Assembly: GCF_037042905.1 (NCBI RefSeq)
Contig: NC_087263.1
Span: 6,510,001-6,574,000, forward strand
Direction of reading: 5' to 3'
Origin: Lytechinus pictus
Lineage: Eukaryota
DNA length: 64,000 bases
The translations under genes were made by a program, and so were the position numbers. Positions 1 to 64,000 of the stretch are shown one piece after another; position 1 is the first letter of the stretch, and the number at the start of each line of letters is the position of its first letter. The notes under the pieces are model-generated. The model saw nothing but the letters and a program-made list of their open reading frames with translations. It had not been told where the DNA came from and did no database searches.

Positions 1-520
1 CATCATTTTGGCGCCCCTCGGTTCGAACATCAATTCGGCGTCCCCCTAGTTCTAAAATCAGTTCGGCTCCCCCTGGTTCCAATATTAATTCGGTGCTCCC
101 TAGTTCTAACATTAATTTTGCGCCCCTATTTTGAACATCAATTTTCGCCCCTAGTTCGAAAATCAATTTGGCGCCTCTAAGTTCGTTTATCAATTTTGTG
201 CCCCCTAGTTTGAACATCATTTCGTTGCTCCCTAGTTCCAACATCAATTCGGCGCCCCCTAGATCGAACATCAGTTCGGTGCCATCTGGTTCGAACCTCA
301 ATTCGGTGCTCCCTAGTTCCAACATCAATTCGGCGCCCCCCTCCTAGTTTGGACATGAATTTGGCGCCCCTAGTTCGAACATCCATTCGGCGTCCCCCTA
401 GCTGTAAAATTAATTTTTCGCCCCCCTATTTTAAACATCAATGTTCGCCCCTATTCGGAACATCAATTCGGCGCCCCTAAGTTCGATTATCAATTTTGTG
501 CCCCCTAGTTCGAACATCAA
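1..520. repeat. Minisatellite, ~27-28 bp unit (consensus ~CTAGTTCGAACATCAATTCGGCGCCCC)
   Basis: Many imperfect tandem copies are visible; ~110-230 recurs at ~410-520, suggesting a ~300-bp higher-order period. Runs off the window start. Confidence 0.9.
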
Positions 521-554
521 CATGAAATGGGCGCTTCCGCTCATTTATTAGTTA

Positions 555-846
555 TTCCCCCTTCTCTTTCTTCCCCTCTCTTTTTCTCTTTCTCCCCTTT
601 TTCTTTCTCTTTATCTGTTCCTCTTACCCCTTCTCATCTGTTTTCTTTCCTCTCTTATGACCTCACTCTACCTCTCTTTTTTTATCCTCTGACTTTACCC
701 CCTCTTCCTGTCTCTCTCTCTTTTCTTCTCTTCCTTTCCCCCTTTTCCTCTCTCTCTCTCTCTTTCTTCTCCGCCCTCTTCCTTTTTCTTCTCTTTCTTC
801 CCCGTCTTCCTGTTTTTTTTTAAGCGGAGGAGGGGGGGGGGGGGGG
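555..846. repeat. Polypyrimidine (CT-rich) low-complexity tract followed by poly-G
   Basis: Direct inspection; accounts for the spurious ORFs 527..823 and 663..929. Confidence 0.85.
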
Positions 847-2020
847 CGCAAAGGCCCCCTCGGCCCTCTATTGGATAAAGTGTATAATAAGGATGGAGCC
901 TTCAAGGCCATTTGATCGGTTTTATTCAAGACATTGCACGGCGTCGGATATCCGATATGCGTGGCAATGTGATTGATTTGATTTGATTTGATTTATTCAG
1001 ACAGAAAAATAAAGTATTTACATGTCTCGGGTTGCAAAACAAGGTTTAGGAAAACCCATACAAGTTGACATCCCAGATATGTAAAACGAAATACAAAACA
1101 TATCGATGACATTAACCAAGTAATACATAATATAATGGCAGATAAAAGATTATAGTTTAAGTACAACATCAGGGATACAAAAAATATTTCTTTAAAATAC
1201 TAAGATTGCTTGAAATAATAACTCAAATGTCTAAATGGATATGTTTCAACAGGCACGATTTAAATGCATTGAGAGATGGGCTATTAACTACTATTTCAGG
1301 GAGTTGAGTCCACTCATTGATTGTTTGAGGATAATATGATTTCATATAATAGTCTGTTCTGGCATATGGAACATTCATCTTAAAAGTATTATCATTTCTT
1401 CCTATTCTATTCGCTTGTGTGCACCTATTTATTTCTCCTACATTAACAATCTTATTTACAATTTTATAGTATTTTAAAACAAGTCTATGGTATTTTCGTC
1501 TTTTTTTCTAATGAATTCAGTTTAACTTTTTTTTAACAATACGTTGTAGCTCGTAAACAAATATTTGCACATCATCCTTACGTAGCGTTTTGAATACGTT
1601 CAACCATGTCTTTGTGTGCGGCTCGATAATGATCCCATGCCGTACAATAATACTCTAAACGTGAGCGAATTAGTGTTTCAAAAAGACATTTCAAAATAGA
1701 TTTTTGGCAATTAACACAATTCCTTCTGATGATTCCCATAATCCTGTTACATTTTGTATATAAATCCATGCAATGGTCGTTCCAGTTCAACGAATCGTTT
1801 ATTACAAGACCTAAATATTTTTTCACATTTTACATTTGATAATTCATGTCCATTAATAGAATACATATATGTTATATCGTGATGTTTTCGTGACATATTC
1901 ATAATTTTACACTTAGATACATTAAAATCGAGCATCCACGCTTCAGACCATTTGCTTAAGACTTCTAAATCGTGTTGTAACATCTTACAATCATTTATGT
2001 TAAAGATTGGGCGGTATAAT

Positions 2021-3890
2021 CATGGGTGTAGATCACGGGGGGATGGGGTATATACCTCCCCCAAATATTTCAAATTGGGGGGGGGGGGGTGGCCTGTATT
2101 ATCATCCCCCCAATAATTTAGGGTAGAAAAATTATAATAATGATGATGAAAAAATGAAAAGTTTGATCATGATGATTATAGTGATGATTATAGTATGCCA
2201 TCAATCAGTTCGTTTCCCTCGCAATTTGTGTATATTGTTATTAAATACAAACATTCTTTTCCAGGACTTTTAAGCAGATGAGTGGAGGTTCAAAATGAAA
2301 AAGAATGAAATGTTTATGTACAAAGGACCCCGACGAAAAACAACTTTTGTTGATAGGGTTTCCATCCCACCAGTGGTGAATAAATTAATTCTAATAGATC
2401 AATTAATTCAAAAGGGTGGAAAAATAAACGGGAGTAAAATGGTGGCAAGATAAACGGGGAAAACCCCATGGACGTAAATTCCAGAGGGGTAGATCTTGAA
2501 AAATTACAAATACCTTTTCTCAGATTTACCCCTCCCCACATCCAAGTGCATGATGTTTGTCCCATTTAATCTACAACCCTTTTGAATATCACTTCATTTT
2601 TATTATGTAAAATAAGTAAATCGCCAGGCATCGCTGTCATAAAAAGTTATTGTAACCAAATTCCAATGCGCAAAATTAACAAGCTACCAAGAATTTCTCT
2701 TTGCGCATTACTAACAAAACGCGCTGGTCATGAAACATGTAAAAGCTCTTGAGCAAATTATCTTGATTATATCGCAGACATATCTGAGGCTAAAAATGGA
2801 TGCTAAGCGCAAAAAGTATTCAAAAATAACAAACTTCTTTCAAGCAACCCCAAGCAAGAAAGCAGAAAAAGAAATGAGAAAGGAATATGAAAGTCCGCTG
2901 CAAGAAAAAGAAACAGCTAGTATAAGTGAATTAGAATCGGCATCAACTAGCACCACAGTGGAAAGGAAAGGTGAAGAAATCTTCCATGATGATGAACCAA
3001 ATCACCCCCAAGATCATTCCCCCAATTGAGACAAAATCACAAAAGATATACTTTCAGAAGAAGTGGTTGACGAGATATCCATGGCTCCATTACCAACCGG
3101 AGATCCAAGGAGTGACTTGTTTCGAGTGCAAGCGGGCTGAAGCTATTGGAATCTTGACATTATCAAAGAAACAAGATCCAGCCTTTATTTCTGATGGATT
3201 CAACAATTGGAAAAAGGCTACTGAACGTTTCGATGGGCACCAGATGTCAGAAACCCACAGGTTTTCGGTGGCTCAGCTTAAGGCCCAGAAAAATCCATCA
3301 ATTGACAGTCAACTCAACAAGCAGATCAAAGAACAGCAAGATACTGCTCGCCACTCTCTTGTCAGGATATTTTCTTCAATGAGGTATCTTCTACGACAAG
3401 GAATGCCCTTTAGACGGAGGAATGCCGATGAAGGCAAGTGGAGCAATTGCTTAAGGTTTTGTCTGATGGTGATCCTCAGTTAAACTCATACTTACACACA
3501 ACGAAATTTACTTCTCCAACATCCCAGGAAGAGATCATTCAAATCATTGCATACAAAGTAGGCCGAGAAGTTGTTAAGAACATTGGAGAGCATGGCATAT
3601 ATGGAATCATGGTTGATGGCACACAGGATGTTTCAGGAATGGAGCAGGAAGCAATTTGCTTCAGACACATTGACACAAACTTTGATGTTCATGAGAGTTT
3701 TGTGGGTTTGTACAAAATCCCTGATACCTGCAGCGAAACCATTGCAAACATAATATTTGATGCATGCATATCAACCACTCCCAAATGTCATAACTTGTGA
3801 TTTTAGTGGGGGTAATGTTGAAAGATCCCCATCCACAAGAACATTTGTGTCAATCATCCCCCCAACCAAGAATACCGATCGACACCTATG
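2021..3890 (+). mobile_element. hAT-superfamily DNA transposon, internally deleted (ZMYM1/DUF4371-type transposase remnant)
   Basis: TIRs CATGGGTGTAGATC (2021) and GATCGACACCTATG (3890), 12/14 match. Perfect 8-bp TSD GGTATAAT at 2013-2020 and 3891-3898. Confidence 0.93.
2797..3800 (+). pseudogene. hAT transposase pseudogene (TTF-type zinc finger and DUF4371 region; C-terminal part deleted)
   Basis: FQKKWLTRYPWLHY, CFEC, AFISDGFNNWKKA, HQMSETH, YLLRQGMPFR, FTSPTSQEEII, IMVDGTQDVSGMEQ are spread over three frameshifted ORFs; sequence runs into the right TIR region at ~3770. Confidence 0.85.
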
Positions 3891-6800
3891 GGTATAATAT
3901 ACAATCGTCCGCATATAATCGAATAGTTGATGAAATATGATTAGGCATATCATTTATAAAGCATAAAAACAATACCGGACCTAAGATTGTTCCTTGGGGA
4001 ACACCTGATTTAATTTTGTACCATGAAGAACATTCGCCATTTATAACTACTCTTTGATATCGATTCTCTAAAAAATTCATGATCCATTCTAAATTGTGAG
4101 AAGTAGCACCGTACATTTTAAGTTTTGTTCTTAAAAGATCGTGAGGCACACTGTCAAATGCCTTTGCAAAATCAAGAAAAGCAATATGGACGCTTGAACC
4201 AGACTCCATATTATAACTCCAATCATTAATTGCTTCTATAAGTTGTGTTTCACAGCTTCTCTTTAGACGGAAACCATGTTGAGTGTCACATAGTATGTTA
4301 TTGTCGTTAAAGTGTTCAATAAGATGTTTACAAATAATACGTTCTAAGACTTTGCATGTAACTGATGTAAGGGATATCGGGCGATAATTACCAGGGTCCC
4401 GTTTGTTACCCTTTTTATACAATGGGTATATATTAGCCCTTTGCCAATCATCTGGCAATTCACCTGATGACAAAGGCATGTTTTTTCTGTATTCTGTATA
4501 TTTTCTTACCATTATGTGTTATTAAAGACACAGATTTATCAAGTTCATATACAATTTCTATTTTACTGTTGCGGGGTCTATAATAAACTCCGAAAAAAAT
4601 AAATTTTGTATCTTTAAATAATAATTCGCACCAGATAATTTCACAATTAGTCTCGAGGTCTTCTCTATGGATTATTGACAAACTATCTTGGTACGCGATG
4701 AGAATCCCTCCACCATGTATATTTCTATCTTTTCGTATCACCTTAAAATTTTGGGGAAATATCTCAGAGGATGAAATTTCCGGGCATAAATAAGTTTCAG
4801 TGATACAAAAAACGGTAGGTCTAACATGTTCAATAATTTTTCTTATTTCATCGATTTTGTTTGAAACACTCCTTGCATTTCATGCTAACCCTATGGTTTT
4901 GAAATTAGGCCTTTCTGGGTTTTTTTAACATGCTACTCAAAATATTATCGGAAGCAAATCTTTATCCAAACGAGGTTAAATTCACAAAACATAGCTTCAT
5001 TACTGGTGGGGAGAAATCATTCAGCGAGGATGCTGAGGTCACTGTTAACTTAAATTCGCGTAGTAGTCTATGTGATGACAGGATTAAAGCATTGCTAACA
5101 TGGTCAAATGTAAAGGAGTGAAGATAATGTCAGAAATGTGCATGTTCCACAATATGATCACACCGTGAACACACTTTATCGGAGATTTATTCATTTATTT
5201 ATTTATTTATTAGAACATATTTATTCAGGTACAAAAGATCAGCATAAATGATAAAATTACTAATTGTATAATTTATTCACTGATAAAAAAGCACTGAAAT
5301 GATAATAATGAAATAATTATGGCATTATAGAAAATCGAGTGACGACAATCAGTTATAAATGTATGTCTAAAACTATAAAATATTTTGATACAGTGTGTTT
5401 TCAATTAGTGATAAGTCGCCACAGTCTGTGCTCGGTCTGATCAGAAACAGTAAATTTCCCAAGCCTATTCCATGTTTACTTTTATCCGTGAAACTCATTC
5501 GTTAAATATTTATCTCTCTCTTCACCTATTTACACTTTTTCCTGTCATTAACTTGTAACAGTCTTTATGTTTGCATTAGAAGAATGCCGCCGCACTAATC
5601 CCTAATTTACATTCTGCAAATGGCAAACCGAAATTGTATTGAACCGTTTTGCGATACAGTAAAAGGTCTTCGTTTGATGTAAAATCCGATTTGATATCGA
5701 TTTTACAACTGTGATTTCATTGAAAAAAAAAATCTAAAGATGAAGATCATATGTCATTCGATAGGAATAATGGAGCATGATTAAGACAATTTAGTGTCAT
5801 ATGTAATATTATACTTCTAAATTGTAGTCTTTCTATTTTCAACATGGGTATGTGGACCACCTTTGATTATATAGATCATTTGGAAAAAAAAGAGAAATGG
5901 TCACATTAAAAAAAAATACGAAGTTTTTCTTAAAACGTTACATACAGGCATTTCAATAAGACGATGTACAAAACCCTATGGAAGCCAGGGTCTGTTAGAA
6001 CGGACTGGTACTTTTACAGGATTATTTTAAAACAAATTCGGATAAATATTGTACCATTGTTATCATTATTATTTGAATTATTATTATTATTATTGTGGTT
6101 GTCATTATTTTCTTATGATTATCATAAGCATAGAACTGTTTTATGCGCCATTCAACCGTTAATAAACAAATGACTCCTTGATACAAATATTACAAGACAG
6201 GTTTCTGATAGAAGTAAGCAGGAATAACACGTCTGTTTGATGTGATTTTCTCTTTTTATTCATTTTCAATTTACAGACATTTGAAGATACACCCTCATGC
6301 TGAAATAACCAGAGACATTCGGGATTAATTATACAGAATATTTAGACGTTCAATGCATCTCGTGATAAGGGGGAATTAAAACAGCGGGCACAACGCACCT
6401 CTATCACTGGGCCTCTTTAATATAAATCATGACGTAAACACTCAGGTGTGATCTAATAAGTAAACACTGCAACAGACCTGCCATACCTTTTAAGAGCTAA
6501 TTACCAATTGCATCCGAGCTCAACGCAAATGGTGACGGTGACCAGCATTAATGAAACCCGAGACGATACAAGCACCAATTTCGGATGATTATTTAATAGG
6601 AGTCCTTTTCGTAAGCTGTCACTCTTATCAAGTTCCGTGCTACTTCTGGGGTTGATGTTACCAACAATCTTAACAAACAGAGCCCGATATTAAAGTCGCC
6701 AGTTACTTATAGAAGTCATATTTGGTCGATATCTTACGTGTAATGTGAATAGATATCGATAATCATGTCCGCGCCCTAGCGAGGAAAAATGTCACTCACG

Positions 6801-7115
6801 TTTCTTATATAAGTTTGTCGTCACACAAATAAGATTTTTCATAGACATGTTAGAGGCGGATATCAGGCATTCCATCGGCGACGAAGAACCAAGAGAACTT
6901 TTTACAAGAATATGGATTTTCACTTATTTCAAAGTAAGCAATTATTATTATTAAATTTCATCTCAAAATTCTAGTCTTAAAATAGCCGTTTAATGGATGT
7001 GTACTTTATCAGTCCAGTGTTAAAGGAAGGTCCCAAGGTCGGCACTCGCATGCTTGTGACATTAAGTGTTTATTCTGAATAATGTATCCTAAGACAATCG
7101 TCGCATAGATGAGTC

Positions 7116-8339
7116 ATGACGGACTACAACTTTTCAACGTTTGAAAACTTTACCGGTGTTAGCAAAAGCGATTTATATGGAATGCCGCATGCTGTGCTGT
7201 GGTACGCGACAGTTCCGTTGTTGCTTACCATAATATCACTTATAACAATCATCGGAAACGCCTTCGTCATTGCAGCGTTCTTCACAGATAAGAGAATAAG
7301 GGATAAGCCATCGAATATTCTCATCCTGAATCTCTCATTCACGGATATACTGATCGGATTAATTATTCTGCCAGTTAATATGATATATTCAACCTTGGAT
7401 GTATGGCCCTTTGGTGAAATCGTTTGCAAAGTGTTTTTGTTCTTGGACTACACCCTTTGCATTGTTTCGGTATGGACAGTGGTGTTAATAAGCATGGATA
7501 GATACTGGTTGGTGAAGAAACAGCTGAAATACGCGAGTTTCCAAACCCGTCGACGCGTGGTCGGATCGCTAGTATGCGTGTGGATTGCTTGCTCAACTTT
7601 GTACGCATTCCTAGTATTCGGTTGGACCGAAATTGCTAAGGACGTTGCACTTGTTGATTACGCCAAAGACTGCGAACTGCAATTTAGTTATAGTGTTCCG
7701 ACAACACTTTCTGTGAATGCTGTAGAGTTCGTTATTCCTTTTGCCATAATAGTTACCCTTAATGTGGTCCTGTACTTCAACATACGGAAGGGGCCCCAGG
7801 GGATCGAGAGACGGAGACTGTCAAGCACGAACGGGCAAACGATCCAGTACATCGCGATTTGTTCGGTCAAGTTACCAAACGATTCTGTCAGGCATCCCCA
7901 TTGCATTGGCACAACCCCAATGACTTCGGCCAGCGCGACTGAAGAATTCAATGCCCCCGATGCCTCCGTCACACTGCGCACGCGCAGTAAGAGAGGTAGA
8001 TTTAACGCCGAGTACAGAAAACAGCTGAAAATGCACGCGCAGCATCGGAAAGCCGCGTTCTTCCTTGCCGTTTTCGTTGGGGTGTTCATGTTTTGCTGGC
8101 TGCCGTACCAGTTCACCAGCATCCGGATGGCATTCTGCGGCGAATGTGTTCTGGAGATAACATGGGATCTCACAAATTATCTGCTATGGTGTAACTCTAC
8201 GATTAACCCGTTTTTATATGCACTTACGAACCTCAGATTCAGACGGAATTTTCTATATTTATATTATAAATATAATAAACTATGTTGTCCTTGGAAGCGC
8301 ACACTAGAACCCAATCGGCCTGACAGCGAGGGTAGCTAG
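7116..8339 (+). CDS. Class A aminergic GPCR, histamine H3/H4-like (407 aa, intronless ORF)
   Basis: Seven TM segments; GN(1.50), NLSFTD, WPFGEIVCK, D3.32 (LDYTLC), ISMDRY, EFVIPF (E5.46), FCWLPY, LLWCNSTINPFLY; N-terminal sequons. Confidence 0.93.
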   Translation: MTDYNFSTFENFTGVSKSDLYGMPHAVLWYATVPLLLTIISLITIIGNAFVIAAFFTDKRIRDKPSNILILNLSFTDILIGLIILPVNMIYSTLDVWPFGEIVCKVFLFLDYTLCIVSVWTVVLISMDRYWLVKKQLKYASFQTRRRVVGSLVCVWIACSTLYAFLVFGWTEIAKDVALVDYAKDCELQFSYSVPTTLSVNAVEFVIPFAIIVTLNVVLYFNIRKGPQGIERRRLSSTNGQTIQYIAICSVKLPNDSVRHPHCIGTTPMTSASATEEFNAPDASVTLRTRSKRGRFNAEYRKQLKMHAQHRKAAFFLAVFVGVFMFCWLPYQFTSIRMAFCGECVLEITWDLTNYLLWCNSTINPFLYALTNLRFRRNFLYLYYKYNKLCCPWKRTLEPNRPDSEGS

Positions 8340-8906
8340 TATCTAAGTTTAAAGCCAAATATAAGTTTTGATCCCCAAATGGGTATATCATTGTTCTAGT
8401 TAATTACTACATTGGAATACACTTTTGAGGTATGTGGGACACGAGCTGTATTTTGTAATTTTACATTTTTTTAAATATTTATTGTTGTGGTAAGATGGCA
8501 GGGTCCCAACCGAAATAATGATTTCTGGATTTTTCGTTTTTTCTCTCTCTTCCCTTCTTCTATAAATGTGAAACCATATCGTTGAAGAGTATTCTACTAC
8601 ATTTTATTTGATTATTATTGTTATTATTATTATCACTATCATTATTATTGAGATTTTTCATACTTTGTTGAGATAAACGCAAGTTGACGAAGAGAAGATC
8701 GTGCGTTTTCTGTTTGATAAAGAGCACGTTGTACTTTTTTGTTTGGTTCTTGACGTAAATCGCACAAAGAAAGAATGAATTAGCAAACAGCGCATCTATT
8801 AAATTATTCAAAAATCACGATTTGGTAGTGTAGAAGGATGGGGCTTTATATATGTAGAAACTCCACTTATCAGTTCAGAAGGATTGCTTCCTATTGAAAA
8901 TGTTCA

Positions 8907-9299
8907 AGGGGTACTCCAGGCTGAAAGTAATATGATTTGAACAGATAAAGAAAAATACATGTAAACAAGGCACTAAAAATTTGATCAAATTCGGACAAGG
9001 AATAACAAAGTTATGACATTTTAAGCATTTGCATTGTTTCGGTAAAACAGTTCTATGCATATTCCATGAATATTCAATGACCAAGCTGATGACATCATAT
9101 CCCACTTGTTCTTTTGTATTTCATTACATGAAATTATGTTACTTCAATTTTTTTTGCATATAACTGTTTTTACAAAATGTTGCCAAAATTCAATAACTTC
9201 GTTATTTGTTATCCGATTTTGATGAAATTTTCTGCATTATGCTCAGTGAATTTTACTCTATTTATCTATATAGAATTATTTACAGCCTGGAGTACCCCT
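8907..9299. mobile_element. Kolobok-type MITE
   Basis: TIR AGGGGTACTCCAGGCTG / CAGCCTGGAGTACCCCT; flanks TTCA and TTAA. Confidence 0.75.
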
Positions 9300-9960
9300 T
9301 TAAGTCTTTATTTTCAAACATAGAATTTTATTTGTGAAATGTTAGATAATTTGCATAATTGTAATTAGATCTTAAATTCACGCACACAAACTATTCGACG
9401 CACGCATACATAGGCCACTAAGATGTTGGTGATACGCATCTCACCATTGAACACAATAGTAATTCCTAGCAATAAGCGACACAGAGTAGTAAGCTAGTTT
9501 ATAAGTCTATCGTTTACTTCAGTTATTTGCAAGAATTCCTTACCAAAACCCCATTGTTTAGGTATACTAGTTTTGAAATGAGCATATACGAGATTGCGTT
9601 TTCAATCTTATTATGAATTAAAATGATATTATTTTATATTGAAATTTATTGGCATTTACTATGTCTAAAATTCATTTGAAGACATTGAGGTGTGCCATAA
9701 GGTTCAGTATAGGAATGGAAATATATCAATGTACTCTGTGAATGTACTGCAAAAAACTCGTGTTGAGAGATCAAAATACATTATTCAATGCTGCACTACA
9801 ACATAAAGCATTAAGCAAACTTAATACGTCCAATTGTTCTTATATATATATATATCATTAAAATATTAGTACTAACAAAACCAGGATATGACACATCGAG
9901 CTTATTTGGTAACTTATTTTTTTTTACTGTATAGAAGTATTGTTAAAAGCTGAAAGGCGT

Positions 9961-10786
9961 ATATGAATAGCTCACTTGCAAAAGGGGCCTAGGTCCATTT
10001 TTCATCAAATTTAATTTTTATGTCTCGATGTGTAGATTTTTAGTAGCTCTATAAAATGATACCAAAGAAAAATTGAAATTCCTATTAAAAAGTGAAAAAA
10101 ATGGCAAAGAAAAAACGCTTTTTTTCAAAAGGGGTTAGGTCCATTTCAGTTTAGTTGCAAAAGGGGTTAGGTCCACACAGATTTTTTTTGGAAAAGAATA
10201 TCATAAAAAATATGAAGACAGGTAGATTTCTTTTATACCCAATTTCATGTTCTCATGGAAGGGTATCATGAAATTCAGTTTCGCATAAGAATATTGCAAT
10301 ATGGGAGAATTAAAAAAAAATATTTTCTTGGAGTGGACCTAACCCCTTTTGCAAAAAAACTATTCTGAAACTCATTTGTCTAAAGGGGTTAGGTCCATTT
10401 TTCATAAGTTTGATTGTTTTCTGTCTCTAAACCTCTAAATTTTTAGTCACTCTGATGATACGAAAGAAAATATGAAATTCAAACGAAAACGTAAATGAAA
10501 GTGGCAAAGAAAAATCACTTTTTTAATCAAAAGAGATTGGATTCATTTCAGTTTACTTGCAAAAGGGGTTAGGTCCACAATGATAATTTTTTAAAAAATA
10601 TATAGAAAAAAATTGAAAAGAGGTAGATATCTTTTATACTCAATTTTATGTTCACATGATAAGGTAGTACATCATGACAACTTAGTTCATCATAAGAATA
10701 TTGCAATAAGTGAGAATAAAAAACAGTGTTTTTCTCGGAATGGTCCAAAGTGGACCTAACCCCTTTTGCAACTAAACTCTTCATAT
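9961..10786. mobile_element. Non-autonomous DNA transposon with an internal ~420-bp duplication
   Basis: The motif GCAAAAGGGGTTAGGTCCA recurs in direct and inverted orientation; ends ATATGAATAG and CTCTTCATAT; ~9980-10355 is similar to ~10382-10770. Confidence 0.7.
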
Positions 10787-11221
10787 GTTGATAGCTCTTA
10801 CAAAATGCTGGTAGACATATCGATGATTAGCCTTCGCAAATAAGGGATTTTTCGCCTTGATGGGGTGACGGAGGTTATATTATCATGATAATGCTCGTCG
10901 AACGAGACTTGCTTTTCGTGAGAGATATATTTTTTCAAGGACTTAACACTCTCTAGTGCATCATTGAAAGACGGATCTTTTACCAAAAGGAAGTACGAGT
11001 AAAAATGTGAAAAATTAAATATTTTGTTAGAATTTTGGTGTACAAAGTAACACTTTTTCCTTACCTTATTGTTGAACAGGTGAGTTACAATTTTTGGGCA
11101 TGATGGTGACTTGATTTACATTTACTGAACTTGAACATTCTTCAACAAATCTTAGATGATCACCGATACACTGTCATTTCACATGACATGCATGATTGAA
11201 GTGTGCTTGAGATATAGAAAT

Positions 11222-11486
11222 CAGGGCCCCGTCTTACAAAGAGTTGCGATTGATCCGATCAACCATAACTATGGATGGCCAGTAACGTCAACATCTAAAA
11301 CTCAAGTTTGTTCAAAATATTTTCTAGATATAGTGTATATTCATACATTTATCGATCATTTTAAGATTCAGTGTGATTCTCTTTGTTTACTAGGGAATTT
11401 CTTGTAGAAAAAAAATGGTATGGATGGATTTCCATACAATTTAGATTGATTGGATCAATCGTAATTCTTTGTAAGAAAGGGCCCTG
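11222..11486. mobile_element. MITE (PIF/Harbinger-like)
   Basis: ~40-bp imperfect TIR: CAGGGCCCCGTCTTACAAAGAGTTGCGATTGATCC / GGATCAATCGTAATTCTTTGTAAGAAAGGGCCCTG. Confidence 0.75.
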
Positions 11487-13720
11487 TACTCCCAACTCCC
11501 TGTAGAAATCTTGAAATATCAAATAGAGCGAGTTGATAAAGCAGATGTCAGACACCACTGTGGGTTGTAGGCATGGTTGAGTTAAACCTGGGTTTACTTA
11601 GACCACGTTTTAATGGAGTACCAGTTGTCAACTCATTCATCAATTGAATATTATTTTTGATTTCGGTCCAACCAAATGCTTAAATGTTATTACATTGTTG
11701 TTTTAAGATGATACTTTTTTTTAATTATAATGAGATTACTCATAGAACTCGCTTTTTCAGTGCTCTGTGACATAGTAAAAGGATGACGAAGCGCTGTGGA
11801 TAAGAATATTACAGGAAGAGAAGAAATTAAAACATAAGTTAAATTAACAAATACAAATTAATAGTATATAGCAAACAAAAAATAGAAAAAATACAAAAAT
11901 ATGTGGCATAATAACTTAATAGTTAATATAAACGGTAATCAGAAACAAAAATCACATTAGCAATGGAAACTTTCATCCTTTATTTCTTCAGAAAAGTGAA
12001 CATGCAATATGATTATCAGCATTTTTTTATATCTACATAATTGTATTAACACATAAAAATATGTATAAATAAATATATGTGAAGGAAAGTTGGATAATCG
12101 AAAATGTTATTTCTACCCACAAGGTGCTTTGCAACAATATTTGTGTGTTTTCTTTCTTTCTTCGGGGGGGGGGGGTAAATTGTATCATAATTATCTGATG
12201 CGATACAGTCGACGCCATTATCAAACAAATCTGCACATTTGACATTCCAGTTTATATTCAAGTATGAAAAGGGAAAATCAAGTAAAATCCAGGATAACCC
12301 GGCTATTAAAGTGCTTTAATTTTATCATCGTAAGCTCATCTGAGAAAACGTTTAGAAGATAGTACCTACCGAATATCCTTAATATGTCAATACATTAAAA
12401 GCTACAAATGTTTGACAGATTTACAAAAAACATAACACAAGGATAACACAAGGGCTGTAATTATGAAATCAATATGATGTAGATGTACGTAGACAATCAA
12501 CAGCGTATTATGATACACACACATGCACACACACCATCACACACACACACCTCAGGCAAACGTTTTTCGTTTTTAAACATTTCGTAAATATAACAATATT
12601 GCATTACTATAAATAGGCCAGCTATTTACAAACAAGAAATGATTCGTACGACTGATGTCCCAAAGAATATTGCAATAAAAGGGCCGTTATAGATTTGGTT
12701 GATACATGCTATTGCTTTATACAGACGCAGCCATAGTTAATATCAAAGCTAACACTGTTTATATGATTTTACAAGTATATCGCACTCAACTTCATTTTGA
12801 ATGTACGTGAAAAGATAAGGACATGTCCTTAGTTTACACACACACACAATGCTTTTGAAATTAAGACTAAAATTAGTCACGTTTTTTCTTTTATCTCGCT
12901 TTTGAGGAAACAAATATTAATCATGTTCATACATTTAAGATAAATGCAGCTTTACCATCGAATAGACAGTGAATAAGATGCGCAGTCAAAGCATCATAAA
13001 GTATACTCCTGAAATTAATATTTGATTTTTTTTTTCAAATTGATAAAATCAAATAATCATTATTATTCAAGAAGAATTGGGAAGCCTTTTTAAAAAGAAA
13101 AAAATACATGTTTAGTTATTCCTTTAATGTCGTCTTGAGTGTCTTTAAATTTATCACATTCTAGAATGAAGTCTGCGAACGTGGCCATGACTACATCGAA
13201 AGTAGAATAGATGCAAATCCTAAAGACGGAAAAAAATCATTAAAATGTAATGGTGGGTTTTGTTAGCCTCTAATTAAAAAAAGTCCTACAATGTAGCTCT
13301 AAATAAGAAATTCAGCCTTGCGAGCGCAAAAAGACGTTATTTGCAACAATTTTTACCAAAACCCCATTTGTAGGTATAATATAGCTTCGTCTTAATTAAT
13401 TATAATTACAAATCAAATAAGCGTACACACATCCACCAAAGCACACAAACATATATAAACTGCAGGAATGGACTTGCGGGTTGCTATACCACACTTCCGA
13501 ATTAAAAAGTCACGCCATCATTGGTCATTATTTTTGTAGCTATGGGAACCAATGGGCGTGGCCTATTATAATTTAAAATAAACGATAAGTAAGGTGTAGT
13601 ATACATTAGTAATATTACGTCACAACTCTTTTAAAGCGAATACGAGATCAGAATAGAATCACATGGAAGTAACTGAGAATATGCGAAAAGGGGCTGGCTA
13701 AAGTTTGAGTCACAATAACT

Positions 13721-13903
13721 TTAGTTATTATTTTCGTTGTTATGGGAACCAGTGGGCGTGGCAATGGCGGATAGTCTGTTGGTATCGACGGTGTTTTGTT
13801 TCCTCTTCGAGTCGTCGCTCCGAAACGCTTTGAGATTGAACGAACTCCGTCGAGAAAACGAATTCCGCCATTCGACTTTCCTACGCTTAAAGGTATTGCG
13901 TAC
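13721..13903 (-). CDS. aGPCR exon 16: helix 8 and C-terminal tail (VRNTFKRRK...NNENNN*)
   Basis: Acceptor ttaatag at 13904; continues HCLLNSE|VR; TAA at 13721-13723. Confidence 0.85.
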   Translation of the reverse strand, partial: VRNTFKRRKVEWRNSFSRRSSFNLKAFRSDDSKRKQNTVDTNRLSAIATPTGSHNNENNN

Positions 13904-16900
13904 CTATTAAGAGCAAAACAGAAACAAGGAAAAAGCAAAGTTAAGAGGAAGACAGTGGTTGTGAGACTTAAATAGCGACAGAGATAGAGAAGGGCGGGGA
14001 CATGGAGGATAGGGAATTATAAGTCTATACACACTTTTTTCTTTTTTTTTCTTGTATTTGACACTTTTTGAGAAAAAAATTAGGAAAAAATCTGATCACT
14101 ATCAAAATGGTTACTTTATCGATAGTGATCACAAACATAATGCAGTACAACAATTATTTAGTAACGATTCATATTGTTCATGTTAAACGGGGTTATTTTG
14201 CAACAGCTGCAGTGTGCTCTCCGTATCATTGATGACAATGAAGGTATTAACAATAAGCAAATATTTGTATACAGTAGACAATAATGACGTAGTCGATTTG
14301 AATAATTTGCATCTTAGCTACCCCCACCTCCCCCCCCCACACACACAAAGGGAAAAGAAGAAAAAGGAGCATATTTAGTCTGCTGTGCAAACCCTTCACT
14401 CGAATGAAGGATTCGAATGTTTAGTTTAAAAGGACATGTGAACTGAAATTCTTCTCGCTGAAATGAAAACAGCAAGTTTAATAAGTGCTAGTCTTGTGTG
14501 AAGACCCACTTCTTGAACAAAGTTTCAATCAGGGTCTGTGCCTGGAGACTAGATGGGAATAGGGGCAAAGAAGAAAAAAAGGGATGAACGTGAAAGATCG
14601 ACAAGGGGGAATCCAAATGGAACATACCTCTGAATTTAAGAGACAATGAAATACGAAAATGAAAAATCCTTGGAGAGAATTGCAGATGAGAAAGAGGTAC
14701 ATGAAGACGAGCGTTGATTGGTCCTGCCACATTATGCCAAATATCCACGTCAAACCCATTACCGGTAGGAGAATCACGCAGGCCTTCACGCCGTGTCTTT
14801 AAAAAGGCAAATATGAAACAATCAAGGATGATTAAGCAGCAGTTACAATTGTTAATAGATGATGATAATTATTAGAAAATGCATCCTACCACCACCTTAC
14901 ACTTTTTAGTTTTTACTTTATATTTTCCTTTTGGTATGCACGTTCACTCTTATAATTATTGAATTGCAATATATACCACTGTTTTTATTTCATATCTGAT
15001 TTTTTTTTACCAGTTGTACTGCTATGAATGTAAACCAATATATTGTATATACACAATTCAGTCTTTTGGCTGCGAAGTGCAGTAATAATAAAACATTTTT
15101 AATTCATTTCAATTCGATAGTACATAGAAACAGATGATCATAATTCAGCCAATATACTCAATGAAATATTGAATGATAATATATTTTACTCATTTATAAA
15201 AATATTGATATCGCATAAAGCATTCCAAACATAATTATGCGGTTAATCATTTGTTCAACTGGGTAAAAAATAAACTCCTGAATCATTATTTGGACTTTGA
15301 GAGAGCAGGAGGAAAAATAGTGAGGAAGACTCATACACCTGCCCATGACGCTCTGTTTGAAATGTAAGCGAGAATGTAGGAGGTTATTATTATCATTATT
15401 ATTGTTGCTGTTATTATTGCTATTTCATTGTTAATATTATTATTATCATTAATAATATTGATATTATTATCATTACTATTATCCTTATGATGATGATTAG
15501 TATTAGTATCATTTATTCTTATTATTTTCTTCCGAGGATCGAAGCAGGGTTGCAGGCACTCTACCACTGAGCCCCTACTGCTGGTATGCAATGGACAAAT
15601 TATGTTCAAAGGCATACTCACCAACAAGTGGGTAAACCTGAAACAAAGACACGTTTACTCACTTTGCCCGGGTGATCCGGTTATTGACAACCGTAGGTCC
15701 GCCAGCAAGCTTAATGATCTCGAACACGACTCTTGAAACGAAGTAGACGTTGAGAGCAATGATGGTCAGAATCGGGACGACGAAGAACCAAATCGAGTCG
15801 TCTTCTCTTCTTAAAAAGCATCTGAAAGAATAGAGGATAACATTTTTTTGGCAAACGAAAAGAGATAAGAAAATGGTCCGTTTAGTCGAGACCCAGCTCG
15901 TTAAAAAAGTATATTTTTCATACTTCTGTTTTCTGATCGAGAACCTAACTTTCCCGGCACAAAAATAAACACGAAATTACATCAGGCATATCATTTTTTT
16001 CAAATTTTTGAAATGTCTATATACATGTATACTATTTCGAAACGCTATTTGAAAATGTTCTCCATATATTTTGTAAAACTGTAGTCACGTAAAGAAAAAG
16101 TATTTTTTCAACGTCACTGGCTCATAGCTGACTATGATTTTTTAAATAATTTGTTTTCTTTTTGAAAAAAGAAAATGGATAGAGTTTGGATAATGGTCAA
16201 ATGTAGGCCGATTAGAAAGGCTGCTATACTCTGCGTAGTCTATTTAGGTTCTTAGTCTACCGCCATCTCGTGGTAAGCAATCGATCTGTAAAACATCATA
16301 ACCATTACATTCCCATTTTCGCCATCGCCGTTGGAATGAGAACTGATGTATCTCTCATTGTAAATACATTCCAATAATCCAATATTTGTGTTCATACTTA
16401 CACAGGATTGTCATGTGTTGTTACGTCATCACCAAGCTTGCATTTATAAAACGCAAGGGTTGCTGACAAAGGAATGATCGGGCATACTAGGATGAAAATA
16501 AAAAAGGTATATTATGTTAAAGGTGAAGATCACCCTGACGGAAAGTTCGGTGTCAAAATAGCAAAATATCGATGAAGGTTCGAGGAAAATCCATCAGAGA
16601 TAAAGAAAGTCATTAGATTTCAAACTTCTTGATTTGTGACGTTACGGGCAGCTGCCCCATATGTTATAAAATATAATATCAATAAATACTTAATTTTTAA
16701 TTTTTCGTGGTGACTCATATCTTTGTTATTTCAGGAGCAGGTGTGAAATGATTTGTCTATTAATATACTGAAGGCACAATAAAAAACATGTTCAATCTTA
16801 TTAGAAAAAGACATTTCATTGATTGTTATACCATCATGAACATTATGTGGGGAAGCTGCTCCCTCGTGACGTCACAGATCAAATAATTACGATTCTAATT

Positions 16901-19900
16901 ACGTTTTCATTCTTTGATGGTTTTTTCTCAAACCTTCATCAATGTTTCATATCACTTGTTTTTCCTATTTTTATAATAAACTTTTTGTCAGGGTGAATTT
17001 CCTTTTCAGGATACATTTACGTTTTTCCCCTATTCTGTGACCCAGTGTATTACTCTTCAGACCTTAAAAAAAACCGAAACACATTAGTACATAAATGATA
17101 TTATAAACGGATGCTTTCACCAGAAAACAACTTATTATGCGAGCACGGCATTCATTTCAGTCGGGTCAGAACATGGTCTGAAATCAAGACTATAACTCGT
17201 CAACCCCGTGTGCAAAGCTAGGCTGCATCCACATTAGGGGGGCGTTTCATCAATATTGTCGTCCCACAAGTTGTCAGATCTGACAATTTTCCTGGATTCT
17301 GATCGGTTGAGAAGCACTATTACTATAGTAACTGTCGGATAAAATAGGACTTGTCGGATAAAACGTCCGACAAGTCCTTTCATGAAACGCTCCCCAGATC
17401 ATGATCGCTCCATGATCAGACACACTGAAGATGAACCTACAATATTAAGTGCTCCATTCAGTTTTGGAGAGAAAGCAATCTTGTCCAATTGTTATGGCAG
17501 TCTTTTATAATCATGAATCAAAGACTCGTCAGCACTTCAAACAACCTAGTGCCTATGGAAAACGGCAATTATGTGGGGCAACTCGTAGATTTGAGTGGCA
17601 AGCTAGTTTACTATCTTCCAACCCGGTAAGCAGTGTCTATGCCCGGGGATTAATGGGAGTAACAAACACGTGCAATGCAAAAGCGCACACAATTTTCCTA
17701 ACGTAAATGATTGAATAAATAAATAAAGAAATAGATAAAAATAAAGAAATAAACAAATAGATAAATAAATAAAATGAATGAATAAATAAATAAATAAATA
17801 AAGGAAAGTACTGATACGAGAAAGGACGATGACGTTCCACGTGACTTACGCCAGCCAATCACAAGATATATCTTAATTCTGCTTCCTGGTTTACTGAAGA
17901 CCACAACGGCCTGTAGAAAAAGATTGACGCCCTCTATCAACATCCAACAAAATGCAGACATGAAGAAATAGTAGAGTAGAGAAGCTTTGACCGTGCACTG
18001 GACCTATATTCATATATCAAAATAAAAAATAAGCAATAAATAGGTAATGATAAAAATAATAATTATAATGATACTAATAACAATTGTAATAATACTAATG
18101 GTAATACGTATATAATAATGATACTGATAATAATAGTAATAATATCTTGTACTCATATTCTTTTTTTTTTCTTTTTTCTTAGCGCTTTATGTCTTTCGTA
18201 TAAAGCGCTTTATAAATGTTATAAATTATTAAGTTTCATAATAATAATAATAATAATGGAAATGATGATGATAATGATAACAATAATAATAACAATACGC
18301 AGTTCCAGTACACTTTGACCAACAGGCAATGGGTTAACAATGCACTGATTTTTCAATATAAACAAAATACAGACATGAATTCCTTTAATAGGCCAATATT
18401 ATAATTTTGATAATTATAATAAAGATAATAATAAAAACAAGAGCAATAATGATAAAAATTACAATGAAAACAATAATAGCGATAATTATAATGATGATTA
18501 TAAAATGAGGATAAAGATAATTACACTTGCTTATATAGCGCTTATAGGGGAAGTTCGCCCTAACAAAATGTTTATTGTACGAATAGCAGAAAAAATTATT
18601 AAAAATATTGGTGTCGGTTTGAGGAAAATCCATCAAAGATTGAAAAAAGTTATTAGAAATCAAAGTTTTTGTTTTGTTACATCATAGACGAGCAGCTACC
18701 CCATATGTTAGGTAATATAGAATGCATGAATTTCAAATTTCCAATGGTTTGTGATGACTTTTTTAAAATTTCCTTCACGAGCGGGTGTGAAATGATTTGT
18801 CTTTTGATGTACTAAATGTACAATAACAACTATTTTCAATTTCCTGAAAAGCGACAATTCATTGACTTTTTACCATTTGATATGTGGGAAAGCTGCTCGC
18901 ATATGACGTCACAAAAAAATTTTAATATATTTTTTTTTCTTGGATAGATTTCCCTCAAACCTTCACCAATATTTTCTAATTTTTTTTTTTTTTCTGTTTT
19001 CACAATAAACTTTTGGTCGGTGTGAAATTCCCCTTTAAGCCTTCCCCTAGGCGCTCTACGGTAATGCAGCATAATTAGTCCTCAAATTGATTCCGGTAAA
19101 ATAGGATCAACCAGACCTGATACTTGGTGGGAGTGTCTAAAAACAGGATCATGATCTGGCCCAGTCCCACGGCGAGAGCCAAGTTGATATGGATCATTAC
19201 CCGGTCTGATTTGAGACTAATAAAGGAAATATAGAAAAGAGCTATCAGGTTAGAGTAAAGAAAATGTTAAACAGCCCCATGTATTCTAAATTCAAGCTCG
19301 CTAAACTTTAAAGAGAATATTGAAAACACTCATGCCTTGGAACCTATCGAAATATGTATTTTTGAGGGCTTGTATTGTTTTCATTTTTGTATTAACGTAT
19401 CGAAATATGTATTTATTGCGTCCATTTTATGTTTTTCTCATAGCTGCCAAAATACCTATTTTCGGGAGTAGAATTTAACCAATATTCGCAGTCCTGAGGG
19501 GGTCGCATTTCCCCCCCGTATTGTTATTCTTAATCGTAGTCGTCTTCCTCTTGAAAATACAGAAACAGATGCCTTTTGTCTTGTTTTTACCAGAGACTTC
19601 ATGAGCACAATCATGGGTTCGTTTAGAGCCGTATCCACACAATTTACAAGGAAGTAGTTTTATATTTCACATTTTTAAACTAAATTTGTAACTGTATAAT
19701 TATTATATGAGGAAGATGTCAGATTAAAGCAGACGATGGTTGTTTCTTGTTCATAGCCGACATTCTGAAGCAAGGGCTTTTAAGCAATAAATCTTTCTTA
19801 TAGGCCTTCTGGCAGGTGTTACCTTTATTTTTTAATCAAGCTGTTGAAATCCACTCAACATAATGGTAATCGTCTGAGTTGAATTGACAAGAAGAATGCA

Positions 19901-22900
19901 AATAAGTTTAGACAAATTCTGACTATTTATAATAGCAATGAGACGTTGATCATTGTAATAGCAATACTTAACCCTAACTCTCCCGGGGTATTTTGATTCT
20001 TGTCCTTCCCGGGGGGGGGGGGGCCATTATGGCCCCCCCTTAAGATCTCGGCCGCCGATCGCGCGAGCGACGCAAAAATTTGCACGCTGGTAGTGTGCGA
20101 TGTAATCTACAAGGCTGTATGGTAAAATTTTCCAAAATAATGAGATTTTATTTTATATGAATTAATTATGCTAATTTATGCATAAATCATACTTTTTGCT
20201 CTAATTCACTAAATAAAGCTCCTAAAGTGCTATTTTTTTGTAAAAATATTCTTTGTAGCATTCTTAACAATCGCATTAAAAAAAAAACTTCAGTTTGGAA
20301 ATCAATTTATTATGTATTTTATTGTTTTATGAATTTTATATGTATTTCTTTGTTTTTTTACTTTGTGTTTTTTATTGTTTTTTCAATGGAAATTGTTCCA
20401 GACTTAATTCTGATCATAAACAAGGCAAAATTAATTAAGTTTAATCAGTAAAAGTAGAAATAATGATACATTTATGAATTTTGGCTAAATACACAATTTG
20501 CATTGGATTTGTACATGAAATCAAGTTTATGAGCAATTTTGGGTCTGACATGTACTTACATAATGTTGCGTAATGTCGTAACCGTGTACCCGGGCGTCAC
20601 AAATTTGGGCTCAAAATTTGCGCGAGACTTGAAAGTAAAAAGTCAGTTAGCGGCGAGGTCAAAAAAATTTGCGCAGCAGATATATCGCGAAAATTGTCGA
20701 GGGGGGGGGGGGGGCATAATGGCCCCCCCGGGAGAATTAGGGTTAAAATAGTATATAATAGAATCATCATTATCAGAATAATCGTTATTCTCACTATCAT
20801 AAGCCTAATTAAAATGCGCTAAAGAACAAATCTTTTAAAAATATCAACAAAATATTAATAAAAAATGATAGAGTGTAAACAATTTTTCTCTAAAATTTAA
20901 TTAGTTGCTAAAAAAATGAGTTGAGCACTTGAATGAAGCCCTTCACTTACCTAAGGATGATGAATGAGAAGATTGTGAAGAAGGCGCCCGCTATAGATAA
21001 TCCGCATCCAATTGACGTAATCACGTTTGCTGCGAGTGTATCGGCGGGAGAAAGCTGCTGACGGTATAACAGGTGAGGGGATAGTAATTATCTTAGTTGG
21101 TAAAATAGGTTTAAAGGTAATCGATACTTTGTATGTCATGTAAACAACACTTAACAAAACATCGATTATGATTATCATTAAATTACAGATAATGGCTAAA
21201 TTATAGTTTTACATTCCAATGCTCTGGTTGGCCACCTGATTGACGTCATGTATTTATCATGCATCAATGATCACCATTCTCATTTGAAGACCATGGAAGA
21301 TTACATTTGTGACAACTAAATACTTGAATTAAAGGTCATACCTTTAGATAATCCTAGCATACATGGGAGTATGAAGATCCCGATTTAAACTTACTCCATT
21401 GCAATGTTGGAATTCGTTATTTATTCTTGAACGAATAGATTGAACGTGTGTAAGTTCTACAGAGTAGCCGATGGTTTACATTGTTGACTATTATTCAAGA
21501 GGAACATACAAATCCCCATAATTAAATTCATTCTTTATAAGGAATCTTAAAAAAGTTTTTTAAAACACAATACTAGATTCAATCAGAGGCTGACGAAAGT
21601 GGTTGTGGCATAATAAACCCTCAAAACTCCCATACACACACTCACTAATCACTTATCACTAAAACATAATTCAACACCTCAGCCCAGGCGGTGATTTCAT
21701 ACTTTTTGCAGCAGTCACTGGATAGGACGTTTCACCTGTACGTATCTTGGAAAAGGGCTGATTAAACCAGATGAAAAAAAAAACCCGAAAAGACTAACGT
21801 GATATTCATTTATTTGCATCAGGACAGCAAAGTTAGTAAGATGATCGCAGGCGCACTCGACTACCGACGAGTTGACGAATTCAGGCCAGCATCCTTCCTG
21901 AGACCAACCGCTGAAATAAATGAATAAAAATCATTAATCGTACCGATGATATGATGTTTTATATTTTTCACTTTTTTATTGGCCTTTAAATAGTATCTAA
22001 TTTCCACACTAGTAAAATGATACACGTGATCGTGAATATTTGATAATTTAAAAACAATTATGGCGTGCACCGAGCAAACAATGATTGACGTAAAACCTGA
22101 AAAAATGAGTCGAAATATAAATTATAGATTACATACCGTGTGTTGGATACAGATGGATAGAAAACACAGACAAAGAGTAAATCTTTGAGTGTTAATGCAT
22201 TCATTTCCAACAAAAGTTTATTTCCAAGTAATTTCCCAATTTTCGACGCAAACCTCGCGTCTTCGTCATGGATACAAAACTCACAATGACAAGATATATA
22301 TATCACAATTGGTTCGGTCAAATACCGTGAGTAAATACGTAAAATATAAAAATGTTAACAGGAGTGTAGCTCTCAAAAAGGAAAGGTAAGGTCACATTCT
22401 TCGCCAGTGACCATGGTGTGACAAAAAAAGGGTATTTAATCCTTTGTATTTGCTTGAATAGTTATATGCATCCCCTCATGAATATGCAATGAGCAAGCTG
22501 ATTATGGCATATCCTAATTCGGTTGTATATTATTAAATGATACATTATATATTTAATCATTGTCCGATTAGAGTGAAATGAAATATTGTACGAGATATTC
22601 ATTACTGCAACTTATTTCGTTAACATGAAACATTTAATACATACATGCATGAAAATATCAAATACAAAATTGTGATTTCTTGAAAATATTAAAGTATAGG
22701 GACGTTGAAAATGAAGCATTTAATACACACATGCATGAAAATATCAAATACAAAATTGTGATTTCTTGAGAAAAATTAAAGTATAGGGACATGACATAAA
22801 CAGCCAACCTAATGAATATACGTCGTGCATATACGGTATATGCAACTGTTTTCACAAAAATATTGCTAAACTTTAATTTATAATTAAACTTTGTTACATG

Positions 22901-25900
22901 TTATCAACTTGATAAAATTACCAGCGTTTTACTCGGCGAATTTCACTCCCATTATTTATATATACATGTACGTGACTATATTCAGCCCCGCGTTTTTTAA
23001 TGAAGTTTTTATGAAAAGGGGTCTGCTGACACATGGCAATTCACTGAAACAATTGCTGGGTATCAATTCACAAAATCATAGCAATATTCGTTAAAAAAAA
23101 AAGAACATGATCATGTATCGGGTAACACTTTTCACACTTCACGGCAAGCACCGCATGACGGAATAATCAATCTCCTATGAAAGTCTAGGACTCGATGCGT
23201 TCCTCGTCGAAAACAGATGTCAATAAACATAGGGGTCTAAGAATGATCAGAGTACTAGAGTTCGTAAGCCGATGTGACAATGTCAAATAAAATTTCAAGA
23301 ACAAGTCAGCGGGGTTCTCACCTTCTCCCAACGAATTTATTATTATGAAGAATATCACACTTACCGTAGGGTGTGATTCCAGAACGAACAGAGGGCAAGA
23401 CCGTCGGCAAAGCGTGGTGGCTGTTGCCATGGTGACATGATCGTATTACCGAAGAGGAAAGAGTGAAAGTGGTAAATAGCAGATGTGAGACAATTAGAAT
23501 GAAACCACGAGTGGAATATCAGACAGTTGAGAACATGATGATAAATATTATGTTGAAAATTTTAGGCCTAAAATTTGTGAGGTGAGTGCGGCCACTGCGA
23601 GTGTGTGTGGGTGAGGGTGCACTCGCGAGTGTATTGCGTGTTATATGTGTCGGAGTGTGTGCATGTATGTTTGCCGGTGAGTACGCATGCCTGAAAAATA
23701 TATCAAAGACGAAAATAGGCTTATGGGGTGAAATAGAGTGAGACGACAATTCAAGACAAATTGTGATATATTTTCTAAAACCACGATTTGTGAAATTATT
23801 TTGTAGGCCCAACACATATACATTAATCATGAGAATCGATTTTTAGGCCGCCTGTCCTTGTTTTTTTTTTTTTGTTGTTTTCTGAAAGTTTTACATGAAT
23901 AAAGTCCGAAGTTGTATATTATAGCTCTACTGGAAGACAAACAAACAGATCAACAAAAATGCTAGACTTTCATATATCATCACCAGAATTGAAGTTTCAC
24001 ATACGACAGGGAAGACTTCATAATTCCATACTGTCAATTTTACAATGCAATCAAACCGTTGTGTTTCGAAAGGCATGTACTTATTGGGTGTCGTCAGCAA
24101 AGTACACTAACTTTCGATTCGTGACTCGACTCCTAAAATAGCAAGTTAAGTTTTAAAGGATAGCTGCACCAATAGAAACCATGTTTATGTAAGACATTTA
24201 GCAAAAAAAAAAAGAAATCGAGGCCAGTGACAATTATCAATAAACTGTAAGCATGTAAACAATTATTATCAATGAGCCAAACACTTAAATCACAATGGTT
24301 CCCAAATAATCCAAAGTAAGGATTTATTTTGGCAACGAGATGACGAAATATTCAAAATGTTTCCTTTGTGGTATTGAAATACAGTATCCCTTACACATTC
24401 ATATGATGAATAAACCAGTCATCATTAAAATTTACCAGGTAACATGAAAAGGGAATATATTTCAGTTTGCATATTGGGAAAGAGCTTGCTTTTGTTTTTT
24501 TCTTAACCTGGATGATTAAAATTTCAATCCTATGTTTCTCGCGCTTATTTGCAAACTTGATTTAGGTCATTTTATTTTAACTATTATGTATATGTGTGAG
24601 GATGTGTGTGTGTGTATATATATATATATACATATATGTATACGTGTATATATGTAATATATAAACAATTGGTCAGTGTACGTGTTTGGTCCTCTTCTGC
24701 GGGATGGGAGATGGGGATGTCATAATAACCATTTGCTCTTGCCCCATACACCCTTTAAAGTTTATGATTTTAAGCACCTTATAAAATCGATGGACATGAA
24801 TATATTAGTACAGCGTATTCGAAATTGATTAAATCACACTTTTGATACGTAGAATTCATTTCCTTAGTGTTTTTAGTGATAAGGGATCAATAATATTTTC
24901 AGGTAATGTAGGTGATGCAAACGGAAATACAATCGCTATGAGAGGTAGCACTTTCCATGAGTATAGAGGCATTTTTTTTATTTATTTTGCTCTTAGGGGG
25001 TTGTTTGCTTTGTTTTATGTTTAGTTTGTTTAAGATTTTCCATTTAACATGTTTCTACTCAAGCTTCTATGTTTTAATTGGTCATGTCCAATAGATGTAT
25101 TCTGACTGAAAGAAGACGAGTTTTTAAACTTAAAATTGGAAAATACAACTTTGAAAGTTGGGAATATGACGAGGACACCAATTATCAAAGTTCTGCTATC
25201 TAAGTCTTTATATAAAACATTGATGGCCGATTTTGGTTTGCTAAATTTAGCGTGGACACGTCAAAATCGTGTGTCAATGGCATGTGACAAGGAGATATTC
25301 CTGTTTACACTGTCCAACTGGGACTTTGCACGTGACCTATAAATAATGTGTATGTGACCTGTCTGACCACGATGTAAGGTATACTCTGCTTTCTAAACAT
25401 CGTCTGCAAATATTTTGTCTCTGACAATTGAATTTAGCCATCGTAACATGCGAATGGTATTCCGCCCAATAAGTCTTGACTATAGTACAAGTTGCTTCCT
25501 GCCGACAATAATCCGAAACCAGGACCTGCTCGGTTAATGCCTTGTCAAAACTTGTTACTCTACAAACTAACAGAAGCCAACAACATTCGTGGACAAACAT
25601 CTTCTCGTTACCATGATAAAAATGAGAGCAATGCATACATTTTTTTTATTATTATTACATCAACATGATCATGGTGACAAGCAACGAGTTGTTTGACGAG
25701 GTGATGGTTGAAGAGGAAAAGGGAGAACAAAGAAGTGTCATTTTTTACCCATCTTACTGCAAACGGGGAGGGGGGAGTACAGTGTGTCCACAGGAATTTC
25801 ACGTAGAGCACCATTTAAAGCTGTGATGCACACTTTTGAAATGCTCAAATTGAACCTTGTGAAGATGATTTCGTTATATGTTTCACACTGATGAAAAACA

Positions 25901-28900
25901 TGTGTACCATATTGTTCTTTCTAGAAAGGATTGTTCTAAACTGTGATAAGCTCGGGACAAAAACCAGGGGAGGGAGCGAGTAATGAGTTCGATGCTTAAA
26001 AGGGGGGAACTGGAAAGTGTTTCTGAATTAGATGCGTAAACATCGATGTGGGAAAAAAAAGTGTATCCCATGAGTGTGTTTCTCAGATATGCTTATGTTT
26101 TGTTTTTAGAAATATTTCAAGAGTCACATTGAAATGTTATTCGATAGCAAAACAAGAAAATCACAATTATAAACAACTTAAATTGTGCAGGAATTATAAT
26201 AACAATCTCTACTTAGTTTTGCAGAGGCAAAGGGAACATTTTGTGTGTGTAGCTCGATCCCGTTTTATTTCTTTCTTATTTTGATAGGTGAAATAATACT
26301 CTCTAAATGGAAAGAACTAATCTGGGCTCCGTAACACCAAGAATAGCGATCAATCGCTAAATGAACTGACCAATCAATACGAATGTTACACGTGCATTTG
26401 GTTTAAAATACTGACCAGGGACAAATCAGTGCGGTTCTTTCATATTTGCAATCCATCGCAAACCTTTGTGTTACGGAGCCCAGCAGATCCCAAATCACAC
26501 TCCTCTCTGAGTGAGACGAGGGACCAGTCATTTTGGAGTGGGTTTTACATCTTTTGAGAGTGCATTATAGCTCTTTCTGGAGTGAACAGTGTATGTTTTT
26601 AGACATTTTCAATCCAGAAGGAGCTGTAATGCACTCTTCCATTCCAGAACGACTGGTCTCTCGTCTCAGTCTGAGAATAGTGTGATAGGGGCCAGATTAG
26701 CTTATTTGCATTTAGCGTGTAGCATGATAGCATGACCATGACTACTCATTTAGCACGCATGGTTTATTACTATATACATACTCACCAATTTTTGCATAGG
26801 AAACACCATGCCGACAGGGGAGGGAAGTTTTAGTTCTGAGGCCACTGAGGGGTATAGGCTCAGGCTAAGAACCTGGCTGCCGACCATCTCCCGGTCACCA
26901 GATGGGTCCAAGGCCCTTGATATGAGGAAAAAAATAATCATGAACTCGAAAGAGCTACTAGATTGGCGATCGACCCGATAAAGACTTGATGGCTTTGCTT
27001 ATAACTCTTTCGTGTATTCCTGAAAAGAAGACAAAATCCTTGTGGAAAACTCGTTTAAACTTTCGTGACCAATATATGAATCATTTCATAAATTCTTTAA
27101 CAATTAAGAGCTTATACCAAAACAAGAGAGAAGATATGGAAAATTTGGAAATGGCAAATCAGTCGGCCTACTTTTTTTATCCATCCCACCTCGCCCCCTC
27201 CTTCCTGTGGTTTTGAATTTGCGAGAATAACATATTATTTTGAAAATGGTCTCATTATTTCATTCAGAATGAAATGAGGAACCGATTTAAAAAAACAGAT
27301 CGGCGATCTCGATCAATAAAACAAAACTTCAGTTCGTCCATAAGAATCAAGCAAGAAAGTATAGAAAAACATTATATGTGCCACTAAAGGGTAAAGAGAG
27401 ATTGTAAAACTTACTCGGAATCATTAGAAGTTGAACAATTATCGATTCTTTCCCCGAGATTCCGAAAAACAATCGATATTATCGCCTGGGTTTCCAGTTC
27501 TTGAAGAATCTCCATGCTTATTAGACCCCTCGTCTTCGGCTGGGTCGAGTTGGCGTTGCTTGGTATCGAAATTACTGTAGATGGATCGACACCGGACGAG
27601 TTGATCCTTTTTATTTCTATCACTGTTGCACAAAGGATACAAAAAAACATCGCTATCACTGAGGTCCCTTATTAATGATATTCTGAAACGTGTTTACTTA
27701 ATTAACATATATATATATATAAATATGTATATATATACATGTATATATAAACGTTCCGGGCTCAAGGCATGCTACGCATGCTAAGGACGGTATTAACAAA
27801 GTATTTTATTTAAAGCAGCGAAAATCCCTGTCCCAATATGACGTCGAATCCACCAAACCAAACATCAACATCTTGCACTATTCTAAGGTTAGTAATTCTT
27901 TTTTTATATATCAACTGTTTGATTTATTCAATCCAAGTTATTCACATATTTAAAAAATGTTGTTACTTTATGGCCATTGGAATTTTATTTATTTTTAGCC
28001 AAAAGTACACTTTCCCTAAGAAATCTATTTATACACACCAACTACATGAACTATTATGATAAATAATGTTGTAATGACCCTGTGAACTATACGTATCTTT
28101 AATCATACAGAATCAGAAAAACAGAAAGTCAAGAAGAGCCGGTAGGTATAAAACAATCAAGAATGTAACATGATCTATTGCACCCATGGGGAAATTTTGA
28201 ACTTTTTTTAATCAATTCACTATTTTCGAGGAAAAATATCTGAAAGAGAATGAATGATTAATGTAATTTAAAACTAAGATAGATTAAATGTTAATATGAC
28301 AAGAATAAATCATTATTATCTTACTAAAATGCTTGGGTGAATTCTTGTAAAAGTTATTAGTTTTTTAGAAAAATTTTTGAACAAAAATTGCTTTTCTCAT
28401 TTTAGAATTTTTTTTCACTTATCAGTCCACCCTCTTTTCCGTAATTGCATTTTTTTGTAAATGAGTTGACATTGAGTACATTAAAAAAAGAAAAATACAA
28501 ATACATTCCTCTTTTCATTATTATGTCCCATTATGCGAATTATTCTATAACACAATTGCCTTTTCGATTGATAATGAGAGTATGATTATGATTTTTAGTA
28601 GTTAGCTTTTGAGAACAATGTAATAACTAGAAAAACTATACATTAATGTAGGGCCGGTGTATCACGGGGAGACCCCCCCCCCCCCCCCAACAGAAGGTAA
28701 ATCGAATTGTGAAAAAGGGAAGAGACGAAATGGGAACAGGCAGGGAAGAATAAAAAAATTCAAGCAAGAAGACTGTCCAAAAAGATGTCCTTGTCCTATA
28801 ACTAATTGAAAGTCCTTTTATTCTTATGAGAAAATGTAATATTTTGGGGTATAAAACTAACTTTTCACAACATAAAATGAAAGAAACGTTTTATATAGAA

Positions 28901-30095
28901 ATATATATTTATCATGTTAGCAAATTTCTCTCACCTGCAACTCCAAGATCTATATGCACGTCTGGTGCTCCTTGGGCTATCATTTTGGCGGCAAGTTCTA
29001 CTGCAAGATGTTCAATTTCCATGGCAATGTTGGTCGGTCGATTAAGAGTCTAAACAAGATATATTTGTATATTATATAAATAGATGATGCACTGCATTCA
29101 TACGTGATTACACATTCTAAAACGAAATTTCATCACAATGTCATTGAGCGTTCGCCAAAAATGATTTTATTTTCTTGTTTGGATCACTATTGTGATCATT
29201 TAGAAATCATTTTATTAAGTTGATAGCATAAACAATCAGTTCAGAGATCGAACGGTCCAAGCTTCAAACCTCTATTTAACTCTGAATTGGCAAAATAAAA
29301 AGAGACAAAGGAATGAAGGATATATTGTTGTGCATGGTACGATATTTAAACGATATTTAAGATTTAAATAATGAAAGCAGAACTTACGGTATTATTCCCA
29401 CAGTAATTTTCGTCTTGTAATCCAGCCAATCTTTCCTGAAACTGTTTAACAAAAACAAACCATTTGAATTACTAACATTTGTTTTTTTTTAACTATGTGA
29501 ACTACTAACATTTCTTATTTTTTGCGTAAGAATAAATGATTTAATAAATCATTGCACAGCTTAATTACATTTCTTCTTGGAAAGGCAATCGACAAAGAAA
29601 CAAGAGGTGCCGTGGCCGAGTGGTGTCAGGCACCTGGCTATACATGCCAATGAGCAAGGCATTTAATCTACATTGATCTTTTATCCTGCTTTCAAATAAA
29701 TGGAAATGCTGTTATTGGTAACTAGGTGTGCACTTGTTAAAAAAAACAAGGAAGACTACATGTCTGACTTGATTTTGAAGGGATGCAGGTATTCTGTCAC
29801 ACACCAATTAAATAGATGTTGAATTAAGTATTTAGGAACTTTATCCAGAGACTATAAGCATATGACTGAAAAAAATTATCAAGAGAAATTAGAAAATAAT
29901 AAAAAGAAGATCAGGTAGGTCATACTGTCATAAATTCCTTCAGCGCAAGAAAAATAAACGTATTTTGTTTGCAACTGTTAATATAATTTTGTAATTGTTG
30001 CTTAGCTGGTTGTTATGTATTATTTTTTTCTGTATTGAAAATGGGACACCATTTCGAAAAATCCATGTAACACAACACACCATATATATACATAA

Positions 30096-30129
<34 letters not shown>

Positions 30130-33100
30130 ATATATAAATGTGTGAAGTTATACATGTACTACAGCTTTGGCAACTCTTTTATATTTAAATATTGTGTGAA
30201 TAAATATTGAATAAATTGTGTGAATAAATATATATATATATATATAAATCTCTCTCCGACCATGTTAAATTCATTTAGCTACATTCTATGAAAAAATACA
30301 TTTCCCAGTATATCATGGTGTATCAAAGTCTACACTGTAGGACTATACATCCGGCATGAAGTATTCAACGAATAACAGCGTTTGGCAACGATATTTTCAA
30401 ATTTGTTTAGCGTTGAAGTTGATACCGACCCTCATTTCTTCCAAATCGTTTCGATTTCATGTTCATTTCAATGTCTTCAATGTCATTCGACAAATCCCTG
30501 CATAACCTTCAGTGCTTTATCATAATGAAACACGGTAAACGAAACATGATCTCTCGATAATATTGAAAGAAAGGTCACAGAAGAAACATGAAAATAAAAA
30601 GAGTACTTTGCTTTTAGGAGACGAACTCTGACGGATAAGAACAAACACAACAAGCAGTTTGTTTTCCATTTTCCCTTATACGTAAAATACCGTATCATAT
30701 TTTAATCCTGCATCCTGTTTAGATCTATCCTTTTAATAATTCCACGAAAAGAAACAAGCATTCAGTAAAACGAATCAAACAGTCTGTATCCGAAAGGTGA
30801 ATTAGTATGATTGTGTTGAAAATCATTCCTTTAATGAAAGCGACTGAATCAAAGAGGGTCAAAACTGAAAAAAAATCAATAAATTTTTATTTTTTACCAA
30901 CAAAAAAACATTTATGTGACCTAATAAATGCTTAGAGGTGATACATCTGTGTCGAAATAATTGTTAGATAGCAATGCCCTGATCTCAGTGATATGCCTAT
31001 TGAAAAAACTATTGTTTATTAATGGATTTTTTTATTGCCGGTGTATTCAATACATGGAATTCAAAGAATAGGAAATGAAAATACTTTACCTGGTATTCTG
31101 GGGAATTTTCTGTGAGGAAAGAGGGAGGTATAAAATATTAATACAAAATCCATGGCAACGGAAAGCAGATAAAAACAATTAGATATCTACCATCAAAATA
31201 ACAAATAAAATGTTAACTGCAATATCGTCAAAAAGTCAAAACAACATCATCGACTGTGAAAAAAATTGTGACAATAATCATCATAATCCCAGCTAATTTC
31301 AGCAAATGTATGAGGAGTGTTAACGAAAAGGCGTAGGGGAGCATTTTTATCAAATTTTTAAAATCCTCAGCATGTAGATGGAAATAATTATAGGTTATTA
31401 GAATGTTTCAGATGTAAAGAGTTAAAGTATAAATATGAAATCCAAATCGATTGATTTGTGACGTATCTTAGCATTACATTTTGATAACCCTTATTCTTCG
31501 GGTTGGTCTTTGAGGCTACGCAGGAGACTTCAATCCAAGTTCAACTATACCCCCGTGTATCATATCATTACAAATTTATGGCATTTTAAAGGATCCTAGA
31601 AGCTTGGGTTTTTTCTTGAGGCTATATACAAAACATGCTTGAATGAGTTTCGTTCGACTATTAAATATGATTTGCCCGACCTCGGTATATTTTGCTTATA
31701 TTGTCAGTCGACATAGCAACGCAACATTGGCATGATCATTACGAGAATATCCACTTTGTTATTTCGCCGACAGCCATTATAATCGTAAAATTATTACAGT
31801 TATTACAATGTTGTGATTTTTTTTTTATAAAGCAAACCATCATAGGAATATATATACATGTACATTACTATTGTGAAAAATTACATGTACAGCAATTTTG
31901 ACAAGTTATTCTAGGCCTATTTACTTATGCTGTAAATGTGGTCTCACCATTTTTTAAGGGAAGAGAGCTCTGGGAACTTCAATCAACTTATAACATGTAT
32001 AATGCAATAGTACAAATTATTATCGTATATAATCCCACTTTATCTATTAGTTGATGCGTATATGGGCTATTAAAGACTCGCATATATAGGCCTATATGAT
32101 ATGCAATACGTTTATAGCACTATAATCGATTTGGATGAAAGGCTTTTAAGGTATTTCCGGATTCAAATTAATACTGCCGTTCTACGCAAGCCATTAGATG
32201 TAATTAACAGAAGGCCTATAAGTGTGTATGTCAATATACGTGACAAGGTCAAGTCCGTTATACTGGAATATAGATTGATATTCAAGGTACCTAAATTAAT
32301 AGAAGTGTGAGTTGTGGTCGGGTGTGTGTGTGAGTGTGTGTATTCAACTCGTCTATTCATTTTCCAAGGATACTATTGGTATTATGATTTTTTGTTATTA
32401 CTTTAAGTTTAGTTTTTCTGTTTTTATTGTATTTTGAATAATGTTTGATAATGTTATTAAAACATATTTTGTGATCGAAACATTTAAATGTCGCTCCATG
32501 TGTAACCATGCTTTTATTCGCATTATGCAAGTGTTCAAAGATTTGGAGATAGATGCTTAATAAAAAAATGGCGAAATTGACACTTAAATTACAGTAATGT
32601 CTACTATTACCATATTATTATTATTATTATTATTGCCATGAATATCATTATTATTATTATCATTAATATCATTACTATTATTATCATTATCACTTCTATT
32701 ACTTCTATCATCATATCATTATTGTAACCCTACTTAATATTATTACCATTATCATATTATAAACTTTTATTGAGGTAAACGAAGTTGATGAGATAGTTTC
32801 AATATTACTATATTCGACACATGTTTAGGTTGCCACGGTATACTTTTGTCTCGAAAGTAAAACAATGTTTGTAATCCACATTGAGCTGGACGAGGATCTT
32901 TTGCATAAGATGAGAGACGAATTATTTCGATGGAGATAGTACTGCTTGAATTTAAACATTGATATTCTGACTTTAAATTGTTTGTATTTGCCTCCCTTTA
33001 ATCAGTTCGTGTAAATACAAGGTCATGATTTTTAGCCTGGACTAAAATAATTGTTTAACATCTTTAAGCACACCTTACTTTACATTCAAGAAGAGGCCGG

Positions 33101-36100
33101 AAATACTTTTTTTTGTAAACTGCATCAGATTTGAGCCAATTATACTGCCAGCACCTTTGTCAACTTGGGATTATATTTTCAGAGGAAGAATATGAAGAGC
33201 TAAAATACTTGTTGAATTCTAGGATATCCCAATTATAAAACTGCTGTATCCTAAAACGTGCAATATTGATATGAAGTTTGAAAACCTACCTTCGACGGGC
33301 AAGCATGTTGGGTATTTTGCAGGAACATCCAAGGCAGCTTCCATGGCATACGCATTCGAACCATTTCTACCCATTTTCCAAGAATATAGTGCAACTTGAA
33401 AAGAGGCCTCTGGGTTCTTGTGTGACACGCAGTGCAGACCCGGCTCAAGTTCGTAAGAGAGGGCGCAATAGGTCGTTCCGTTTACCATTGATATTACACG
33501 GCTAACTTTCAGTTCACTTCCATTTACCAGGAACCCTTGGATATCCCTGCAATTTATGATGACGTCCATGATGTTTTCGTTCTCGAAGGGAAGCACATCA
33601 ACGAGGAGATTTCGCTTAGATTCGTTTAGAGGAGGAACGTTAAACATACTTGGATCGCTCCGGATGCCATTAGCATTACTCTCATTGGAACCAATCATAT
33701 ATTTAACGATTGAAATTGACTCATTTGCAGTGATCTCAATAACCTGATCGAACGCCCTTTGGTCATCAAATGAAAAATGTTGACCATGAACGGTAAACCA
33801 ATTTTCCCAGTCAAGACCACTGACTGTAACGTTTGCGACTGTTCCTTCCGGTGCAAAAATCTTGAGTAGGTAGTTGAACCTGTCGATTCTGGCGAAAGGC
33901 GCAACGGCAAAGTGGTTTCCCCAAAACCTTTGTGGCACCATTTGCTCCAAGATATATCCCCCCGTCCCCTTCTCGAAAAAGCTAGTCATCCCACCTGCAA
34001 CGACGGAAACATTCTTCTCAGATTTCACAAATGTTCCTGTCAGGTCCACCTTCTTGCCTTTACAGAACATTGATTCAAACCTCCACAATACAACAGTAGC
34101 ATTGTCTGTGCTAGCACTTTCCAGTGGATCACAATTAAATTGATTCCCCCATGGGTTGTAGATATGAATAAAGTTGTTATCTGCCAAGGATGTTATAGTA
34201 AACAGAGTGAGTTTGTTTTTGTTATGCGCTATGATATGGCGGGTTCCGGTGGATTCTGATGGTATAACATGGAAGGCAGCAACTGGCCGAAGGAACTCCA
34301 AGTACGCTACGACACCGATCCTTCGTGTAGAATTGACAATAACGGTGGCGTTTTTGTAGTCGGGAAGTTGATGGGTCCCAAGGCTCAGATTCACCCTTTC
34401 TACATGCCCTGGTTGGAGAATAAACGTTCTCTCGAAATTTGTCCTGGGAATGGCTACATGAATCGATGAATTCTTGAGATCCCCGGAGATTATATCAATC
34501 ACACAGGGTTTGTTCTCCTTTTGCCTTGATTTGCGGTCCGCCAAGAAGCTGAAGGCGAAGAGCTTACCCCCGTAATTTGGTCCCTTTTCAGCTCCAACTA
34601 AACAGAGTAGGCATACACAAAGGACCTGTAGGGCAATTCGGACAAGACACAGACACAATTGAGCATTGTATTACAGCGAAGACTTTCTTAACAAAACTAG
34701 TCATTTAATTATGAAGATTATACTGTTTCAAGTAGTATTGTGTCATACCCTTTGCGTCTGTCCCGTGTATTTGTTCTTACTGTCAAAATTGTGCATTTAC
34801 GATGATGATATTCTGTATAATTAAGAACTCAACTAACTACTTGAAAAAAACGGAAGTAACGCATACTGAGATGAGCTAGTAAGGTTGCTCTATATTCTGT
34901 ATTCTTCTCCTCTATACACACCGTTGTCATGATTGTGAGCAGCAGAAACAATACATTATATTTTACAACGCCTTTATATGAAATAGCCACCCTGGACACG
35001 CTGGACGGACAAATCTGAACGAAGCCTGCACTGTAATTTCTGGGGGGTTAAAACTGACTCCAGTCCTAGAGATGAAATATAACTGTCAGTGTCAAATATA
35101 AACGTAATGAACATTCCTGTTTTCTGGAAGCCAAACATGTCAAAATTGTTCACAGTCATGGTATGTTTCTTTTGTTTACTGAGCTCTTTCCCAAATTATT
35201 TAATGGTGAAGACAGTTATCTTATTTATCATTCCCAGACAGATAAGGATGATTTGAAAGTCAAATGAGCTATATGTCCCAAATGGCTATTCATTGTTAAA
35301 GGTCAAGTCCACCCCAGAAAAATGTTGATTTGAATAAAAAGAGAACAATCAAACAAGCATAACCCTGAAAATTTCATCAAAATTGCAAAAAAAATAAGAA
35401 AGTTATGGAATTTTAAAGTTTCGCTTATTTTTCACAAAACTGTGATATGCACAATTAGGTGAGTCAGTCGATGATGTCTATCACTCACTATTTCTTTTGT
35501 TTTTTATTGTTTGAATGATACAATTTTTCATTTTTTACAGATTTGACAATAAGGACCAACTTGACTGAACCATATAGTATAAAACAATGCTATCTACACA
35601 TGTTCAGGGAGGAATTAATCATTGTAGCACCTGACAATGAGGAGACAATAAGAATATTTCGTATTTTATGTAATAAAATACAAAATAAATAGTGAGTGGA
35701 TGACGTCATCAGTCTCCTCATTTGCATACCTACCAGGATGTGAATCGAACTGTTTTGTGAAATTAAGCAAAACTTTAAAATGTCATATCTTTTTTTATTT
35801 TACATCCGATTTTGATGAAATTTTCAGTGTTATGCTTTTTGGATTTGTCTCTTTTTATTCAAATAATTTTTTGTTGGGGTGGACTTGTCCTTTAAATCAC
35901 AACTTTAGACCAGGGTTTAAATTAAACGCGACTTCAGAATACGGACCAGAGTGAAATAACTGGTATGGTCTTCTATGAACACCATTCAACACCTCTCTCT
36001 CTCTCTATGCAGTGTAAAAAAACGAAGTGCTAATTTAGCACTTACAGTGCTTGTATTGTGACTGCACTACGATTGCTGATTTTCTAGTTCAAATTTAAAC

Positions 36101-36323
36101 TAGAAAATCAGCACTCGTAGTGCAGTCACTATACAAGCACTGTAAGTGCTAAATTAGCACTTCATTTTTTTACAGTGTAACTCTCTCTTGTTCTCTGTGT
36201 GAAGCCTAGATTGATTCAGATAAATCAAGATCAAGCAAAGATAGCAGATCGGCATTATGGAAATAAAATATAGCATATCCTTACCAGTGTGAGGGAAATG
36301 ACAAAATGTAAAAGCTTTTCCAT
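13721..36323 (-). CDS. Adhesion GPCR: signal peptide, FCGBP-N (IgGFc-binding) domain, GAIN/GPS, secretin-type 7TM; 16 coding exons, ~1008 aa
   Basis: join(36323-36285, 34625-33290, 31109-31090, 29441-29388, 29049-28935, 27622-27415, 26915-26786, 23420-23365, 21910-21799, 21057-20951, 19216-19117, 18003-17850, 16486-16402, 15821-15663, 14796-14628, 13903-13721). All introns are GT-AG, phases are consistent, total 3027 nt, no internal stop. Extra phase-symmetric exons cannot be excluded. Confidence 0.85.
14628..14796 (-). CDS. aGPCR exon 15: TM6-TM7
   Basis: VKACVILLPVMGLTWIFG...YLFLICNSLQGFFIFVFHCLLNSE, a typical adhesion 7TM signature; donor gtatgt. Confidence 0.93.
15663..15821 (-). CDS. 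aGPCR exon 14: ECL2-TM5
   Basis: CFLRREDDSIWFFVVPILTIIALNVYFVSRVV; acceptor ctttcag, donor gtgagt. Confidence 0.9.
16402..16486 (-). CDS. aGPCR exon 13: TM4 and ECL2
   Basis: (L)CPIIPLSATLAFY...; acceptor catcctag, donor gtaagt. Confidence 0.85.
16521..17003. mobile_element. Kolobok-type MITE (same family as 18546-19034)
   Basis: TTAA-AGGTGAAGATCACCCTGAC ... GTCAGGGTGAATTTCCT; internal similarity to 18546-19034. Confidence 0.7.
17237..17395. mobile_element. Short MITE (Harbinger-like)
   Basis: TIR GGGGGGCGTTTCAT / ATGAAACGCTCCCC. Confidence 0.65.
17850..18003 (-). CDS. aGPCR exon 12: TM3 to start of TM4
   Basis: VQCTVKASLLYYFFMSAFCWMLIEGVNLF...YLVIGW; donor gtaagt. Confidence 0.92.
18546..19034. 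mobile_element. Kolobok-type MITE
   Basis: AGGGGAAGTTCGCCC ... GTGAAATTCCCCT-TTAA. Confidence 0.7.
19117..19216 (-). CDS. aGPCR exon 11: TM2
   Basis: LKSDRVMIHINLALAVGLGQIMILF matches the adhesion IHxNL motif; acceptor tttattag; weak donor gtctgg. Confidence 0.85.
19972..20742. mobile_element. piggyBac-type MITE
   Basis: TTAA TSDs (19968-19971, 20743-20746); TIR CCCTAACTCTCCCGGGG / CCCCGGGAGAATTAGGG. Confidence 0.85.
20951..21057 (-). CDS. aGPCR exon 10: TM1
   Basis: (Q)LSPADTLAANVITSIGCGLSIAGAFFTIFSF; CAGCAG tandem acceptor; donor gtaagt. Confidence 0.9.
21799..21910 (-). CDS. aGPCR exon 9: GPS motif
   Basis: GWSQEGCW...VECACDHLTNFAVLM contains the canonical HL|T cleavage site and a Stachel-like TNFAVLM. 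Confidence 0.95.
22631..22790. repeat. Direct duplication of a ~73-bp unit
   Basis: CATTTAATACA(T/C)ACATGCATGAAAATATCAAATACAAAATTGTGATTTCTTG...AAGTATAGGGAC occurs twice. Confidence 0.8.
23365..23420 (-). CDS. aGPCR exon 8: start of GPS (CSFWN)
   Basis: PPRFADGLALCSFWNHTLR; donor gtaagt; acceptor caacag is less certain. Confidence 0.8.
23950..24400 (-). mobile_element. Highly degenerate L1/Tx1-like RT remnant
   Basis: Minus-strand KLVYFADD at ~24090-24115 with weak flanking RT-like motifs; many stops. Confidence 0.35.
26297..26721. mobile_element. MITE with a second MITE (26322-26483) inserted in its left terminal repeat
   Basis: Inner TIR CTGGGCTCCGTAACAC / GTGTTACGGAGCCCAG. Outer arms CTAAATGGAAAGAACTAATCTG..ATCACACT..GAGACGAG..ACCAGTC versus GACTGGT..CTCGTCTC..AGTGTGAT..CAGATTAG..CATTTAG. 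Confidence 0.65.
26786..26915 (-). CDS. aGPCR exon 7: GAIN subdomain B (MVGSQVLSLSL)
   Basis: ALDPSGDREMVGSQVLSLSLYP...LPSPVGMVF resembles the GAIN 'VNSxVISxS...LxxPVxIxF' pattern; phase-2 acceptor tcaag, donor gtgagt. Confidence 0.8.
27415..27622 (-). CDS. aGPCR exon 6: GAIN (IISIVFRNLG)
   Basis: Resembles the GAIN 'vvsvxYxnLg' strand; acceptor gcaacag, donor gtaagt. Confidence 0.8.
28935..29049 (-). CDS. aGPCR exon 5: GAIN helical part
   Basis: TLNRPTNIAMEIEHLAVELAAKM...; acceptor tgtttag, donor gtgaga. Confidence 0.75.
29388..29441 (-). CDS. aGPCR exon 4
   Basis: (FQ)ERLAGLQDENYCGNNT; two in-frame acceptors 6 nt apart; donor gtaagt. Confidence 0.7.
29606..29740 (+). mobile_element. tRNA-derived SINE, internally deleted (same family as 63175-63350)
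   Basis: A-box GTGGCCGAGTGG; shared body CTTTTATCCTGC..TCAAATAAATGGAAATGC..GGTGTGCACTT. Confidence 0.7.
31090..31109 (-). CDS. aGPCR exon 3: 20-nt microexon (ENSPEYQ)
   Basis: Strong pyrimidine tract cctccctctttcctcacag, donor gtaaag; converts phase 1 to phase 0 as the model requires. Confidence 0.72.
33290..34625 (-). CDS. aGPCR exon 2: end of signal peptide and FCGBP N-terminal (IgGFc_binding) domain
   Basis: GKLFAFSFL, IVNSTRRIGVVAY, VIPSESTGTRH, DLTGTFVKSEKNVSVVAG, LEQMVPQRFWG, ITANESISIVKY, DPSMFNVPP follow the FCGBP-N motif order; acceptor ccctacag, donor gtaggt. Confidence 0.88.
35300..35891. mobile_element. Kolobok-type MITE (same family as 50379-53630, opposite orientation)
   Basis: TTAA TSDs; TIR AGGTCAAGTCCACCCCA / TGGGGTGGACTTGTCCT. 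Confidence 0.85.
36010..36178. repeat. Near-perfect ~170-bp palindromic MITE (CACTG-type ends)
   Basis: ~80-bp arms GAAGTGCTAATTTAGCACTTACAGTGCTTGTA...CTAGTT and their reverse complement, with a tiny loop. Confidence 0.85.
36285..36323 (-). CDS. aGPCR exon 1: start codon and signal peptide N-half (MEKLLHFVISLTL)
   Basis: ACCATGG Kozak context; 13 codons; donor gtaagg; joins in phase 0 to VLCVCLLCLVGA to form a signal peptide. Confidence 0.8.
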
Positions 36324-38324
36324 GGTGAAACCTTCCTAGTCTTTTTTGGGGTTCAGTAGGAAGTTTCCGGGAAAAGGACAGCAGTATAACTCCAGATTGA
36401 AGGAGGTCACATTAAATCATGTGGCACTGTTGTGCGAAAAGTCTTGTTGGCTTGGAAACAGATCACTTCAGGAAATCAGGAAATATCCCATACTATCGCC
36501 TATCATTGCACATTGGTAAAGAAAATGTTAATTTGTGAATATAGGCCCATCAAAAGCACAACAAAAGTTGGTGTTCATCGTTTACTTGTGCACTTGGTCA
36601 CTGGTAGCGGAGTCAAGCTTATCCGTAGTGTTACAACTCTCATTTAGGCGCATTTTGTTAAATCATACTCAAGATCAAGTAATATTTCCACCACCTTATG
36701 ATCATGATGATTATGATACACCAAAACACAGGCACACCGCAATTTCCTTTTGAAAATCCGTGTCAGTCAAGTCATTCATAATACGCGAACTATAATCCGA
36801 AACTGGTGGTGGGAGAGGTGGAAGAGTAAATACTGGATGTACTACCACTTGTTTTCGAGTTGTCCAATGAAAACGGTTGGTTTCATGACGAACATCAGCC
36901 ACTTCACAAACATATCTCCAAACCCACCACCATGTCAATCGCAGAATGAGGGATTGCAACTTCAAGTTTCGTAGAACTAATTATTCGAGACGTTAATCAT
37001 AAACAAAACATAAATAACAATATTCCTCCCACCATGAGGACCATCAAACTCGGCGTCAAGTGCCAATTGGATAGTAGAGCTCACAATGAAAAGATGGCAT
37101 TGGTTACAGTCGTTCTGTATCACACCGGATGACGTCTGCATTTAATAACCAGGTTTTGTTCAGTATCCTGTAATCGGAAAACGCGTACTAAACCAGTACA
37201 TCAGCATTGACATTTAGGTAAAGTCTGCTTTTAGTGGAAAAGATTTAGGACATCAACTTTGCTTTGGAGACAAGAAATCCACACTTTGAAATATAAGTGG
37301 AATTGAATATCGTAACTACCCGTAACTTTACCGTCAAGTTACTAGCTTTCGTTGTAGGCTATAACTCATAGGTTTGTCATGTTCATTCGAGAACTACTAT
37401 TGGTTGGGTTACAGGACACTATAGACTCGCATAACAGCCGTTTTCTGTGTAATGGTGACACGGCATTTGATCCTGCGACTATTGCCCCGGGCTTTATTTC
37501 GTCTTAGATGTACGCCGGGTTGCAATATGGTTTTAGTTTAGGTTTAGGGTTAGGTTAGTGTAGGGTATGATGTCAAACCCAGGGTTGAAGTTGGTCATTC
37601 GTTTAGTGTCTTGAATTAAGAGCGATGTAATTGTCGCTGGAGCAAATGTAATGGAACATGCCTAATATGCCCGCACTATAGGGGCACGGACAGGGGGCTT
37701 TGGGGCCATAAACCTTCCCTGGTTTTTTTTTTCAAAGCCACATAAAAAGGGATAAAATAATGAAAAAGAAGGAAAGGGGTGAAATATTAAATCGTTCTCA
37801 GATCATTATGTAAAAACCTGTCACGAAATTTGAGTTTGCTTTTTATAAATATTGGCCAATACGCTATGTCTGCCCCTATCAATATTTGGTTTATTACGCT
37901 ACTGCCCTCATTAGCCATATACTGTACATTGTGCCATTCAAACAAAATTCCTCCATATTATGTTAAATTAACTTGTTATGTTTTTGAAGTGTTTTGTTCC
38001 GAATCAAATCAAGCCACATTTGTGGTGTGTATATAAAGTAGATACAGTATACAACATAAATTGTACAATGTGTAGTTAATTGTGTATATTGCAAGTGAGG
38101 GAACATGTGTATAACCAAGGTCCAAAGGGGAATTAGCGTTGAAATTGTTCCATTATGAGTGGTGGCGTCATCATGAAGGTTTACATAATATATAGAACAA
38201 ATTAGGAAAGCATATGAAATTTCAGCGTATATACTGTAATCGATATTTTTTTTTTTTTATTTGTTTCCTTAAGCTTTAGTGGAAAAGGCGGTATTTTTCA
38301 AGAGCATGTATTAATTACAGTATG

Positions 38325-38470
38325 TTTTCTTCTTCTTCTACTCCTCCTCCTACTTTTTCTTCTTCATCTTTCTTTTCTTCTCCTCCTCCTTCTTCTTCTT
38401 CTTCTTCATCTTGTCATTCTTAATTCTTCTTCTTCTTCTTCTTTTTCACCTTGTTATTCTGCTTCTTCTC
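38325..38470. repeat. (CTT/CCT)n microsatellite
   Basis: Direct inspection. Confidence 0.85.
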
Positions 38471-39598
38471 ATTCAGATCACGCTTGTATGCCATAAATGC
38501 TTTTATCATGTAGTGATATTATCGTCATCAGTATAATTTCCGTAGTATACAAATTGTATTCGTGTAGTATTATCATTATGATATCATTTCTACTTATCAT
38601 TGTTACTACTATCATTATTATTACCAGTAGCAGTAAAAGTGGTAGTAGTAATATTTCAATGTTATTATAATTTTACTGTCTTTACCATTCTCATTTCCAT
38701 TGCTTCATTACATTAGCCGCATAATTGCAATAGCATTATATTGGTAACAACAAACATGATAATAGTAATAATAGGTAAAATGGGGGCAAAAAACAACCAT
38801 CTGACCATGATTAGTTTTCATCGCTTCAATCAACTGTTTTTTTTATTTATGGAATTAAAGGGTAATACCCTTTGTACGTAGTAATATTTTTCGTTGTTCA
38901 TTATTTCCTACACGATGAATATTGAGAGAATGTGTTAAGTACGTGCATAATTTATTATAGAACTTTTTAGCAGGTTATTCTGCATTTATTGATAAAGAAT
39001 TATCATGAGTTCACAGTAATGAAAAAAATCTTGAATACAAAATTTCTGATCGAATTACAAACGTGGCATTTAAATTATAGTAACAATAGTAATACATAAT
39101 TCATATAATCAAGCACAAATGAATTTGAATAAAGGAACCGGCTGTCGTAACCAAATCTTGAATTGATAGCAGCCAGGAGAAAAAGGGCTATATCAAAGAC
39201 AATTAAAAAATATACATGTCTGTGCAATAAAAGTGATTTCACTTATTGAGAAACATCTATTAGGATAAGGGGAAGATAAATGCTTATGAACTAATGAAGT
39301 GGCATTAAGGCGAGTGTTTTCCCACAATAATAATTTATCCTACTTTGCCATTCGGAATGCTAGCTTTCATTTTCCCAATGAATAACTCACGATGATAATC
39401 TAGCAAAGAGGTGACTTTCGAAAAAAGGGAGTAAATGCCGCTACTACCTCCTGAAATGAACGCACCCTTCTAATTATATTAAAAAAATAATAATGGTGGG
39501 TGGTGAAAAATATATTTTTGGGTTTGTCCATGCATCAATCCAACTCCATGTCAAGATTGCTCATACATTGTCAAGACCAAAGCGAAGAAGTTCATGTA

Positions 39599-39840
39599 CA
39601 CTGCAAAAACTCCGGTGTTGATTTAACACAAGCCCGGATTCTATATATGTCAACACCAGAGAAGTATTGAAACAACACCAGTTTTGAATCAAACCGATGC
39701 TGTTTTAATACTAATTGGTGTTGTATTAACACCTATCTGGTGTTAGACCAAAACCAAACTGGTGTTGTTTCACACCTTTCTGGTGTGGACATATGTAGAT
39801 TCGGGACTGGTGTTAAATCAACTGCGTAGTTTTTGCAGTG
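39599..39840. mobile_element. MITE with CACTG termini (CACTA/EnSpm-like)
   Basis: TIR CACTGCAAAAACT..GTTGATTTAACAC / GTGTTAAATCAAC..AGTTTTTGCAGTG; internal AACACC repeats. Confidence 0.75.
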
Positions 39841-41249
39841 TTGGGGTGATTTGTAGAGTTGAAATAAAGTGTGTCATTCATGATTTCCATTCAACTGCTG
39901 GTCATCTACATCTATCGGAACTACCCACCTCCCTCTGTAACCATTACTGGGAGAAGCCAGGGGCTTGAAAATACCAATGTGAAGGGCTACGTGATTCGAG
40001 GAAGGAATTTGCCTCTCGGTTGCTCTAGAACCTGTTCTGTCATCGGTTTGAGTGCACACGAAAGAAGATCAGAGGATGACATTTGATTTAATAATGACTT
40101 CTTTTTTAAATAAGCCCAAAACAAATACGGTGAACGAGATCCAGATGACTTGAAGATGATATTTTCATCCATGTGTTTGTTCTTACTGTGCACGTTGGCT
40201 TGTCAGAACAAAGTACAGCGATATAAATTTTCAAAAGATGTTATTATAGAGCAACGCATTTTACATCATTCAAAAATTTACTATGTATCTTACTAGTTCT
40301 ATTATAATTCATACCCTTACGCAGATAGTACGCCTACCTGTGTGTCGCCCATTCATTTGGCTCATTTTCAAGATAGTAATTATTGTGAACTTTTAAGATA
40401 AGCAGAAATACAGAACTAAGTACACAAAGACTTTGATGGGCAAAATTGCGATTGATAACTTAAGTCATCTTTTCCCAATCAGACAGCAACATTTTCTATA
40501 TGTCGAAAATCATATAGGCCCCTAAGATAGGAAAGGTGAATCGTAATCTACACCCTTTAAGAGAAACCGCTAGTTTTGGATGAAGAGGGCCTTTACAGCC
40601 TATTTGTTGGGATTAGATCAATACCAATGAAAACCTTCTTAAGTTAACAAAACTGTTTTAGCTGGTAATGCTAGCTTAGATCAGTTGGTTAAACTGAAAT
40701 AATATTTCAGATAATGCCCATTTCATGTCCTAAAAATTCAAGGCTTTTGTGTTTAAATATACATGCATAAAACGTATTTCAAGTGGGTCACACTTTGATT
40801 TTTTTCTAGCCTCGTACGTGGCATCATGCTGAGACGGATGTATAAGTTCTGGAATCTCTGCCCTGCCTCTAGCGAATTAAAATATCAGTATCTAATCTAA
40901 AAGAGATGGCCTATCTCTAGTCAACCAGTGGTCCAGTTGTTTTCAGTCGAACTCTGTAGGAAAAAACATAGTGTTACACATTGTGTACACAAAGTGTTGT
41001 ATATGATAGGATTCACACTATTGCAATGATTCAAATTAATGAGAAAGTTCATTCTGACGGATACTTTTTTGTAAAAATAATTGGCTAACGTTTGAGGAAA
41101 ATTCATCAAAGGAGAAAAACTATTAATTATTTGATATGAAACGTCATAAGCGAGCAGTTTTCGTCAGGGTGAAGTTCCCATTTATCATTTAAAAAATGAT
41201 ACCATACTGTGGACACCACTCCAAAGTGTGGACATCTGTACCATGTAAG

Positions 41250-42137
41250 CAGGGGCGTCGATCCATTTTTCAGATTGGGCGGCAAACTCATGAATCAACG
41301 TTCCAAAGGCGCTTGATCACACAAAATAAACAAACTCACGCTCACACAAAGACCCACACTCAAACACACACACGCACCCACCCTCACACACAACACACAC
41401 ACTCATGGGAAAGAGACACATATCTCACGAACAAATAAATGCGAGCACGAATCGCGAGCTAAACATTTGTTAGTATACTGACCTGAAAACATGAAAAATG
41501 TACCTGTTTGGAACTGTTTGTAGTTACTCATGAGGATACATATCTCACTAAACAGATAATGCGAGTGCAGAGAGCGAGCTGAAATTTCTGTATATTCTGA
41601 CCTGAAAGCTTGATACTCTAATCATTTTTGGTACCGATGATTAAGATGGGCATCTATGATAACAATTGATTCGAGCGCGAAGCGCGCGAGCTGAAATTTT
41701 TGATATTTCGATTTGAAAATATTGACAGTTTAATGGACGTTTTTAATAAAGAACAAAATATATATCCAATAAACAATTATTGCAAATCAAAGCAGGAGTT
41801 CTTTTGAGGTTTAGAACTAAAAATGGACATTCGATTCACCTATTTAATCATGAAAAATATGGGTTTTTGCTAAAGAAATGATGCAAGCGCTACGCTGACA
41901 TTTTGATCACAATTTTAAATAAAGAACGAGTTGGGCATCTCAGTCTCGCTTGCCGATTTCTGTGTGACATTACAATATTATTTTATTTTTGCACATCCAA
42001 AATTATTATCATTTTTTATTTTATTTATTTATTATTATTTTTTTTTTTTTGGGGGGGGGGGGGGCAAAACGTTATGTTTACCCCCAATGTTTTAATTGGT
42101 GGGGCGATCACCCCCCCCCCCCGGGTCGACGTCTCTG
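41250..42137. mobile_element. Non-autonomous hAT element
   Basis: TIR CAGGGGCGTCGATCC / GGGTCGACGTCTCTG; 8-bp TSD CATGTAAG at 41242-41249 and 42138-42145; internal ~120-bp repeats (GCGAGCGCGAAGCGCGAGCTGAAATT-like) also seen at 63640-63960. Confidence 0.88.
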
Positions 42138-43862
42138 CATGTAAGTGTTGAAAGTGTGTTCACAAAGTGGACCATATGAAGATGGGATGTACACTCAGTT
42201 ACAATACTCCAGTGTGAATATAATATCATACTGTTGACAACCATTTCACAGTGTGGGTACCTGTAAAAATTAATATGATAGCCAACAGTTTGTTCACACA
42301 GGAGACTACTATGTGAAGATGGAACTTAAACACGGTCACAATCCTACAATTTCACAGCGTGAAGGTAATTTCTCATTGTGTGCACCTTTACAATGAATAG
42401 ATGATTTTACATTGTGAACTCCTTCACGATGGTGTGCTCACAGTGGGGTCGTATATAGTGAACAATGAGACAGAGCGATTAACTGTAAAAAATATACTCA
42501 TATCTTAACAGCGCGACGATAATTTCTAATTTTGTCACACTTTGCAACACCTTCTGAACACACCGTGGGGTAGACGGTGGGGACAGAAGGTGGGGACAGT
42601 TTTTCCCAGAACCCACACACCCTCACATACATGCATATATACATAAAAATAAATAAATATATATATATATATATATATTTAATATAATATATATATGTAT
42701 ATGTATATACATGTATATATATAATGTAATATATGTATACATACGGTATATATATTTTCTTTCTGATCACTACTATTATCAGTTTTCTTATCATCATTAT
42801 CGTAAATAACTTTAATGTTTTTATTGTTATTATATTATTGTCGCAATTAATGGTCATTTTAAATGTTAACATGACATATAATTATTTTCTGTTAGCTTAT
42901 TTCTTTTTGTTCCATTCGTGCTCGCGAGGCGAAGGCTCTATGAAAGTAAAATCCTTCTCTCCCCCTTCTCTGTATGTCATCGTCAACCCACCCCACTTAC
43001 ACACTCGCACACTTACTCTCTCTCTGTTATATATCTCTCTATTTATGTCTCTCTATCTAAATCTATCTGCCGACCGCAATTCCCAATTCGTAATTTTTCA
43101 TTCTCTCACTGATCTATCACGTTAAAATAAAATGTATATATACAGTATATTATTAATATTATGTGTATATGTGAACAATATAAAAAATATCACGTACAGA
43201 AGAGACTAAATTTATAATCCTATGTTTCACATTTTGTTTGTATTGTTGTTGCTTATTTATTTCCTATTAGATGTTTGGAGTAAAATAAGCAAATCTTAGT
43301 GTTTTCACCGAAGAAAGGAAATTTAAATTCACGACTTGTTTGCTTAAAAACTATCAAAACGTAAACACGTAATATATCCAATTACTAACATGAAATTGTG
43401 GTGTTTATGTATTTTTGAAAATGAGAGACCGTAGAATAAGGCTATTATCATGTCATTTGATATAACTTCTACTCATGTTATCGGAAGAAAGTGTTCGAGG
43501 TATAAAAATAGTTTCGACATTATGAGGGTTCAGACACGTACTCGAGTGATAATGACTGGTTCGGAATGTTTTGATATATTGTGTATACTTGTTTCCCTTC
43601 ATAATCGTGTGATTCGTCCTAGGGCTTCTTTATCTCGGGGACTCTGGACACTTTAAAATGTTGGGCAGTATACTGTCCACTGTGTTGGGTAATGTATGTT
43701 GGTAAAAAAATGTATTTATATATTCTGGGCGATTATTATCAAATTGAGCAAATTCATTACCCGTTTATTAGTTTTATTACCCAATATGACCAGATTTTAT
43801 GTTGCCTATAGGCTTAAAGAAAAGTTCGGCATTTTTTGCCCGACTATTTTAAAAATATAATG

Positions 43863-43863
<1 letters not shown>

Positions 43864-43945
<82 letters not shown>
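43864..43945. repeat. (TA)n microsatellite
   Basis: Direct inspection; a second (TA)n tract lies at 44275-44337. Confidence 0.95.
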
Positions 43946-43946
<1 letters not shown>

Positions 43947-44100
43947 GTGTACTGTATCAAAGCAATAGCTTTGATCCAGCTGAGGCATGGCGGCTTGTCA
44001 TTGTTCAAAACCCACCTTCACCCGACAAAGGAAATTATAATTGGTATGGTGTCGAAAATCTGACGGTCAATCGGATCGGGGTCGCCCTAGCCACTAACCC

Positions 44101-44172
44101 GTCTCTGTGGTCTAGTGGTTAAGGCACCGGCGTTCAAAGCTGGGGGCCCGGGTTCGATTCCCGGCAGAGACA
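44101..44172 (+). tRNA. tRNA-like gene (tRNA-Glu-like body) with TCA anticodon; possibly the head of a tRNA-derived repeat
   Basis: Acceptor GTCTCTG/CAGAGAC plus A; D stem GTCT/AGGC; anticodon stem CCGGC/GCTGG with loop GTTCAAA (TCA at 44134-44136); 4-nt variable loop; T arm CCGGG-TTCGATT-CCCGG; A and B boxes intact; T6 terminator directly downstream. Confidence 0.65.
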
Positions 44173-44210
44173 TTTTTTCGGCATCACCAATTTTTCCAAA
44201 AGGGTAGATA

Positions 44211-44271
44211 GCTCTGGGGAACCTTGATTTAAGCTACGCCTACCATTGTTCTCTTCATCCATTTCTTTCAC

Positions 44272-44340
<69 letters not shown>

Positions 44341-44530
44341 TGAAAGAAATGGATGAATAGAACAATGGTAAGCGTAGCTTAAATCAAGGTTCTCCAGAGC
44401 TTGAGCTCTGCCCCAGGCAGATACCTTTTTTCGGCATTACCAATTTTTCCAAAGGGTAGATAGCTCTGTAGAACCTTAATTTTAAGCTACGCCTACCATT
44501 GTTCTCTTCATTCATTTCTTTCACACAATA
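44211..44530. repeat. Fold-back (44211-44270 / 44340-44400) around (TA)n, plus a direct copy (~44420-44530)
   Basis: GAACCTTGATTTAAGCTACGCCTACCATTGTTC..TTCATCCATTTCTTTCAC is present forward, inverted, then forward again. Confidence 0.85.
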
Positions 44531-44572
44531 TTTAATAAAAGAGTTGCCAAAGCTGTTGTACATGTATAACTT

Positions 44573-44608
<36 letters not shown>

Positions 44609-46167
44609 CATACGCACATCCATAACAACATGCGGTCACAACGAGAAATAATTTTTTTTTAGTAGTTGACAAGAATAACAAGCAGAGAGCTTATTGACAT
44701 TATTTTATTTATGAATGAAATTTTACGATCGTTTTTTGAAAAAAAAGCACTGCACAGCATCGTCAATAAAATCAAATAAATCAACATTAAAAAAGAATTC
44801 CCATAAGTCAATATAGAAGTCTCAATAGTATATGGTTTAAAATTTAGCACATACATTCATTTTTTTTCCTTAGATAAACACAAGCATACATTGTTATATA
44901 TATTCATTGATTTTAACGTATGATAAAAGAGCTCAGTTGATTAAATCACTACATCAAAACATGGGTGCCGTGGTCGAGGGTCGAGCCCAGTCAGGCGCCT
45001 TCGACAACTCTACCATGGTACCTCACTATTACAAAATGTAAACGCCATCTACGTCCTATTTTGAACATATTTACATAAACTCGCACGACAGTCCTGCAAA
45101 TATAATTATAGACATGTTTTGAATTGTGATTTGAGAAAGAGAATTATGATGAATAACTGTTCAATGGCAACATTGAAATGTTAAATTTTTAAAATAATAT
45201 AATCCAGCGTAATCTAAAGAGTGGAGGAATGTTATCCATTTTTTCCTTCTTCTTTACAACAATAAGGAAGATGGCTGCTGCCTATTGCCTCAAGGTTGAC
45301 TATGATAATTGATAGAGGTGAATCAAGGCTTTCCTTCGCCACTAATAAAGTGTCGGTCATAAATTCAACATAAAACCAAATATTCTTTCATTCAACTATG
45401 TTAACGCGTATTGTCCATGAAAAGTGTCAATAAGAATAAACTTGCTTTTCGACAAATTGTTTGCAATCTTTCTTCTTTGATTATGAGAACCTTATGTTCT
45501 CCCGTCACTATTCTACATATAATTTACGCAAATTGAGTAGAAATTGATTGAATTCGAATCAAAATGTAAACCTGAAGACAAAATTCGGTTCTATTTGCCC
45601 TGCATAATATACCTCGAGTAAGTACCATAAAGAGGGGGGGGGGGGTTAAAGAATAAGAAAACATGACTGGGCCATCTCTTTATCAAGGTCATGGGCAATG
45701 AATGAATGCGTTGAATTCTTTCACGTATTTTTCGAAGTCAGGTTTGCTGATACCAGTTGGACGTTACAAGTGAAACTTAACCCGCCGGGATATAAATCAT
45801 TGTTATTGCGTTGCTAACGGAGGGTGAGGGTGACTACCCCACGCGGCAACAATGGCACTAAAAAGATGTTCTATGAGGTGACGAACGATACAATTATTAC
45901 CACTATAATGTTTTTTGGGGAGGGGTCACACTCAGTGCAAATACAAGCATACGATATAGAGAGAAAGAATGAGATCAGGGTGGTCTTATGAAATCATGGA
46001 CCATTTAAATACAGATGAGCACTCATCGCTGAATTAATGAATTCACTAACATGTGGATGTCATTATGCTCTGAATAACATTCTCTTCATATTTGTCTACT
46101 TTGATCCTACTGTGTTCCGCCGTCATTAAGGCCATGAGTTGAAAGAAGCAGTTCGTGATAAGACATT

Positions 46168-46836
46168 AGTGGGTTTTCGCCCAGCGTCGTACGACGTAGA
46201 ACGTACGTGTGCAAAAATCGCCAACTTTCATGGAAACAGAGGCCCGAGCGTTCTTGAGCTCAAATCACGGACGGTTCTTCCGCAAATTAGCGGGCGTCCG
46301 CATTAGAACGTAGGATTTGTCAACAGCCGTCAACAGCCAATCAGATCGCTTGTAGAGCGAGCAAGCTGAGCCGATCGATGTAAACACATTCGCCCATCGC
46401 GTGCATGCACATGTTGTACTCTACTCTGACTACACTGATAGCTGAAAGCTTCAAAACATGGACTCGAATGCGAGTTTTTCGGTGAGTACCATTTCAATTA
46501 TACTAAAATCAAGCTAAGTATAATTTCAAAATGTTACAGTAGAAGTTTAAACGAGTATGATTATTGAAATATGATTGAAAAGCCGTTGCATGGCTCGGTC
46601 GACGACGCGACTGCAAGACACATGGCACTGCCAGTTGTGTGCACATAGTAGGAACATATACAATGCACATGTTGGCGTGTCAACATTACATGCCAACCAT
46701 GCCAGCCGGTCGATCCGGCCGCGTTCAGCGATTTGCGAAACTGCTTACAAGCGAGAGTTGAGCGCGACGGACGCACGAACAAAGAGATCGTTCTACGTCG
46801 TAGATAGCGTCGTACGACGCTGGGCGAAAACCCACT
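46168..46836. mobile_element. Non-autonomous DNA transposon with ~30-bp perfect TIRs
   Basis: AGTGGGTTTTCGCCCAGCGTCGTACGACG / CGTCGTACGACGCTGGGCGAAAACCCACT; superfamily uncertain. Confidence 0.85.
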
Positions 46837-49194
46837 ATTGATATTGCACAAACTGTATGCGGAGAAGATGATATATCACTTAAATCCTGGCAAATCGATG
46901 TGCAATTCTGGTTTACCTTTGGATATCTTAGTTCGATGTGTATTATCTGAGAAAATAAATGCATATCTGAAGATAGAGATAATATTGTGATTGATTGTGT
47001 ATGTTCATAATCCCTTTTGTTTCCAAGTTTCCTCCTAATCCGGAGATACATGACACATAGCCCGATATCATGTAGAGATCGTGTATCTTTCATTGAATGC
47101 TATTAAGGTCATTGTGTGGCTAAAACATATTTCATATCATTAAATCGTCTGCTTCTTAATTTTCCTGCTCCATATCTGAAGCATGTTGATTGAAAGGCAT
47201 ATTTTGATACAGGATATCACCCAACAAAACCCAACAAGAGGGAATCTGTCGCTTTTAAAAGATCAGATACACTTTGATAGTCGCCATTGTCAAAATACGT
47301 GTATGTTCTCAATATTGCCTCAGTCACAGTGCTCTACGTCCATTTCAAAATTTCGAAGGCTTGGCGCTGTAAGCCTGCGTCCCACAACGGATCAGTTACG
47401 AAGAGTTACGTCTGTTTGCGACCCTGCGGATGTATGCGTCCATGTCACGTCCACAAATCCGAATCTATCCGCGGCGGACGTAAATCAACGTAAGTGATTT
47501 GTGACTGTAGCTTTAGATATTCATATTTATTTGGCGGCGGATCTCGTTGATTGGAAGAAAGAATTGCGTTGAATGTCCATCTGTAAATAGGTCCATGTAA
47601 TAATCAAACCGATTTTTAGCTCCAGACTGAACAGGAATATCAATCCTTGCATCGTTAGAGAATGTTAGTTACCATCTGCCTTCATTTAAATTTCTTGGTA
47701 AAGAAAATGTACCAAATAAGAAGGAAATATGATATATTCGTATCATCAAGTTCTTTATATTTCATAATTGTAGACTTTTTATGAACTTGTATCCGCATGA
47801 AAGCATTTTTCTCGATGAATGAGGTGGCAAATGACATTCCATAACACTGTGGTCAAATATATAAGGTTGATCCTACCATTGCAATGAAATGTCTACCTAT
47901 AGGTCTACTATAGAAGTATGAAGGGGGGGGGGGGGGCTTGTCTGCGCATCTAAAATTTAACTTAAGTTTAAACGTGAGTTTATTTTTATTCCACAAAAAC
48001 ACTTGATAATGCTTATTTTTAATATTTTTATGAATAAGTGTGCCAAAAACCTACGAAAAATTTTGAAAAAAATAAAAATGTGAAATTTTATTGTAAAAAC
48101 CTCGGCCAGTCATTTTCAGATTGAACCAAAAATTGTGCCTCTTGTTTTGCACCCATTTACTTTACACACGATCAATTCGGGGGTTTTGATGAGAAAGTCT
48201 GCATTTTGAGGACGTCACATGAAATGCCTGAATATCAATATTTTCCCACCATTTTGAGTCAGGTTTTGAAATGATTATCTATCTATGTATTGCAGATGTA
48301 AAGTGTGTGGTCGTTGTGTGTCTTCTTTCATTGGAATCGAGCAGATACGTGTGTGCGCAGACAAGGGGCACTGCGCAGACCTTGGGCACCTTACCATACG
48401 AATTTTAACAGTTCAAAGGTTATTATTATTGCTTTAACTTGACTGATTTTTAAATAGCCTTTTAGAATACATATTCAGTTTAGGCAAAGCATATGTGGTG
48501 AATGGTGTGAACACATTTCTTGTTTATTGTGAATTAACAATAATTTTTTTCTCCAATTTAGATGTCTAAGCGGTAATATATTCCATAATCATGATGATGA
48601 TAACCCAGGCTTTTTCTTAGAAATAAAACCTTTTACAATTATATCATTTTTTTCTGGAAGCAAGGGGGTTGTATGATAACAACCAAGGGCAGATTGAAGA
48701 TTACCCCAGAGAGGGGTGGCAAAAGTTTGATGACAAAAATAGGAAAAGGGTCAAAGATCATTGTTCACTTTTTTTTGGCTGAGGTTATAAGTGTGTGTGG
48801 GCCCGGTGAGAGTGCGAAAGTGTGTGGGTGTTATGGGTTTCTTTGTTTTAAAGAATTGATTATATTTATCCACAGGTCGTTCTATCATATTAGCATGGTA
48901 AGCACAAACGAACCAGTAGCCTGAATAGCGACCTCAAGTCCTCATCTACTCACATCTGGCCAGCATAATGCAACATTCTGTGCTGTGAAGTCTTGTAATA
49001 TAGACCCAAATCAATGATAGCATTCTAATTCACTACTCTGTACTTTCACATCACGCTAATTAGCAAAACAACAAGTACTTTCCTTTCGTAAACGTTTCAG
49101 CTTCTCGGTATGAATAAGACTTTAGGCTTGTTCATACTTTGTATTTTTGTCTCAAATTTATCTCAAAATGTTTATATATCAGAATTCTTCTTTA

Positions 49195-49385
49195 TAGGTA
49201 GTACTGTGTGCGCCTCACAGGCGACTGACTGGAATACTCCCTAGGGACTGGAGGATGTGCATACAATGTGTGCGGGAATGACTGATTAAATCCGATGACC
49301 GGGGTAATAATATATCTGTAAAGCGCTTAGACACGTCGTTCCGATGTATTAAGCGCTATATAAAAACGGATTATCATTATTATTT
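49195..49385 (+). mobile_element. SINE 3' portion with an L2-type tail
   Basis: CTGTAAAGCGCTTAGA...AAGCGCTATATAAAAA...(ATT)n ending. Confidence 0.6.
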
Positions 49386-49939
49386 ATAACACAAATCCAG
49401 TAAGATACCATAAAAATGTTGGTCATTTCGCTCCCTTCAATTTATTTTTTTCATTCTTCTTATATGACGAAAGATTAATTTATGATCTTCGCATCGGTAG
49501 CAGTGATAATATTTCGTGCGAAATTTATTGATACAGAGGGCGCCTGTGGAAATTGAGCAAACTCGCAAAATCAATTTCCAAGATAGGAGGGACAGACACT
49601 GTCATGTTCTTGCTTACAGAGTCAATTAGGCTGTCAGTCTGACTGAATATGATTCTCTCTCTCTCTCTCTTTACAGTATTCCATTCTTTCTCTCTTCATC
49701 TACCTATCTCCTCCTCCACTGTTCAATGCCATAACGGTCATGATCATAAACTCTCCGTCCCTGATTTAGGAAAATTACACTATTGCCTTTTCGAAATCGC
49801 TCCACTTTTTTTCAAAATCATCCCCATGATGAAGAAAGAACTCAAACGTTATGTACCTATTATCAGAACCACTGAATGTAATGAATTTAATGAAATTTTC
49901 AGGAAAAGCACTCAAAGTGTAAACAATTAAAGCATATCT

Positions 49940-50122
49940 TATGCTAGGAGTCCACTGGGCCGTCGCTAGTTTGTGCCAGTTCGTGCCAACGCAAAGCGGC
50001 TGTGGCGCCTAGTGTCGCCACATAGGTGTCTACATGCGTGCAGTGGTCCAAACTGCCTCCCAACTATCGCGTGGTGGCGCGAACTGGTACCAACTGGCGA
50101 CGGCCCAGTTGCCTTCTAACAT
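49940..50122. mobile_element. Short fold-back MITE
   Basis: ACTGGGCCGTCGCTAGTTTGTGCCAGTTCG / CGAACTGGTACCAACTGGCGACGGCCCAGT. Confidence 0.7.
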
Positions 50123-50778
50123 AACAAAATATCATATTCGTTACACACATAAGTGATAGCAGTAAGCCTAGTTGCTACAACGATATTTTGTCAAGTGTTG
50201 TTCTTATGAACCTGGATTTTCGTCTAATTCAAACTCTGGTCTAAAGTTTGTGGTTCAAGTACCAATAAATTGTGACAGGTGTCTCTAACAGTACAAGTGT
50301 AGTTGTCATCTCACTTGACAATAAAATTATTTGTCACAGACTTGGAATAATTACTAAATTTGTTTTCTTCTTCATTAAAGGACAAGTCCACCCCAACAAA
50401 AAGTTGGCTTGAATAAATAAAGAAAAATCCAACAAGCATACCAGTGAAAATTTCATCAAAATCAGATGTAAGATAAGAAAGTTATGATATTTTAAAGTTT
50501 TACTTAATTTCAAGAAATAATTATTTTCACACCCTGGTCGGTATGCAAATGAGGAGACTGAGGACATCATCCACTCACTATTTCTTTTGTATTTCATTAC
50601 ATGAAATATAAAATATTATAATTTACTCATCATTGTCATGTGAAATGAATTTTGATTTCTTCCTGAACGTGTGTAATTATCATTGTTTTAATGTTTTGTG
50701 GTTAAAACAAGATGGTCCTTATTGTCAAAGCTGTAAAAATTGAAATATTGTACAATTCACACAATAAAAAAACAACAG

Positions 50779-51911
50779 ATGTTAGATTCAGCCCCCTGTC
50801 GCCCATGGGTTTGGTGGCGTTACATAGACGACATTTTCTTCATCTGGACCAGGGATGAAGATAGCCTCCATACATTCATTGACCACATCAATTCCTTCCA
50901 CAGGACCATCAAATTCACTTCTGATTTCTCCCAACAGGAAACCCACTTCCTTGATGTCACAGTCCAGAAAAAGTTTAACGGTATCACCACTACCCTATAC
51001 TCTAAACCCACAGATACCAACCAGTACCTCCACTCATCCAGCTGCCACCCCCGTCACTGCAAAACCGGCATCGCTTACAGTCAAGCCCTCAGACTTCGCC
51101 GTATCTGCTCCGAGGACCCTGATTTTTCCTTCCATGCCAGAAATTTGCAGAAACATCTCTGTGCCAGGGGCCACGGGGCCAGGGCAGTCCAACTGGCAAT
51201 TAACAAAGTTCGTTCTCTCCCCAGATCTGAAGTTCTCAAACCAAAAAGTGACAAGGAGACTACCGACAGAATACCGCTTGTGACCACCTTCCATCCCAAT
51301 CTACCCCCTCTCCGCAAAATCCTGTGTGATAACCACCACATTTTACACACTTCTGATCGTCTCCAACAGGCCGTTCCCGATACTCCCCTTCTAGCATACC
51401 GACGCTCACCGAATCTCAGGGACCTCATTGTTCGTGCTGAAGTGCCCTCCCTCACTAACCATTCTTCTCCCATACAGCATGGCACATTCAAATGCACCAG
51501 CAACAGGTGCATCATATGTGAAATACACTTTCACGAGGGCGACACTTTCACCAGCAACTCTACCAGCCTGTCTCACCAAATCAAGGGCAACATAACATGC
51601 ACTACCACTAATGTTGTATATCTCATCACTTGCAGAGTTTGTAGGGTACAATACATAGGGGAAACCGAGACCACACTCAAGAGACGATTCTATACGGGCA
51701 CAGATCCACCGTCAACACAGCAAAGCTGGACACTCCGGTTGGCCGCCATTTTAACCTCCCCAACCACTCCATCACTGACATGATGCTACAGGGCATCGAA
51801 TCTTTAGGTACCCGTCCTGACTCAGTCCGTACTAGCAGAGAGAAGCTCTGGATGAGACGACTTCGCACCACCCAACCTCATGGCCTGAACATCCAAGAGG
51901 GGAACGACTGA
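50779..51911 (+). pseudogene. Penelope RT/GIY-YIG ORF remnant
   Basis: WWRYIDDIF, INSFHRTIKFT, FLDV, LYSKPTD, YLHSSSCHP, NVVYLITC..CRVQYIGET. Frameshift at ~51693, then GHRSTV..HFN..REKLWMRRLRT..PHGLN, stop at 51909-51911. Confidence 0.9.
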
Positions 51912-53330
51912 TTTTTCTTTCCTATCCACTTTCAATTTATATATACATATCATTTTCCCCTCAGCTCTTTTGAATAGTTACATTATAGTTTCTTCCTCTA
52001 CTTTCCTCCCATATCTCATACAAGCTCAGCTCCAATTTTTCCTTCCTTATTCAGGCGATATAATAATTATTATATATATTTTTTTTTTCTCCACTCACCT
52101 CTTTTAGATTTACCATATTTGCTTATTTACATGAATTGAATTGAATTGAATTTATTAGAACTTCACTGGCAATTGCCAGCATTTTGTTCATAACAAGAAG
52201 TACAAAATGATACAAGACAAATATACAATGCAAGGAATATAAGCAAATAAACAAAAACAAAATAGTATTTCGTCAAAAAGAAAAAAAAGAAAAAAGAAAC
52301 AACTTGTAAATTATATACAAATATACACAATAAACATAGGAATCATTCGGATAGATATTTTGACAATGGATATAGAGACTGATATCCAAGAAAAGATAAA
52401 GAAAACATAAAGAAAGTGAGAGAGGAAAGGGAAATAAAGAGGGAAGAAGTTCGAAAATGGAGAGAGCCGGAAAGAGAGGAAGAATGAGAAGAATGGCATT
52501 ACATGTAAATTCATTGTGTAAAAATATTGCGAATATATTACTTCAAAGTGTTTACCGGTTGATATATTTAGTACTTAGAAATCACCCCTAATAGCAATTA
52601 TGTTTTGGATAAAAGAACAAAACAATTTAATCAAGGCTTCAGTTTCCAATTTCATGATACATGTATACTATGGTTTCTTCATAATACACCCCCTCTCTTC
52701 TATATTTGCTTTTACCTTTTTAGGCAATTTGCTTCCTCTTTTTCACATATACAGGTGTTTTTTTTTTCCTACTTTATAGTCCTATGTTTTTTCCCGTCAC
52801 ACCTAGCGGATTACAATATCAGTTACACCATATGAGTATTTAAATTTTTTCATATACATTTCTTTTTTGGATATATTTATATACATATCACTTATAGATA
52901 CATATTTACACTTACCTTCTTCTCTTAGTTTGTTTAATGCTTTATCATATATACTTATATGTCTTTTGCACATTATCAGTTGTTCCCCATTCTTTTCCTT
53001 TTTTCCCCCATTCTTACGCACCAGTTTATTATGCCTTTCTTTGTAACCTGTTTGACCCACCTCTCACTAATTCTCTAGTTATTCACCCCTCTATCACTGT
53101 TTTGTTCCAGATCCTGTTTGATGTTACCTGCCTCATTATCTTAATCCCTCTTGGCCTTACTTACACTAACTTCCCTTTGTGTCTGCCTACTCCTTTTCTT
53201 TCATCCCCTTCACTAACCTGATTGGTCTTCTCTACTCACTAATGCCCCTTTTGTCTCCTTGTTTCTAGTGTTGCTGTAGCTTGTTTGTGGTCTATATTAT
53301 GGTTGTTCCACTTTATATGTTTGTCATTTT

Positions 53331-53369
53331 GCCTCCGACGAAGATTCTGCTAGGATCGAAAGCTTAGGC
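53331..53369 (+). ncRNA. Minimal type I hammerhead ribozyme-like motif of the Penelope element
   Basis: GCCT-CCGACGA-A-GATTCT-GCT-AGGATC-GAAA-GC-TT-AGGC: stem I GCCU/AGGC, core CUGANGA variant (U4 to C), 6-bp stem II, GAAA, palindromic AAGCUU in place of stem III. Confidence 0.65.
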
Positions 53370-54225
53370 CCCCTTTTGACTTTCTAATTTACTCCATTGG
53401 CTCTCTTTTATTGGATAAGCAGTTTTCAGCAGCTTCTTTTTGACAATAAAAAAACAAAAGAAATAGTGAGTGAGGGACATCATCGAATCTCTCAATTGAA
53501 TTTCACTCAGTTTTGGATATAACTGTTTTGTGAAAAATAAGCGCAACTTTAAATGTTATAACTTTTTTATTTTACATCCGATTTCTCACTTTTTATTCAA
53601 ATAAACTTTTATTCGGGGTGGACCTGTCCTTTAACATTAAAACATAAGAAAAGAGCCGAGCAAAGATTGGAAACATAAAAAGCGAATGCAATTTGGACAT
53701 TTTGGGCTTCCAGTAATTGTAACACAAAGAATGACCGTGGCCTTATGTAAACCAGACTTCAGAATACTGGCCACTGGGTCTAAAAGATGCATAATTTTAT
53801 TATCATATCCTCTAATTTCAATAGAACAGCCTGGACGGCGTGAAGTCAAGCCAGAAGCCAGTGGATCCCTGGGTTCCACGGAAGCCGCTCATTTGCCAAC
53901 TTCCAAAAAAGCAAAAGAAGGTGGAGAAATCAAATTGAGGAAAAGGGGAAAGGAGAGAAGTAAGGGAAGAAAAAAAGAAGGCTATTGAATATAACAAGGG
54001 GAAGGAAATACATGGAAAAGGAATGAAAAAAACATTCAGGTCATTATATAAACCAGAAATTGGGTCACTCTTTGGGCTCACACTGCCTTGAGTTGGATAA
54101 TAATCTGCTCAAGAGAATAACATGGTATTTAATTAATCCGTTTTAAGTCAGTCAAATATGTTTGATTAATTGTTTGGGTGTACTTGAATTTCTAAGAGGA
54201 TGATAGTTCGTACCCCGGTAAACGT

Positions 54226-55563
54226 TCACTGTCGAGTTTCATCGTCTTTTTCAGCGAATGAATTCACGCAACAGTTGTTACGAAGGTTTGACATCCTACA
54301 GATCTTTAAATCGCAGCTCCAGCGATCTAAAAACAAAAACCTACGGAAGTTCCTTCTGAAGTGAACATTTGTAGCGGCGTAGATGATAGGGTTGATCGCT
54401 GAATTGCACCAGAGGAGATAAGACGTAATTTCCCAGACGAGGTCATTCGTGCATTCAAATCTGCAAATGGCGTAAACAATGCTGCAGATGTTGTATGGCG
54501 AATAGCAGAGAAAATAACAACAACTGAGAGTGGTGAGTACAAGCGCAGCCTTCCTATGTTTAGAGATAGTTCGTTTAAGAGCCTTGTTCGCAATCAATCT
54601 GCCATTCAGTTGGTCTGTATCAATATCTTGCGGGGGAATTGAAGATGTAAAGACACGAATATTTCCAACGTCAGTCATGGGGATCCTGGCATTGAAAGGG
54701 CGGTCCAATGGGTCACCCAAAGTGTGCTGATCAGATCGGTATTGTGGCAAATCTTCAAGCTCTTCCGTTTCTAGTTTCGAAGAAGTGTGCGTTGGTGAAA
54801 TAACTTGCGTGTGACTAGGGCGAAATTTCTTTGTAATGTCCTTATCAGACGTTTTTCTTTCAGTTTCAGGTTGACAAGTGGGTATATCGATGTGTCCAAT
54901 GCCATGACTTCGATGTCCTTTATCCGGTAAATTATTAATGTTGTGACTATCCCCAATCACCCCAACAGATCGTCTCCTTATTTTGATGTAAACAAGAAAA
55001 TTGAAGATCAAGAGGATAGTAAAAGGAATTACAAATTCTATGACATTTACCACAACTGTTGCATTGACGTTTGTCAAAAATTCCATCTCACAATTCACAG
55101 AATAGTCAAGGGTGCCGCTTCCGAAAAGACCTTTCCAGCCGAATGCTAAAGTTCCGTAGAAAATCAGGCATGTTATCCAAGAGACGGATAATACTGTTCC
55201 AACGCGTCTCTTTGTCTGGTAGGTGTTGTAGCCAATGCCCATTGTAAGGAGACAGTAACGGTCCCAGCTTATCATGAGCATGGTGAGGGTAGACATCAGT
55301 GTCAACGTGAATTCCAATGTGGACCAAAGTTTACAGAATGTCTCTCCGAAAGACCAGTGGCCTTTGACGATGTCAACAAGGTTAAAGGACATAACAATGC
55401 TTCCAACAATTAGATCAGTGATGGCTAGGTTTACGATAAAGAGGTTAGCCATACTGGATCGAATTCGGGCATCACGGATAAATGCAGCGACGACAAAAAT
55501 GTTCCCGATAACCGTGAAGGCGATGATTGTCAAGAGAATCATTGGCACTGCAGAAAGCATCAT
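54226..55563 (-). CDS. Class A GPCR, histamine H3/H4-like (445 aa ORF; very short N-terminus)
   Basis: GNIFV, NLAITD, WSFGETFCKLW, ISWDRY, CEMEF, EFVIPF, CYSPY, LLWCNSAINPIIY. Confidence 0.9.
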   Translation of the reverse strand: MMLSAVPMILLTIIAFTVIGNIFVVAAFIRDARIRSSMANLFIVNLAITDLIVGSIVMSFNLVDIVKGHWSFGETFCKLWSTLEFTLTLMSTLTMLMISWDRYCLLTMGIGYNTYQTKRRVGTVLSVSWITCLIFYGTLAFGWKGLFGSGTLDYSVNCEMEFLTNVNATVVVNVIEFVIPFTILLIFNFLVYIKIRRRSVGVIGDSHNINNLPDKGHRSHGIGHIDIPTCQPETERKTSDKDITKKFRPSHTQVISPTHTSSKLETEELEDLPQYRSDQHTLGDPLDRPFNARIPMTDVGNIRVFTSSIPPQDIDTDQLNGRLIANKALKRTISKHRKAALVLTTLSCCYFLCYSPYNICSIVYAICRFECTNDLVWEITSYLLWCNSAINPIIYAATNVHFRRNFRRFLFLDRWSCDLKICRMSNLRNNCCVNSFAEKDDETRQ

Positions 55564-56387
55564 GACTGCTTATTAACGAGATATACACTACACAAAACAT
55601 AAAAAATGGTGCGATGGTTTTGATGGGATTTTCCTCAATAACCAGAGGTGACGTAAAATTACATTCAGACGCAATATCATTTTCTTCCCAGATCCATTCT
55701 TTGCAGGTTGCCCAACTGAAAGAGTTTTTTAATTTAAGTAGGTACCGTTGTACACCTACTATGTCCCAGTGAAAATGGGAAGCAAGACGCTGGCTTTGTA
55801 TTCACTGGTTCATGAGCATACATTTGCTGACTTTCCAATTAGAGGATGTAATTACATATCTTTGAAATTGACAGATGAAATTCAATCCCATGTTTGGTAA
55901 GTGCTGAACACGCTACTATTGATTGCACGGCAAACAATAAATAATCCCGATACCTCCATTCGTTTCCGCTATTCTCTTTTATTCATCAGACTTTGTGTGC
56001 ATTATCGATAGGCAGCTCTGATATTGTCCCATAGTTCCTTAACAGAAGCAATTAAACTTTCAAAAGATTCCATATTGTAATTTGTTTCTTATTACACACA
56101 CCAACTGAAAATTTGCAAATGATACCACATTCTTTTTGTCAATCAGGACGATGTTTGCTTTAATTTTAAAATATGTTAAACACGCTCCAGGGTTAAACGT
56201 ATCAGTTTTAATAGCAAAATGCATTATAGAATGATTTGGCGCACACTTGATCTTTTAACCCGGTCACCAAATTTTTCGGTTCGAAAGTACAATCATCTAT
56301 ATACTACATGGTGTTTGCACTGTTTGGTTCGCTTACCCCCTGCATACTGGATACAGTTGGTCTCTGTAAAAGGTCTTTGTGACTTTC

Positions 56388-57084
56388 ATACCCCTTTCAT
56401 ACTGCCCTCTTCATTTTTCACCGGCGAACTTCGCCGGCGAACGCCGGCGAACTTCTCTGCCTCGCATTCCTCACTTCCCCGGCGACGAAAAAAAATGTAC
56501 CCTTTCGCACTGACATTTCTTCCCCGGCGAAAGTCAACGGGCGATTGCAGAACAAACGAAAGAAAATTGTAAACATTACTTCTTACCTATTACAAAAAGG
56601 TATAAAAAAAAATAATTACAACATATTTTTGAAGTATTACGATAAAAACAAACAATATCACCTTGTTTTTATATCTTAGCGCATTTTATACATGTAAAAA
56701 GTGCTTTTTAATAAATATTGTTAGTAAAAAAAAAAAAAAAAATGTTCGAGGGTATCTACTTGGCCATAGCATTCAGCTGAGCTTGCAACTATCGCGCGCG
56801 GAATCTCGGTGCAGGGGACTTCGGGAGAGAAAAAAAATTGACATCTGACGTCATTAAAGAGGAGAAGTTCTCCGGTTTGCTTTCATACTGGCCTTTTACC
56901 GGCGAACTTCGCCGGTGAAACAGTTTCGCCGGCGAAGTTCTCCACCTCTAGAGGTGGAGAAGTTCACCGGCGAAGTTCACCGGTGAAGTTCTCCTGTGTA
57001 CCTTTCATACTGGACACTTTCCCCTTCGCTGGCGAACTTCGCCGGTGAAGTTCGCCGGTGAAAGGCGCAATATGAAAGGAGTAT
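56388..57084. mobile_element. MITE (Harbinger-like) with palindromic subterminal repeats
   Basis: TIR ATACCCCTTTCATACTGC / GCAATATGAAAGGAGTAT; repeated CACCGGCGAACTTCGCCGG(T/C)G. Confidence 0.75.
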
Positions 57085-59394
57085 CAGAAATCAACAGGGG
57101 ATGGATGGGCATTACACTGCCTGCCATTCAACTTTTAAACAGGTTATTTGTTTGGAACCTGCAGATCTCCGAATGCATTATCATAAGCGTTCATTATCCC
57201 ATTGGGTATCCAAAATGCAGTGACTTCGACTAATAGCGTTTTGCCTCTCCAGAATTGGATTACCATTGGCCACATTGTACCACTGGGTAATAGGCCTTCC
57301 AAGTTCAGAAGTTTTATAAGATTCTAGTAATATCTGCCTGCATGTATTTTCCATAGCTGGAAGAGGTCAGCCGGCTTTGGTTGTTGAAAAAAAGCGCACG
57401 CAATTGATGAGTTATCTAAACCAATGGCGGCATTGAATCAACCAGTGCCGTCCGACAGAAACGTTGCGAGCCTAACAGAGCGTTAGCAGTAAGCCTAGTC
57501 ACATCGTCCTGACTGTTAAGTCCCAACAATTATTTCAATGTGCAAATAACACATATTTGTAACATTGGGCATCGCTGCCACACTGGTTTTAACAGGGCCT
57601 CTGTTAGCGCTAACGTTCCTGTGCGGTCAGTACTTTCGCGGGAATGCTGCTTTACCCGACAGAAGAGAGTTCGTGTAGCATAGCTGGCTTTGTGTTATTA
57701 TAAGGTGGGGCTTTGCCTCTTTCGAGTATAGAATTTCACCTGCAAAAATGCTCAGAAGTTGGAGACTGCATTTTATTTACTTTGTTTTACTTTATAGAGC
57801 GCGGCGCCTACTTAAGCAAAATCTAGGACTAGGTAATCTCTAGTAACTATCTCGTTGAGGGAGGTTTTTGTTCCGCTGTAAATTCCACATACCAATGGAA
57901 TGATCTACTTCAACCCCGGATTTAACACTACATGTATATCCTATATATCGTAGACGAAGTGAAGCCCCGAGCAAATGTCGTGTTACCGTTGCAGGATGGG
58001 CCATCACTTGCATTGCCAGCAAGAGCAAAGCAGTGCATGTAATTTCTATTTTTTGGATACAGCTTTGCTCATGGAAAATGGTTAGTCGTTATGCCTGGAT
58101 TTCCATTGTATTCGCTGTTTGTCAGGCCCGATTTCCACATTAATTTCCACTGCAATCAAATCAAAGCAATGTGTCAAGAGTAGCCATGATTTGTTGCACA
58201 TTCAATCAGAATTTACATTTAATTGCCCTTTATACGAAGTAAAACGGGGCACCGGCTTTAAAAAATGCACGGTGTTCAAACATCTGCACACGAAAGTCAT
58301 GACATGAAAATGGGCAGAAAGATGAAACGCATTTTTTGTTTAAAAAAAAATGTCCTTCCCGGTAAAAACCCATTTGCCTTTTACCATGTTTATGCTGTAG
58401 AGTATGAATGCAAGCAACGATTCGGTTTTATTAGTGAATTATGTATTAAATTGGAGCAGTTCATGTAACATGAATAAAACATAATGGCGATTTTTACACA
58501 ATATGTTTCAGACTGTGTTGCTATTTTTGATCGCAATAAAAGAATAATTTGTTATTTCTGTTCGAAGTTGTATGTGAGTGACAGAGCTATACCATTCTAT
58601 GGCTATGCATCTCAAGATATTAAAACACATGTATTACTCAAATCATAACTAGCAGGGGGTGAAGCAACTCTTATCCAACATCTAACTGTGAGAGATTGAG
58701 CTGACCTAGAGTCTAAGAAGCTCTACAGGGGCCAAGTGATTCATAGGCACCTTTACTAAAACCTGTTTTGCATCATTTTGCAGGATTTTAGGGTCAGCGT
58801 CTTTCACAGCAGTTTGTTATTGCTGTTGTTGCCATTTTATACCTGACAGGGAAATAGCAGAAAATAACACGAAACAGTATTCCCACTTTGTAATACGGCT
58901 CAGTCTCTTATCAAGGTTACTAGTTGATCCAACGTAGGCTATTGATTAAAATCGAAACGAATATTGAATATATATATATGATTTTGAAATATATCAATTT
59001 GTGTTGGCATTAATTTTGAATAATCAGCGTATTCCCTTCATTTTAAACGGGGACACAAGCCTGATTCTCCGTGATGGATATCATATAATAAATAACATGC
59101 ATAAGCTGGATTGATTGGATCACTATCTGAATTATCGGTGAGTATTGCAAGGCAAACATTCTTAAACTTGTCACTTAGTTCAGAAAGAGAAGTTACCCCG
59201 GTTACAATTGTTTCATGATTTTTTTTTTTTAGAAAAGTGGAGTTTCATTAAATAAACGTGTTTTTTCAGAAAAGAAATTACAATGTATTTATTATAGAGT
59301 TTACAACTTTTTTGCCCTATCTACTAATTGATTACTATCATATTAATTTTGCTCAAACTGTCACCTATATACATCATTTAAACAACTTTCAATT

Positions 59395-59600
59395 TTGTGT
59401 GGATTCTCTTGGTGGTGATTTTTTACCTGATTGCTAAGAAAGCATGAATGCTTGTAAGCAAGCAACTAGAGGACCGACGGCTTAAGGTCCTCTCCGAAGG
59501 ACCTGGTACTGAGGATTAATGCCTTACCAAAGGGCACTAGCGCACCGAGTGAGAATCGAACCCGGGTCACCGGAATACCAATCCCCCGCTCTACCGACCG
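59395..59600 (-). mobile_element. tRNA-derived SINE with a Deu-domain-like motif
   Basis: Minus strand: GGTAGAGC..GGTTCGATTC (B box)..GTGCCCTTTGGTAAGGCATT..GTCCTTCGGAGAGGACCTTAAGCCGTCGGTCC. Confidence 0.7.
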
Positions 59601-59800
59601 GTTTTAGCTCGAGGTGCCTTTCAGCGCTCTTGCATTCAAGAAATTAATCCTGCCGGGTACCCATTCACCTCACCTGGATCGAGTGTAACCCAGTGTGGAT
59701 ACATTTCTTGCTGAAGGAAAACACGTCATGGCTAGGATTCGAACCCAAGACCCTCTGTTTGAAAGGCGAGAGTCAGAACCATGAGACCACAACGCACCCA
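59601..59800 (-). mobile_element. tRNA-derived SINE (second family), abutting the previous SINE
   Basis: Minus strand: GTGGTCTCATGG (A box)..GGGTTCGAATCC (B box)..CAGCAAGAAATGTATCCAC..ACTCGATCCAGGTG..AATGGGTACC. Confidence 0.7.
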
Positions 59801-60025
59801 CACGCAATAAAACCGACTGGCAACCGGCAGACAACATTGATTTTACATAAGATCTTTCAACTAAATACAGAACATGTCTCTTGCACGCGTAAGAAGTGGG
59901 CCAGTTCTCGGTGTTGGTTTGCTGATCAGTCGGACTGATATGAGTCTTCAAAAAAAAAAAAAAGGAAATCAAACAAGTAAAAGTTGAATCTCTTTCTCTC
60001 ATTTTGAATCTCGAGTTACATAGCA

Positions 60026-61324
60026 CTACTTATTGGCATTGCCAATACTGTTATCCGCTTTCCTAGTACTTATTTTGAATCGTTTGAAATTGAATTTCCA
60101 TCTATTCAGTCCCAAGAATTGGCGAAAATTCCTCCTAAAATGGACGTTTGTAGCAGCGTAGATAAAAGGATTCAAGGTGGAGTTACACCAAAGAAAATTA
60201 CTGACAGTTTCCCACACACGGTCAGACACACATTCAAAGCCACAAATAGAAAACACGACACTGGTTATGTTATATGGTAGGTAGCAGATAGTGTAACAAC
60301 CGACAAGTACTGTAAGAACGAGGGCAGCTCTGCGATGCCTCACTAAAGTTTTGTTATCCTTCTTACTAGGCCAATTGTTATTTTCTGATTCAGGATTGGG
60401 ATCCTGCTGCCGAGCTTGGGCAACACTGGGATCTTCTTTCCAGCAGCATTTGGAACGCTTGGTCTCTAAAGCTGGGTCCAATGAAGATTCAATTCCTTCA
60501 AGCTGCTCCGTTGCTCCTTCGGATGATGTGCTTCTTGGTCCGCTTTGTTGTCGGTTTTGTGTAGATTCTTGCTCTATTCTTGTATTCTGAAATCGCGTTG
60601 TCGAGGCGCCATACGAGAGCATATCTGGGTTGATCCTATTTCCGACGAAACCTTTCGAGCGCCGTTTTATGTAAACAAACACACCTACGTAAACCACCAC
60701 CAGTATGGCGAATGGTAAAATGAACTCCAAAAGGTTTACTACAATTGTAGCAGATAAGTGTGTAAGAAACTCCATTTCACATTCTTCATCATAGTTCACG
60801 TTGTGTTCCCCTGATATGGAACTCCAAGTGAATGCCAATATGCTATATACAGTTATCAATCCGATCCAAAGAGACACGACGGTGTAGGTCGTTCTTTTAT
60901 GACCACGGTTCCTGATGTATTTCACCCCCTTGGTCAAAAGGCAGTAGCGGTCCCAACTGATTAACAGCATAGTCATGATCGATACCATGCTTAGGGTGTG
61001 ATCAATGATGCACCATAGTTTGCAGAAGACCTCTCCGAATGGCCAGTAGTCTAAGATAACCCATGCCAAATTGACGCTCATTATGACTGCACCAACTAGA
61101 AAGTCCGAAATGGCCATATTCAGAATGTATATATTAGCAACGGTTATTCTTATTTTCGGATCGCGAAAATAAGCAAGTACCACGAAGATATTCCCGATAA
61201 CAGTAATTAAAGCAATTGCTGTCAAGATGAGAGGCACAGACCAAGTTGTTGAAAATGGATATTCGTCCAGAGAACCGCTGGTCGTCGTATCCTCATACTT
61301 ATCAAAATCCGATGTATTAGACAT
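60026..61324 (-). CDS. Class A GPCR, histamine H3/H4-like (intronless ORF, ~432 aa from the ATG at 61324)
   Basis: MSNTS sequon; GNIFV, NMAISD, YWPFGEVFCKLW, D3.32 (IDHTLS), ISWDRY, CEMEF, EFILPF, CYLPY, FLWCNSTLNPFIY. The ORF-track start at 61345 is TTG. Confidence 0.93.
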   Translation of the reverse strand: MSNTSDFDKYEDTTTSGSLDEYPFSTTWSVPLILTAIALITVIGNIFVVLAYFRDPKIRITVANIYILNMAISDFLVGAVIMSVNLAWVILDYWPFGEVFCKLWCIIDHTLSMVSIMTMLLISWDRYCLLTKGVKYIRNRGHKRTTYTVVSLWIGLITVYSILAFTWSSISGEHNVNYDEECEMEFLTHLSATIVVNLLEFILPFAILVVVYVGVFVYIKRRSKGFVGNRINPDMLSYGASTTRFQNTRIEQESTQNRQQSGPRSTSSEGATEQLEGIESSLDPALETKRSKCCWKEDPSVAQARQQDPNPESENNNWPSKKDNKTLVRHRRAALVLTVLVGCYTICYLPYNITSVVFSICGFECVSDRVWETVSNFLWCNSTLNPFIYAATNVHFRRNFRQFLGLNRWKFNFKRFKISTRKADNSIGNANK

Positions 61325-62672
61325 ATTTGCAGCCAGTATGATCAAACGGAATCAGTAGTAGACAGTTCATGTAGTACTTAGGAATGTCTGCACGATCGCT
61401 ATACCCTTATCTAATTATTTTGTATAAATTACGATCCTCTCGATCCGGTCACCAGCAAGAATTCCCAAAGCAAAATGAAAATAAAGGAGTGTTCACTTGA
61501 ATGAAGGAAAATGTCTTTTGCTTGTTATAACTGAACAACACTTACAGAATTCCCAGCAGGTTTATGAACCTCGGTGCATCAGAACCAACACCATTCTCTA
61601 TTCTTGTTGCATCAGCTCACTTTCACTGTTTACTTTTTAACTGCTAATAACATTCATCAAATTGAACGAAGTCAGTGACAACCATGACAAGGGCAAAAAA
61701 GGCATTGAGAGAGGCCAGAGTACTGGTTTTAATTAAAAAGCTTCGTTTGGCGTTCACGTAAAATGATTGGAATACAATCATGATACCGTCTCGTGATAAT
61801 CTAAGAAAATGACATCTGTTACTCCAAAGCACAGCTTTTATATGCAATATGAGTGTTGCCCAGGAAACTGAGATACTAGTTTCCACATCATCTACATCTT
61901 GCGTGATGATGATTCCTATTTAGGGAACAGCCTATCGTCAGATCGAAGCTATACTGTTGACCATGTTGACACTTGATTGACTTGATCAATGTTGATTATG
62001 GTTCAATGATCAATCTACTTCCTAGCAGAAGGGGGATCCTGCTGTAATCAATCCCGACCCATAAACCAACGTGGACCTTATGGAGAGAAAGGGGGAAGAA
62101 AGTGTTGTTATGATATCACTTTTAATTTGCTCAGTGAAATCGATATGTTGAGCGGAAAGAAAAACCCGGAGCCATTGTTTGTGATGTAATTGCGATGTAC
62201 AAGTAGAATAGAAATGGGTTTCCATTTTCAAGAGAGTGTGTTTGTATTATATATTTCCTCTTTTCTTCCAATGCGAAAATACAGTGTAACAAAACTGATG
62301 TAATAAATGGTTGCGTTGGAAACAACATCTTAGTAAAGTTATAACTTAAATTTTAACTTCAGGACTGGTTGTGGGGGAGGCACTGAAAGTAGTTTCTATG
62401 CTTTTTATTGAACGTGATGTTCAATAGCGCATTAACCATGTTAATTTGTTGGTTGTGGGCTTTCAAAAAGCACTCGGGTCTGCATGTAAAGAGGTGATAA
62501 GTTAACGCACCTTACACATGGTTCATGAATATCATTTAAAAAAAAATCGCAGCCTCTTTCAAGTAGGATGGCTTTAATCCAACAATGATTTCTTTGTGTT
62601 ATTAAATCAATTACATTTAGAAATTACATCCGTAAGCTATCATTATCAACACTTCACTTAGAGATCACTGAA

Positions 62673-62760
62673 CACGGGCGTAAATATGGGGGATGGGGAT
62701 ATATCCCCACTTATCGGAGAGGGAAAATGGCATGTTGAATCATCTCCCCACTTTTCAAGA
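62673..62760. mobile_element. Left-end remnant of a hAT-type element
   Basis: CACGGGCGTAAATATGGGGGATGGGGATATATCCCC resembles the left end of the 2021-3890 element. Confidence 0.5.
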
Positions 62761-63174
62761 CAGAAACTTTTTTTTCCGTATCAATTATGTTAATACGTGG
62801 ATTCATCTTTAAGACAATGACTGCGGTAAAAATTCTTGAATTTGCCCAATTTTGCAGTCTATAAACGCAAAATTTCTCATGCGGTCTTACGCTCTCACGT
62901 TCAATGTATTCTTACAAGAATGTGGTCAAGGTAGATCCTTAGTTTAAGTTTATTGCAAAGTTCTTATAAGTTATCATGAGAGTATGTTTATAATAAACCC
63001 ATTTATGAATTGAATAATTCAAATGACTTTTGAATATACTGGTTACAATTTTGTTCATAAAACAATAAAAACGTACACTGGCGGGGGGGGGGGGCATATC
63101 CTGGTATCATTGTGAAAGCAGGATACTTTTAATCACAATTAACACAACAAACTAATGAGTATATCAATGTGGAA

Positions 63175-63355
63175 GTGCAGTGGCCGAGTGGTCTAAGGCG
63201 CCTGACTATACGTGGAAAGTCCTGGGTTCGTTCCCCGGCCACGGCACCTATGCCCGTGAAGACAGCATTAAAATTGACAATTCTCTTTTATCCTGCATTC
63301 AAATAAATGGAAATGCTTTACGCAATCTTGGTAATTCGGTGTGCACTTCTTTAAA
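63175..63355 (+). mobile_element. tRNA-derived SINE
   Basis: GTGGCCGAGTGGTCTAAGGCG (A box), GGGTTCGTTCCCC (B box-like); body shared with 29606-29740. Confidence 0.75.
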
Positions 63356-63639
63356 AAATATGAATTTTGCTCGAAATTTTGAATGTTGCATCTTCTCCAA
63401 ATATTAACTATTATTATTTTCCCCCTTTCTGCAATTTTTTTCCTTAGGTTTTCATTTCCATCATTGTGCAAATCCCGCATTTTCGGAAGCTTAAATTATG
63501 GGATGTGATGGCCTTTGAATCATTTCATGAGGCACCGTAGTTTCCATAATCATGACCCTTTTTTTTTATATCCAGATCTAAAAAGGGACATTGTAAGCAA
63601 TTTTTTTTTATAATACGTACCTGTCTCGCTAAAGAAACA

Positions 63640-64000
63640 ATACGAGCGCAAAGCGCGAGCTGAAATATTTGTATATATTGACCCCAAACAGGGACATTTT
63701 AAGGACTATATTTTAGGAATCCATTAAGAGTATACATATTTCACCATAGTCGTCTAATGCGAGTGCCAAGCGTTTGCTGATTTTAGAATTACATCTGATG
63801 TTAGAATTACATCTAATTTTAGAATAACATCTAATTTTAGAATTACATCTGATGTTAGAATTACATCTAAGCACAGGAATTAATTGTCATTGTAATCATG
63901 ATTAAGATACGCATCTCACTAATCAAATATTGCGACCGTGAAGCGCGAGCTGAAAATTTAGAAAAATTAAGACATGAAGAGTGGCATTTTAAGGATTGTT
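63640..64000. repeat. hAT-associated ~120-bp repeats with an internal 18-19 bp tandem array (TTAGAATTACATCT..)
   Basis: Similar to the interior of 41250-42137; five copies of TTAGAAT(T/A)ACATCT at ~63783-63870. Confidence 0.7.

Follow-up and report, generated by a model that had tools for sequence, protein, structure and literature searches.

The question raised by this locus is whether an FCGBP-N (IgGFc_binding) domain, which is typically N-terminal in secreted or extracellular proteins and encoded by a single exon (PMC4948705; PMC11237159), serves here as the ectodomain of a G-protein-coupled receptor of the adhesion class (aGPCR). The window, that is, the whole stretch of 64,000 nucleotides analyzed from Lytechinus pictus (contig NC_087263.1, positions 6,510,001 to 6,574,000), contains no N and holds a 479-aa open reading frame (ORF) on the minus strand (33219-34658), which the initial annotation had read as exon 2 of a 16-exon receptor gene. 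We consider it likely that this is one intact gene, LOC129282580, encoding an echinoid-specific aGPCR of 1008 aa; this judgement includes the putative cleavage, the tethered-agonist signaling, and the fusion origin discussed below. The gene structure, the domain content, and the conservation across echinoids are direct observations. The predicted order of parts is a signal peptide, a ~430-aa all-beta FCGBP-N module, a linker, a compact GAIN domain with GPS, and a class-B2 7TM close to ADGRD1/ADGRL.

With the S. purpuratus protein XP_030843896.1 as a guide, we independently rebuilt the gene on the minus strand (36323-13721). The rebuilt model has 16 exons, every intron being GT-AG, and a CDS of 3027 nt that starts with the ATG at 36323 and ends with the stop codon at 13723-13721 (Table 1), as the initial annotation had it. 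Its product is 100% identical to the L. pictus RefSeq protein XP_054774439.2 ("uncharacterized protein LOC129282580 isoform X1"), including the N-terminus encoded by exon 1. The whole-protein searches reported below were run on identical or near-identical RefSeq proteins and on individual window exons. All splice junctions match the earlier model, among them 33290>31109 and 31090>29441 on the two sides of a micro-exon (31109-31090), which is needed because the frame must be restored between the phase-1 exon 2 and the phase-0 exon 4; the alignment with S. purpuratus runs across this micro-exon ungapped. For exon 7, we chose the acceptor at 26915, whose polypyrimidine tract is better and whose score against both guides is the highest; it gives exactly 3027 nt and agrees with RefSeq. 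The in-frame acceptors at 26954 and 26957, which add 13-14 hydrophobic residues, scored lower; the former gives 3066 nt and was rejected because its 13 extra hydrophobic residues are missing from S. purpuratus. The acceptor of exon 10 is a NAGNAG site (21057/21054), matching RefSeq isoform X2, which is without Q691. The introns contain low-complexity sequence. A tblastn search of the rebuilt model against the window matched nothing besides the gene itself. Tandem FCGBP-N paralogues in the window were considered and rejected, the other large ORFs being rhodopsin-type GPCRs.

Table 1. Exons of LOC129282580 and associated features (positions in the window).
Feature	Position	Strand	Length (nt)	Content
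Exon 1	36285-36323	-	39	Start codon and first 13 signal-peptide residues (MEKLLHFVISLTL); donor GTAAGG
Exon 2	33290-34625	-	1336	Phase 0 in/1 out; remaining signal peptide and entire FCGBP-N/IgGFc_binding module, aa 14-458
Pfam IgGFc_binding match	33384-34277	-		ORF residues 128-425; profile positions 2-296 of 297
Exon 3	31090-31109	-	20	Micro-exon, linker
Exon 4	29388-29441	-	54	Linker and start of GAIN helical subdomain
Exon 5	28935-29049	-	115	GAIN subdomain A helix
Exon 6	27415-27622	-	208	GAIN subdomain B strands
Exon 7	26786-26915	-	130	GAIN subdomain B
Exon 8	23365-23420	-	56	GPS motif start (first Cys, first Trp)
Exon 9	21799-21910	-	112	GPS core (W, C, CxC), predicted cleavage site, putative tethered-agonist core TNFAVLMQINEY
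Predicted cleavage site H676-L677|T678	21843-21835	-		In exon 9
Exon 10	20951-21057	-	107	Stachel-TM1 linker and TM1
Exon 11	19117-19216	-	100	TM2
Exon 12	17850-18003	-	154	TM3; Pfam 7tm_2 profile positions 89-125
Exon 13	16402-16486	-	85	TM4 and ECL2
Exon 14	15663-15821	-	159	TM5 and ICL3
Exon 15	14628-14796	-	169	TM6 (LLPVMGLTW) and TM7 (NSLQGFFIF); Pfam 7tm_2 profile positions 205-250
Exon 16	13721-13903	-	183	Ser/Arg-rich cytoplasmic tail and stop codon

The identity of the ectodomain was confirmed by the match of the exon 2 ORF to Pfam IgGFc_binding (PF17517; E=3.6e-27, 95.8 bits against a cut-off of 25.6 bits), which spans almost the whole profile. The module is preceded by a 25-residue hydrophobic leader and retains the near-invariant positions of the family in an alignment of 107 FCGBP_N sequences. 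An exhaustive search gave 752 relatives at E<=0.001; the nearest non-receptor domains, from amphioxus, brittle star, sea star, oyster, and environmental/metagenome sequences, are only 20-28% identical to it. An AF2 model of exon 2, a check proposed together with the initial annotation, folds confidently as an all-beta structure (pLDDT 89.2, pTM 0.91). A PDB sequence search with the module gave nothing meaningful (best E=0.68), and Foldseek with the model returned only generic multi-beta-sandwich arrays at TM<=0.16 (MG domains of C3/alpha-2-macroglobulin, Bap, and FN3 chains). Since the fold is thus without a solved relative, the binding function is not readable from structure, and because sea urchins, to our knowledge, have no IgG, the name "IgGFc-binding" is uninformative on the ligand of the urchin receptor. 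The only reported ligand of the domain comes from a 1997 IgG-Fc report, and in echinoderms the domain has been described without co-occurring VWD (PMC4948705).

The receptor half likewise carries the anticipated GPS with an intact HL|TNFAVLM and an adhesion-type 7TM. The GPS is canonical: it has two Trp as well as four Cys in two pairs, and the predicted cleavage site is located 20 residues ahead of TM1. In an alignment of 42 aGPCRs, the invariant GPS, Stachel, TM3, TM6, and TM7 columns are all kept; the Stachel TNFAVLMQINEY fits the consensus T-x-F-A-[VI]-L-M, and its T, N, F, and A do not vary among the aligned receptors. Pfam detected GPS (E=2e-13 and 2e-12) and 7tm_2 (E=2e-48 and 8e-45) in the orthologues, exons 12 and 15 of the window match 7tm_2 too, and PF00002 is precomputed for the identical L. 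pictus RefSeq protein; seven hydrophobic segments were found as well. The expected IgGFc_binding, GPS, and 7tm_2 domains were thus all recovered from window exons or orthologues, and the GAIN profile PF16489 had no match in the orthologues. The GAIN region aligns to receptors that carry Pfam GAIN. In the AF2 model of GAIN+7TM (pLDDT 82), 2-3 helices are followed by ~12 strands, of which the Stachel is the last. The best Foldseek match of this model is full-length inactive CD97 (GAIN+7TM; E=8.5e-20), while comparison with the ADGRD1 7TM gave a TM of 0.85 and an rmsd of 2.8 A at 35% identity; the best matches in a PDB sequence search were ADGRD1 (3e-59) and ADGRL3 (2e-54). The region is short (~225 aa), and its predicted subdomain A has 2-3 helices, compared with six in the GAIN type structures (PMC3321182); in a complete GAIN fold, subdomain B has 13 strands that enclose the last one. 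The putative compact GAIN domain is assigned from its predicted structure and from the alignment to GAIN-bearing receptors.

A lineage-specific receptor had been proposed, and three independent database surveys bear this out: the combination of PF17517 with GPS/7TM occurs in echinoid proteins only. Orthologues of the same architecture are present in Lytechinus, Strongylocentrotus, and Diadema, with one copy per species and conserved introns from Camarodonta to Diadematoida, and are absent from other echinoderm classes in the database surveys. PF17517, GPS, and 7tm_2 were detected together in the S. purpuratus and Diadema orthologues and are precomputed for the L. pictus protein; Pfam scans of the orthologues gave only these three domains plus a weak Frizzled overlap. 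RefSeq models in five species (L. pictus, L. variegatus, S. purpuratus, and two Diadema species) join both halves. The 16 exons of L. variegatus agree throughout with those of L. pictus in length and borders, and the L. variegatus CDS translates exactly to XP_041453098.1. At least 12 of the 15 intron positions are common to L. pictus and Diadema, where the FCGBP-N module is single-exon as well. Every part of the gene is under purifying selection: between L. pictus and L. variegatus (dS ~0.14), dN/dS is 0.14 overall; the IgGFc exon has a value of 0.16, linker+GAIN one of 0.20, and Stachel+7TM one of 0 (0 nonsynonymous versus 25 synonymous differences). The values for the IgGFc exon and the 7TM indicate that the gene is functional. 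The linker between the FCGBP-N module and GAIN is short and fast-evolving.

The gene is not newly discovered, as RefSeq already contains it and has orthologues annotated for L. variegatus, S. purpuratus, and the two Diadema species, all of these entries being unnamed or misnamed. The S. purpuratus orthologue is labelled 'ADGRG6' in RefSeq and 'ADGRD1' in UniRef, both automatic best-hit labels. The ectodomain modules of ADGRD, ADGRL, and ADGRG6 (PTX/LamG; RBL+OLF+HormR; and CUB+PTX+SEA, respectively) had no match in Pfam scans of the orthologues. In the literature searched, we found no paper that joins IgGFc with an adhesion GPCR, none with the gene or protein identifiers of this receptor, and nothing on an FCGBP-N domain in sea-urchin aGPCRs. 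The domain is absent from the aGPCR papers in that literature, and none of them describes the architecture.

The locus could alternatively give two products, with exons 1-2 reading through to the stop at 33219 to encode a secreted FCGBP-N protein of ~470 aa next to a separate GAIN-7TM receptor, the fusion being a chimera or a minor isoform. The ORF does run 22 codons beyond the exon-2 donor before its stop, but the four taxa compared (L. pictus, L. variegatus, a Strongylocentrotus-like contig, and Diadema) all keep the phase-1 G|GT donor while their read-through tails are unrelated to one another, and the 20-nt frame-restoring micro-exon is unchanged in length and in its AG/GT borders in L. 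variegatus. In earlier S. purpuratus annotations the locus was divided between two genes, one for an IgGFc_binding-only protein and one for a 'latrophilin-2' (GPS+7tm_2); the old 'latrophilin-2' model, however, already started within exon 2 and continued through exons 3-4, and the current RefSeq models of the five species unite both halves. A separate signal-peptide exon for the GAIN half was not seen. The spliced transcript was not found among non-RefSeq contigs and 90% clusters, the latter containing no full-length transcript-derived protein. The 454-aa Logan proteins that cluster with the S. purpuratus orthologue were rejected as cDNA because contig L001 (SRR28370586) has intron sequence flanking exon 2; it is a genomic-type contig that reads through the exon-2 donor and shows splice-site conservation only. 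We judge two separate products improbable; a minor intron-retaining secreted isoform may exist alongside the fused receptor. As for a decaying pseudogene or an annotation artefact in a repeat-rich region, the low-complexity introns and nothing else speak for it. This reading was rejected by the dN/dS values and the orthologue gene structure, since the 1008-codon frame is intact, the overall dN/dS is low with zero amino-acid changes in the 7TM, and the orthologues are single-copy with conserved introns; its probability is negligible.

A single receptor could also do without cleavage and a tethered agonist, being used for adhesion only or signaling by GAIN-7TM conformational coupling. In some aGPCRs whose GPS looks intact, cleavage is poor or absent, BAI3 being uncleaved in the crystal (PMC3321182), subdomain A is reduced in the AF2 model, and sequence alone cannot predict cleavage with certainty. 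On the other side, the hallmark residues of a cleavable GPS (H-L|T, two disulfide pairs, and two Trp) are all canonical, and because TNFAVLM is the family consensus and Stachel+7TM is without amino-acid change between the two Lytechinus species, the agonist-7TM interface is argued to be in use. An uncleaved receptor is, in our view, unlikely. We regard as highly improbable a role of the FCGBP-N module in catalysis or as a structural force-bearing spacer instead of in adhesion or ligand binding. The peptidyl-aminoacyl L/D-isomerase of frog skin is a homologue of the domain, FCGBP_N has been proposed as a rigid or sacrificial mechanical unit in frog glue proteins (PMC11237159), and beyond the 1997 report no ligand is established (PMC4948705). 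However, the family is without defined catalytic residues, which makes a catalytic role unscorable, the sole N-terminal module of an aGPCR normally binds a ligand or anchors, and a mechanical role is compatible with the main explanation rather than opposed to it.

For the preferred reading, a single echinoid-specific aGPCR, the mode of action can be outlined by analogy with the aGPCR family. In the ER, the protein would undergo self-cleavage at HL|T, and the resulting NTF and CTF would remain a non-covalent heterodimer. The FCGBP-N module, presumably heavily N-glycosylated, would bind an extracellular partner, most plausibly a glycan-rich matrix, mucus, or another surface; pulling or removal of the NTF would then expose the tethered agonist TNFAVLMQINEY, by which the 7TM would be activated and, with it, a heterotrimeric G protein. 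A more specific proposal has the module bind a ligand or bear force as an anchor on a glycan-rich extracellular layer (the hyaline layer, or mucus of gut or epidermis) or on microbial surfaces, with GAIN/Stachel turning its engagement into a G-protein signal; this proposal is doubtful. The most likely origin of the gene is an event in the echinoid stem that placed a signal-peptide-plus-FCGBP-N unit 5' of an ADGRD/L-like GAIN-7TM gene. The initial annotation had suggested exon shuffling, and the location of the whole domain on one exon, in Diadema too, agrees with it; exon 2, however, is not a symmetric cassette, because its phases are 0/1, its length of 1336 nt is not a multiple of three, and it encodes half of the signal peptide. 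Exon shuffling is thus loosely supported and was rejected in its strict form; a better fit is an N-terminal unit of signal peptide plus domain that was captured or fused.

The extracellular FCGBP_N module is ancient and widespread, occurring from ctenophores to vertebrates and also in gliding bacteria, and has no established function. Its presence as the only ectodomain on a receptor predicted to be activated in the canonical way makes a tractable deorphanising assay possible, and L. pictus is a genetically tractable urchin. If the proposed anchoring and signaling role is true, the receptor would be a natural 'reporter' for this orphan domain and give the first signaling read-out for it anywhere between bacteria and the human gut; it would also define a new aGPCR family, specific to echinoids, that senses the environment or mucosa. 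The gene also provides a clean, dated case of aGPCR ectodomain renewal (Diadematoida to Camarodonta, single-copy, under purifying selection). The understanding of how aGPCRs work is unchanged, and the sequence was already publicly annotated.

ADGRD1 (GPR133) and the latrophilins (ADGRL1-3) represent human adhesion GPCR families V and I, and the urchin receptor shares with them the GPS, the Stachel core TNFAVLM, and the 7TM with PxxGxTW in TM6 and NSLQG in TM7. In contrast to ADGRD1, it has no pentraxin/LamG, and unlike latrophilins it has no RBL, olfactomedin, or HormR; FCGBP-N is its sole adhesion module, and its predicted GAIN subdomain A is much shorter than in either. It is an orthologue of neither ADGRD nor ADGRL. 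As in FCGBP and other PF17517 proteins, its FCGBP_N domain is full-length and lies at the very N-terminus, behind a signal peptide and on one exon. FCGBP proper, however, is secreted and carries multiple VWD-C8-TIL units after FCGBP_N, whereas VWD, C8, and TIL had no match in the window ORF or the orthologues, and the urchin protein is membrane-anchored by GAIN-7TM. Lineage-specific N-terminal modules are the norm in invertebrate aGPCRs. Among the lineage-specific aGPCRs of invertebrate deuterostomes, those of amphioxus, for example, carry Kringle, Somatomedin B, SRCR, C-type lectin, or LDLa modules at the N-terminus, and the modules reported do not include FCGBP_N (PMC2246102). As in those receptors, a conserved GAIN-7TM chassis is combined with an N-terminal module unseen in mammalian aGPCRs (PMC2246102), but the urchin receptor does not belong to a recent expansion, being single-copy and conserved across echinoids.

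The minus-strand open reading frame at 33219-34658 (479 aa) lies in eukaryotic sequence of about 35% GC with an N count of zero, and matches the Pfam IgGFc_binding profile (PF17517, here FCGBP-N) over positions 2-296 of 297 (E=3.6e-27; 95.8 bits, cut-off 25.6 bits). Minus-strand open stretches at 17698-17961 and 14529-14789 match Pfam 7tm_2, and the open stretch 21718-21930 contains CACDHLTNFAVLMQ. With the 479-aa frame as query, exhaustive HMMER searching brought up a 1045-aa protein of Diadema antillarum and a 90%-identity cluster including S. purpuratus XP_030843896/7 (1013 and 1012 aa). When the S. purpuratus protein served as guide, tblastn HSPs followed one another colinearly between 34595 and 13742, and junctions were chosen among GT/GC-AG pairs so that the frame was kept and similarity to the guide was maximal. 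The rebuilt model has 16 exons, GT-AG in every intron and a coding sequence of 3027 nt (1008 aa). Its exons are the same as those proposed in the initial annotation, which had also assigned the 479-aa frame to exon 2.

Exons of the adhesion GPCR gene model (window positions)
Exon	Position	Strand	Remark
E1	36323-36285	-	
E2	34625-33290	-	1336 nt
E3	31109-31090	-	20-nt micro-exon
E4	29441-29388	-	
E5	29049-28935	-	
E6	27622-27415	-	
E7	26915-26786	-	
E8	23420-23365	-	
E9	21910-21799	-	
E10	21057-20951	-	NAGNAG acceptor
E11	19216-19117	-	
E12	18003-17850	-	
E13	16486-16402	-	
E14	15821-15663	-	
E15	14796-14628	-	
E16	13903-13721	-	

Since exon 2 leaves in phase 1 and exon 4 enters in phase 0, the frame requires the micro-exon, and the S. 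purpuratus protein aligns ungapped across it. For exon 7, the acceptor at 26954 (3066 nt in total) was rejected since it creates a 13-residue hydrophobic insertion that S. purpuratus lacks; with 26915 as acceptor, the pyrimidine tract is better and the score against both guides is the highest. Use of the in-frame AG acceptors at 26954 and 26957 (region 26915-26957, minus strand) would lengthen GAIN subdomain B by 13-14 residues, most of them hydrophobic (SFEFMIIFFLISR); both acceptors score below 26915, and RefSeq uses neither.

On translation, the model matches XP_054774439.2 at 100% identity; therefore the window is the L. pictus reference, and the initial annotation had re-derived the prediction of the NCBI pipeline exactly. 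RefSeq isoform X2, which lacks Q691, matches the NAGNAG acceptor 21057/21054, the second-best junction in our rebuild. At this exon 10 acceptor (minus strand), CAG/CAG yields isoforms X1 (with Q691) and X2, the residue lying in the Stachel-TM1 linker 13 residues past the cleavage site; S. purpuratus likewise has two isoforms one residue apart. That the two RefSeq isoforms differ only at this site hints at RNA support. Sequences and automatic domain annotation are already public for five echinoid species, with orthologues named "uncharacterized" or given clashing best-hit labels. The S. purpuratus orthologue is ADGRG6 in RefSeq and ADGRD1 in UniRef, and in an older annotation it was divided between latrophilin-2 (GPS+7tm_2) and an IgGFc_binding protein listed as uncharacterized; its domain content suits none of these names.

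Three intronless rhodopsin-family GPCR genes flank the receptor, at 7116-8339 (+), 54226-55563 (-) and 60026-61345 (-), encoding proteins of 407, 445 and 439 aa that match Pfam 7tm_1 at E about 1e-50. In the PDB they come closest to histamine H3 and muscarinic/5-HT1 receptors (E about 1e-44). The downstream pair are paralogues (42% identity), and the three genes seem to form a small cluster of aminergic-type receptors in this region. Mobile-element remnants at 3886-4512 (-), 2971-3483 (+) and 50740-51783 (+) include part of a reverse transcriptase (RVT_1, E=1.4e-33), an ORF with weak transposase-like matches (DUF4371/DUF4096) and a 347-aa ORF with a sub-threshold GIY-YIG match, the last within a stretch of strongly negative GC skew (50-52 kb). 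Positions 1-520 form a tandem array of a GC-rich 27-bp (54-bp) unit (about 19 copies, 70% identity, negative GC skew). Within the receptor introns, microsatellite or low-complexity runs at 15384-15526, 17714-17802, 30082-30136 and 32619-32687, composed of (TTA)n, (AATA)n, (AT)n and a 24-bp unit, yield spurious Asn/Ile-rich six-frame ORFs.

The exon structure is supported by other echinoids. The L. variegatus locus has 16/16 exons with equal lengths and AG/GT borders, micro-exon included, and its assembled coding sequence translates exactly to RefSeq XP_041453098.1, which differs from L. pictus at 43 of 1008 residues. In Diadema antillarum, the FCGBP-N domain (aa 30-460) is likewise on a single exon, at least 12 of 15 intron positions are common with Lytechinus, and the counterpart of the micro-exon is 78 nt. 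The alternative is a secreted protein formed by read-through of the exon 2 donor. Logan contigs do carry a 454-aa version of exon 2, but were rejected as transcripts, as intron sequence flanks the exon on both sides. The phase-1 G/GT donor is kept in L. pictus, L. variegatus, a Strongylocentrotus-like genomic contig and Diadema, and the read-through peptides of the four taxa are unrelated (GRFSNFISIL..., GRFSIFDIKI..., GKHRILKYMT..., GIHS*). This pattern is that of an intron rather than of a conserved secreted isoform.

The ectodomain of the spliced receptor begins with a 25-residue hydrophobic leader split over exons 1 and 2, followed by one FCGBP-N module on exon 2. AlphaFold2, run with a 107-sequence family alignment, gave an all-beta model of about 30 strands with no disordered segments (pLDDT 89.2, pTM 0.91), and the near-invariant family positions are present. 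No solved structure related by sequence was found in the PDB, and Foldseek returned only generic multi-beta-sandwich arrays (TM<=0.16). The fold is thus predicted confidently, and the model offers no functional clue because it has no PDB precedent. Residues 1-690 contain 21 N-glycosylation sequons.

The stretch from about residue 466 to 690 can be aligned to the GAIN regions of latrophilin-like receptors in which Pfam recognises GAIN. Pfam scans of the orthologues recovered IgGFc_binding, GPS and 7tm_2 and gave no GAIN match. In a 42-sequence aGPCR alignment, every invariant or near-invariant GPS/Stachel position is kept (four Cys, two Trp, H-L-T-N-F-A), consistent with the intact HL/TNFAVLM site reported initially, as are TM3 WML.EG, TM6 P..G.TW and TM7 NSLQG. 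For residues 459-965, AlphaFold2 (pLDDT 82.3) predicts two long and two short helices, about 12 strands, the last being TNFAVLMQI, and then seven TM helices. We consider what the initial annotation observed to be confirmed, and its anatomical interpretation to be supported.

For L. pictus against L. variegatus, with dS at about 0.14, Nei-Gojobori dN/dS was 0.14 for the whole coding sequence, 0.16 for the FCGBP-N exon (bootstrap 95% 0.10-0.26), 0.20 for linker plus GAIN and 0 for Stachel plus 7TM (0 nonsynonymous versus 25 synonymous differences). The gene is thus functional, with an ectodomain that is constrained, although less than the 7TM. Identity to S. purpuratus is 62% for the FCGBP-N domain and 86% for the 7TM, and to Diadema 43% and 66%. 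The linker around the micro-exon (residues 457-468) is a substitution hot spot, with 6/12 residues differing between the two Lytechinus species; it corresponds to 31090-31109 and 33290-33300 / 29420-29441 (-).

Four database surveys bear out the proposed lineage specificity. When the FCGBP-N exon was compared with 1.84 billion cluster representatives, the echinoid proteins were the only ones of its 150 best relatives to match the GPS-7TM half as well. A full-length S. purpuratus query found PF17517+GPS+7tm_2 only in L. pictus, Diadema setosum and D. antillarum, after which scores drop from about 990 to 256 bits and receptors with other ectodomains follow, among them one from a sea star that bears a discoidin domain. 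Seeding with the FCGBP-N half alone gave only the same three species, and a profile of five orthologues had the same outcome. There is one gene per species, and these surveys, in which cidaroids are not represented, showed no such fusion in other classes of echinoderms. The fusion therefore predates the Diadematoida-Camarodonta split. The nearest non-receptor domains (from amphioxus, brittle star, sea star, pearl oyster and environmental/metagenome sequences) are just 20-28% identical and thus point to no particular donor. The initial idea of exon shuffling has to be qualified: a single exon does carry the domain, but insertion of a symmetric cassette is excluded by the length of exon 2 (1336 nt), its phases (0 in, 1 out) and the half of the signal peptide that it also encodes. 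Joining of a 5' signal-peptide-plus-domain unit to a GAIN-7TM gene, with the micro-exon bridging the phases, would fit exon 2 better.

By analogy with aGPCR biology, autoproteolysis in the ER between L677 and T678 would place an NTF/CTF heterodimer at the surface, where the FCGBP-N module may engage an extracellular partner; force or NTF release would then expose the Stachel TNFAVLMQINEY and activate a G protein, whose type is not predictable. That Stachel and 7TM are absolutely conserved between the two Lytechinus species speaks for an agonist-receptor interface that is active. Echinoderms are not known to have immunoglobulins, and IgG Fc is therefore not a ligand candidate. Single copy number and the dN/dS of 0.16 argue against rapidly diversifying immune recognition and for a conserved physiological partner.

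The literature search found no paper mentioning this architecture or the gene or protein identifiers, and a 2026 consortium review mentions neither IgGFc nor FCGBP. FCGBP_N was defined by Lang et al. 2016 as a nearly always N-terminal domain of metazoans, from ctenophores onward, and gliding bacteria, with VWD repeats absent from invertebrate members, echinoderms included (PMC4948705). A 2024 study described vertebrate cluster genes as lacking functional annotation with two exceptions, Bombina peptidyl-aminoacyl L/D-isomerase and frog glue proteins, for which the domain was proposed as a mechanical unit; it is single-exon encoded in the vertebrate members, glue proteins included, as here (PMC11237159).

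Among solved receptors, ADGRD1 (3e-59) and ADGRL3 (2e-54) are nearest by sequence, and the 7TM superposes on ADGRD1 at TM 0.85 (rmsd 2.8 A, 35% identity), in support of an adhesion-type 7TM. The best Foldseek match of the 459-965 model is full-length inactive CD97 (GAIN+7TM, E=8.5e-20). In contrast to GAIN type structures, with six subdomain A helices (PMC3321182), the predicted subdomain A is far shorter. Pfam scans of the orthologues found no PTX, LamG, RBL, OLF, HormR, CUB or SEA; therefore the receptor is not an orthologue of ADGRD, ADGRL or ADGRG6, despite its automatic names. The receptor itself is unstudied, and the pattern of a new N-terminal module on an aGPCR is already known, lineage-specific modules of this kind being well documented in invertebrate deuterostomes (PMC2246102).
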